Positions 1 through 64,000 are shown, numbered from the stretch's first letter. The stretch is DNA of 64,000 nucleotides from Octopus vulgaris (GCA_951406725.2 OX597832.1:27032001-27096000), one strand, 5' to 3'. Numbers and translations are program-made. The notes: generated by a model not told the origin, from the letters alone.

Positions 1-399
1 CTTACAGTACAGCTACACCTGCACTTCACACATACACAGTTTTATTACAGGAGGCATGCCATATGATGTTACAGTGGTGACAGAACACCAGATTATATAG
101 ATATATGTATGTGCATGTATGTCTGTATGTATGTCTGTGTGTAGGCTTGTATACATTTGCCATGACATACAGTGTAGGTTAAAAATCTATAGATATGTTC
201 TATAGTACATCAGAGCAACGAAACAAAACACTGTTAACGCACTAGTAATTTAATACACACATACACACACGCACAGAGTGGGAGAGAGAACAAACCAATA
301 AGTCCTCCCAATATATCACATGTTACCGCCAAAAAAACAAAAGCAGAACCGGGGGTGGGGGGAGGGAAGTTTCTATAGAAATATGAGACACAGAGACAC

Positions 400-672
400 A
401 CTCATACATATGTATATACATACACAGAGGTATGTGGGGGGTATATGTATGTATATATACATACATACATACATATATATACATACATACATATATATAT
501 ACATATATACATACATATACATATATATATACATATATATGTACATACATACATATTTATATACATACATACATACATATTTATATACATACATACATAC
601 ATATTTATATACATACATACATACATATATATATACATACATACATATTTATATACATACATACATATTTAT

Positions 673-705
<33 letters not shown>

Positions 706-774
706 CATACATACATATATACATACATACATATATACATACATACATACATACATATATACATACATACATAT

Positions 775-807
<33 letters not shown>

Positions 808-859
808 TACATACATATATATATATACATACATATATATATACATACATACATATATA

Positions 860-892
<33 letters not shown>

Positions 893-910
893 ATGTATAT
901 ACATATACAC
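400..910. repeat. Compound (TA)n/(TACA)n/(TG)n microsatellite
   Basis: Direct inspection; similar tracts at 2290-2590 (TA, GATA, GACA), 18630-19400, 40690-40990, 45590-45720, 46735-46850, 47265-47655. Confidence 0.98.
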
Positions 911-1792
911 ACATGGGCACATATACAAGAACATATATAAACACAGACATATATAAACATATTGTGTATATTGTCACATGTCAGGGTTATGCGACCTCAT
1001 GTTAAATGAAATTTGTCATTCTCTTCATCAAGAAGCTTCTGGTTTCTGTCATTGTAAACAGTAGCCTTGTTCTACGGTGGTGGTGGTGGTGGTGGTGGTG
1101 GTGGTGAAGGTGGTGGTGGTGGTGGCGGTAGTAGTAGTAGTAGTAACAACAGTGGCAATGAGGTGATGGTGTGGAAAATATTAGCAATGTGATAGTGTGC
1201 TAGTTGTGATGATAGTGACGGTGGTGGAAGAGGGCGTGGGGGCTAGTTGTAATGGTGATAGTGGTGGTGGTGGTGGTTTGGGGTTAAATAATGATGACGA
1301 TGATGATGATGGTGATGATGAGGATGGTAAATGTCTTGGTGGGCCTCTCCATTCCACTGTGATGACAGACACCAGCTGCCACCAGTGACAAAACAGAACC
1401 AGAAGAGGTCTTCCGATGCCCCCCCAAAAACCCCCACCCCACCACCACCACCACACATATAAACATCAAGGAATCCACCAACCCTCCCACGACCATCACC
1501 ATAACCATCACCAAAAAACCTTGCTAGACAAATGCCTACCCACTCCCCACTGCCGACACCACCACCACCACAGCCATGCGACAGATGGAGAAGGTATTAA
1601 ACTGTGGAAGGAAGGAAGACAGCTAAGTCAGAGGGAGTGTCGGTCGGGAAGGGGGGGGGTGGGGAAATAGAATGGCGCGGGGTGGGGTGGGGGGAGTGCA
1701 GTTGGCGGGTGGGGTGGGGGAACTGGTGGTCAAAGCAGGAAAAGTGGAAATACTAATCCCATGAATTTAAAACAAGGAATGGCAGTGTTGAT

Positions 1793-1825
<33 letters not shown>

Positions 1826-2300
1826 ATGTGTGTGTGTACATGCACACACAAATACACATATATACATACATGTATATACATATATATATATATATATATA
1901 TACAATATTACATTAGCTGTTTGCCCCAGTATGGACTTAACTGGGATGGATAGAACAAAGTGAACATGTGTGTGTATGGTAGGAGACATGATAGGAAAAG
2001 GGGAGAAATATAGGAAAAAAAGGGAGAAGCAAAGGGAGAATGGGGTGAGAAGGGGGTGGGGGTGCCCGACCGCCGCCCCTCCCCTCCAGTCACACCTCAC
2101 ACTCACAAAAAGTTAACTTTTAACATCTGGCATGTTATTTAACCACACACACAGACACAGGCATGAGTGTGTGTGCATACATGATACATATACATACATA
2201 CACACACACACACATATAATAATAATAATAATAATAAATAGTAAATGCTATTTATCGTTTAATTGAATGCCACGCATCCATTTCCAAGTATTATATATAC

Positions 2301-2357
<57 letters not shown>

Positions 2358-2450
2358 TAGATAGATAGATAGATATATAGACAGATAGGTAGGTAGATAG
2401 ATAGATAGATAGATAGGTAGATAGACAGATAGATAGACAGATAGATAGAC

Positions 2451-2485
<35 letters not shown>

Positions 2486-2549
2486 TAGATAGGTAGGTAG
2501 GTAGATAGATAGATAGATAGATAGATAGATATATAGATAGGTAGGTACG

Positions 2550-2585
<36 letters not shown>

Positions 2586-3372
2586 TAGATTAGAGATATT
2601 AAAATACATACAAACATAAATATAGAAATACATTTGTACACAAACATAAAGCAGGTAATTATATTTAATACACATATTTTATACGCATCTACACCTCTCT
2701 CCTCTCAGACACATCTACTGGCATGTATACACACGTGTGTATATAGATATCTACCTACATCTGTTAACATTACAGTCACCCTTCTGCATAAGCATGTATT
2801 GTCTGTTTAGATATTATCAGTTTATATGACACATACATAATGTGGGGGGGAGAGATGTGGGGAGAGAGATGTGGGGAGAGAGAGAGAGAGAGAGAGTGAG
2901 AGAGAGAAAGAGTGTGTGTGTGTGCGTGTGTGTGTGTGAGGGGTTATACCCATGGTATGCAAGAGGTGAGGTTGGCATCTCTAGCGTGATAGCAGAGAAC
3001 CTTGGGTAATTGATATGGAAGATCTGCGGAAACTTGAGAAATATATGTGGCGGGAGTGAAGGGTGAGGAAATGTGTGTGTGTGTGTGGGGAATCGGTGGG
3101 GGTGGGGGAAACCCCTCGGAAGTACAGCATGAAATTTGAAAGGGGTGGCAGGAGAGAAACACAGACAGACATCTGTGATTTATGTTAGCACAGGACATTT
3201 TAATGTAACTGGTCAGTTGGGACAGATGACTCTTGACATGTGCAGAGTTATTTTTCGTTTGTTTTTGTTGTTTTCAATTACCAGCAAAAAGAGAGAAAGA
3301 ACACAAGGTATTACAAGTATTTCAAGAGACCAAGTCATTGCTGACACAATAAGAAATAATAATAATAATGAT

Positions 3373-3620
3373 AAATGCCCTGATGCAGTACCAGGCAGTG
3401 GCTCTCATGGCTTCTGATCTTAACTGATTGGAAGTGTTATCATGTACATTGTTTTGTCTTGGTATAAAAGATGGGCTGCAGCAAATATTCTGCTCAATAC
3501 CACAGATTTGCTTGTCAGTTGTTTGACCTTAACCAGTTGAGCATGTCCCTTAGTGGCTGACGATATGTGCATCTCTGATTACGAGCAGAAGTATTTGGGG
3601 GAACATCATAGCCATGTGTT
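3373..3620 (+). repeat. Interspersed repeat; reverse-oriented copy at ~55180-55815 is split by a TTAA MITE
   Basis: CAGCAAATATTCTGCTCA...GAGCATGTCCCTTAGTGGCTGACGATATGTGCATCTCTGAT is shared with 55700-55815. Confidence 0.8.
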
Positions 3621-3889
3621 CTTTTCTACTTTAGGCACAAGGCCCGAAATTTTTTGAGGAAGCAGGCCAGTCGATTAGATTGACCCCAGTACACAACTGG
3701 TACTTAATTTATCAACCCCATAAGGTTGAAAAGGAAAGTTGACCTCAGCAGAATTTGAACTCAGACCGTAAAGACAGACGAAATACCAGACCCAATCAAA
3801 CTGTCCAACCCATGCCAGCATGGACAACAGATGTTAAATGATGATGATGATGATACAATATATATATAGTGAGAGAGGGTGAGAGAGAT

Positions 3890-3936
<47 letters not shown>

Positions 3937-4399
3937 CCTCTTCATGAATTTATGTGTGCGTATTCAAATACAACTGTGAAACAGCTATATAATTATATAC
4001 ACTTGGCTGCATCTGTCTTGCAATTGCCATAACGTCTGCGCCCTCAAAATATGCATGCAACTGCCTTATGGTATATGCATGTACATCACACAGGACCCAA
4101 CCTTAAGAAACAAACGTACGCAAACCACCACCAACCCTGCCACCATCACCATCATTACTATGGTAACCAACAGAGAGGAAATTATTAGCTCAACAGATGA
4201 AATTAACAGCCATATACGAGATGATATTATCCAAAATTGCTGTTCTACCTTATTATACACTACTGTTCTATATTATATAGACAACACCATTGTTCTACCT
4301 TATATAGACAACACTATCTGTTGTCACTTTACTTGTTGGTGTGTGTGTAAGTGTTGATCTACCCATCCATTTTTAAGAGAAGGGACTTTTCTACATAAT

Positions 4400-4983
4400 A
4401 TAAACAATATGTACTGCATGAGAAGACCTGGCAAGCCAAGTGAGACCATAACCCGTGGTCTATGCCAGAAGTGTAACCAACCCGCTTATGCGTACCTTTC
4501 CTTCATTGGACACAAAACTCTGCTTGCAAAGACCTGTTGAGGCAAGTGAAATCAAAATGAAACCAAATTCGTAAATTTGATGACTGGCACCTGTACCAGT
4601 GGCGTGCTAAGAGCACCATCCAAGGGTGACCACTGCCAGAGCAACTGACTGGCTTCCATGCTGGTGGCATGTATAAAGCACCATTCAAACGTGATCGTTA
4701 CTAGCATAGCCTTACTGGCTCCTGTGCAGGTGGCATGTAAAAAGCACCACTTGGGTGTGACCGTTGCCAGTACCGCCTGATTAGCCCTCATGGCTGTGGC
4801 ATGTAAAAGCACCCACTAAACTCTCGGAGTGGTTGGAGTTAGGAAGGGCATCCAGCTGTAGAAACTCTGCCAGATCAGATTGGAGCCTGGTGCAGCCATC
4901 TGGTTTGCCAGTCCTCAGTCAAATCATCCAACCCATGCTAGCATGGAAAGCAGATGTTAAACGATGATGATGATAATGATGAT
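4400..4983 (+). mobile_element. RTE 3' UTR fragment with ~65-nt internal repeats and (GAT)n tail
   Basis: Shared terminal core GTTAGGAAGGGCATCCAGCTGTAGAAAC...CCCATGCTAGCATGG. Further copies at about 3790-3855, 7860-8170, 23270-23450, 24030-24250, 33858-34200, 38000-38160, 41890-42160, 42315-42620, 55850-56010, 58935-59300, 60820-61405, 62693-62900, 63610-63870. Confidence 0.85.
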
Positions 4984-4994
4984 ATATATATAAA

Positions 4995-5426
4995 TATATG
5001 AATATATATACATATGAATATATATGAATATATATGTATATGTATGTATATATACATATATGTGAATATATATGTATATGTATGTATATATACATATATG
5101 TGAATATATATGTATATGCATGTATATATACATATATGTGAATATATATGTATATGCATATATATATACATATATGTGAATATATATGTATATGCATATA
5201 TATATACATATATGTGAATATATATGTATATGCATATATATATACATATATGTGAATATATATGTATATGCATATATATATACATATATGTGAATATATA
5301 TGTATATGCATATATATATACATATATGTGAATATATATATGTATATGCATATATATATACATATATGTGAATATATATATGTATATGCATATATATATA
5401 CATATATGTGAATATATATATGTATA

Positions 5427-5512
<86 letters not shown>
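4995..5512. repeat. ~38-40-bp minisatellite (GTGAATATATATGTATATGCATATATATACATATAT) x~11 followed by long (TA)n
   Basis: Regular recurrence of GTGAATATATATGTATATGC. Confidence 0.95.
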
Positions 5513-5515
<3 letters not shown>

Positions 5516-5714
5516 CTATATTTTGGAATGGTCATTTTGCCAGTTTAGCCAATAAAAACACACGCACTATATATTTCAGTGATATTTATTTTTTACATTA
5601 ATCTTAATCTTATAGTGCGTGTGTCTTTATTGGCTAAACTGGCAAAATGACCATTCCGAAAAATAACAATATCTGTTCCAACACACGACTTCACAAAAAA
5701 TCTTGCACAACAAA
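5511..5714 (+). mobile_element. Penelope-like family D remnant: 61-bp inverted arms + tail, in (TA)n
   Basis: Arms 5511-5571 and 5611-5671; tail TCTGTTCCAACACACGACTTCACAAAAAATCTTGCAC resembles the family B and C tails. Confidence 0.6.
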
Positions 5715-5745
5715 TATATAAACGTACTATTTATATACATATATA

Positions 5746-5958
5746 GGCGGCGAGCTGGCAGAAGCGTTAGCACGCCGGGCGAAGTGCTTTGCGGTATTTC
5801 GTCTGCCGTTACGTTCTGAGTTCAAATTCCGCCAAGGTCGACTTTGCCTTTCATCCTCTCGGGGTCGATAAATAAAGGACCAGTTTCACACTGGGTTGAT
5901 GTAATCGACTTAATCCCTTTGTCTGTCCTTGTTTGTCCCCTCTATGTTTAGCCCCTTA
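5746..5958 (+). mobile_element. SINE family 2 (GGCGGCGAGCTGGCAGAA head)
   Basis: B-box-like GAGTTCAAATTCC; core GTCGACTTTGCCTTTCATCCT..GGGGTCGATAAA. Other copies at about 3625-3790(-), 11150-11372(+), 16330-16900, 51630-52020(+), 52800-53020(-), 54760-55165(+), 60570-60780(-). Confidence 0.88.
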
Positions 5959-5961
5959 GAA

Positions 5962-6005
<44 letters not shown>

Positions 6006-9000
6006 GTATATACAAACACACACACATACATTCTATGTAATACAAGCAGAGTCACAATTTTGCTCTTCTCTGTCAGTCATTACTCAATTCGACCAGCAAT
6101 CACTCTTCCCTATATATCTATCTATCTATTTATCTAGCCATCTCTATGCCTCTCTATGCATCCATCAGTCAATCGAAGTCAGACAGACACACTGCAATAC
6201 AATTTTCCTCTTCTTTCTTCATCTAACTTAGTTAATAACCTGTTGTATAAAATATAAACATTGTCCTCCCCGCCTCTCTCTCTCTCTCTCTCTCTCTACA
6301 TACACACACACAGCTATATATAACCATCATACATCTATTTCCACACTCTCTATATATAGAATCCAGTAAAATAGTCCGAGTCTAATCGTTCAATAGATTA
6401 TCCATAATTATTGATTTTATTCTGAGCTCCAAGACTATTTTGGTAAAAGGGTGGACGCTCTGAAACAATTGATCTGATTCAACGTATTACTGCTATCTAT
6501 TATGTCGACCCGGCATTGAAGAAAACTTAAGTGGATACAGCAGGATTTGAACTCTAGATTACAAAATATGGAACCAGTAGCCTACCACATGCTAACTGGT
6601 CCCCAGCATATTAGTACTAAACACGTTGTTCTGATAATAACATGGTATTTGTTTTTTTTGCTGGCTTGGATCACCAACCACTTCACAGGGTTTACCAGGT
6701 ACATTTATCATGACACCAACACTAGAGAGGTTGTCAAGAGTAAACAGGCCCTCTCTCACCCATATATTGTTTCTACTCATTTGCCAAGCAATTTACAGAA
6801 TGTACTGGGTGGATGTTATCATGCTGGTGGAGTAGCATTGGGGTGGGTACACACACACACACACACACACACACATAGCCTCCATCCACTACTCCATATA
6901 TAGCCATTTGCTAAAATATATTTAAGTGGCGGTGGCGGCGTTAACACAGAATTTTTGAACAGCTCTAGACACAAAGATTTATGATGTTAAATGCTTGCTT
7001 ACATGAATGCTGTATTGAGAAGTAGAGAGAGAGAGAGAGGTTGAAAGAAAGAGAGAAAGAGATATGAGAGATGTTAAGCAACACTTGTATCATCGTAAAT
7101 GGAGTATGTAGCACTCTTTAAATGTATTGGCAGTTAACACACAGACACTGGCCAACTTCAAACTAAAACAACAACATATATAAAAAAGTTTAAATGTCAA
7201 AGACAAGATTTCGTCATTTTCTTTCAGTGTACAACTGACAATGTTCAAAACACAGACATGATTTAATTATTTCCTCTACAGCATATAACTGACAATATTT
7301 ACACATCTATTCTACATCTCTATATCAGTTTTGTCTCTGATCATCATCAAACATTTTATTCCTGGATATACATATGACCCCAGAAAGGAGTCAAACTAGA
7401 ACCTTTTATGTCTAAACTAAGAGGACTAATGTTCTTATCCGTGAAGCTATCACCCATTGAGTTTACAAATCACAGTGCCTGGTTCAAATCCAGTCTGAGA
7501 CTATGTATTTACATCCGGTAGAGACAATGTGTTTAGTTAAGTCCCCTGTATGAGACATGCTTTTCTTTCCCTGCTGTGAAGTAGAGGGGTTGCAATAGAT
7601 TAGATTAGACCTCAGTATTGAACAGGTATTTTGTTTTACCGATCCCTACTGCCACCACCACTAGGAGGAGGAAAGTAAAAAATGTCATTGGCAGGGTCGG
7701 AACATTTTCCTGAATGATGTCGATTTCTGAGACACAGCATCATAAATTTATGATGAATAATAATAATGTGGGACATTCGTCCATATCATAATAGTAACAC
7801 CATCATAAAGGAGGTGGAGGGGGGGATAGCCAGCATCAACACCTGAGAGAATGTGACATTCATACATCATCATCATCGTTTAACGTCCGTTTTCCGCGCT
7901 AGCACGGGTTGGACGGTTTCGACCGGGGTGTGGGGAGCCAGGGGCTGCCCCAGGCTCCAGTCTGGTCTGGCAGTGTTTCTACAGCTGGATGCCCTTCCTA
8001 ACGCCAACCACTCCGCGAGTGTAGTGGGTGCTTTTTACGTGCCACCTGCACAGGTGCCAGAGGGGTCTGGCATCGGCCACAGTCGGTTGTGCTTTTTATG
8101 TGCCACCTGCACAGAAGCCAGTCGGGGCGGTGCTGCCATCGGCCACGTTCGGATGGTGCTTTTTATGTGGGGGGGGTGCAGAAATGTAGGGGAGCACCAG
8201 TGGGGAGGGGTGGTTCAGAGAAATTAAACAAAAATAATATGAGCATAAAGAAACATGATTTTGTGCAAACCCTGTGAACATGTGGCTTTCATTCATATCA
8301 GAAAAGTAATATAAGTATAAACAGTGCAAATTAACAGTAATTAATTCTCCCTCATAGTATTACCACTTACATTTTATTTTTAATTGGTGTTAATTAATTT
8401 ATGTTCTCGGGGTTATCTCCCCTGCCTTTCTTAACCAGAATTAACCAGGATTTAATCGTAATATCAATTCTTTATCCGCACTACAGCTGTAGTTTTAATT
8501 AGTTAAAATTTCCTCACTTACTACAATAAGTACATTAGCACTGATCTTATCATTTGGGTTTCCATGCAGAGCAAGCCCCCAGGCATTCCAACACACACAC
8601 GCACACATTACCAGTCCTTATTTTGAGTTATAAAAAAACACGGAAGTCTAAGGAATCGGTTAACTCACAGATTACATCTAACTCCACCATATTTACAACA
8701 CATCCAAGAAAAATTCAAATTCTTCATTCAAAGAGGGCAGAATGGGGGGTGGGGTGGATTGATGTTTGGGGGTTGGGAAAGCTGCCTGCTTTGTTCCGTT
8801 CCACTTATTGTTTGCCTTTCTCGTTAACATCTCTGCATTGTTGTTCACTAATTAATTTATTCTAATTAAATGCCAAAAAACATATTCTAAACTGATTAAC
8901 TTTTGCTTAACAAAAAAATCTCACAAGAATAAATCTTGCTGAGATTATAGAAGTGTTAGGTTGGAGGGAATTAGGGGGGGTATATTGGGTGGTGGTGGGG

Positions 9001-9889
9001 GCATAACCACAACTAGTGAACATGAAGCTCATAGTTTCAAATCTCAGGTCTGCATTATCTTTTATTTTTCCCTCTTTTTTTTCACTTGTTTTGGTTATAG
9101 GACTGTGACCATGCTGGGGCACTGGCTTGAAGGCTTTTAGCCAAACAAATCACCACCAATAATTATTTTGAAGTTTGGTACCAAACCTATCTTTTTTGGC
9201 AAACTGCTATGTTACAGGGACAAAAACAAAGGAACTCTGGTTGTCAAGTGATGATGGGAGGCAAAAGCAACACATACACACACACATATGTACACAACAG
9301 ACTTCCACAGTTATTGGTCAAGCTAGGGCTGTAGCAGAAAACACTTTTCCAAGGTGCTGTGCTGTGCAGTGGAGCTGAACCCAGAACCACCTAGCTGCAA
9401 AGTGAGCAATCCCTATTCTGAAGATATGAGCCTGAAACTAAATCCTCTGAGACTGTCTCTGGTCCTTTAAAAAAACAACAAAAAAACCAGCCTGATGCCA
9501 GATCAACTGAAACTGTTTCTGGTTCGAAGATAACAATCTGATATTAAATCGCTTGAAACTGACCCTTTTCTCAAAATACCAAATCTACCAATATCAATCA
9601 TGGTTTGATGATTATCAACCGACCTGAAACCTCCCGTATCAGAGAATCAATCAACATCTTATTATATGAATGATAAAGAGGAACACATCGGCAAAGACAA
9701 CTGATAAACCATTGCATTCAAGCCAAAAATACCTTTGGTAATTGTTCCACCTAAGTTGCACAGACACTCCTTTGTTATTCTCACCATTTTAAATGTAAGC
9801 AATCAGTGACTGAATCATTGCACATCAATAGCCAATAATACGATTGCCAACTGAAAACTGATGACTAACAATACAATTAGCTAACTGGA

Positions 9890-10425
9890 AATGTTAGATA
9901 AAGTCGCATGTAAGAAAGAAATTAGAATACAGCTAGCCATGGCAAGAACATCCAGGGAAAAGCTTCATAACATCTGGACAAGGCTAGTTTGAGTGCTCAT
10001 TTGGTCAACAGGCATTTATGGTTGCAAAGGATGGACTCTGAAGGAAATTGAAGAGAACATAATGCGTATGAAATGTGGATGTACAGGAGAATGTTATGGG
10101 TCTCTTACAAGGGTCATCAGATGAATGGATGAATGTTATAACAAGAAGGTGAAAGACAACAATTCCTGAACATTGTGGAAAAACTAAAGTTTAACTATTA
10201 CGGCCATATTTGAAGAAGCAGCAGAGGTTTTGGAAAACATTATCAGGGAAGGAAGCACAGAGGGTAGCAGATGAAGAGGCAGGCAAAGAACAAAATAGAT
10301 GGACAATATCAAGAGCCGGATGGGACAGGAGTTGCAAGGCGGTTGAAAAACTGGAGCTTAATTGAGAAGGCTTCTGTAGTAATGTCATCAATGCATTTCA
10401 GGCTTACGATACATGATAATGATGA
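9890..10425 (+). mobile_element. Degenerate RTE-like LINE fragment (different family)
   Basis: Broken frames read KEIRIQLAMAR, IYGCKGWTLK, EMWMYRRMLWVSY; ends in GAT-rich tail. Confidence 0.7.
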
Positions 10426-11830
10426 ACTAGAGACCAATAACCAATGACATGATTGGCTCATTACTAATCAATAGCCAATGCAAATCAACAATTTTGGGCC
10501 AATGCAAATCAACAATTCCTAGCACAGTTGGCCAAATGCAAACCTATAGCAAACAATACTAGTTTCCACAAAACACACAATATAAAATACAGAAATTATA
10601 AATAATGACAAAATTTACTAGTGTTAATTAAAAGCCTAAAATATTTACTGAAGATTTAATATTAATTCCGGTTCCCATTGCTTTAACAATTAGTCGTAAT
10701 TAACTATAATTATAGTTAATTATGCTTCAATCATTAATTTATAACCATGAGTTAAAAGTCTAGGTGTGCATTTGTTTTTAGTTCTTTAGAAGTGTGAGAA
10801 AGATGGGGTGGTGAGTGTTAGGTAGAGGTGAGATTAATACAAGTGGAGAGGGCAGCACCGCTTCCATTTCAAATGAGATCTTATTTTATTTCATTCATAT
10901 TACAAATACATTAGGAGAAAGCATGAAGAATGCAAATACACATCTATCCACCCTTATACCATTGAGACTGTATGGCCACTGCCACTAACATCCGATTATC
11001 ATTGGTATTTCAACTGGAAAACTGAAATAGCCGAATTGTTGAATAAACAAGACCACCACCAGTGACAGATGTTTCTGGACAGGTCACTTTATTCCACATG
11101 CCCAACTCACTAACAGTAACTGGACAGTGGCAGTAGTTATGGTTATTAAGATGGCGAGCTGGTAGAAACGGTAGCATGCCGGGCGAAATGCTTAGCAGTA
11201 TTCCGCCTGCCATTACATTCTGAGTTCAAATTCCACCGAGGTCGACTTTGTCTTTCATCCTTTCGGGGTCGATAAATTAAGTACCAGTTGCACACTGGGG
11301 TTGATGTAATCGACTTAACCCCTTTGTCTGTCCCCTTTATGTTTAGCCCCTTGTGGGCAATAAAGAAATAAGTAGTTATGGTCATTCACCAAACAAAAAT
11401 AATCTTGTTCCAAATAGGTATAGCTGTGTGGTACAAAGCTTGCTTCCCAATCACGCGATTCCAGGTTCAGTACCACTGCATGGCACCTCGGGCAAGTGTC
11501 TTCTACTAAAGCCTCAGGCCAACTAAAGCCTTGTGGGTCAATTTGGTACATGGAAACTAGAAGAAGCCCATCATGTGTGTGTGTGTGTGTGTTTGTATCT
11601 ATGTTAGTCTCCCACCACTGCTTGACAATTGGTAGCAGTGTGTTCAAGTCACTGTAACTCAGTGGTTCAGCAAAAGAGACTGATAGAATAAGTACCAGGC
11701 TTTTTAAAAAAAGTATGTACTGGGGTCGATTCATTCAACTAAAAATTCTTCAAGGTGGTGCCCCAGAATGGCCACAGTCTAACGAAGGAAACAAATAAAG
11801 GATAAAAGACTAAAATATGTTGGTGTACTG

Positions 11831-12248
11831 CAGGAGTGGGGAAAACCCCACCCATGGGCTCAATTGCGCCCATGAGCCCACTTTATTGCGCCCGCAGGTT
11901 GGTATACTTGTTTGTACAAAAGATAGTCAATTTTTCAATCATAAAATTTATACAATACTCGTATGCTTCTTTGCGACATAGGTAACGTTTCCACCATGAC
12001 TTAAAATGGTTAGACTCAAACAGAAAATCGTCCGGTAATTACCATTTGAATGGAAATTTTGTTTTCACAATAAAACACATATTGCTAGGTTTGTCCCACC
12101 CCCTTGAGACCCAACTACATTCTAGCTGAGAAATATAGAATACCGCATAAGTAATATAAACGTCCTAAATTCAGTGGCAGCTTTAATGAAGACGGTACGC
12201 ATTAATTTAATGAGTTAAACTTATCTTTATTAATGTGTCTCAAATTAT

Positions 12249-12305
<57 letters not shown>

Positions 12306-12404
12306 AGATTTACACAGATATAAGAATTAGAACTTGTGATCCACTCGCAGGCCTTTTCCTTTGAAAATTTTTGGCTGCCGTATTAAAATGTTTCCCCACC
12401 CCTG
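11831..12404. mobile_element. Non-autonomous hAT-like DNA transposon
   Basis: TIRs CAGGAGTGGGGAAA / TTTCCCCACCCCTG; 8-bp TSD GTGTACTG/GTGTACAG (7/8 match). Confidence 0.75.
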
Positions 12405-13388
12405 GTGTACAGGAAAGAATTCGAACCTTAAAAAAAATCCTGCAAAACCAGGGAATGTCTTAAGCACTGAGTATAAAGTCCGAACTTTGACATGCTGTGG
12501 TTTAGGAGTGGCACCAACAGCAATGGAGAACAGCATAAAACACTCACGGGGCTCCTATGGCACTACGACTCTTTTACTTGTTTCAGTCATTTGACTGTGG
12601 CCATGCTGCAGCACCGCCTTTTAGCCGAGGAAATCGACCCCGGGACTTATTCTTTGTAAGCGTAGTACAATAAGTTACAAGGACGCAAACACACCAGCAT
12701 CAGTTGTCAAGCAATGTTGGAGGGGGGGGACAAACACAAACACATATATACGATGGGCTTCTTTCAGTTTCCATCTACCAAATCTACTCATAAGGCTTTG
12801 GTCGGCCCGAGTCTATAGTAGAAGACACTTGCCCAAGGTGCCACGCAGTGAGACTGAACCCGGATCCATGTGGTTGGTAAGCAAGCTACTTACCACACAG
12901 CCACTCCTGTGCCTAAATATTTTCTACAGAAACTAAATAGATATGTTTGGGAAGCTTGGCAAAAAAATGCTTCTGGTAAAAATACTTGGCAAAAAGTATG
13001 GTGTTCCAACAGTGACAAAAGTGCTGAACACTGCTTCATTTTCCCCCCAGACACCGCATCAAAGATGAAATATTTCCTGGCAAGTCTCAGACAGCAAGAA
13101 TAGCTCAAAGCTGACATTTTAAAAGGAAATTCTATGAAATGAAATTACACATCCAGTCAGCTTAAACACTGGCATATACTTCAGCTTTGTCTTTTAATTG
13201 TTGTCAGTCAGCAGACTGTGGCCATGCTGGAGCACCACTTCAAGAATTTTAGTCAAACAAATTGATCCTAATACTTATTTTATCAGTCTCTTTGGTTGAA
13301 CTGCTAAGTTAGAGTGCTGTAAACACAACAACAGACAAACAGACAAATAGACATTGTGTATGTATGTATGTATGTATATATATATATA

Positions 13389-13578
13389 TATAACCAAGAA
13401 AAATGCAACAAGAATGGATTAGTAGTTTAGTACTAAACTACTAATCCATTCTTGTTGCTTTTTTCTTGGTTATAATCACCCCACATTATTTTAAACAATT
13501 CTGGTGCATCTAAGTTAAGTACCATATTCATTTGAATTCATTGGAATTCACTTGAATCTTAATTGTTTTTGCTGAAAG
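13389..13578 (+). mobile_element. Loopless 86-bp palindrome + ~105-nt tail in a SINE's central (TA)n; probable PLE remnant
   Basis: 13389-13474 is palindromic around AGT|ACT with one T-T mismatch; (TA)n on both sides. Confidence 0.5.
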
Positions 13579-14173
13579 TATATATATATATATATATATA
13601 TGGCAGGCTTCTTTCAGTTTCTGTCTACCAAATCCACTGACAATGCTTTGGTTGGCCCAAGGCTATATAGTAGAAGACATTTGCCCAAAGTGTCATGCAT
13701 TGGGACTGAACCAAGAACCATGTGGTTGGGAAGCGAACTTCCAACCACACAGCCACACCTGCAAATCTACAGTAGTTTTGTAGATTTTGGTATTTCTCTT
13801 CATAGAATACAATGATTCAAATATGGGGTACACAGATCCTTTGGTGTGTTAGGGGCTAAAGACAAGTAAGGAATCACATTTTTGTTGGTCAAATCAAGCA
13901 TGAAGGAGCAGGTGTCCAGTGGGTGCTTCGAGGTAGGCAGTTTTGTATTTTTGCCAGAAAAGGGTGGCATGTAAGTCGATGATGGCAACATGCAAGTTTG
14001 TTTGACAGAGGGCATAACATGTGAACACACACGCAAGGTTTGGAAGCTGGCATTCTGTCAAGGAGCAGCCAGAGGGATGCAGAGGGAGAGAGAGAAAGAA
14101 AGAAAGAGAGAGAGAAAAAGATAGTGGTATGTCGGCAGTAGCAAGAGAATAACTGGTACAAAACACAGATACA

Positions 14174-14587
14174 GGCGTAGGAGTGGCTGTGTGGTACGTA
14201 GCTTGCTTACCAACCACATGGTTCCGGGTTCAGTCCCACTGCGTGGCACCTTGGGCAAGTGTCTTTTACTATAGCCTCAGGCCGACCAAAGCCTTGTCAG
14301 TGGATTTGGTAGACGGAAACTGAAAGAAGCCCGCCGTATATATATCTATGTGTGTATGTATATGTTTGCGTGTCTATGCTTGTCCCCCACCAACATCACT
14401 TGACAACCGATGCTGGTGTGTTTATGTCCCCGTAACTTAGCAGTTTGGCAAAAGAGACCGATAGAATAAGTACTGGGCTTACAAAGAATAAGTCCTGGTG
14501 TCGATTTGCTTGACTAAAGTCGGTGCTCCAGCATGGCCACAGTCAAAGGACTGAAACAAGTAAAAGAGAGAGAGAGAGAGTAAAGAG
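14174..14587 (+). mobile_element. tRNA-derived SINE family 1, full length (central microsatellite, AAGAG(T) tail)
   Basis: Pol III-like head GGAGTGGCTGTGTGGTA...GGTTCAGTCCC and CORE-like CCTTGGGCAAGT. Other copies at about 9075-9410(-), 11418-11810(+), 12570-12913(-), 13190-13760(-), 21138-21530(+), 25954-26357(+), 36985-37257(-), 39410-39990(-), 40556-40690(+), 42998-43390(+), 49190-49565(+), 50995-51220(+), 52253-52643(+), 53225-53586(+). Confidence 0.92.
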
Positions 14588-17500
14588 TATACATGCATAG
14601 GTTGGCAACAAAAAGTTGGCTCAAGACTTTGTAGCCCCACTCCTACGTAATCATCTGGAACTGTCCAAGGAGCAAATGGTCACTATCCACATTGGTGTTC
14701 GCTCATGGCTGACCCGTAACTGGTTTTAGTGGAGTCCCACTTTGAGATCGGATCACAATATCTATTGTAAACCAATGTAGATTTTTAAAAAGGCATAAAT
14801 AAAACCATTCTCTGCTATATGTATATTTTGTGCATGCGTGCTTGCATGTGTGTGTGTGTATATGTAGTTATGTATAGGTATGAGTGTATGTATATTTAAT
14901 CATGTGTGCTGTTATGTAAATGCGTAAGGAAAGAGTGTGTGTGTGTGTGTGTGCAATAATCATCATCATCGTTCAGACAATAATCCATTAAAACTGCCTA
15001 GCCTACACTTAGCTGTCACATCAATGGGCTTATAAACAATCAATGTCATAAATATTAAACTACTCCATTGCCTCTAACCACCACCACCACCACCACCACT
15101 GCTACCACCACCACTGCACCACAACCACCACCACCACCACCACCACCACCAACACCATCACAACCAGCTTCCAATCAGTAACACAACAAAATGAGGATTT
15201 TAAGTTCATGGAGGTCACAAGCAGAATATTTAATGGAGTAGCAGTTTATATATACACGCACATACGTATATTAAGATATAGACATGAGCATGTGTGTGTG
15301 TGTGTGTGTGTAAGCTACAACACATTTTTCAAAACAACAGAAAGAACACCAGACTCCAGTGTTTGTGACACTGAATATGATTCTAATGAGAATTGAAATC
15401 TTCTTCCTCCAATGATCAGGTTACCAAGAATTTAGGAGTTTTAACAAGGAATTCATTTACAGCATAACAATGTTTCCAAATATACAAACTGTGTCAGTGG
15501 AGTAGCCATGCTCACATACATGCATATGTGTGTATGTATGTATGTATGTATATATATATAAATATATACACACACATATAAAGTAATTATTTGGACTTTG
15601 GGTAAACAGTTTGTAGTATTCCGATTAAAGCACTTTCACTGTTTGGGTTACCAGTTTCGATATAAATATCATTGGATCTACCTCAAGAATTCCCTCATTC
15701 ATATATATATATATATATATATGATTTACCATGTTGGGCCACTGAACTCAACATGTTTTTCCATTCACTCTCAATGCATTTTCTCTAGGCTTGAAACGTA
15801 AAAGACTTTCCCATTTTTCCTGAGTGTCAAACTAACACATTTGGTTGTTGTCCCTACACCTGTCCTCGTTTTTTGTTTTACTATAAATTTGAACTATATA
15901 TATATATATTAGACAGGGTCCTTTAGTCTTGGTGAAGACAAGACAACCTCTCTAATGCTGGTGCCACAATAAAATACACCCAGTACATTTTGTAAAGCAG
16001 CTGGCATAACACCTTCTCTGAGATAAAGAGATGAAAAACTTCAAATAAAAGAATCACACAGATTCATCTTTGGATAAAGACCATTCAACTCTACTCAAAG
16101 TAGTGACTATTTTATTTATCCATTTTGTTTCCTTGTAATTCACACTGTTATGAATCCACAATAATCACATGCACACACAATGTGTGTGTGTGTGTGTGAG
16201 GTTGAACTTTATAAAGGTGGTGTCCCAACATTTCTGCAACTAACTAACTGAAACTGATTAAAGAACCATGTATGTATTGTCACAGAAATTCTCTGTTCTA
16301 ACTAACCTACCTGTAATCTAATACTGGGGTCAAATTTAATCAATTAACAAGACATAATGCTTACCAGCATTTCATCTGCCTTTACATTCTGAGTTCAAGT
16401 TCACTTTGCTTTTTATCCTTTTGTAGGTTTGATAAAACAAGTGCTGGTCAAACATTAGGGTTGTTGTAACCAACTGGGTCCCCTCCTCAAAGTTTTAGAT
16501 GTGATACATCTGAGGGCAGCAAACTGGCAGAACCATTAGTATGCAGGACAAAATACCTATTTCTTTACTACCCACAAGGGGCTAAACAAGGACAGACAAA
16601 CAGATTATATTGACTCCAGTGCGTAACTGGTACTTAATTTATTGACCCTGAAAGGATGAAAGGCAAAGTTGACCTCGGTGGAATTTGAACTCAGAACGTA
16701 ACAGCAGACGAAATATGGCTATGCATTTCACCCGATGTGCTAGCCTACCGCCTTTATGCAGGACAAAATACCTTGCAGGATTTCATCTGTCTTGGTGCTT
16801 TGAGCTAAAATTCTGCCAAATTCAACCTTGCCTTTCATCTTTACGGGGCCAGTAAAATAAATACCAGTCATACACTGGGATCCTTGTAATTAACTAGTCC
16901 GCCAAGCCCCTTTGTGCTTATAGTAGAAAGGACTGTTATTATAATTATTTACCAAGGTCATCTTTGTCTTTCCCTCTTTTGGGGTCAAACTAAAGAACCA
17001 GTCAAGTACTGGGAGTGGGGGGAATGTATTCAACTTGTGACCCCATCTTACCTCAAAATTACTGGCCTTGTGCCAAAATTAGAAGCCACCACCACAACCA
17101 CCACTACTGCCTCTGTTTTCATAGAAGTAGAGTGAGAGAAAACAAAATTAGGGTAAACACCTAACAGTCTATCTATGAAGCCCTAAGTTCTGAGTTCAAA
17201 TTTTACCAAAACTTAGGAGCTTTCTCTCTCTCTCTCTCTCTCTCTGCAGTGGATAACATAAAACAAACCCTAAGTACCTGTCATATGCTGGGCACTCTTC
17301 CACATCCTATTTCACTCCTATCCGACTTGCAGAAACTTTCTTTTTCTGCAAAATTTGATGCCATGTGTTTTGCCCAGTACAAAGTGTATCCATCATTGTT
17401 ATCCCTGATGTCACACCTCCCTTTTATTCATCCTTCCCCTATCGTCAACAATCCCAGAAATCCCTTAGCCAGGGGCAGTATGTGTTCTTCTGACTACCAC

Positions 17501-18630
17501 CACCACCACCACCACTGAGGGTTACAATGGAAGGTGAATGGTTGAGGCAGGGAGACAGTCCTGACTAGAACAGACATAATAACATCAGGACTGGCAAATC
17601 AACTGTCATACTCTGAAGTGTGTAGATGTGTGTGTGTCTGTGTGTGTGTGTGTGTGTGTCTGCGTGTGTGTGTGTGTGTGTTTATGTATGTCTGTATGTA
17701 TATGGGAAGTGTTAAGGGTAGAAAGGGGGAGTTAGGGGCTCTGAAGAACCCCCAAGTCTTGAATAAAGAAGTTGTCAGTCTGTAATGGTGTAGTTGTGTT
17801 GGTGTTGATGGTGGTGGTCGTGGTGGTGGTGGTGGTTTATGATGTAGTGGAGAGGTAGTGGTGACATTATGCAGAGTGATCTGTTGTAGTATGGGCTGTA
17901 GTATATAGCAGTGTTGTTGTGATAGTGGTTGTAGTTGTGGCGGAGGTTATGCTACAGTATAAGAGAAAGTATTGTAGTGTATGATATTGTGTTGTAGAGG
18001 TGGTAGTATACAGAGTGTCCAAAACATGTTGCGAGAGGTAGGTAGGTAGGTGGTTGTGGTAGTGTGATGATAACGGTAAGATATTAGTGGTGGTGGTGGT
18101 GGTAGTTTTGCTGATGGTTATGACAGCGATTGTAAAGGTGTAGGTTGTAGTATAATGATGGTGACAATCGTCGTGTTATTGTAGTAGTAGTAGTGGTTGT
18201 GGTGATGGTGGTGGTGGTAGCGGTGATGGTAGTAGTTGTCGTATGTGCTGTAGTTGTTGTGGTAGTAGTTCTATACTACTGCACTAGTTCGTAGTTGTGG
18301 TTGTAGTGGTGGTGGTGGTAGCAAACAATGGTCTGTCAATAACAAAGATGAACAAAAGAAGCTGACAGCCCAGGCTGGAACAACATGAGGGGGTGGAATC
18401 CCGCGCGCGTGTGTATATATACACACATCGATGTGTGTATGTATGTATGTATACACCCACACACACAACGGGCACATGTGTATAAAGACAGCGCGATTTA
18501 CATGTTTCACACGTGTGTATATACAAATACAGCAATATATATACATTTCACAGGAGTGTATATGTGTGTATACATTTATTTAGTTATTTATCTAGTTTCA
18601 GCTCACAAGCAGTGGCCATGCTGGGGCACC

Positions 18631-18682
<52 letters not shown>

Positions 18683-19330
18683 CACACACAGACACAAATC
18701 ACAGAATATATATACACACATACACAATCATATATATATATATATATACACACACATATACACACACACATATACATACATACATACACATACATACATA
18801 CTCACACACATACATACATACATGTGTATATAGCGGTATAAACACTGTAAACGACAGGGTGTATATAAATATAGAGTATGACAAACACAATCCATACGAC
18901 AGTGTATATACCTTTAACACACACACACACACACGATGTATATACATCCCAAAGGTATACATTGATTTATAAATAGACACAATATACACAAGTGTGTGTG
19001 TGTGTGGACATAAATATACATACATGACATCACGAGATACATACAATTATATACGCAATCGCGTGCATCGTATACACACACACATATACACTCACATACA
19101 TACATATATATATATATACACATGTACATACAGAAACTAATATAATATTTGGTCGAACATAGACACGCACACACACACAAATATGTACACACACACACAC
19201 ACATACATATACACACATATATACATACACACACATACATATGTACATACACACATCCATACATACACGCACATACATATGTACATACACACATACATAT
19301 GTACATACACACACATACATACATATGTAA

Positions 19331-19377
<47 letters not shown>

Positions 19378-19969
19378 AATATACATACATACATGCAGAG
19401 GTACAAATATATACTGGCGTACACACACACATATGATTACCTATTGGTTGACATGCAGGTACACATTGACATCTATATATATATACATACACACACAAAG
19501 GTACACTTTGGTAGACACACACACACACACATACATACATACAGGTAATACATTGACACATGTACATCCACAAAGGTACACACTGACACACACAGATACA
19601 GACACATAGTTACCAACTCACACACACTGACATATACTGACAGACAGTGTGAGCCGCACACAGACACATTAACACTGAAACACACACACACACAGTGTGA
19701 GAGAAAGAAAAAGAAAGAACGAGAAAAAGAGCACGAGAGAGAGAGGGAGGGAGAGAGAAAGAAAGAAAGAAGAGAGAAAAGAGAGAGAGAGAGAGAGAGA
19801 GAGAAAGAAAGAAAGAAAAAAGAGAGAGAGGGAGGGGAGAGAGAGAAAGTGTGTAGAAGACAATGGAGTCGATGTTAAAAGAAAGACAAAGTCGGCAGAA
19901 GACAGAATGGCGAGGGAATAACAAGAAAACGGAAAGATGGAAGAGAAAGTAAATGGAGGAGAAACTTAC

Positions 19970-20170
19970 GTTGAAGTCTTTACGTCGTGTCGGTGTCGTG
20001 ACAGAGAGATAAACGAGAGAGGTAAGAAGATGTCGAGGCGGCCAAGGTGATGATATAATAATAAATAGAGATGCCCACAAGGACGATGGCAGCCGACCGC
20101 CGTTGTTGTTGTTGTTGTTAGTGTAAATAAAAAGGACAGACGACACAGTTGAATGGGATTGTACCGGAGG
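19970..20170 (-). other. Candidate non-coding first exon of a minus-strand gene
   Basis: CpG-rich unique sequence ending in donor AAC|GTAAGT (19969-19964); long (CT)-rich tract upstream; no ATG. Confidence 0.4.
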
Positions 20171-20987
20171 GAGGGAGGGAGGGAGAAAGTGAAAGGCTGT
20201 AGAGAGAGGGGGAGAGAGAGAGAGAAGAAGTGATAGGATTATAGAGAGCGGGAGGAGAAGTGATATACTATAGAGAGTGAGAAGTAATGAGGATACTATA
20301 TATACATATATATATATTTATATATATAACACATACATACTATATATATATATATATATGACAGACAGTGAGGGGAGGAGAAGTGGCTGACTGATTGACT
20401 GGCAGAGGGTGAGAGAGAGATTGAGGCAGAGACAATGATGTGAGAGAGTGAGTGAGTGAGTGAGTGAAAGAGGGAAAGGAAGGGGAGGGGAAGACTGGAG
20501 GCATATGGAGAGTAAGTAATAAACGAGTGGGAGGGAGAATTAAATAGTGAGAGGAGGAAAGGGAGAAGTAGAAATAGAGAGCGGAAGGTAGAGGAGGAGG
20601 CAAAGAGGAAACCGAAAGGAAGGGAAGGCGGGGGTGGGGGTGAACAAGTTAAAAGCGGAGGAGGGGGGGGGATAATTAATAGAGATTAAGATGGATATGA
20701 AAGAGAGAGGGAGGGGGAGGGGAAACATACGTTATGAGAGAGGAGGAGGAGGGGGTAAAACAAAGGAAGACAGAGTAAAAGAGAATAAAACAGGAAATTA
20801 AAGAGCCAGAGAGAGAGAGAGAGAGAGAGAGAGGGAATAAGAGAGTGAGAGATAATCCATGCAAGTCAATCCACCAATGGTTGTGTAATGCGTGAGTATG
20901 TCTTATGTTTGGCAACTACACACACACACAAACATTTGTATTGAGTACTTCATGATCATAAGATTATCATATACATACATTCATTTC

Positions 20988-21019
<32 letters not shown>

Positions 21020-22336
21020 GTTATATATATATATATGTTATATATTATATAATATATATATTTATAATATATATATGTATATTATATATATAATGTGTGT
21101 GTGTGTTATATATTTATGTTATATATATATTATATATGCTTGTTTACCAAGTAACATGGCTCCAGGTTCAGTCCCACTGCGTGGCACCTTGGGCAAGTGT
21201 CTTCTACTATAGCCTTGGGCCAACCAAAGCCTTGTGAGTGGATTTGGTAGACGGAAACTGAAAGAAGTCCGTCGTATATATGTATGTATATATATATATG
21301 TATGCGTGTGTGTGTGTTTGTGTGTCTGTGTTTGTCCCCCTAGCATTGCTTGACAACCGATGCTGGTGTGTTTACGTCCCCGTTACTTAGCGGTTCGGCA
21401 AAAGAGACCGATAGAATAAGTACTGGGCTTACAAAGAATATGTCCCAGGGTCGATTTGATCGACTAAAGGCGGTGCTCCAGCATGGCCGCAGTCAAATGA
21501 CTGAAACAAGTAAAAGAGAAAAGAGTAGAGTATATATAATATATGTGTGCGTGTGTGTTATATATCTATGTTATATATATATATATATATATATATAAAG
21601 TTATATATATATATAATATATATTGTATAATATACATGTATATTTATTACATATATCTTATATAATAATATATATATATATTAAATATATTGTACATCTT
21701 TTAAATAGATATGTATTACATATACAAACACAAAACATGTAGTTTATATGTGGACATGTTATGTGTGTGTGTATATGCAAATACACACACACACACACAG
21801 ATGGACATATGCAAATATCTTTCAAGTGAAACCAGCAGCAGCAGCAGTAGCCTCTCTACGACCGACCCCGGTCACTGACATGGTTCTACAACAGCTCTCG
21901 GTCAGAATGGAACTATGTCAATGACCAGGTCAGGGTGGCATGAAAATGGAAATGTCGGCACCTCAAGAAACGGAGAGTGAATCTCACCGACCTTTTTGGG
22001 TGTTCTAAAATGACGAAATGAAAATTGCTTTTGTGTGCATGGCCAAGTGGTTAAGGTGTTGGCTCATGAGTGCAAGACTGTGGTTTCATTCCCCAGACCA
22101 GGTGGTGCATTGTGTCCTTAAGCAAGACACTTCATTTCACATCACTTTAGTTGACCCAGCTGTTACTTTAGCTGACCTTGAAATGGATTTGCGTTCTGTT
22201 AATCCTTTAGAATTTAATCTGATCATATCAGGGCCCAAATATTCTACCTGTTTTATGCTATAACTGACCAGATTCATCCTCTCACACCTACCCTACAATG
22301 TCATTCTAAAAATATAAAGACCCCTTTTGGTAATGA

Positions 22337-22650
22337 ATGACCATGGGGCTTCACCAAGAAAGTTCCGTTCTGAGGCACAAGTCTGGGCAAGGTTGTTTAT
22401 GGAAGACCAGCAGTCGCCCATGCATATCAGCTCCCCTCTCCATGCCACTGATGTCCAAGGGAAAGGCAAAGGGGCCGATACAGCTTGGCACCAGTGACAC
22501 CAAAACCCATTTCTACAGCTGAGTGAACTGGAGCAACATGACATAAAGTGACTTGCTCAAGAACACAACATACAACCTGGTCTGGGAATCGAACTCACTA
22601 CCTCATGGTTGTGACTCCAGTGCTCTAACCACTGAGCCATGGACCTTTAT
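22337..22650 (-). mobile_element. Another tRNA-headed SINE nested in a TTAA MITE
   Basis: Minus head ATGGCTCAGTGGTTAGAGCA...GAGTTCGATTCCC (A/B boxes); related head at about 22035-22175(+). Confidence 0.75.
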
Positions 22651-22704
22651 TCGAAAAATATATAAATGCACCATAGAAATTTTGAAGCTACAAGATAATG
22701 CATA

Positions 22705-23036
22705 CAATTGCAGTGTGGAAGGTGTTTATAAGCCATTTAAGAAACACACAAAAGCCGTTCGATTCACTTCAACATTTAAGTTTAATTTGTCAAAATATTT
22801 TCGTCGCTAAAATCCGCGACCTGTTCACTGACAAAAATCAGCATGGATTTTTGTCAGTGAACAGGTCACGGATTTTAGCGACGAAAATATTTTGACAAAT
22901 TAAACTTAAATGTTGAAGTGAATCGAACGGCTTTTGTGTGTTTCTTAAATGGCTTATAAACACCTTCCACACTGCAATTGCTTTCGTTTCAGCACACGAT
23001 CTCAGATCAAATCACTTGCTATGCGAGTACATCTCC
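22705..23036 (+). mobile_element. Penelope-like insertion, family C: 135-bp inverted repeat + 56-nt tail
   Basis: Arms 22705-22839 and 22846-22980 (1 mismatch, 6-nt loop); 12-bp TSD AGATAATGCATA at 22693-22704 and 23037-23048; contains a hammerhead-like motif. Confidence 0.8.
22850..22899 (+). ncRNA. Minimal type-I hammerhead ribozyme motif, G3-C8 core variant (mirror copy on - at 22786-22835)
   Basis: TTTGTCA-GTGAACA-G-GTC(A/G)C-GGATTTTA-GCGAC-GAAA-ATAT-TT-TGACAAA: 7-bp stem I, 5-bp stem II (perfect in the minus copy), palindromic helix III. Confidence 0.7.
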
Positions 23037-23464
23037 AGATAATGCATAATTAATTCAAAACTATGAATAAATAAGAAATCTGAATGCTAAAAGGTTAAGG
23101 AAGAATATGGGGGGGGGGTCTCATTCAAAAGCTATAATAATGCAAAGAAGTGCATTGTGGCCAGCAGTGTATAACAGCATTGGATATAGCTTGACCATTA
23201 TAGTAATATACATATATGTGTGTATATGGGTGTGTAGTGTGCCAGAGAGAGGAATGCATAGGTATTGTCATGACTACACTCATGGAGTGGTTGGCATTAG
23301 GAAGGGCATCCAGCTGTAGAAACACTGCCAGATCAGACTAGAGTCTGGTGCAGCCTCCTGGATTCCCAGACTCCGGTCGAACCATCCAACCCATGCTAGC
23401 ATGGAAAACGGACGTTAAACAATGACGATGATGGTGATGATGATGATGATGTGGTGTGTGTGTG

Positions 23465-23660
23465 TATGGATGAAGACAGCTTTCATAAGGAAGCGCTGAT
23501 CACAGAATGTGGATGGAACCTGTGGAAGAGGAAGACATGGGATAAAATGGTGAATAAAGGACTTGAGAGATGTTGAGGTTCACAGCAGAGGAGATGACAA
23601 AGGACAGAAATGATGATTGATGGTTTGCTCCGCCTGAAAGGACTCGTCTGTCTAAGTAAA
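23465..23660 (+). mobile_element. Degenerate RTE ORF 3' end
   Basis: Similar to the MDEDS...GRGRPRKTW...LTEEMT segment of the 25677-25871 ORF. Confidence 0.6.
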
Positions 23661-25066
23661 ATTGATGCCTCCTGGAAGACATGTCATGTTATGCCTATCT
23701 GCATCCATACAATCTGTCCCTGACAAATCTCTCCCCCACCACAACTTTCTCTATTTGTGTTCACTTGCTCTATACCCCTTCCTTCCATCTCCCACTCTTA
23801 CCTACCCTCACCCCTATCCAATCGTCTGCACCACTTCATTGATATACAAATCCCTGTAACTCAAGGTTACACCTCAATGCCTCACCTTCATCATCTTCCC
23901 TTTCAAACTGGGTCAGCCATGTGTCTCCTCTACATCAAGACCTATTTTACTCCTTCTACCATACCCGAACCTCTCATTACCTGGTACAAATCCACCTCCC
24001 CCAATACAACTCCCCTTTCCCTCAGCTGAATAAGGGGTCTTGTCTTGTAAGTGTTGTGGTCACCTCACTGGTGCTGGTGCAACATAAAAAGCACCCAGTT
24101 CACTCTGTAAAGTGTGGAAAGCATTAGGAAGGGCGTCCAGCTGTAGAAACCAGGCCTGACAGTGGTGCATGGTGCAGGCTTCTGACTCGCTACTCCTCTC
24201 AAACCATATAATCTATACCAGTGGATGTTAAATGATGACGATGACGACGACAATATGTAACAGATTGCATATTATCCTTGGAAACAGAAAATGAAACTAA
24301 CCGTCATATTGAGGCGGTTTCAACATATATTAAATGGTTTTATTAATTTACTCTTTGTGTCAAGTTCTTATTTGCTGTGTTTGTATATACAATTAGATTC
24401 AATTATTCAATGGTTAAGAAACTCGTTTTGCAACCACGTGGTTTCTACTCTGGCCTTAATTAAGCTGATCAATACTTTGTGAGTAAATTTAGTCATACTT
24501 TATTTAAATACTTTAAAGAAAGAAATAAAACCGATTTCAGAGATTAACTGAAAGTACATGACTTGTATATTACAAGCATATGATGGCATGACGGATATAG
24601 TAGAAAAAAACCCCCCAAAAAACAAGCTTTTATTCAATTTCTTAAGCAAAGACAATAAAGAAAAAAGAATTTAAGTCAAAAATATATGACATGGCCACCA
24701 TGGATATTAAATATTTCTAATGCTGATGGCGAAGATGAATGTTCCAGCCAAAGCTACCGAGAAACTCTGCCACAGTCTTGGGGTTCTCTTGTTGAGCAAC
24801 ACACAAATTATGAAGGCATTCTTGTAGCGACACTTTTTTTTTTCCTCTGATATTTTTTCAGTGGCTTTTCTTCGTGTGACTTTTACGGATTCTCTTTTCC
24901 CACCACCAGACCTTGAGAAAACAATTTTACCATAAGAAAGGAGAAAGTACATTTAATATCAATCTGTGAGTCCCAGAATTTATATGAAAGATTTCATCTG
25001 AGAAGATTGACTCTGATTCGAAAATTATTAATAACACTCAACCCGTGGAAAACACTAAGACCTGCC

Positions 25067-25870
25067 TCATCATCATCATCATCATCATTTAGCGTCCGTT
25101 TTCCATGCTAGCATGGGTTGGACGGTTCTACTGGGGTCTGTGAAGCCAGAAGGCTTCATCAGGCCCAGTCAAATCTGGCAGTGTTTCTACGGCTGGATGC
25201 CCTTCCTAACGCCAACCACTCCGTGAGTGTAGTGGGTGCTTTTACGTGCCACCCGCACTGGTGCCAGACAGAGCTGGCAAACGGCCACGAACGGATGGTG
25301 CTTTTTATGTGCCACCGGCACGAGGGCCAGGCGAGGCTGGCAACGGACACGAAACGGGGCGGTGCTGGCAACGGTCGTGAAACGGAAAGTTCTCTTACAT
25401 GCCACCGGCACTGGTAACACATCTGCAATTTCCATTGATCGATTTCCATTGATCGATTTCGATTCTGATCCTCACTTGCCTCAATGGGTCTTCACAAGCA
25501 GAGTTTCGACATGCCACCGGCACTGGTAGCACATCCGCAATTTCCATTGATCGATTTCGATTCTGATCCTCACTTGCCTCAACACGTCTTCACAAGTAGA
25601 GTTTTGTGTCCCAAGAAGGGAAGGTATGCATACGTAGGCTGGCTCCATCCCATGTAGAAGGCCACGGGTTGTGGACTCACTTGTCCTGCCGGGTCTTCTC
25701 GCGCACAGCACACTTCCAGAGGTCTCGGTCTCTAGTCATTTCCTCAGTGAGACCTAAAGTTCGAAGGTCGTGCTTCACCACCTCGTCCCAGGTTTTCCTG
25801 GGTCTGCCTCTTCCACAGGTTCCCTCAACCGCTAGGGTGTGGCACTTTTTCACACAACTATCTTCATCCA
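25067..25870 (-). mobile_element. RTE LINE 3' fragment with ~120-bp internal tandem duplication in the UTR
   Basis: ORF end GRGRPRKTWDEVVKHDL...REKTRQDK*; duplicated segment about 25398-25590; (CAT)n tail. Confidence 0.9.
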
Positions 25871-27039
25871 AGAAAATTGTATACAGTGCTCAGGTGAACC
25901 ACAAATGCTCAGGTGTGGCATAATGTTTTGCCTTTTATGATTTTAGAAATTATGGTGTAGGAGTGGCTGTGTGGTAAGTAGCTTGCTTACCAACCACATG
26001 GTTCCAGGTTCAGTCCCACTGTGTGGCACCTTGGGCAAGTGTCTTCTATTATAGCCTCGGGCCGACCAAAGCCTTGTGAGTGGATTTGGTAGACGGAAAC
26101 TGAAAGAAGCCCGTCATATATATATGTCTATACATATATAGATGTATGTGTGTGTATGTATTTGTCCCTCCAACATCGCTTGACAACCGATGCTGGTGTG
26201 TTTACGTCCCCGTAACTTAGCGGTTGAGCAAAAGAGACCGATAGAATAAGTACTAGGCTTCCAAAGAATAAGTCCTGGGGTCGATTTGCTCGACTAAAGG
26301 CAGTGCTCCAGCATGGCCACAGTCAAATGACTGAAACAAGTAAAAGAGTAAAGAGTAGTCTAACCCTTTAGCACTTAAACAAGACAGAACCAACCTAAAT
26401 ATTTTACCTGTTTTATGTTCAAACTGGCTAGATTCAGCCTCTCCCACACACCTTACAATGCCATTCTAAAAATTAGCAGTTACCTCATTAAAATCTCGAA
26501 GCTACGAGATAATATGTGATTAATTTTTTAAAATGTGAATAAATAAGCATTAAATTTGATAAATTAATCTGAATGCTAAAGGCTTAAGGAAGATCTGGCT
26601 GCTATTTCTAGCTGATCAAGAGACCACATAAAGGTTCATCATGTGTCTGCGCTGTTACCATAGAGACACACAGTTGCAACTTCCTGTATGTTTGCAATGG
26701 AAGCTTCCAATTGGTTAAAATTACATAACTTTAAATGCTTGTAACTTCTTGCAAAAAAAAAGAGAAATGAAAAATGAATATGATTTTCGTCATCAGCATG
26801 CAAAATTACACCAAAACTACATTTTCTCCAAAATTTCAAATATTTGAAATGGTTTGAAAAAAATTTAACAAGATCTGAATTTGGCTGTTGTTTCTAGCAG
26901 ATTGAGCAACTGAGTAAAAACACCCACATTAACTCCCCAATGGACAGTAGCTTGGGTAGGAATGGTGGTGGTAGTGAGACAGAGGTGGGGGTGAGAGTGG
27001 TGTTGGTGGTTGCATTAGATGGCAGCTGGTAATAACATT

Positions 27040-27140
27040 GATGGTGGTGATGGTGATACTGATGGTGTCCTTGGTTAGTAAGCAGTTAGTAGTATGGATG
27101 GTGATGGTGGTGATGATGGTGATGGTAGTGGTGGCAGAGA

Positions 27141-27174
<34 letters not shown>

Positions 27175-27500
27175 GATGGTAGTGGTGGCAGAGATGATGA
27201 TGATGATGATGGTGGTGGTGATGGTAGTGGTAGTGACGGTAGTGGTGGTGGTGGTGGTGGTGGTGGTGATGATGGTGATGATAGTGGTGGCAGAGATGAT
27301 GATGATGATGATGATGATGGTGGTGATGGTGGTGGTGGTGATGATGGTGATGGTGGTAGTGGTGGCAGAGATGATGAGGATGATGATGGTGGTGGTGGTG
27401 ATGGTAGTGGTGGCAGAGATGATGATGATGATGGTGGTGATGGTAGTGGTGACAGGTATGACGATAATGATGATGATCATCATGATCATCATCATCATTG
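27040..27500. repeat. Higher-order (GAT)n/(GGT)n trinucleotide minisatellite
   Basis: Unit GGTAGTGGTGGCAGAGATGATG... x5; similar tracts at 1075-1325, 36200-36450, 38155-38400. Confidence 0.95.
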
Positions 27501-27764
27501 GGACATGATTGAATGATAGGGGGGGGAGGCAGACAGTGAGATAGATGTAAGGACACCTGGAGGTTGATGTAGCAGGGGGTAGGATAGGGGTGAGCAGACT
27601 AGACCAGAGGGAATATAGAGAGGCTGAGGGTGGAGTGGCGAGACTGGCTGTCTTTTACTTTCCTGCCATTGTCAAGGTGCCACTATGGAGTTTCTTTGTG
27701 CTGTAATTAAGACATAGAAAACAACCCCCCACCATTGCAATGGCAGAGTGTTGTTATAAGTATA

Positions 27765-28060
27765 GGGGGGAGAGAGATGAGAGTGGAAGGAGGAGGAAAC
27801 GGAGAGAGAGAGTGACAGAGGAGAGGGAGAGAGATATAGAAAGGGAATAAAGAGGGGGAAACAGGAAGAAAGAAAAAGAGAAAGGGAAAGAGGGAGAAAG
27901 AGATAGAGAGAGGATTAAGGGGGAGAGAGAGATGTGAGGGAAAGAGATATAGAAAGGGAATAAAGAGAGAGAAAAAGAAAGAAAGAAAAAGAGAAAGGGA
28001 AAGAGGGAGAAAGAGATAGAGAGGGGATTAAGGGAGAGAGAGAGAGAGAAATAGTATAGG
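27765..28060. repeat. Polypurine tract with ~115-bp tandem duplication
   Basis: GAGATATAGAAAGGGAATAAA...GAGGATTAAGGG occurs twice. Confidence 0.8.
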
Positions 28061-29429
28061 AGTGATAGAAAAAGAAAGTATGGAGAAAGAGTTTGTCAGT
28101 AGGAAATGGATAGAATGAAAGAGAGAGAGAGAGAGAGAGACAGAGAGAAGAGAGAGGAAACTCAGAAAAATAGAGACAGAATATATAGAATGATGGGTAG
28201 ACAGACAGACAGACAGACAAAGAGGAAAGAAAAAAGCCAACCTGAAAACGAAAAAAAAACTACCTCCAATTTCCATCCTACAATGAGGAGAATTGACATA
28301 AAATACTGACATGAATAGAGATGGAGAGGAAGAGATAGAAGAGAAAGGAGTGAAGAAAGAGAGTGAAAGATGAGAGAGAAGGGAAAGATAAGAGAGAAGG
28401 GGAAAATGAGAGAGAGAGAGAAACAATGGGAAGTTCAATAAGCGAGAGGTTCCAGTTCAAATCCTACTTGAGCAATTCCAAGAAAAACACAAACAAAGCT
28501 GTTATTCACACACACACACACAGACATGCACACACAGACACGCACGCACACACACACACACATTGTTATTAAACAATGATATGCACTGTATGCAAAACAT
28601 TGAGTGATCCTTCAGGTTAATGTGTGTGTGTGTGTGTTCAGTGAAGACTCCCTGCTAAATCTGACAGGAAACTCCACCACTGCTAGTCGTAACAGTGGAC
28701 CTGACCCTGTCATTAACACCTAAGGAGGCTGTCCAATTTGCTGCCGACTCCAGCATGGCCATTCACTTCCAGCGATGGGAACAGGGACTAAGATAAACCA
28801 GTGTCACGTGGTCCCTTCCTTTCTTTCCCCCATCTCTGCAGACTCACAAATCCTGCAAACCTCAATGGATGCTGTCCCTCTTCGTTTGACTAATAAAAAA
28901 AACTTGAGAAAAAAAGGTGGATTAGAATGCAAAGGGGCCAAGGGGGTCAAAGAAAACACACACAGACACATATACAGATACATACACACATGCGCGCACA
29001 CATACATATACAAAGTTAATCCAATATATATATATATATATATATATTGGATTAACTTTATATATGTATGTATATATATGTATATGTATGTGTGCATGTA
29101 TATGCACACACACGCACAGATATACATACACAGTCACAAACACATATGGTCAGCTGAGCTGCCTGCTCATTTAATTAACATGTAGATGGTTGAGTATCCC
29201 ACAGTGACATGTACTCTTAACACAACCCCCAGGCAGAATCAGTGTGACACAACTAATAACAAGACTGACCCTTCGAATAATTAATACAATCAATCTGAAG
29301 GGATTCTATAGCTTCTAATTACCAAATTTCCCTCAAGGCTATATATCATCATCATCATCATTTAACATCCATATTCAATGCTGGTATGGGTAACAAACAC
29401 ACACACCTAATCATTACAAGCAAGGATAA

Positions 29430-29651
29430 CCCTTTCGTTACCAACCCGGCTGAAACTGGCTCTGGCTCTGAGTACAAATGTTTTGTTTTCATAAGTTTTG
29501 AATTAAAATCTTCCACCAAACCTTAGTCACAATTTATGTTCCTAACACTAGCTGAATGGTAACCAAGTTATTTTTACTAAATTCTTTGTTATATTTAAAA
29601 TTAATTGAAAGAAACACAGAGCATCTCAAAATAAATATAGTAATGAAAGGG
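29430..29651. mobile_element. piggyBac-type MITE family 1 (second copy 55388-55606)
   Basis: CCCTTTCGTTAC...GTAATGAAAGGG termini at TTAA-like sites; the two copies are near-identical. Confidence 0.8.
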
Positions 29652-29669
29652 TTAAACATTCTTGACAAA

Positions 29670-30225
29670 ATCTCTCCACAATTCCCAATTTTTCGTTGCT
29701 CCTGGCAACTGCTCCTTATTAAAGTTTGCATTGTCTAAGAGTTGATCGATGACTGTTCACGCAGGTCTTCCTCTCCTGTGTCTCCTGCGAGTTGGTTCCC
29801 ACAATAGTAAGCTTGTCTATAACTTCCTGCTTACTCCTCCGGCAATGTCTGGCAAATTGAAACTGCCTTGGAGCAACCGAAGTTGTTATTTTGAGAAAAT
29901 TTCTTCATAAATAACAAATCTCTGTAAACATTCATTTCTAATACGTTGACACCAGTTCATGTTTTGTACAACCCCTAAGCATTTTAGGGTCAGTACATTC
30001 TAGTTTCTTCTCAAGTGTTTGTGTCAGGACCCATGTACTTGGTCCCTACAACAACACTGATTCAAGGGATATTCCGATAAATGATATTTTGATTTTTCTG
30101 AGTGGATCTGACTTCCATATCACGCTTTGGTAATTCTTATGCCAATGTCGTTTTTTGAAGAACTGCCCTAAAACAGAAAATCATCAACTCAATCTAGTAG
30201 TCAACCATCCAGTGTGACGGCATAA
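29670..30225 (-). mobile_element. Degenerate RTE-like LINE fragment
   Basis: Broken minus frames read ESVLL*GPSTWVLTQTLEKKL...KMLR and FARHCRRSKQE. Confidence 0.6.
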
Positions 30226-30292
30226 TCATGTGTGTGCAAATATATACATACATATATATATAATCATCTGTGTGTGTGTATATATATATATT

Positions 30293-32105
30293 CTTTTATT
30301 TGTTCCAGTCATTTTACAGCGGCTATGCTGGAGCACTGCCTTTAGTCGAGCAAATCGACCCCAGGACATTGTCTGTAAGCCCAGTACTTATTCTATCGGT
30401 CTCTGTTGCCGAACCACTAAGTTACGGGAACATAAACAACCAGCATCTGTTGTCAAGCGATGTTGGGGGGGGGCAAACACTGGCACACAAATATATACAT
30501 ATGTATTTATATATATATATATATATATATATCATCATCATCATCATCATCATCATCGTTTAACGTCCGCTTTCCGCACTAGCACAGGTTGGACGGTTTG
30601 ACCGGGTCTGGGAAGCCAGGGCCGCACCAGGCTCCAGTCTGAATCTGGCAGAGTTTCTACGGCTGGATGCCCTTCCTAACGCCAACCACTCCGTGAGTGG
30701 ATTAGGTGCTTTTACGTGCCACCTGCACAGGGGCCGGAGGGTCCGGCATCGTCACGATCGGTTCGAGCATTTTAACGTGTCAGCGGCACGGGGGCAACGA
30801 GGTCCGGGGTACTTTGGGGATCGGGGTACTTTGGGGATCCAGGGTACTTTGTGGATCCGGGGTACTTAGAATGGGTAGGGGGTATGTGGAATTGCTGCAG
30901 AAAGCAGCCCGGGTCTTTGTAGTCACAGCATATCTCCAGAGATCTCGGTCCTTCGCCATTGCCTCAGTGAGGCCCAATGCTCTGAGGTCATGCTTGACCA
31001 CCTCATCCCATGTCTTCCTGGGTCTACCTCTCCCCCTGATACCTTCAACTGTTTGGGAGTGGCACTTCTTCACACATCTCTCTTCATCCATCCGCAGCAC
31101 ATGACCATACCATCGCAAGCGTCGCTCTTGCACACCACATCTGATGCTTCTTATATCCAGCATTTCTCTCAGGATACTTACACTCTGTTTTGCGTGCACA
31201 CTGACACTACACATCCAGCGGATCATGCTAGCTTCATTTCTTTCAAGTCTACGCATGTCTTCTGCAGTCACAGCCCATGTTTCATTACCGTGAAGCATGG
31301 CAGTTCGCACACATGCATCATACAATCTACCTTTTGCTCTGAGGGAGAGACCTTTTGTTGCCAGTAGGGGTAGGAGCTTTCTGAACTTTGCCCAGGCTAT
31401 TCGTATTCTAGTGGTGATACTCTCTGTGCATCCACCTCCGCTACTAACTTGGTCTCCCAGGTAGCGGAAACTATCAACTACTTCTAGTTTCTCTCCCTGG
31501 AGTGTGATGGAATCTGTTTTCTGAGTGTCTGTTGTGTCTATTGTCCCTGTGCATCTGCCGCACATGAAAGCTATCTTATCTGTTAATTTCCCTTTAATGT
31601 TGCTGCACCTCTTATGTGTCCATAACTTACATTGGGTGCATCTTATGGAGTTTCTACCTGTACCTTTCCTACAGGTTGAGCAGGGCCACCTACCCGAGGG
31701 GATGTGTGCTGAGTACCTCTTGCTGCTTACTAATACTTTGGTCTTTGCTACATTTATTCTAAGGCCCTTTGATTCCAACCCTTGCTTCCACACCCGAAAT
31801 TTCTCTTCTAGTTCCGGTAGTGATTCTGCTATGAGGATTATTTGAGGGAATATTAATCCAAACTTACAGGGAAAAAAATTCAATTTAGAAATACTAAATC
31901 AAATTTCATACAATATAATATATATATATATATCTATACATACGACGGGCTTCTTTCAGTTTCTGTCTACCGAATCCACTCACAAGGCTTTAGTAGGCCC
32001 GAGGCTATAGAAGAAGACACTTGCTCAAGGTGCCATGCAGTGGCACTGAACCCAGATCCATGTGGTTGGTAAGCAAGCTACTTACCATGCAGTCACTCTT
32101 GCATC
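30293..32105 (-). mobile_element. SINE family 1 copy split by the RTE insertion (3' half ~30293-30530, 5' half ~31920-32105)
   Basis: The two halves are collinear with intact copies and the break lies in the central (TA)n. Confidence 0.8.
30531..31836 (-). mobile_element. 5'-truncated RTE-clade LINE (RT C-terminal part, 3' UTR, (GAT)n tail)
   Basis: Open frame with GLRINVAKTK, EVVDSFRYLG, RRLRWYGHVLRM, GRGRPRKTW; (CAT)n tail on +; splits a SINE. Confidence 0.95.
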
Positions 32106-32109
32106 TATC

Positions 32110-32193
32110 AAAAAATATGGAATGCTTCACGAATTTGCATATCATCCTTGCGCAGAGGCCATGCTAATCTTCTCTGTGTCATTCCAATTTTAG
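32110..32193 (-). pseudogene. U6 snRNA pseudogene (5' stem-loop missing or degenerate)
   Basis: Minus strand reads CTAAAATTGGAATGACACAGAGAAGATTAGCATGGCCTCTGCGCAAGGATGATATGCAAATTCGTGAAGCATTCCATATTTTTT; about 6 substitutions from the recalled U6 consensus, several CpG-type; ACAGAGA box intact. Confidence 0.93.
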
Positions 32194-32929
32194 AATAATT
32201 TTATACAAGATGCCAAGCAATGGAATCAAACAGTTACCAATCGAATAATTCCAATCACTTGGTCATGCTTACAAAACACAAGCACACACAGACATCACAG
32301 TTGGTTGATCAACAGAACTGACAGTGCTGGGTTCATTCATTCATTTTTTTTTTGCTGACATATGTTAGGCGGGCCACTAAGTGTGGCCCTATGAGTCATA
32401 ACCTGTCTATCAATCCATTTATGAAATATCAACATTTACACACTTGACCTACAAGATTTTTCTCAAACATACCTTCTTCCCAAGCCTACCTTTCTCTACT
32501 TAACAGCAAGTAATTTCTACTACCAACCCATGGCCTATTTTAACCTGATTCTAATCTTCCCTTTATTAAAGATCTCTGTAATAACACACTTATTTAACCT
32601 CTGCATACGAACATGTAGCTTTCGTGTCCTCGCATCTCATTACATTCAAACTTTGTCTCAAGTTAAACATTGCAGATTCAACAACTTAAAACGATTTACT
32701 TGTCAATTCCTGTACAACCTCTTACAGTGACAGTCCATGTTCCACTGGATGTGGTGTATGTCTAAGATGTGTGATAATGCAGCGTATGATAGTGAAACAT
32801 GGATAATGAATGTAGAGTTATTTCTATAGATTTTCCACAGCAATTAGATCCAATACTGAACGTTACAGTTCATATAGGAATATGTTTATGTAAACAATGT
32901 GATAAAAGATAGAAAAAATAGGAACAGAT

Positions 32930-32970
32930 GTATATGCACATTTCAGGAGTTTTTGCTCTCTCATCAGTAC
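32930..32970 (-). ncRNA. Degenerate canonical hammerhead motif of an older PLE-like copy
   Basis: GTA-CTGATGA-GAGAG-CAAAAA-CTCCT-GAAA-TGTGCA-TA-TAC; stem II imperfect; helix III could be CpG-decayed CGCGCG. Confidence 0.45.
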
Positions 32971-34920
32971 CACATTCACTCCAATAACCACCCATGAACA
33001 CACTGCTTAAATAGTTACCAAATACAGAAGTGTAACACAATTGGATATATCAGTTTTACATAATAAACACATGTCTGGCAATTAGTATGTAGATATTAAT
33101 AGCGAAAATAGAAGACTAAAGAGGATGGGTAAGATGTGTGGCGACTTAGATAGTGAAATGTGGACAAGGTCATTTCAAAATTCGTCCTCAATTAAACATC
33201 ATACGTCCAACTGATTATAATTAATGTATTACTATGAATTCTACATCCAGGACTTGAATTGTATTTCAAACGCTTGCCAGCTGGCAGTATTTCCAAACAC
33301 ACAACAGACAACTTGATATTCTGTCTCCTCAAATGAAACACTATAAACTGCTTCTGCTATTTGAAAATTAGCAATTAATTCATTAATTAGATTCACAAGT
33401 TTTATGTCTCACAGAAAGCAATGAACTTATGCAGAACATTTTGATATATTGTAATATCGAATATAGCAACAAGAAACAGAGATGCAGGAACCTGTGAAGG
33501 TTTGTGCCGGCCAAAAAGTACAGGAATTTTGTGACGAGGAATAAGTTAGTTTGTATCAAGGAAGAGGAGAAATCTTATGGTAGGGGCCGAATTCTTCATT
33601 AAGGAGAACAAATAATTGGTACCAATTACAGAGCCATGTATCTTCACTGAAGAGGAGAGAGAAAGAATTGGTCAGTGTTGCTGTTATTGTATGAAGTATA
33701 GTGGTAGGTTAGTGAAATTACCTATGTTGCTAGTGCTAAGTGACTGACTATCTTTCAAAGATATAATGCACAATAACCTATCTTGCTAGTGTAAAATGAC
33801 TGACTAATTAATTATATAGTGGCGATATATGATAACCTATCTTACTTGTGTTAAGTCATCATCATCATCATCATCATCATCATTTAATGTCCGTTTTCTG
33901 TGCTAGCACGGGTTGGACGGTTCAACCGGGGTCTGGGAAGCCAGGGGGCTGCACCAGGCTCCAGTCTGATCTGGCAGTGTTTCTACAGCTGGATGCCCTT
34001 CCTAACGCCAACCACTCCATGAGTGTAGTGGGTGCTTTTTACGTGCCAGGGGAGGCTGGCAGCAGCCACGATCGGTTGGTGCTCTTTACGTGCCACCAGC
34101 ACAGAAGCCAGTCAAGGTGATGCTGGCATCGGCCACGTTCGGATGGTGCTTTTTACATGCCACCGGCACAGGTATCACAACTACAATTTCCATTTGATAT
34201 TCATTTGTTAAGGGATTGATCAAATATCAGGTGTGGAGATAGAATAACATTAAAATGTCCTGGGTAAGACTCTAAACTGCATCTGGTCATGGGGCCTTGG
34301 TACAACAGTTCCAGGGTTTTGGGGAGGGTGGAACCACCTCTTGGCCATTATTGTCCCCAAGTCTACTCTGACCCAGAATAGTAGCATCTGTTAGGGCACC
34401 GGCTATGGGTTAAGTAGGGTAGCATGCGTACCACCCGCTTCACACCCAGGCTACATCTGCTGCCACAATCAGTGGTGACTTGGTCAGTGAATCCTTTGTG
34501 GTGGCCAGCAACTGATGGCATGAGCTCTTGTGAATCACATTGTCCCAAATGTGACCAGGGACCATGCATGAACTTGTATTCACACTGAAACTCTAAACAT
34601 GAACTCTACACCTCAACAACGAATGACGACTACTGCTATGGCACCTGTGGCATCCATTATGATTGCTGTCTCGGTGGAGCATTTGTCAAATTTACAAGCT
34701 GGATATTTAAGCTGCAGGCAGAAAGAAGCATTACTTTGCCTGCTGGAGTATTAGAGTCAACCATTTGGATGTGGTCAGCCTCCATGAGGGACGTGATGAA
34801 CTCATTGGTCAAAGCTGGCTCAACTTACCACAAGTGAATGCCACCACAAGTACAAGTATAAAAATAACTGAAACAATTTATAAATTCATTATTTACATTT
34901 GACGGATATTTGTTCTTATC

Positions 34921-35199
34921 TTCTGTTGTGTCTAGGGAGAGTCATTTTCTTTTTGTGCCTTATAATATAACAAACTCACAGGTAAAATTTCCACCGTTTT
35001 CTTATTTTTATTTTCCTAAAATTTTCGTTGCGTCTTGCAACCTTAGGATAATAAAAATAAGAAAAAAGTGGAAATTTTACCGGTGAGTGTGTTTGATTAT
35101 AAGGCACAAAAAGAAAATGATTCTCCACAGACACAACAGAATATGCTTCAACACACAAACTCATATAAAGAATCTTGCAAACCAAATCCAAAAACGAAA
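34921..35199 (+). mobile_element. Penelope-like family B copy 1 (inverted arm + tail) nested in family A
   Basis: Arms about 34921-35020 and 35044-35141; degenerate TSD TGTTCTTATC/TGTCCTCATC at 34911-34920 and 35200-35209. Confidence 0.75.
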
Positions 35200-35222
35200 T
35201 GTCCTCATCTTGTTTGTTGTTA

Positions 35223-35266
35223 ACACAACGTTTCGGCTGATATACCCTCCAGCCTTCATCAGGTGT
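35223..35266 (-). ncRNA. Minimal type-I hammerhead ribozyme motif, canonical C3-G8 core
   Basis: ACAC-CTGATGA-A-GGCTG-GAGGGTATAT-CAGCC-GAAA-CG-TT-GTGT; 4-bp stem I, 5-bp stem II, palindromic AACGTT helix III, GUU cleavage triplet. Confidence 0.85.
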
Positions 35267-38200
35267 CTTGGGGAAATTTCAAACCTGGGTTCTCATTCCT
35301 AAGGCATATATCCATCAAATGTAAACAATGTAAATAATGTACATAATTCCTCATCTCTTAAATATAGAACTGAATTTATAAATTTCCATTTATTAAAGCT
35401 GGAATACTATAGATGCTGTGTTAGTATAGTTGACGACATAGAAGATATCAGGTTCATGACCTGTCACTGTCTCAAATCAAAGCTTAAATTGTCCAATATC
35501 ATCAATCACTGATCTCGTTTTGCTGTAACGAAGACTCCTCACAGCAACAAGCATTGAGCTTCTAGAAATAGCAGCCAAATCTGCCTCAAATTACTGAAAA
35601 GACATGCCGGATAATGTTGCCTTCGATATACTTACATCTAGGGGCCTTTGTTTACTCTGGGTTGACCTGGGATTAAACCATAACAAAAAAAAACCCTAGA
35701 GAGAAGGGGAGAGGGAAAGAGAAACAGGGGAGATTCTTTCTTAGCAGTGAAGTAGTAGTAGTTCTGTTGTATTGCTGAAGACTGGGTTTTTGGATGCTGC
35801 TGCTAATGATTTGAATTCTGCCAAAAATTCAGTGTCGCCTTTCAACAATAGCGAGTCAAAAGTAAGAACTAGTTCTTACATGCTAGACCATGCGTATGAG
35901 AGGTGTCAATTGTCTTAACTGCCGTAGTGGTAGCAGTGGTAGGGGAAGCAGCAGCAGCAGGAGCAGCGGTAGCAGCAGCAGCTGTAGTAAATAGTGAAAA
36001 TGTGTGGCGATCGTTATCGTTGATTGAGTTGGAGATCCCGTTTCCTCGTTCTATCTCGGGAAGAGAAGCCGTGTAAAAGCAGCACCCACCACCCACCACC
36101 ACCTACCACCGCCATCGACCCATCGCCTCTCCATTCTCCCCCACCCCACACGACACACAGCATCAATTAAGTAAGACATTTGACACGAACATTTTTCGTT
36201 GCCACCACCACCACCACGTTCATCACCATCACCGCCACTACCATTACTGCCGCCGCCGCCACCACCACTACCAATACTTCTTCCACTACTTCCACCATCT
36301 CCACCATCATCACTATCACCGTCACCACCACCACCACCACCACCACCACCATCACCGCCACTACCATCACTGCCGCGCCACCAATACTTCTTCCACTACT
36401 TCCACCATCTCCACCATCATCACTATCACCGTCACCACCACCACCACTGCCACTACATTGCTGTCTCTGATCCTCCTCACAAAACTCCCCGAAATCTGCA
36501 ATCATTAATGATGTTGCTCTCTTCAGCAGCTGTTAGAGAGAAGAGCAAGAGAGAGAGAGAGAGAGAGAAAGGAGAGAGAGAAAAGGGGAGAGTGTGGAGG
36601 GGGAGAAAGAGAGAGAGAAGAAAATCTGTATGTGTAAAACTTATAAAATATAATCTTTTCAAAAATCTATTATTGCATGTGCGCATGTGAATGTGTGCAC
36701 ATGCATGAACACACGCACGCACGTGCATGCACACACACACACACAAATGAACGTACACATACATATAAAGGTTGATAAATTCAACATAAACAAAGTCAGT
36801 ACTCTGAGCTTTTCACTGAGGAATACTCTCAGAAATTCAATTTGAATCATCATCATTCAATGTTTGTTCTCCATGCTGGCATGGTTGGACGGTTTCTATG
36901 GCAGGATGCTTTTCATAATGTCAACCATTTTACAGGGTGTACTGAGTGCTTTCTTCATGGCACTAACACAGGCTTTAAAGTCTCTACTGCCAAACTGCTA
37001 GGTTATGGGGACATAAACAAACCAACACCATTTTGTCAAGCAGTGGTGGGGGACAAACACAAAAAACACACACATAGATATATTTATATATATATACAAC
37101 AGGCTTCATTCGGTTTCCATCTATCAAATCCACGCACAAAGATTTGGTAGGCCAGGGGCTATAGTAGAAGACACGTGCCCAAGGTGCCACGCAGTGGGAC
37201 TGAACCCAGAACCAATAGGGAAGCTTACGTCTTACCACCAAGCCATGTCTGTGCCTAAATTTGTGTGTGTATAAATATGCCCAGAGTTGTCACCATACTT
37301 AAAGATTTGTTGTTACACTCCCCACTAAATACACCCCGTTATTCAACAAACTGATTTTAATTCAAAAGTTGTCTCCCTTCCTTTCCACGACAACAATTAT
37401 CATTAACACAAACGATGTTTATTTCTATTACAGGTGCAAATTTAATTGTTTCAACAGATATTTTTTACTTCACAACATGAAACATAGTCACTCCCACCCC
37501 CTCCACCTTAAGTATACGAAAACAAACTCAAGGAGATGAGTCAGGCAAAGCTGAATATAAATAACAATGCAACGGAGCAATTTGTTAATGATGTGCTTCA
37601 CAGTTGGAGATCTGCCCATGATACAACACTACTGTCAATGAAAGAGCCAGTATGTTACCACCTGATCTACTAGAAATAGCAGCCAAACCCTGATGGTGGT
37701 AATAGATCTCTGCTGTTCAACAATGAGGATTCAGTTGTTTGATCTCATCTGAATTACCTGTTCTTTGAGTTAATGTGTAAATGGATGAGTATTCCACAGA
37801 CAATTGTTATTGCGAGCATCAATGCCCATCTTTTCCCCCTATTCGATGTGTGTAGCTATGCAGACCCCTCAGCAAGAATCTGCTCTGCTCCCCTTTCTCA
37901 TTGTAATCCCCACTTCCCTTAGCACAAATGCCGACCTCCCTTCTCCCTACCCATGGGTTCATAGTCTTGTGAATTGCATGGTGACCTCAATAGTGCTGGT
38001 GCCACACGAAAATCATTCTAGTCCTCTTAGTAAAGTGGTTGGCATTAGGAAGGGCATCCAGCCATAAAAACCATGTGGGTACAGACATTGGAGCTCAAGG
38101 ACACATGAATCCTGTCAAGCCATCCAACCCATACCAGCATGGAAGACCATGGCTGATGGTGATGGGTGATAATGATAAGTGATGATGATGATGATGGTGA

Positions 38201-38354
38201 GGATGGTGATGAGTGATGATGATGATAGTAATGGGTGATGATGATGAGTAAGGATGATGATGGTGAGTGATGATGATAATGGTGATGATGATGATAATGG
38301 TGATGATGATGACAATGATGATGGTGATGGGTGATGATGAGTGGTGATGATGAG

Positions 38355-38398
<44 letters not shown>

Positions 38399-40739
38399 TT
38401 GTACTCTTAATGTAATTCTCAGACAGAACCAATTACAGTTCCAATACATGATAAAACTAGCTTTTGAATTACAGACCGAATCCACCCGACAGGTTTCTGT
38501 ACGGGTTCCATCTACCCATTTTCACTCACAACTTATGCTATTGACAATGCAGCAAGTCCTGCGTTTCCCACCCTGCACCTTCTGACATTGTCCAAGACAA
38601 ATACTACAAAGGCTCTTACAAATGGTCACTGATGTCGTTACAGGTGAATCCAGGTGTAAAGAGCTGGAACTAATACTGCAAGATCTTTTGTCTGACTCAC
38701 CAACAATTCTACCAATCACATACACATGGACACACACACATTAAGACATGGACTGCAACACACATACATGAGTATATAATGTACACACACAGACCTATAC
38801 AAGCACACATACACACAGATGGACCAATGCACACACATGAACATACGATGTAGGCATATACACATCTGCACACATATACGCATCCACAAACACATACACA
38901 CAGATATATCCATGCACATGGAGCAACAGTCACAGACATACAAGTGCACACACAAACACACACCAATGAAATGCAAAGATCACCTAAACCTGTGATTAAA
39001 CCAGATTCGAAATGAGATTAAGTGAGGTCAGAAGTGACAACTTTATGACCTTCCACCTCTGACCTTTTTGCTCATGTCATGTCAACTGGCATCTCTTAAC
39101 TACTCTTCTGACAACTGACAGCAACACACACATGCATATCTAAACACACACGTATATACACTGGCTTGGGAACGAAATTTGCTTATTGAGTACAAACCCA
39201 GGTCCAAAAATTTTTACAAAATAAAGTCATGTTTAACGTAATCTATTTATATTCTTTGTTATTTGAGAAAAAAACCTGATTCAAGCTAGTTTTACCGACC
39301 ACTTTTTACTCGGTTTTCTAAACCTGGGATAAGTAGGGGTGCACATTTTGATTTCGCACCCTACAAAAATTTTAGTGGGTGTGCTTGCACCCTCTTTTTC
39401 CAGGCCCATTCTTTTATCCTTTTTACTTGTTTCAGTCATTTGACAGCAGCCAAGCTGGAGCACAGCCTTTAGTCGAACAAATCGACCCCAAGACTTATTT
39501 GTTGTAAGCCAACTACTTATTCTTTTCTCTCTTTTGCCAAACTGCTAAGTTACGGGGATGTAAACACACCAACATAGGTTGTCAAGGGATGGTGGGGGAC
39601 AAACACAGACACACTCCAAATATATATATATATACACACACACACATATATATACAACAGCCAAGCTTCTTTCAGTTTCCGTCTACCAAATCCACTCACA
39701 AGGCTTTGGTCGGTCGAAGGCTGTAGTTGAAGACAATTGCCCAAGGTGCCATGCAGTGGGACTGAACCCAGAATCATTTGGTTGGGAAGCAAGCTTCTTA
39801 CCACACAGCCATGACTGAGCTATTCATACATGTATATGAATGGCTTCTTTCAAATCTACTCATAAAGCTTTGGTTGGCCTAAGACTACTGTAGACAACAT
39901 TTGCCCAAGGTGCCTCACAGTGGGACAGTGGGACTGAACCTGAAACCACGTGGTTGGGAAGCCAGCTTCTTAACCCCACAGCCACGCCTCCACTTTTGTG
40001 TATGTGTGTGAAGCTATATATTGGTGTAAGAGTTTGAGCACAAGAGAATTGTGTTTGTCTCTAATGGTGATGACAAATGGCAAAGTACCCCAGTCGGGGT
40101 GGATCTAACGCTTACTAAAATGTCGCAATAGTAACAGTAGTAGCAGGAGCAGCAGCAGCAGCAGCAGCAGCGGTAATAGTAAGCAATATGACTGCACAGA
40201 TGGCCATTTGAGAAAGGTGGGAGGATGGCGGCAGCTGTGTTGAAATTGTTGGGAGAGAGAATACCAGGGAGTGTCTGTCTGCGCCAGCCCCACCACCCTC
40301 AACACCACCCACAAAATGCAATCCCCTTTAACTCTGACTGTGTGGGGTGGGAGCAGAGGGATACGAAGGAGTGGGAGTGGGAGGGAAACCATGAACCAGC
40401 CTTGACCTTGTAGTAATCCTGTTTCTCATTTCAAGGTCATATGCGGAGAGGGTAGTGAGGAAGAGGGAGAGAAAAAGAGAGAGAGAGGAAGAGGAACAAA
40501 AAATGAAAGAGTGAAACATTACACACACGCACGTGCATGCATATGCATGCACAGAGGTGCAGGCATGGCTGTGTGGTAAGAAGTTCGCTTCCCAAACATG
40601 TGGTTCTGGGTTCAGTCCCACTATGTGGTACCTTGGGCAAGTGTCTTCTACTGCAGGAGTGGATGAGTGGACTAGGTAGACAGAAACTGATACATACACA
40701 CACACACATAGAGACACACATATATACATACACACACAG

Positions 40740-40770
<31 letters not shown>

Positions 40771-41469
40771 AAGATACATACACACAGAGATACATATATA
40801 CACACAGAGATACATACATACATACGCATAGATACACACATATATACATACACACACAGACACATACATACATACACACAGATACACATACATACACACA
40901 CATACATACACACAGACACATATACACACACACAGATACATACACACACACGCATAGATACACATATATAGATACATACATACATACACAAATCAACTCC
41001 CAAATTAACCCTGATCCAGTTGTGACCATTCCATTTATCCAGCCATTCTATATCTAGGACTGTACTCTCTGATATATATCCTTTGTGTCTTAAGATGGTT
41101 GTGTGTGATTAGAGACAGACTTGGCTGATATTTCTAGCAAATCAAGAGACCACCAAGAGAGTACTTCTTAACTGTTTCATAAGGAGTGTTTGACTGGTTT
41201 ATAGTGCTGACATCGACAACACCAACACCTTTGGTTAAGGAGGCTGGTTGTTTCAACCATTCCTCTTCAGACTATCCATCAATGCCAAACACACACTTTA
41301 CACAAGTCATTGACTGTAGATGAGTCAAACGTTGTCACATTTCAAGTCATTGAGTACAAAAATGATGATGATGATGTCAGCAAGAAAGAGACAGACAATC
41401 AGAGAGAGAGAGAGTGTGTATATGAGTGCATGTATATGTGTACATGAGGTGACCAGGGTCTAGAAAGAA

Positions 41470-41765
41470 TCTGCCTTTGACCGACCAGGCCATTAGATGT
41501 TGCTACACATCGCTGGTCACAATGCGCTTTGCATTGTTTTAGCCTTCAAATGATGCCACCCCGCTGGCTAAGTGAGCAGGCCAACAGAAGAAAGAGTAAG
41601 AGAAAGTTGTGGCGAAAGAGTACAGCAGGGATCGCCCCCCCCCCCTGCTGGAGCCTTGTGGAGCTTTAGGTGTTTTCGCTCAATAAACACTCACTATGCC
41701 TGGTCTGGGAATCGAAACCGCGATCCTACAACCGCGAGTCTGCTGTCCTAACCACTGGGCCATTG
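41470..41765 (-). mobile_element. tRNA-headed SINE (further family)
   Basis: Minus head ATGGCCCAGTGGTTAGGACAGCAGACTCGCGG...GTTTCGATTCCC. Confidence 0.7.
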
Positions 41766-41775
41766 TGTGTATGTG

Positions 41776-41819
<44 letters not shown>

Positions 41820-43419
41820 TACATACATACATACAATCATACACACATATAGGGTCTGGTAATATAAAACAGAACTGAAAACATGAGTATATATAATTTG
41901 GCCTCTATGCTGGTGGCACGTACAAAGCACCATTCGATTGTGGCCGTTGCCAGCCTCGCCTGGCAGCTGTGCCGGTGGCACGTAAAAAGCACCCATTACA
42001 CTCACGGAGTGGTTGGCGTTAGGAAGGACATCCAGCCATAGAAACATTGCCAGATCAGACTGGAGCCTGGTGCAGCCTTCTGGCTTCCCAGACCCCAGTT
42101 GAACCGTCCAACCCATGCTAGCATGGAAAGCGGATGCTAAACGATTATGATGATGATGAATTGTCAGAAATGAATGACTTGTGTGCCAATGCACAACACT
42201 CTTGGTCCTTTAGTCAGCCTGTAACTTCTGACGAATATATATATATCATATGTATACACACACACATATTATATATTATATGTATACACACACACACAAA
42301 TATAAATATGTTCATCATTGTCGTTGTTGTTTAACGTCTGCCTTCCATGGGTGAAACAGTTTCACAAGAGCCTGCCAGGAAGAAGCCTGCACCAGACTTC
42401 TGTGACTGTTTTGGCAGGATTTTTACGGCTGCATGCCCTTCCTAACACCAACCACTCAGCAGAGTGGACTTAGTGCCTTTTTATGTGGCACAAGCACAGG
42501 CGAGGTCAGTTTTGGTAAGGTTTTTATAGCTGATGCTCTTCCAAATGCGAACCACTTTACAGTGTGGACTGGGTGCTTTTTAAGTGGCATCTGCACTGAC
42601 AGGGTCACCAAGTACTTGGCTGAGAAAAGAAAAAAAAAAACTGTCAAGAAGGGAGGTGGGGCATTGGAGGAGGTGATCTTGTGTTGGATGATGAAAGGTT
42701 ATAGGGAGACAGAGAGACCGAAACAGGTGTCTTGCTGTAGAGGAAGTGCAAGGTTACCCAGCCGGAGAGAGAGAGAGAGATCAAGAATGAAGACAGAAAC
42801 AGGTGTGCTACCACAAAGGAAATACATGGTTACCCAATTTAAGGGAAGTGCAGGAGAAGGAGAGAGAGAGAGAGTGGGAAACAGCAGGATAGAAATGATG
42901 GCCAAGTGCTGGGTATACTCACAAGGGATGGGGATCAGAATATAAATGGGATGGTTGAGTAAAGGAAGAGAGAGATATAGATGACATATACATACAAGGT
43001 GTAGGAGTGGCTGTGTGGTAAGTAGCTTTCTTACCAACCACATGTTTCAGGGTTCAGTCCCACTGTGTGGCACCTTGGGCAAGTGTCTTCTACTATAGCC
43101 TCGGGCCTACCAAAGCCTTGTGAGTGGATTTGGTAGATGGAAACTGAAAGAAGCCTGTCATATATATGTATATATGTATGTGTGTGTTTGTGTGTCTGTG
43201 TTTGTCTCCAACATCGCTTGACAACCGATGCTGGTGTGTTTACGTCCCTGTAACTTAGCAGTTCGGCAAAAGAGACCGATAGAATAAGTACTAGGCTTAC
43301 AAAGAATAAGTCCCAGGGTTGATTTGCTCGACTAAAGGCGGTGCTGCAGCATGGCCACAGTCAAATGACTAAAACAAATAAAAGAGTAAAATAGAGTATA
43401 CACACATACACACACACAA

Positions 43420-45578
43420 GCATACCTCTAAAAGTCTCCCCTTCTCCAACATTGTTTCCTCATAAATTTCAGAAAAATAGATATTTTTCAAAGAAATTTA
43501 AAAAAAAATATCTTTTAGGTGTCATAGATTATGGTTATATCAGAAGTCAATGTACGAAAAAGGAAAAAAAAAAAAAGAAAAAACGGTGGGTGCCCACACA
43601 TGTTATACTGACATAATGTTTTCAAAATTTAAAGCTTTATTTTGTAGAAATATTTTATGTGATGAGTCCTTCAGTAGATTTGCGTGGGCAACGAAACATT
43701 TTCTTTTACCCACTTAATTCTGATAGAATGGTAATCTAAGCCATCTGAAAGGTATTTATAGAAAATTTCATTAAAAAAAAAAAAATCCATTTTTCCGCAA
43801 GTTATGAGGAAACAAAGACGAGAGGAGAGACGTATTTCTACAAGTATGCATATGTGTATATATATGGGTTTGTATGTGTGTGTGTATATACATATACATA
43901 CGTACGTTCGTACATACGTACGTACGTATGTGCGTTTGAATGTACTTGCTATGATGCCCTTAGAATATGCAAACAAAGGGTACTACTAGCGAACAGTGGT
44001 CCCGGTGCGCGCTCACGCGCTAGCTAGTCGTGACTAGTCGATCCTACAACGACTACGTAGCAAAGTAAATAAAACACAAAATTAATAATTTTTTACACAA
44101 AGTAAATAATTAATTTTTGTTAAACAAAGTAAAACACAAAACCACAAAGTAAATAACATAAAAACACAAAGTAAGGATCAACTAGTCATGACTATCTAGC
44201 ACGGATGCGCGACTACGCGAATGCTCGCACCGGGACCACTGTTCGCTAGTAGGACCCAAACAAAGAGGGGTACCAAATTATTGATCTACAAAATCCACCG
44301 GGAGCCGAGGAATCACGTACTTTCACCGTAGTGATGCTCTAACGGTACTAAGAATGCGTCACACCCCATCCATATTCGCCCTTCACTTACGAAGTATGAA
44401 TAATGGAACCACAGGCAAAACTGATCAGCGAATCATTAAACATTGGCAACGTGAAGAAACGACAGTAAATACCATTATCAAAGACAATGCAACTGGTGGT
44501 AAATCACTTCAAAAGAAGAATTCACCGATTCCATGTGCAGCTACAGAACTTTTGGGTAACACGATGAAAGTTGGACTACAAAACTGTAAAATATATTCGG
44601 CAACACTACAAAAGTGTGATCCACCGACTTTGTTCCCTCAAATTTTCATAAAACTGGATTTCTAAATGAAAGTTTCTACAAACACACTTAAGATGGTGTA
44701 GATTCCGATGATATGGAAATTTGTTGCGAAAAGGAGAGGGATTTTGGAAAATTCAGTCGGGTCAGCTTTGTTTCTTCACATCTTTTAGAAATATGGGTAT
44801 AAAAAAATATCTTTGTAGTAAAGGTCTGTGTAGATTACGTTTATATTGGAATTCAAAGTGAAAATAAAATCGCGGGAACGCACACACATCACCTGTATAT
44901 CTACAAAATAAAACTTGGAAATTTTAGAAAAAAATTGTGAAGAGGATCTGTATATATCATATATCTGTGCATACCGACCAATTTTCTTTCTTTCATAGTA
45001 AATTCCCATATAATTGTAATCTACACATTTTGAAAGATATTTGTCGAACATTTCATTGGAAAAACTACCCATTTTTCTGAAGTTATGAGGAAACAAAGTT
45101 GATTCGTCTGAATTTTCCGAACCCTTTTCCCCAAATTCTAATGTGATCGGAATCTACACCACCTGAAGCATATTTATTGGAAATTTCATTAAAAAATATC
45201 CATCTTTCTGAAAATCGTGAGGAAAACAAAATAGGGATGGCATTCTTGTGTAGATATGCTTAGACCTACACAAGTGTGTCCCATTCGACTTTGTTTCTTC
45301 ATAAATTCCAGAAAAATCTTCAACAAATAAGCTTCAGATGGTGTAGATTACCATTATAACAGAATTTCTAGTGAAAAGCTTTTATCCTTTGGTGAGGAGA
45401 GGAGCTTCAAGAAATTCCACACGATTTGTCTTTGTTGTGAAAAGGTTTTCATAACAAATTCCGGTATTATCGGAATCTATACCGCTCGAAACCTATTTGA
45501 AGACAATTTCATTAAAAAGATACCTATTTTCTGGAAGTTATGAGGAAACAAAGTCGAAGGGGGCTTTAGTGTAGATAT
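43420..45578. mobile_element. Cluster of related foldback MITEs (~43420-43848, ~44605-45258, ~45262-45578)
   Basis: TTGTTTCCTCATAA..TTC(C)AGAAAAAT..GGTGTAGATT recurs about 7 times in both orientations. Confidence 0.65.
43979..44256. mobile_element. MITE with GG...CC termini and 9-bp TSD (Merlin- or Mutator-like)
   Basis: ~31-bp TIRs GGTACTACTAGCGAACAGTGGTCCCGGTGCG (1 mismatch); subterminal inverted CTAGTCGTGACTAG blocks; TSD CAAACAAAG at 43970-43978 and 44257-44265. Confidence 0.85.
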
Positions 45579-45602
45579 CTCTATCTCCTTACATATATAC
45601 AT

Positions 45603-45674
<72 letters not shown>

Positions 45675-45923
45675 ATACATACATACACATACATACATAC
45701 ATATATACACACACACTCACTTATGGTAGTACGTTTGATTTTATGAACAGAAACAAGAGAACTCAATAAATAAAAGCGAAGTGTGTGTGTGTGTGTGTAC
45801 ATATACACCCATATATTTGTATATGTGTGTATATATAAACACACATACATATATGTATATCGTCAATGTATCATATACCCGGAAAAGAATCGCGCCGGAA
45901 AGTATAAAGCAGTAAAGTATTAA

Positions 45924-46260
45924 AGTTAAGAAAGTTAATATCTGGTCATAGAGTGACCGATGGTTTCGTGGACGAATCATCGGACAAATTCAACTCCTTT
46001 ACCTCTGGCAGGTAGAAATCTGTTATGGTCATTGGGTCATTTAGTTACCAAAGAATCAACAATCACTAACACCACCGGACTATTTATTCTTTCTTTGATG
46101 ACCAAATGACCAATGACTGTAACAGATTCCTTCCTCCCAGGGGTCAAGACTTGAATTTGCCTTGGGACTAGAGTTTGATGAGTTGTTCTCCGCGAAGCTA
46201 CAGCCTTCAGGGATGCAGAAACCATTGGTCACTCTATGGCCAGGCATTAACTTTATTACT
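45924..46260. mobile_element. Degenerate palindromic MITE with AG...CT ends and TTAA flanks (Kolobok-like)
   Basis: TGGTCATAGAGTGACCGATGGTTTC vs GAAACCATTGGTCACTCTATGGCCA; inner inverted arms; TTAA at 45920-45923 and 46261-46264. Confidence 0.65.
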
Positions 46261-46439
46261 TTAATGTGTGTGTGTGTAAGTTTCGTGTCGAATCATGGAA
46301 AGAATTCGAAAGGTTTCCAAAAGACCTACACGTGCATATGATACATAAGAACATTTGGTCATATGCATGTGATTGTCTCACCGATTCTTTCCGTATCTGA
46401 GGAGATAGTCTTTTGTTTTTATTGTACATCGTGTCCATT

Positions 46440-46477
<38 letters not shown>

Positions 46478-46478
<1 letters not shown>

Positions 46479-46721
46479 TACAAAATTAGAAAATGGAGAA
46501 TATATTAGAAGGTTTGGAGATGATGTATAGGGATTTTATATTAGAAGAAATGAGGTAATATATATATATATCATATGGTGGTGCACCTGAGCACCGTATA
46601 CAATAATTTCATTATTATTATTTTATATATGTTATATGATGTATAAAAACATGTAATATACAAATAAATATCTGTAAATATAGAACCATCCGAATTTCTG
46701 AGTACCTCATTTCTTCTAATA
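46478..46721 (-). mobile_element. Probable PLE remnant: 19-bp inverted repeat + ~60-nt tail in (TA)n
   Basis: TATTAGAAGAAATGAGGTA (46539-46557) is inverted at 46703-46721. Confidence 0.4.
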
Positions 46722-46732
46722 CATCCATACAT

Positions 46733-46780
<48 letters not shown>

Positions 46781-47268
46781 TATGTATGTATGTATGTATG
46801 TATGTATGTATGTATGTATGTATGTATGTATGTATGTATGTATGTATACGTTATATACACTCGCGCGCGCACATACACACATGTGCATATTACATGTAGT
46901 GACATACATAGAGTAAAGAATATGACAGTTGGAAATTAGTTTTGAAAGAGGCGCAAACACCTTTTAGGTCTTTGAGTGGAAGAGAGGGAGAGAGAGAGAA
47001 AGAGACAAAGAAAGTCAAAGAGAAAGACAAAGAGAGAGAGAGAGTCAGGGAAGGGGAGGGGAAGGGAGATCAAAAAGAAGCAAAAAAAAAAAAATTCGGT
47101 TAGAAGTTTCTTCAAAGGACATTCATCAAAAACCACTCTCGTCTTGCTGGAAATAGCAGTCAAATCACAAGTGGAAATCAACACTATTGTCATAATACAG
47201 GAAGGACACATTGAACGATGTAGTCCTTGGTATATATACATATAGTATTCATCCTAAATTTACAGTAT

Positions 47269-47299
<31 letters not shown>

Positions 47300-47578
47300 C
47301 ACATATATATATATACAATCCACACAACACATATATATAAACATATTTATATATATACACATATATATACACACATATATATATATATATATACACACAT
47401 ATATATATATACATATATACACACATATATATATATATATACACACATATATATATATATATATACACACATATATATATATACACATATATATATATAC
47501 ACACACATATATATATACACACATATATATATATATACACACAAATATATATATATACATATATATATATACACACAC

Positions 47579-47625
<47 letters not shown>

Positions 47626-48279
47626 TATATATATACATACATACATACATACATAAGAAAATGCGGGATGGTCATGGCTTGGGAGAGGTTGATCATAGGT
47701 CAGATCGATCAAACTGAAACATACCTGGGGTTAAACAATAACAACAACATCATTAATTAATTAAATATTCAACTCAATTACAACCAGAAAAAAGTTTCAA
47801 AGTTTCACTCATCAGAACGGATCATCAACATACATTGCACAATATATACACACACACACATCTATATATATATAGATATATATATATATGTGTATAGTTT
47901 CTACGTACCAAGTTTAAAGTCGGAGGTGATAGTAAAATATCCTGTGTGTAAGAATAGAAGACGACAGAAGCTCCATAACCAAACTTTTTTATCGAAGGGA
48001 AGAGAAACTCTGGCGAAACTGAAATTCACACGCACACGCACACACACACACACATACATACATCTATGTGTATGGACACATACATACGTATACACACATA
48101 TACACGTACACTTTGATAAACGCGAACACACACACACACACACGTAACAATACACACGCATACACACACACACACAAATACGGTTTATTATGTAGGCGAC
48201 GGCGGAGACGATAATGATTGGAGGATTATGTATGGTAGAACAAAAGTGACGAAGAGCTTTTTCGCCGAGACTTTTTTTT

Positions 48280-48482
48280 TGGTTTTTGGATTTGGTTTGC
48301 AAGATTCTTTATATGAGTTCGTGTGTTGAAGCATATTCTGTTGTGTCTGGGGAGTGTCATTTTCTTTTTTTTTTTTTTTTTGCCTTATAATCTAACACAC
48401 TCACCGGTAAAATTTACTCTTTTCTTTTCTTATTTTTATTTTTCTAAAATTTTCGTTGCGTCTTGCAACCTTTTCAATAGTT
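48280..48482 (-). mobile_element. Penelope-like family B copy 2
   Basis: Near-identical to the other family B copies; includes the complete hammerhead-like motif. Confidence 0.75.
48444..48480 (-). ncRNA. Minimal hammerhead ribozyme motif, U3-A8 core variant
   Basis: CTA-TTGAAAA-G-GTTGC-AAGAC-GCAAC-GAAA-AT-TT-TAG; second copy at 60462-60498 (-) whose substitutions leave G-U wobbles. Confidence 0.62.
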
Positions 48483-48933
48483 TTGGCTTCTTTTCTTCCC
48501 TTCTTGAAGTACCACTTGCTTACTCTGCATTTTCTAAATTGTCATGTCATTGGTTTACAGATTTCTAGTAGAATAATCACTTGTTCACTGTATTTGCGCA
48601 CTGGGGTCGATATAATCGACTTAATCCGTTTATCTGTCCTTGTTTGTCCTCTCTCTCTTTAGCCCATTGTGGGCAGTAAAGAATTAAGATAATTGAGACA
48701 ACTGATTAACTGTGCTATACGGACGGAACAAATAGCACAAGGGAATTCACTCAACGTTTGTATTTTTCATCGACAGAGGATGCTCGTCCACACACACACA
48801 CACATTTAGTTCTATTGTATTAGAATTTTTTCATATTTTTATTTATTTATTTGTTAATTTAAAAACTTAATCGATAATTATATAATTATATTATATACAA
48901 ATATTTTAGTTTGTGGAAGAGAGTCACGGTATA

Positions 48934-49098
48934 TTTCGTTTTTGGATTTGGTTTGCAAGATTCTTTATATGAGTTCGTGTGTTGAAGCATATTCTGTTGT
49001 AGGAAAATAAAAATAAGAAAAAAGTGGAAATTTTACCGGTGAGTGTGTTACATTATAAGGGCACAAAAAGAAAATGACTCTCCCCAGACACAACAGAA
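48934..49098 (-). mobile_element. Penelope-like family B copy 3 with internal inversion
   Basis: Exact 11-bp TSD GTCACGGTATA at 48923-48933 and 49099-49109; inverted segment ends at ...GACACAACAGAA. Confidence 0.8.
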
Positions 49099-50399
49099 GT
49101 CACGGTATAGCTAACAATATATAGTCAATCGCTTTAGAATATTCGAAAATGAAGTATTACGAAGACTCCAGGAGAACAAATGAGAGAATTGGTGAGCAAT
49201 GATATGGTTCAAGACCGAAAAGAATTTACCATAATCCCATTGCATGGCATCTTCATTAAGTGCCTTCTATTATAGCTTCGGATCGACCAAACATCGTGAG
49301 TGGATTTGGTAGATGGAAACTGAAAGAAGCCCGTCGTATATGTGTGTGTCTTTGTATACGTGTTTGTCCCCCACTACCGATTGACAACCGGTGTAGGTGT
49401 GTTTTCCTCCTAGTAACTTAGCAGGTCGACAAAAGACACCGATAGAATAAGTACCAGGCGTAAAAAAGTAAGCCCCGGGGTCGATTCATTCGATTAAAAG
49501 TTCTTCCGGACGTTGCCCCAGCATGGTCGCTGTCTAATGAGTGAAACAAGCAAAAGGTAAAAGATAACTTGATGATGGTGACAAGTGGACCACGTGCTTC
49601 GGTTGTTGCTGGAAGATCAGTGAAGTGGTCAAGTTATAGTATGGACGGCCCGAGGTAGCAGAGGGACGTGACCTCGGACTGCTTCTGTATTGTCCTTGCG
49701 ACTATATAGAAAGTGGTCATCAAGGCCCGGCGAGGGCTGAAATAAAGGAACAGGATTTTCAAAGGTGGCTGAGCATATGTGGAGGCTCTTTCTGCTCATA
49801 GTTTTGGAGTATATTTATAAATGTTCTCCCCGTCCTTCTTTGAAATGTTCTCGAAAGAAGGGGCCGGTTTCTAACAAAGATATAAAATTCCATAGTTGGA
49901 ATGTTGATAACAAAAACAAATTCACATTTTAGACTTGAGAAAAGTCTTGAATATTTTAACTGTTCCGCTTACAGATTGTGCAAATCAACAGGTTGATTTT
50001 TTTTTTCTTGGAAACACTAGCTTATCCAGATTCTCACTTAAGTATCTATATAAAAAACCAAATACACGAATTATTATTTATATAAACGTGAATTTATAAC
50101 TTGGATATAGAAGTCAAAGGTTTGGAAACAGTTGTCCGTAGTTGTCCTCTTTCTCCTTGATTTCCGAAATGACACCGCATCAGCAGGCAAGCTAACCTCT
50201 ATACCTTTGCTTGCCTGTCCTGAACAATAATATCCCGTCTGTTATGGCTGATGCTGAAGGCTTTTAGAATAACTTTGAGGCGACTTTTCTGGCCTCCTGG
50301 AAGTATTTGTCGTGTTGGATGAAGTTCGTCACAAAATAGTTTCTTTATATTATAATGCGAATAATATTGTTACAGTGTCGGCCTACCATAGAATTCTTG

Positions 50400-50480
50400 T
50401 CTTTTTTTGTCGGTTATTTTTCACTCTCTCGGTTCAGCAACCGGAAGTGACGACAGAAGGCTCCCCTCTTGCAATGGCGA
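50400..50480 (+). promoter_or_regulatory. Putative TATA-less housekeeping promoter of PSMG3
   Basis: ETS/GABP-type CCGGAAGTG at 50441-50449, about 25 nt before the ATG; YY1-like AATGGCG overlaps the start codon; CpG-rich context. Confidence 0.6.
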
Positions 50481-50536
50481 CTCCCACAGCATTTGGCGCC
50501 GGTCCCACAGAAACTTTCCCAGTTCTCTCCAAACAG
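50474..50536 (+). CDS. PSMG3: Proteasome assembly chaperone 3, coding exon 1 (MATPTAFGAGPTETFPVLSKQ)
   Basis: gcaATGGCG start, 63 nt, ends CAG|GTACGT in phase 0; FPVLSKQ matches the recalled PAC3 N-terminus (human PLVISKQ). Confidence 0.88.
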
Positions 50537-51343
50537 GTACGTCTCTGCTCTTTGTTATTTCCACCAGATGTTCCTCTCCACCGCAGCTTCTTTCTCCATA
50601 ACTTTCATCTTCTCCCTGTCTCTATTCCATCTTCATATTTAACATAAGTGGAGCAACCGTATCGAACACCGCGTGTTTATAAACAGCGTAATACTCCGTA
50701 CCACGGGTGCAAGCTCTTTAAATTTGAACGGATGAGGCTAGTCGGTTACATCGAACCCCTCCCCCAGTGCTCAAGGAGGAAGAGCAAAGTCAACCTCTGC
50801 GGAATTTGAACTCGGAATGCAAAAACGGACGAACTACCGTCACATGAATTATCTTTGAATTATCTGTACGTATCATGGAAAAGAAACAAACTGTCCAGCT
50901 ATTATACAACGAAGAACGGTCTCCACTTCGTATATGCCAACGATATAGCATTATTTACAAACACAACAGAAGGAACAGTTAAAGTATATTGGCACTGGCC
51001 AGCTATATGGTTCCGGGTGCAGTCCTGCGTCCAACAACCCCGGGTCGATAAATGCCTTGTCAGCAGACGGAAGCTGAAACAAGCCCGTCGTATATGAATA
51101 TGTGTGCGTGTTTGTTTGTTTTTTTTTAAAGCTGGTGTTGGTTTGTTTACGTCCCCGTAACTTAGCAGTTCGGCTAAAGATATAGATAGAATAAGTACTC
51201 GGATCAATTTGTTCGACTAAACTAGAGGTTCTCAAACGCGGAGGGTACTGCCCCTAAGGAGGCATTGGGCATATCGAAGAGAGCATTAAAGTTTAGGCCG
51301 TTTCGGTGAGGTAACATAGCATATTAAATTTGACCTTTAGTAG

Positions 51344-51509
51344 TACCGTATCTTAACGTGTATAAAGAATCCCCTAATTTTGGGGACTTAAAATTTGGAA
51401 AAAAGGTTTTTTAAGGGATTATAATACTATCCGTGTATAAGAAACTGCCATATTTTTTAATCCTAATTTGTGACAAAAAAGGGTTCCTTATGCACGTTAA
51501 AATACGGGA
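51344..51509. mobile_element. Tc1/mariner (pogo-like) MITE
   Basis: TA|CCGTATCTTAACGTGTATAA ... TTATGCACGTTAAAATACGG. Confidence 0.55.
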
Positions 51510-52042
51510 ATTATGATAAAAGTAATAATGGTTATTGAAATAAAATGAGACACAAGAAGTTTGCTGCTGTTTCTGCAAAATTTCAGGCCTTGTGAGGATT
51601 ATTATTATTGATATTATTTTTATTATTTAAGGCGGCGAGCTGGCAGAATCGTTACAATGCTGGGCAAAATGCTTAGTGGTATTTCGTCCACCTTTATGTT
51701 CTGGGTTCAAATTCCACCCCAGTCAACTTTACCTTTCGGTTGATATCGTCGACTTCCCCTCCCCCGAAATTGCTGGCCTTGTGCCAACATTTGAAACCAA
51801 TATTATTATTATTATTATTAAGGTGTTAAGCTAGCAGAATCGTTTGTAGCATTTCATCTGTTTTTACTTTCTGAGTTCAAATTCCACTGAGGTCTACTTT
51901 GCCTCTCACCCTTTCGGGGTCGATAAAATAAGTACCAGTTACGCACTGGGATCAATGCAATCGACTAACCCTGTCCCCCCCAAAAAAATTTCTGGCCTTG
52001 TGCCTATAACAGAAAGGATTATTTTTATTGAAGGGAGGAACA

Positions 52043-52408
52043 TCAGAAAGGTCAAACACACAGTAAAACAGCAAAGAAGAAACAGGTGAGGTGTGTGCAT
52101 GAGGTAAAATAGTGAAGTCGACAAAAAAGAAAAAAAATACACGTTAAGGGAAAATACGGATAATATAAAACAAATAGCTAACAACAATAATGGAGCCCCT
52201 TCCAAAAAAAGAGGGAAAGGTTCAACCACATTGGCTGATTTAGGGTACTCTACAGTGGCTGTGTGGTAAGTAGCTTGCTTACCAACCACATGCTTCCGGG
52301 TTCAGTCCCACTGCATGGCACCTTGGGCAAGTGTCTTCTACTATAGCCTCGGGCCGACCAAAGCCTTGTGGGTGGATTTGGTAGACGGAAACTGAAAGAA
52401 GCCCATCG

Positions 52409-52441
<33 letters not shown>

Positions 52442-53170
52442 CTGTGTTTGTCCTGCCAACATCGCTTGACAACCGATGCTGGTGTGTTTACGTCTCCGTC
52501 ACTTAGCGGTTCAGCAAAAGAGACCGATAGAATAAGTACTGGGCTTACAAAGAATAAGTCCTGGGATCGATTTGTTCGACTAAAGGTGGTGCTCCAGCAT
52601 GGCCACAGTCAAATGACTGAAACAAGTAAAAGAGTAAAGAGTAAGTTTGGATTACTTTGACATATTGTGTCCTCTGTCGGGGTTTTGCTACGACCCTACA
52701 ACCCCACAGGATAGACCCATTTAACTAAACCAAGTTAAACAATGATTATATAGAACAATAGACAGGGGATCCATTGTTGTTGTTAGCTATTGTCCCATAT
52801 TCTTTTCTACTCTAGTCACAAGGCCTGAAATTTTTGGGGGAGTGGTGGGGTTGCAGTCGATTAGATCGACCCTAGTATGTAACTGGTACTTAATTTATCG
52901 ACCCGGAAAGGATGAAAGCCGAAGTCGACCTCGGCAGAATTTGAACTCAGAACGTAAACACAGACGAAATACTGCTAAGCATTTGGTCCGGCATGCTAAC
53001 GTTTCTGCCAGCTCACTGCCTTGTTCTATTGTTCTATAGTACCATTGTTATTTGTCATTCATGAACATGCATTTATTGTAGTCTTCACTCTTTTGCATCA
53101 CATAATCCCCACCTCCATCACCACCACTGTTTCTTCTTTGCTGTTTTGTTTTGTATTTCGTTTTTCTGAA
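52043..53170. mobile_element. Old foldback element fragmented by SINEs
   Basis: AAAACAGCAAAGAAGAAACAG (~52065) is inverted at ~53127-53147; ATAGCTAACAACAATAATGGA (~52175) is inverted at ~52769-52789. Confidence 0.5.
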
Positions 53171-56100
53171 GCCCACTCCATCCCCTCCCACCAAAAACAA
53201 TAATCTTATTGTTCTTGTGATCTTGCTAGCCAACCACATGGTTCCGGGTTCAGTCCCACTATGTGGCATCTTGGGCACGTGTCTTCTGCTATAGCCCCGG
53301 GCCGACCAAAGCCTTGTGAGTGGATTTGGTAGACGGAAACTGAAAGAATCCTGTATATGTGTATATATGTATGTGTGTGGGTATATGTTTGTGTGTCTGT
53401 GTTTGTCCCCCTAGCATCGCTTGACAACCGTTGCTGGTGTGTTTACGTCACTTAGCGGTTCAGCAAAAGAGACCGATAGAATAAGTACTGGGCTTACAAA
53501 GAACAAGTCCCAGGGTCGATTTGCTTGACTAAAGGCGGTGCTCCAGCATGGCCGCAGTCAAATGACTGAAACAAGTAAAAGAGTAATGCTTCCATACCTC
53601 TGGTACTTGGAGCCCCATGATCCATAAAAGTTAAGTTTAGGTGTTGCAAGGGGCACTGCACCCTTTCCCAACATTTGTAGCCTTTTACCCATCAATGTGG
53701 GGACTCCACACTCATTGCAAGTCATATTACACGGTTGGCAAATGCATGAACATCACAACATCTCCCCACTTCCTGTAAGATGTATCAACATTGGACATTG
53801 TTTAGAATTGAGTTTCCTGTCCAGTGACAGTATTCTAGGGTGGATGGGTGTGATGTAGGTGAGACAGCCTCTCCCTCTCTCTCTCTTCCAAATTAATCAC
53901 CCCCTCTGGGTTGCTGTGGTGGTGATGGTTGGTGACTCATTGCTATGGCTCAATAAATTCTTCATTGTCTGTTTGGTTGGTGCCTGTCTTTGTTTCTGGG
54001 GCCTTTTATACTTTTGTTCTGGTCACACTTCATAGGGGACAGTAGACCAACTGAACCCTAGGGAAATGGTTATGATGTGTATTTGGCCAAAAAAAAAAAA
54101 TAATAATAATAATACAAATAATAATAAATGCTGGAATATATATTATGCCATAATATTCCACTGTATGGGTGGTAGTCTGTCATGGTGTGTTGGTGTTGTA
54201 GTAGTAATGTCAGTGGCATGTTAGTGATATTGGGTTTTAAAAGTATCTGTAGTTGTGATGGGGTTAGTCTGTTATAGTGATGGGATTGTTGTGTTGGGGG
54301 TGGAGTATATTTTGGGAATCGGACTAAATAACACCACCTGACCCCCAACCTCTCACCTTCCATCTTCTGCTTAATTAATACACATTATTGTAGATGGGTG
54401 TGTAGTGCATGCAAATATATGTGTGTATGTTGGGATGTGAATTTGCTGTAAAAAGCCTGTTTGTCTGGAGTAGTCATTGATGAACTTTGAACTATTGCAT
54501 TACAATATGTCTTTGTTTTACATCTGTCTGTCTGTTTGTCTAGTTAGGCTGCTCTGTGCCACATAACCGGGTGTTGTTTAATCCAAAGTCACTTCTTAGT
54601 CAAGCTGGCCGACTGTTGTACACTCACCTATTGTTACAGTCTTGAACCCAGGTGAGCACCCTGTGTCAATCTGTTCCGTGCTACACAGCCAGTTGCTGTT
54701 TAGCCCCAGGTCAGCTCCCAGACAGGCTGACTCTATGTCATACATATTATTATTATTAAGGCGGCGAGCTGGCAGAATCATTAGCGCGCCGGACGAAATG
54801 CTTAGCGGTATTTCGTCAGCCACTACGTTCTGAGTTCAAATTCCGCCGAGGTCAACTTTGCCTTTCATCCTTTTGGGGTCGATTAAATAAGTACCAGTTA
54901 CGCACTGGGGTCGATATAATCGACTTAATCTGTTTGTCTGTCCTTGTTTGTCCTCTCTGTGTTTAACCCCTTGTGGGTAGTAAAGAAATAGAAATAGGTA
55001 TTTCACCCATTGCTGTGTTCTGAGTTCAAATTCCACTGAGGTCAACTTTACATTTCCTCTTTCCGGGGTCGATAAAATAAGTACCAATTGAATACTAGGG
55101 TTGATGTAATTGACTCAGCCCCTTCTCTCAAAATCGTTGCCCTTGTGGAAAAATTTGAAACTATTATCATTATTATTATTGAGTGAGAGAGTAGTGCATG
55201 CCATCAAAGTGACAATTGGGTAAAATATACAAAGCCCAGACACATGCATCACAACAATATGTGTGCGACATGGTGATTTCATACCAAGATAAACAGCGCA
55301 TGACCTTGCAGGTGGGGCCCAGTTCGAATTTTTTTCAGGTTAGAATTTCCATCCAGCTCAAAAGGTCCCTGAATAAGGGTTGTTTAACCCTTTCATTACC
55401 AACCTGGTTGAAACCGGCTCTGGTTCTGAGTACAAATGTCTTGTTTTCATAAGTTTTGAATTAAAATCTTCCACCAAACCTTATTCACAATTAATGTTCC
55501 TAAAACTAGCTGAATGATAACCAAATTATTTTATAAATTCTTTGTTATGTGTAAAGTAATTGAAAGAAACACAGAGCATCTCAAAATAAATACAGTAATG
55601 AAAGGGGTAACGATGTTGAACAAGACACCCATGTTTCCAGAAGTGAATTATCCAAACCCTAAAGAATTCCTCTCAACACATGGCTATGATGCTCCCCCAC
55701 TACTTCTGCTCGTGATCAGAGATGCACATATCGTCAGCCACTAAGGGACATGCTCAACTGGTTAAGGTCAAACAACTGACAAGCAAATCTGTGGTACTGA
55801 GCAGAATATTTGCTGAATATTTATCATTGTTATTAAAAAAGATGGCGAGCTGCCTGTTTTCCATGCTGGCATGGGTTGGACAGTTTGACTGAGGTCTGGA
55901 GAGCCAGCAGCTGCACCAGGCACCAATCTGATCTGTCATTGGTTCTACAGCTGGATGCTCTTCCTGACACCAACCACTCCAAGAGTGTAGTGGGTGCTTT
56001 TTACATGCCATCACTGACCAGTGTCCGAATAACTAGACTCATCTAGTTATTCTACAGACGAGACTTTTATCAGATGACGTACACATTCAGTTTGAAGATG

Positions 56101-56272
56101 GTGATGTGCTGTGTGGGTTGGGAGGAATTTAGCTGTTCTTTCTAGCAGGACAAGGATCCACATGCAGGTATCCTAGTTGGTGGTGACTGTAGTGGAAATA
56201 TAAGTGGCTGTAGTAGTAGTAGTGTTGTTATTGACAATGTTTCAATTTAAACAACTGGCAATGATCTTATTG

Positions 56273-56309
<37 letters not shown>

Positions 56310-59300
56310 GCCTACACTTGGACACATCTTTAATATGTTAGAGGTCAGTGTTAAAATGAATAAAAGGTCAGTCAGTCTTGTCTGTCATCAATAAAAAAAA
56401 CAAAACAATGACACCTTTCTCTTGGTGAATGGTAAATTCTACAGATGAGACTTTTTATTCACCAGAACTCTTTACGTGTGTGTGTGAGGGAGAGAGAAAG
56501 TTTTGTCTGTCTTTGTGTGTGTGTGTGTGTGATTTAGTTGTGTCCCTGTATGTTCTGAGTTTGAATCTTGTGTGATTAAATTTTTACCTGCCATCAACTA
56601 CCTGTTACCTGTACAACCACAACAATAATTAAGAGAGAGAGAGAGAGACAGACAGAAGTAAATTAAGCTGAAAATGATGAATCTGTTTGGACAACCACCA
56701 CCCACATAGTTGATTGACCTGCTAGAAATAATAGCCATATATCCTCATATTATTGCTTGTTATCTTAATCTTTTAACATTCGGATTACTCTGTCCAATGT
56801 AATGCCTTTTTTTTTATTTGTGTTGTTTTGAATTAATCCTGGATAATCCCATAGCTTCAAGATTTCTATGTGATTGTTTATTTTTCGGATGACATTGTTG
56901 GGTAGGTGTAAGAGGCTGGAGCTGGCTGGTTTGAACATAACCCAAGTGGATGAGATATGAGTGTTTTAAAGCTAAAAGGTTAAAAGAAAAAAACCTGAAG
57001 ACAATATTTGATTATATAATCCAAGGACGTAAAAGAAAATGACAGGATGGTCACAGCTGGACCGCTTCTGATCATAGGACTGCTGGATCGAGGTAACCTA
57101 TGCCTATGCAACAACAATAACGATGGAACGAGGAGGAAGAATTTCTCACCTTTCCAACTCCTTCTGTTTCTTCCTTTCCAGTTTTGCTGCTAACATTCGG
57201 GTCAACATGGTTTCGGTCTTCGGCTCTAGTCACCGACACAACAGGTTCGATCTTCGTACACAGGAAAAAATGTGACCTTTTGAGACGTGGGTCGAGATGC
57301 TTTTCACAGTGTCAACCTTTGCTGGTTCAAATCCTACTGTGTGTGTGTGTTTTTTTTTTTTTTTTTTTTTGTCACTCCCTCCAGTTGACCTGTGTTGGTG
57401 ACCGATCCTGCATGTACCGGTTATATTGTCATATTAGGACAGCAGCCAGTCACTTCTAAGAATTTACTTATTATTATTTGGCCATTTAAAAAAAAAAACT
57501 GTTGCTCATTGCAGCAGTGTTGTTGTTTTAGAACCTGTAGCTGTTAAAGATCCATTGACCGGTTTCCAAATCACCAGGCTGTACTTCAAGAATGGTCTGT
57601 GTGTTTGTTGCTAGAGTTGTTGTTAGTGTGACTGTTGTGAAGAAACACAAGCTGGGTCACCTTACTTGCAGCTGCTGTCTATCTGGCCATCACTGACCGA
57701 TGTCCGAATAACTAGACTTTGTTTTTTTTTCTCTTTTTTTTAAGAGGATACTGTGTATGTTTGTGGTTGTTATGGCTATTGTTGTTGTGGCTTCATTCCA
57801 AAGGTAAAGATCCAATGACCGCTGTCTGAATAACCAGACTACATTCAGAGAATGATGTCTGTCTGTCTGTTATTGTAGCCTTATTAACGAAACGAAGGTT
57901 GGGTCCTCTTATTCATAACTCTTGACCATCCAACATCCCCAAACACAGGATATTATTGTTGTTTATCGTTATTTGTCAAACTACTTAGCATTTTTTTATC
58001 AAGATTTCCTTCAAACCAATCCTGGATTCTGTGTTCCTGTTCCTGTTGTTGTTCTTGTTTAGCCCCAGGTTAGCCTTGATAGGTTAGTAAAACACTTTCC
58101 AGCTATAACTAACCTATCTTGTTAGTAGGAATAGGATCCCTCGGAATACATTATCCAATGTGTCTGTTCTTCGCCATACTCATTCCCCCCCCATTATTGG
58201 ATGGGTTCCAAAAGAAATTTAGCTGCTGTTTCTTGCAAGCTGACCAATGTTCCCGTAATTATGCAGCTGTAAGTCAGTCCTGATTGGACAGGGTTATTGG
58301 TCAAAGACATTCCAAATGTGACCATTTGGTCTTTTGTACATCAACAACCCTATTGTCCAGTCTCCATTTTTAAGTCGGTTGTGTTTGATTTGAGGGAGAT
58401 TTGGCTGTTATTTCCAGCAACTTAAGCCACCACTGATTAAAATCTTGTTATAACTTTGAAAGTGATTATGGTGTGTGTGTGTGTGTGTATGAGCACACGT
58501 GTGTGTGTGTATTGTTGTGGTATGTATATCCTTTGTATGTTTTTGGTTGTTTCATTGTTGTTTTTGTTTGATTGTCCTTGTTGTTGCTCCCCCCCCCACT
58601 TTAATTTGTTTAATGAAACTCTTTTTCTCTCTCTCTCTCTCTCACTTTGGGTGTGTTTATTAACATCTGTAAGTGTTTCTTCTTTCTACACGTGTGTGTG
58701 TGTATGTGTGTGTAATGTTGTATGTGTGTATCTGAGTGTCTTTCTGTCTGTATGTGTATTGCTTTATGAGTGTGTGTGTGAGTGTATTAATGTGTATGCA
58801 GATCTTTTGTCTTGTTTCAGTCATTAGACTGCAGCCATGCTGGAGCACCTTAAAAAATTTTAGTTGAATTAATCCCAAGACTTATTGTTTTGTGAGTGGA
58901 TGTGGTTGTCGGAAACTGAATGAAGTCCATCGTATCATCATCATCATTGTTTAACGTCCGCTTTCCATGCTAGCATGGGTTGGGCGATTTTGACTGAGGA
59001 CTGGCGAACCAGATGGTTGCACCAGGCTCCAGCCTTGATCTGGCAGAGTTTCTACAGCTGGATGCTGTTCCTAGCGCCAACCACTCCGAGAGTGTAGTGG
59101 GTGCCTTTTACGTGCCACCGGCACGGAGGCCAGTCAGGTGGTACTGGCAATGACCTCGCTCAAATCTTTTTACACATGCCACCGGCACAGGTGCCAGTAA
59201 GGCGACATCGGTATCGATCATGCTCAAATGGTGCCCTCTTACATGCCACGGCACGGGGGCCAGTCAGGCAGTACTAGCAATGACCTCACTCGAATCTTTT

Positions 59301-59517
59301 TACAGCTCGATATATATATATATGTATGTATTTGTGTCTGTGTTTGTCCCCACCACCATCGCTTGACAACTCAACTTAGTGGTTCAGCAAAAGAGACTGA
59401 TAGAATAAGTACTAGGCTTACAAAAGAATGTCCTGGGGTTGGTTTGTTCGACTAAAGGTCATGCTCCAGCATGGCCACAGTCAAATGACTGAAACAAGTA
59501 TAACATTAAAAGAATAT

Positions 59518-59900
59518 ATGTGGCTGTGTGGCAAGATGCTTGCTTACTAACCACATGGTCACCAGTTCAAGTCCACTGTGTATCACCTTGGGCAAGTGTC
59601 TTGGGCTTACCAAAACCTTGTGAGTGGATTTGCTAGATGGAAACTGAAAGAAGCTTGTTGCATGTATGTATAGTGTGTGTGTGTGTGTCACTGAGTCTGT
59701 GTTTGTCTCCAACCACCGCTTGACAACCAGTGTTGGTGTGTTTATGTCCCTGTGACTTAGCAGTTCAGCAAAAGAGGCCTATAGAATAAGTACCAGGCTT
59801 TACCAAAAAACAAAAAAAAAGTAGAGGTCAATTCATTCAGCTGAAATTCTTCAAGGCATTGCCCCAACATGGCCACAGTCTATTAACTGAAACAAGTAAA
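59518..59900 (+). mobile_element. SINE family 1 copy just upstream of PSMG3 exon 2
   Basis: Matches 14174-14587. Confidence 0.88.
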
Positions 59901-59996
59901 ATATCCACCACACCCTCCCATACACAGACATAAAGAGAACTATTAATTATTATTATTACCATTAATTATTAATTATTATTCTGACCGTTCTTGCAG

Positions 59997-60098
59997 GCAT
60001 CAGCTGAAATCAATGGCAACCAGACAGAAGTGGTGTGCAGCTCCTACGAGGATTACATCTTCCTGATAGTCACACAATACATGAAGATTGGAACATTG
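59997..60098 (+). CDS. PSMG3: PSMG3 coding exon 2 (ASAEINGNQTEVVCSSYEDYIFLIVTQYMKIGTL)
   Basis: ttcttgcag| acceptor, |gtaagt donor, 102 nt; matches PAC3 motif T-x-VVC...VTQ-x-x-K-x-GTL. Confidence 0.95.
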
Positions 60099-60308
60099 GT
60101 AAGTATCTGTTTCTCATGTCATCAGCACCCCTATTTTGAAGGGCTCCGTTATGTCCACACTGTTCTTCCCCAACACCCACGGGAGGCTAATTGCACTATT
60201 GGTGCACTTCATTAAATGTAAATAGGGTTAATGTCTTTAGACAACTCTGTATTGCACCTAAAAGGAAGTGTCTGTAGTTGTGTGTTCTGTATTATTATTA
60301 TTATTACT

Positions 60309-60562
60309 TTTCGTTTCTGGATTTGGTTTGCAAGATTCCTTATGTGAGTTCGTGTGTTGAAACATATTCTGTTGTGTCTGGGGAGAGTCATTTTCTTTTT
60401 GTGCCTTATAATGTAACACACTCACCGGTAAAATTTCCACTTATTTCTTATTTTTATTTTCCTAAAATTTTCATTGCGTCTTGCAACCTTTTCAATAATC
60501 TTGACTCTATCCATTCCTTATAAGGCACAAAAAAAAAATGACTCTCCCCAGACACAACAGAA
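60309..60562 (-). mobile_element. Penelope-like family B copy 4 in PSMG3 intron 2
   Basis: Tail, body and hammerhead motif, then an inverted segment ending ...GACACAACAGAA; sits in a (TTA)n tract. Confidence 0.78.
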
Positions 60563-61563
60563 TTATTATTCTTTTCTACTCTAGGCACAAGGCTCGAAAT
60601 TTCTGGGGAGGGGGCCAGTCAATTAGATCGACCCCAGTATGCAACTGGTACTTAATTTATCGACCCCAAAAGGATGAAAGGCAAAGTTGACCTTATCAGG
60701 ATTTGACCCCAGAACGTAAAGACAAATGAAATATCATTAAGCATTTCTCTTGGTATGCTAACGATTCTGCCAGCTCGCTGTCTTATTATTATTATTATGA
60801 CTGGGCTCCAACTCCAGTTTGAGCCAGATGGCTGCACCAGGCTCCAATCCGATCTGGCAAAGTTTCTACAGCTGGATGCCCTTCCTAACACCAACCACTC
60901 CGAGAGTGTAGTGGGTGCTTTTACATGCTACCGGCATGAGGGTAAGTCAGGCAGTACTGGCAACGACTACACTCAAACGGTGTTTTTTACATGCCCCCTG
61001 CAAGGGAGCCAGTCTAGCGGCTCTGGCAGCGACCATGCTTGAATGTTGTTTTTCACATGCCACTAAGGCAATGCTGGCAATGGTCACGCTCGAATTGTGC
61101 TTTTTACATGCCACCGGGCATGGGAGCCAGTCAGCGGTCCTGGCAGCGATCACACTTGGATGCTGCTTTTAATGTTTCACAGGTATGAATGCTAATCAGG
61201 TGGTACTCTCATAGGCCATGTCAGCAATTTTGATTTTGATTTCATTTGCCTCAACAGGTCTTCACAAGCAAAGTTTATTGTCCAATGAATGAAGGGTACT
61301 CATAAGTGGGCTGGTTACACCCACTGGCATAGGTCACGGGTTATGGTCTCACTTGGCTTGTCGGGTCTTCTCAAGCACAGCATATCTCCAAAGGTCACTG
61401 GTCATTGTAAAATCTTATTTAATTTTACTTTACTTCAGTCCTTCCACAATCTTCTCTCCCACCTCTCGTACTCCTCTCAGTTACCCCACTTCCATTTATA
61501 ATTAACTCCTCTAATGATTAGATCCAGCTGCTTGACTAACGTACTTTCTCTTTATCCCAACAG

Positions 61564-61644
61564 ATTCGACTTTCTCCAGAGAATGTGGTCGATTCACAGA
61601 GAAACCCTTTTGTCTCATCGAAAGTTTTACTGGGAAAAGATGAG
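61564..61644 (+). CDS. PSMG3: PSMG3 coding exon 3 (IRLSPENVVDSQRNPFVSSKVLLGKDE)
   Basis: Polypyrimidine tract + caacag| acceptor, GAG|gtaaga donor, 81 nt; KVLLGKDE matches PAC3 KVLLGQDE. Confidence 0.95.
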
Positions 61645-61872
61645 GTAAGAACTCTCACCTTAGACATTCTTTATGTTACCCTCCTTTGTATAGAGCAGGG
61701 ATTCTCAACCCTTTTTTCACTTATTAACCCCTCTTGGCCCCTTTGATTCTTTTTTTTTTTCATGTGGACCCTCGTAGCCATTCTATGTTTTAAAAAAAAA
61801 TCATGCTACCATTTTATAATTAAATATTAGGGAGTGTATAAAAAGAAAATTGCTAAAGTATTTTGCGTAATC

Positions 61873-62236
61873 TCTTTTACTTGTTTCAGTCATTTGACTG
61901 TGGCCATGCTGGAGCACCGCCTTTAGTTGAGCAAATCTACCCCAGTACTTATTCTATCGGTCTCTTTTGCCGAACCGCTAAGTTACGGGGATATAACACA
62001 CCAGCATCGGTTGTCAGGCGATGTTGGGGTGGGGGGGACAAACACAGACATACAAACATATACACACATACATATATACGATGGGCTTCTTTCAGTTTCT
62101 GTCTACCAAATCCACTCACAAGGCTTTGGTCTGCCCGAGGCTATAGTAGAAGACACTTGCCCAAGGTGCCACGCAGTTGGACTGAACTGGGAACCATGTG
62201 GTTGGTAAGCAAGCTACTTACCACACAGCCACTCCA
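61873..62236 (-). mobile_element. SINE family 1 copy downstream of PSMG3 exon 3, inside a hAT-like MITE (~61696-62305)
   Basis: Reverse complement of family 1; host ends CAGGGATTCTCAACC ... GCTGAAAACCCC. Confidence 0.85.
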
Positions 62237-63027
62237 AAGTATAACTAATTTGTGACATACATTTTAAGAACAAAATCTCGTCTGGACCCCAGCTGAAAAC
62301 CCCCAATACAGAGAAGTTAAATCTGATTCTTTAGTTGTTATTATAAAACCATTTTATCCAGAGTAGTTGATATCCAAATCTGTTGGACAAAATATCCTGT
62401 CTGGTAGTAATTACATCCCTTTGTGTTCACCAATCATTGGTTAGTGACAGGAAGGGCATCCAGTTGCATAAAAAAAAAAGCCCCTCACCAATATGACATT
62501 TGCAATAACAAACATTGGTAGCTTTGTGAGAGCCATCTAACTGGGGCCAGCATGGAAATGCTACAGTAGAATAAGGAGTTCAAATCCCACTTGGGCTGAA
62601 GTTTCCTTTTCATCCTTCAGTAGATTGATAAAAATAAGGACTAGGTTGATACTTTAGGGTCCATTTTAATCAACTTGTCTTTTTCTGGTCTTCATCATCG
62701 TTTAACGTCCGTTTTCCGCGCTAGCACGGGTTGGACAGTTCGACCGGGGTCTGAGAAGCCAGGGGCTGCACCAGGGCTGATCTGGCAGAGTTTCTACAGC
62801 TGGATGCCCTTCCTGACGCCAACTACTCCATCAGTGTAGTGGGTGCTTTTTACGTGCCACCTGCACAGGTGCCAAGGGGGTCTGGCATCGGCCACGATCG
62901 GCTGCAAAAGCATTTGTATTAATGATGGAAGATTTTTCTGTTTTGACCTTGTAATAACATTATAAGCCATTATAAAGGATTTGTTTTAATATTTTATTTA
63001 TTTATTTTTGTTTTTTTCTGTTGGCAG

Positions 63028-63174
63028 CCAATGACCCATGTTTTGGCCAAGAACATTCAGATGAGCATGTCAACATCGAAACCGGTTTTATTGTCTCTCG
63101 CTATGAAGGACACCTCGCGTGAAACACTTACAGAAGTGATCAAACTGGTACAGCAATGTAAAGTATGGAGTTAA
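63028..63174 (+). CDS. PSMG3: PSMG3 terminal coding exon 4 (PMTHVLAKNIQMSMSTSKPVLLSLAMKDTSRETLTEVIKLVQQCKVWS*)
   Basis: T-rich tract + ggcag| acceptor, TAA at 63172-63174; HVLAKN, VLLSLAMKD and C-x-VW match the PAC3 C-terminus; total 130 aa. Confidence 0.95.
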   Translation, partial: PMTHVLAKNIQMSMSTSKPVLLSLAMKDTSRETLTEVIKLVQQCKVWS

Positions 63175-63334
63175 CAGAGTTGAGAAGAAGGAGGAGGAAA
63201 GGTGCTGTCTGCTTGTGTGTCTACGATGCTGGAGGGAATGCTGCTTTAATCACATTTTCTCCTTTGGGAAAATAGAAAAAGAAAAACTTCACCAAATGAT
63301 CCATTTACACGTGGAGGTTGAATGACAGTGGAAT

Positions 63335-63440
63335 TAAATTCAATCGCCAAATGGAAAATTCTGGAGCGATGCAAACCCGACATAAACGGTACTACAAGAT
63401 GCAATTTATGTAATTCTGAAAGAAACCCCCGAAAGAACTT
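63335..63440 (+). mobile_element. Fragment resembling the C-terminal GIY-YIG region of Penelope-like ORFs
   Basis: Translation WKILERCKPDINGTTRCNLCNSER resembles the recalled W-x-I-L...C-x-L-C-x-x-E-K motif. Confidence 0.5.
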
Positions 63441-64000
63441 TAATCTAAAACAACCAAAACTGTTATTTAATTTCACTATCAGTATTTCTTATGTGCAACA
63501 CACACTGGATGTAGACATCATACAAGCATCATCTCAAATATGTCCCTTATGGAAGGTCTTTGATAGCCATCTCAGAAACTTGCTGTAAACATGAGATTTA
63601 ACACCGGGGAATTAGTCTGATGCAGCTCCCCAGCTCTGGTCAAACTGTCCAACTCATGCCACCATGGACAACAGACGTTAAATGATGATAACTTCAATGT
63701 GTGTTTTCTCAAGATTTAATGTCTTATGTTCCCTGCTGGCCTGGGTTGGAGGGTTTTCTTGGATTTTTAATGAATCAAGGACTGCAGTGTTTGCTTTGGC
63801 ATGGTTTCTATGACTGGACGTCCTTCCTAATATGCCAACCACTTTATAGTGGGTTCCGGGTGCTTCTTGCCAACTGAGGTTGTCATGCAGCTCACCAGAT
63901 TATAGATTGCAATGGTAGTGGCGGGGTCAGCTTTATGTTGGGAATTTAAGGGATACAGTTGGAGAAAGAGGAGGGGAAGAGCAGGTCCTTATTGTAGAGC

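What the first reader, a model, noticed from the sequence alone, without database searches (positions are those of the whole stretch)
22705..60562. Three Penelope-like families carry hammerhead motifs with three different 3:8 core base pairs
Seen: family A (35223-35266,-) ACAC-CTGATGA-A-stemII-GAAA-CG-TT-GTGT; family B (48444-48480,-; 60462-60498,-) CTA-TTGAAAA-G-stemII-GAAA-AT-TT-TAG; family C (22850-22899,+) TTTGTCA-GTGAACA-G-stemII-GAAA-ATAT-TT-TGACAAA. All keep U4 G5 A6 A9 and GAAA, add one purine after A9, have a 5-bp stem II and an essentially loopless palindromic helix III. Within the conserved core only positions 3 and 8 change, always as a Watson-Crick pair (C-G, U-A, G-C). Established: C3-G8 is a tertiary pair in the hammerhead core, and PLEs carry minimal hammerheads that cleave as dimers. 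Inference: this is natural covariation that CUGANGA-pattern searches would miss; the distinct helix III palindromes could make dimerisation family-specific. Novelty in this taxon is not verified.
Basis: partly seen in the sequence, partly recalled or inferred. Interest (0 to 1): 0.85.

Follow-up and report, generated by a model that had tools for sequence, protein, structure and literature searches.

The report
Retrotransposon hammerheads swap core base pair
Three repeat families in this octopus DNA carry the sequence of a small self-cutting RNA (a hammerhead) whose core base pair reads C-G, U-A or G-C, and the G-C form, which I did not find reported in nature, sits in thousands of copies of a jumping gene, likely because the RNA still has to cut itself.

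Summary
The motifs are minimal type I hammerheads with 3:8 pairs C:G (A), U:A (B) and G:C (C). B and C are the 3' ends of sister Penelope-like retrotransposons (RT, Cys linker, C-terminal GIY-YIG). C has an intact 1025-aa ORF about 1 kb upstream of its G3:C8 motif. A third sister family, D, keeps C:G, so one clade uses three Watson-Crick pairs. Genome-wide, one strand, pattern versus reversed control: C:G 10308/219, G:C 4470/201, U:A 3431/780. A:U and most unpaired combinations show no excess. A is a tRNA-headed, SINE-like element with no ORF found. U3:A8 in Penelope hammerheads, the extra purine and the palindromic helix III were published in 2014, and engineered G3:C8 is known to be partly active. 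A natural G3:C8 core was not found in my searches, but the paper most likely to hold it was unavailable. Against strict covariation: family D has C9, one outside copy has A3/G8, and 5% of old C copies read G3/G8. Cleavage is untested. Family-specific dimerisation is only a prediction from complementarity.

The parts
22786..22835 (-). Family C hammerhead, perfect copy: helix I 7 bp, core with G3 and C8, extra G, stem II 5 bp, 6-nt palindromic helix III, U17
22850..22899 (+). Family C hammerhead, second copy: G3 at 22857, C8 at 22862, predicted cut after U17 at 22892; one private mismatch in stem II (22868)
22705..23036 (.). Whole family C insertion: 5'-inverted arm 22705-22839(-) plus forward pLTR fragment 22845-23036(+), flanked by a 12-bp direct repeat (22693-22704 and 23037-23048), probably a target-site duplication
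   Evidence: read directly; (blast)
22949..23036 (+). Family C 3' tail, reading from an ATG as a short peptide like the start of family D's ORF; inferred to be the first codons of the element's own ORF, as in the Poseidon element PAc
   Evidence: PMC11167929; inference
35222..35267 (-). Family A hammerhead: C3 at 35262, G8 at 35257, extra A, stem II 5-6 bp, 4-nt palindromic helix III, U17 at 35227
35200..35372 (-). Family A copy, 5'-truncated with an inverted piece of its own 3' end (about 35319-35372); the tRNA-like head seen in other copies is absent here
34918..35202 (.).
48444..48480 (-). Family B hammerhead: U3 at 48477, A8 at 48472, helix I 3 bp, 4-nt palindromic helix III, U17 at 48447; element spans about 48277-48480
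60462..60498 (-). Family B hammerhead: U3 at 60495, A8 at 60490, stem II closed by G-U; element about 60301-60500 with a 5'-inverted piece at 60518-60563; ATG of the ORF-start tail at 60391-60389
48934..49098 (.). Fourth family B fragment, an inverted pair without the hammerhead core

Best explanation
These are minimal hammerhead motifs at the 3' ends of Penelope-like retrotransposons, and their core 3:8 base pair has been swapped between sister families (C:G in D, U:A in B, G:C in C), likely because selection keeps a pair that the ribozyme needs in order to cut. Shown: the motifs, their family-wide state, their place downstream of the ORF (about 1 kb in C, about 0.6 kb in B and D) and 55-95 nt before the next ORF start, and the common descent of B, C and D. 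From established knowledge: the 3:8 pair positions the 2'-OH of residue 8, the general acid; any Watson-Crick pair keeps that hydroxyl, and engineered U:A and G:C swaps keep some activity. Inferred: a tandem transcript brings two pLTR motifs together, the palindromic helix III and helix I form between them, probably with help from the element's own protein, and the RNA is cut after U17, which trims multimeric transcripts. Inferred and speculative: A, B, C and D all have U17, which cannot form a Watson-Crick pair with C3, U3 or G3 but would with A3, and this may be why A3:U8 is the one pair with no family in this genome. Family A is probably a non-coding, tRNA-headed element that borrows a canonical Penelope-type tail.
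For: Window scan: 4 hits, against 0 in 30 shuffles. Family consensus 42 of 45, 62 of 64 and 69 of 71 copies, and 81 of 100 in an older C subfamily. One-strand genome counts against the reversed pattern: C:G 10308/219, G:C 4470/201, U:A 3431/780; A:U 330/635, purine-purine 1705/1787, pyrimidine-pyrimidine 1001/1605, G:U plus A:C 672/557 (minus). Intact 1025-aa ORF with RT motifs and a GIY-YIG hit (E 1.8e-5) upstream of the G3:C8 motif; 4 of 6 fetched EN-bearing copies carry the motif. Tree of thumb plus EN: (C,(D,B)) at 91/99, D+B at 100/98. Of 18 metagenome loci, 6 showed a hammerhead at the pLTR position: 3 C:G, 2 U:A on separate branches, 1 unpaired. No other letter at 3% or more at positions 3 or 8 in four laid runs, while loop II varies. 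Engineered C3G/G8C partly restores cleavage in a Penelope-like hammerhead (PMC11167929); G3-C8 activity depends on N17 (PMC3884650).
Against: No cleavage data here. In the PAc element the hammerhead was not needed for insertion in vitro, cut only with protein, and no RNA-seq ends mapped to its cut site. The youngest family, D (at least 150 matches at 99-100% over 110 aa), has C at the conserved position 9 and a non-palindromic helix III. One outside copy (L259) has A3/G8. G3/G8 is 29 of the first 100 non-C8 family C sites and 5 of 100 in the old subfamily, more than the reciprocal G-to-C change at position 3. C:A plus U:G is 2.5-fold over control (2028/801, minus); decay of the large C:G and U:A families can explain that, but I did not show it. 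B's helix I is 3 bp. Monomer folding energies are not unusual (z -0.5 to -1.9). The independent switches are few: two in this genome and two outside.
Confidence: 0.75

Rival explanations
1. The fold is kept for a role other than cutting, for example as a protein-binding or translation-control element just upstream of the ORF start. The 3:8 pair would then be kept for shape, and catalysis would be residual.
For: PAc insertion does not need cleavage in vitro; minimal Penelope hammerheads cut weakly in vitro; family D spreads with C9; the motif lies 55-95 nt before the ORF start in B, C and D.
Against: U4, G5, A6, G12-A14, A15.1-U16.1 and the NUH site are all kept across families whose proteins are only 45-54% identical. 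The 3:8 pair is known as a feature of the catalytically arranged core (recalled; consistent).
Confidence: 0.18
2. The motifs cut as protein-assisted monomers rather than as strand-swapped dimers, so helix III palindromes and family specificity matter little.
For: The PAc hammerhead cut only when the ORF protein was added; family D's helix III can close as 2 bp with a 2-nt loop and is not a palindrome; most genomic copies are solo or inverted, not tandem.
Against: A, B and C have perfect palindromes with no loop, which a single strand cannot close; dimers and trimers of a Schistosoma minimal motif cut while the monomer did not.
Confidence: 0.2
3. The three pairs are founder accidents: decayed master copies happened to amplify, and the pairing is chance.
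For: Copies within a family share one ancestor, so thousands of copies count as one event; unpaired single copies exist.
Against: Each swap needs two changes at positions that are otherwise fixed; 4 of 5 non-C:G lineages seen are Watson-Crick (B, C, L245, L246 against L259); G3:C8 persisted through at least two C subfamilies that differ in loop II and flanks; no high-copy unpaired family appeared in the first 100 listed matches.
Confidence: 0.06

Closest known systems
Minimal type I hammerheads of Penelope-like elements (Cervera and de la Pena 2014, PMC4209133)
   Same: pLTR position, loopless palindromic helix III, extra nucleotide between 9 and 10.1, G10.1-C11.1, short helix I; a U3-A8 variant with the same seven-base core as family B is shown for Schistosoma mansoni
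   Different: None of the 56 representatives in its Fig. S3, as far as the extracted text shows them, has G3; family C's G3:C8 core and three different pairs within one clade of sister families are not described there
PAc hammerhead of the anole Poseidon element (Frangieh et al. 2024, PMC11167929)
   Same: Hammerhead at the pLTR-ORF junction; element ends inside the first part of the ORF (tail); the engineered C3G/G8C double mutant partly restores cleavage
   Different: There G3:C8 is a laboratory mutant; here it is the natural state of a family with intact ORFs. In PAc the ORF starts inside stem II; here it starts 55-95 nt downstream of the motif
Natural core variants in Perreault et al. 2011 (PMC3088659)
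   Same: First natural C3-G8 to U3-A8 covariation
   Different: The section read names only U3-A8; these were not Penelope motifs
Neptune and Nematis clades of EN+ Penelope-like elements (as defined in Craig et al. 2021, PMC8557442)
   Same: [quoted passage not shown]
   Different: Clade placement rests on motifs only; no reference protein was available for a tree
Hammerhead-bearing SINE-like repeats (Sm-alpha of Schistosoma) and non-LTR retrozymes
   Same: Family A has a promoter-like tRNA-type head, no ORF and a type I hammerhead
   Different: A has the minimal Penelope-type motif, an (AAT)n spacer and 5' inversions, and is dispersed rather than in tandem arrays in the loci seen

Membership tests
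Minimal type I hammerhead of Penelope-like elements | U4 G5 A6, A9 and G12 A13 A14 conserved | tested here: met
   95-100% per column in A, B and C for U4-A6 and A9; G12 89% in A and B, at a CpG site. Related family D fails at A9
Minimal type I hammerhead of Penelope-like elements | Literal C3...G8 core (CUGANGA) | tested here: not met
   Met by A only; B is U3/A8 and C is G3/C8. U3-A8 is already accepted as a variant of the family
Minimal type I hammerhead of Penelope-like elements | Watson-Crick pair between positions 3 and 8 | tested here: met
Minimal type I hammerhead of Penelope-like elements | A15.1-U16.1, NUH cut site, palindromic helix III without loop | tested here: met
   4-, 4- and 6-nt palindromes, all with U17
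Minimal type I hammerhead of Penelope-like elements | Extra nucleotide after A9 and G10.1-C11.1 closing stem II | tested here: met
   one window copy has G-U through CpG decay
Minimal type I hammerhead of Penelope-like elements | Self-cleavage as a dimer | not testable with these tools
   needs an in vitro assay; the laid runs were contigs and cannot show RNA ends
EN+ Penelope-like element, Neptune/Nematis type (families B, C) | One ORF with RT followed by C-terminal GIY-YIG | tested here: met
   C: intact 1025-aa frame, GIY-YIG at 915-1005; RT motifs seen directly and matched to an RVT_1-positive Penelope-type protein at E 3e-14; Pfam RVT_1 itself did not hit. B: only broken pieces seen
EN+ Penelope-like element, Neptune/Nematis type (families B, C) | CX2-5CxxC linker upstream of GIY-YIG | tested here: met
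   read directly in the translations of B, C and D
EN+ Penelope-like element, Neptune/Nematis type (families B, C) | pLTR organisation: 5' truncation, inverted 5' copy, tail, (TA)n targets | tested here: met
   inverted copy within 450 nt upstream in 18 of 30 B and 20 of 30 C loci; (TA)n after the end in 16 of 30 C but only 3 of 30 B loci
EN+ Penelope-like element, Neptune/Nematis type (families B, C) | Phylogenetic placement with named Neptune references | not tested
Naiad (N-terminal EN) | GIY-YIG N-terminal to RT | tested here: not met
   EN is C-terminal in B, C and D; none of six motif words from A, B and C occurred in the supplement holding the Naiad consensus sequences (line breaks could hide a match)
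Autonomous Penelope-like element (family A) | RT/GIY-YIG ORF upstream of the hammerhead | tested here: not met
   no such ORF in 30 loci with 1.5-kb flanks; a search with a Poseidon-type EN gave only weak matches that were not followed
tRNA-derived SINE (family A) | tRNA-like head with A and B boxes, no ORF | tested here: inconclusive
   one head type in 14 of 30 loci, a second in 3 of 30, an (AAY)n-type run in 25 of 30; box-like motifs read by eye (consensus recalled); ARAGORN called no tRNA in 18 loci

The most novel reading that the evidence does not exclude
Family C is the first natural hammerhead lineage with a G3:C8 core, carried by about 8,500 copies of a recently active retrotransposon. 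Within one clade the tertiary pair has moved through three of the four Watson-Crick states, A3:U8 being barred by U17. This is evolutionary proof that Penelope hammerheads are selected to cut in vivo, and it means CUGANGA-based censuses miss about 40% of the motifs in this genome and will have scored some retroelement families as ribozyme-free when they are not.
Probability: 0.45. Interest if true: 0.65.

Novelty: new variant of a known kind. Interest (0 to 1): 0.5.

Why it matters
Whether Penelope hammerheads are needed at all is open: they cut weakly in vitro, one was dispensable for insertion in vitro, and it has been suggested that they merely ride along. Compensatory double changes at a pair that belongs to the catalytic arrangement are the kind of evidence that bears on this, and sister families B, C and D give ready-made natural constructs for the test. 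In practice, about 40% of pattern-matching motifs in this genome have a non-CUGA core (one-strand counts minus controls), so descriptors should allow any pair at 3:8. The U:A half of the story is already in print, which limits the surprise.

Tried and rejected
(1) Naiad hypothesis. One family C locus (L007) has an RT fragment just upstream, which raised the idea that B and C are Naiads, a clade reported to lack canonical hammerheads. Rejected: the fragment belongs to a separate RT-then-EN family of 838-862 aa with its own canonical CUGA motif (Hydra-like by recall), and walking upstream from B and C led to C-terminal EN ORFs. (2) An A3:U8 family: none; 330 matches against 635 in the control, and the one repeated string among the first 100 has no stem II. 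(3) A second G3:C8 family (L262): a single copy in the genome, so weak evidence. (4) G3/G8 as a surviving intermediate between C:G and G:C: the 12 fetched copies mostly belong to an older C subfamily, but that subfamily is itself 81 of 100 G:C with 5 of 100 G/G, no more than G:U (5) or U:C (5); inconclusive. (5) Parent of family A: not found. (6) Rfam listed no hammerhead model among the 150 matches shown. (7) Sequencing runs: no RNA holder listed; the four runs laid were contigs, which cannot show expression or cut ends. (8) Viral contigs: no relative. (10) Papers not held: Lunse et al. 2017 on about 150,000 Penelope-linked hammerheads (count recalled), Przybilski and Hammann 2007, a 2012 review looked up by a recalled id and Jimenez et al. 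2011. (11) Monomer folding z-scores are unremarkable, as expected for short motifs. (12) Earlier scan notes: nothing on 3:8 variants.
Full report
1. Observation. I scanned both strands of the window with a type I hammerhead descriptor that left positions 3 and 8 free. It returned four hits, all with a palindromic helix III and a stem II of at least 5 bp: family A at 35267-35222, family B at 48480-48444 and 60498-60462, and family C at 22835-22786, all on the minus strand. None of 30 shuffles gave such a hit. The C copy that was cited (22850-22899, plus strand) is the other arm of an inverted pair and has one private mismatch in stem II. Two more B fragments lie in the window without a full core. 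Rfam listed no hammerhead among the 150 matches shown of 295.

2. The pairs are family states. The genome (G000, 2.8 Gb) is an octopus: the closest database protein is named Octopus vulgaris and a stretch of it occurs at 100% identity in G000. I fetched the 30 best loci per family. Counting every copy with an intact 5' part in all fetched G000 loci and the window gave C:G in 42 of 45 A copies, U:A in 62 of 64 B copies (5 of 69 lacked the 5' part) and G:C in 69 of 71 C copies (4 of 75 lacked it). That sample is biased towards the window's sequence. An unbiased listing of an older C subfamily gave G:C in 81 of the first 100 of 469 sites. In four public runs under four organism codes, no other letter reached 3% at G3 (22857) or C8 (22862), while loop II and downstream sites varied.

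3. Genome-wide counts. I ran one generic core pattern with different letters at 3 and 8. Forward-strand matches against the reversed-pattern control were: C:G 10308/219, G:C 4470/201, U:A 3431/780, A:U 330/635, all purine-purine 1705/1787 and all pyrimidine-pyrimidine 1001/1605. By subtraction, G:U plus A:C is 672/557 and C:A plus U:G is 2028/801. I use the forward strand only because reverse-strand counts list some sites more than once; the control is a rough measure of chance. Doubling and subtracting the control gives roughly 20,000 C:G, 8,500 G:C and 5,300 U:A sites. Three Watson-Crick states are strongly enriched and the fourth is absent. The C:A plus U:G excess is what transitions in the large families would give, but I did not show that.

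4. What carries them. Walking upstream, the G3:C8-type motif lay downstream of the family C marker in 28 of 30 loci (26 G:C, one A:U, one C:C) and the B motif in 12 of 30 loci. Beyond a microsatellite-rich 3' UTR both families run into a GIY-YIG domain preceded by a CX2-5CxxC linker. One C copy has an intact 1025-aa frame (L237) with RT motifs, the linker and a Pfam GIY-YIG hit, and the G3:C8 motif about 1 kb downstream; 4 of 6 EN-bearing copies fetched carry the motif. Pfam RVT_1 did not hit this protein; RT identity rests on the motifs and on a match to an RVT_1-positive Penelope-type protein (E 3e-14). For B I saw only broken ORF pieces. A third family, D, is very young (150 listed matches at 99-100%, several with 1311-1312-aa frames, in tandem units of about 4.6 kb). 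It has C3:G8 but C at position 9; older relatives keep A9. A tree of thumb plus EN (31 rows; L258 left out for lack of a match) gives (C,(D,B)) at 91/99 and D+B at 100/98. So one clade uses G:C, C:G and U:A. In B and C the sequence after the motif reads like the first codons of D's ORF, which matches the tail described for the PAc element. 5' inversions occur in 13, 18 and 20 of 30 loci for A, B and C. Family A has no ORF in 30 loci; 14 of 30 have a tRNA-like head and 25 of 30 an (AAY)n-type run before the tail, so it is best read as a SINE-like passenger with a canonical motif.

5. Other organisms. A scan of metagenome contigs gave 18 related loci. Six show a hammerhead at the pLTR position: C:G in L244, L249 and L258, U:A in L245 (with C9, read by eye because the script missed it) and L246 (in both repeats), and an unpaired A3/G8 in L259, a single copy. 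The other 12 show none, several because they end too early. L245 and L246 sit on branches apart from B, so U:A likely arose more than once. No outside locus had G3:C8.

6. Mechanism. Shown: anatomy, family state and descent. From the literature read: the 2'-OH of G8 is the likely general acid (PMC6155905 passages); G8C lowers the rate about 100,000-fold and C3G partly restores it (PMC8495972 passage); the same rescue holds in a Penelope-like hammerhead, which needs the ORF protein to cut and is not needed for insertion in vitro (PMC11167929, parts 1-2 of 4); a minimal Schistosoma motif cut weakly as a dimer and not as a monomer (PMC4209133, parts 1-2 of 4). Inferred: two motifs in a tandem transcript swap strands to form helices I and III and cut after U17, probably with protein help. 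Pair counting shows full helices only for same-family partners in A, B and C; B with C comes closest among mixed pairs. This makes family specificity plausible but does not show it. A published remark that G3-C8 works better without C17 (PMC3884650 passage, data not shown there) suggests why U17 matters: it cannot form a Watson-Crick pair with C3, U3 or G3, but could with A3. That would explain the missing A3:U8 state; it is a hypothesis.

7. Results against this reading. Family D thrives with C9 and a non-palindromic helix III. L259 is unpaired. Among family C sites without C8 (442 sites; a few are relics of D- and B-like families), 29 of the first 100 read G3/G8, while the reciprocal change at position 3 is 10 of the first 100 of 194. 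I tested whether G/G is a surviving intermediate and could not show it. Independent switches number only four. No cleavage or expression data were obtained.

8. Comparison with what is known. U3-A8 was reported as natural covariation in 2011 (PMC3088659, section 8 and passages) and in Penelope-like elements in 2014, with about 1,300 hits in Schistosoma. The supplement of that paper (parts 1-2 of 3) lists 56 representatives, one with the same core as family B and none with G3; its consensus figures came through as garbled text and could hide a variant. The extra nucleotide and the palindrome are described there too. I found no report of a natural G3:C8 core in searches, or in passages of PMC6765202, PMC13725137, PMC10085705 and PMC6155905. 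Of PMC8557442 I read passages and supplement parts 1-2 of 59 and ran one motif search; its core search used the CUGANGA string. Of the 2026 retrozyme preprint I read part 1 of 5; its supplements are closed. Lunse et al. 2017, the largest survey of these motifs, was not held, so the novelty of G3:C8 is unproven. Two earlier scan notes touch side issues, a tRNA-bearing Penelope-type repeat and a twister in a Naiad tail; I did not check them and they are not used as support.

9. Verdict. This is real biology and a new variant of a known kind. The part that may be new is the natural G3:C8 core in a large family with intact ORFs, and three pairs within one clade. The rest is published. Interest 0.5.

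Noticed in passing
L261:972-4904(-) and its repeats: Family D: a very young Neptune-like family with intact 1311-aa ORFs in tandem arrays, whose hammerhead has C at position 9 and a non-palindromic helix III. An unrelated metagenome element (L245) also has C9, so C9 may be a tolerated natural variant or a sign that the ribozyme is dispensable.
   Followed up: partly
L072, L074, L084, L085 (family A loci): Family A is tRNA-like head + (AAT)n + Penelope-type hammerhead tail, with 5' inversions; a second head type shares the same tail in 3 of 30 loci. It is probably the most numerous hammerhead family in the genome (most of the first 100 C:G matches). It may be a SINE moved by a Penelope-like element; its parent was not found.
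   Followed up: partly
L121-L137: A separate RT-then-EN family (Hydra-like by recall) with open frames of up to 862 aa and a canonical CUGA hammerhead with a long palindromic helix III.
   Followed up: partly
window 32111-32217 (-), continuing to about 31926: U6 snRNA-like sequence (Rfam 92 bits) whose 3' end is followed within about 15 bases by a tRNA-type SINE copy; likely a U6 retrocopy or U6-SINE chimera.
   Followed up: no
window 30780-31898 (-): 372-aa open frame resembling the 3' part of an RTE-type LINE ORF (recalled likeness).
   Followed up: no
L264: A diverged B-related copy that combines B's U3:A8 core, a C-like helix I 3' strand and D's helix III, supporting common descent of the three motifs.
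   Followed up: partly
G000 C1:150109323-150127444: A tandem array of about 603-bp units that matched the A3:U8 pattern but has no stem II; not a hammerhead by this test.
   Followed up: no
listing, G000 C1: Further canonical C3:G8 minimal hammerheads with other stem II sequences (one repeated about ten times in the first 100 matches); their elements were not traced.
   Followed up: no
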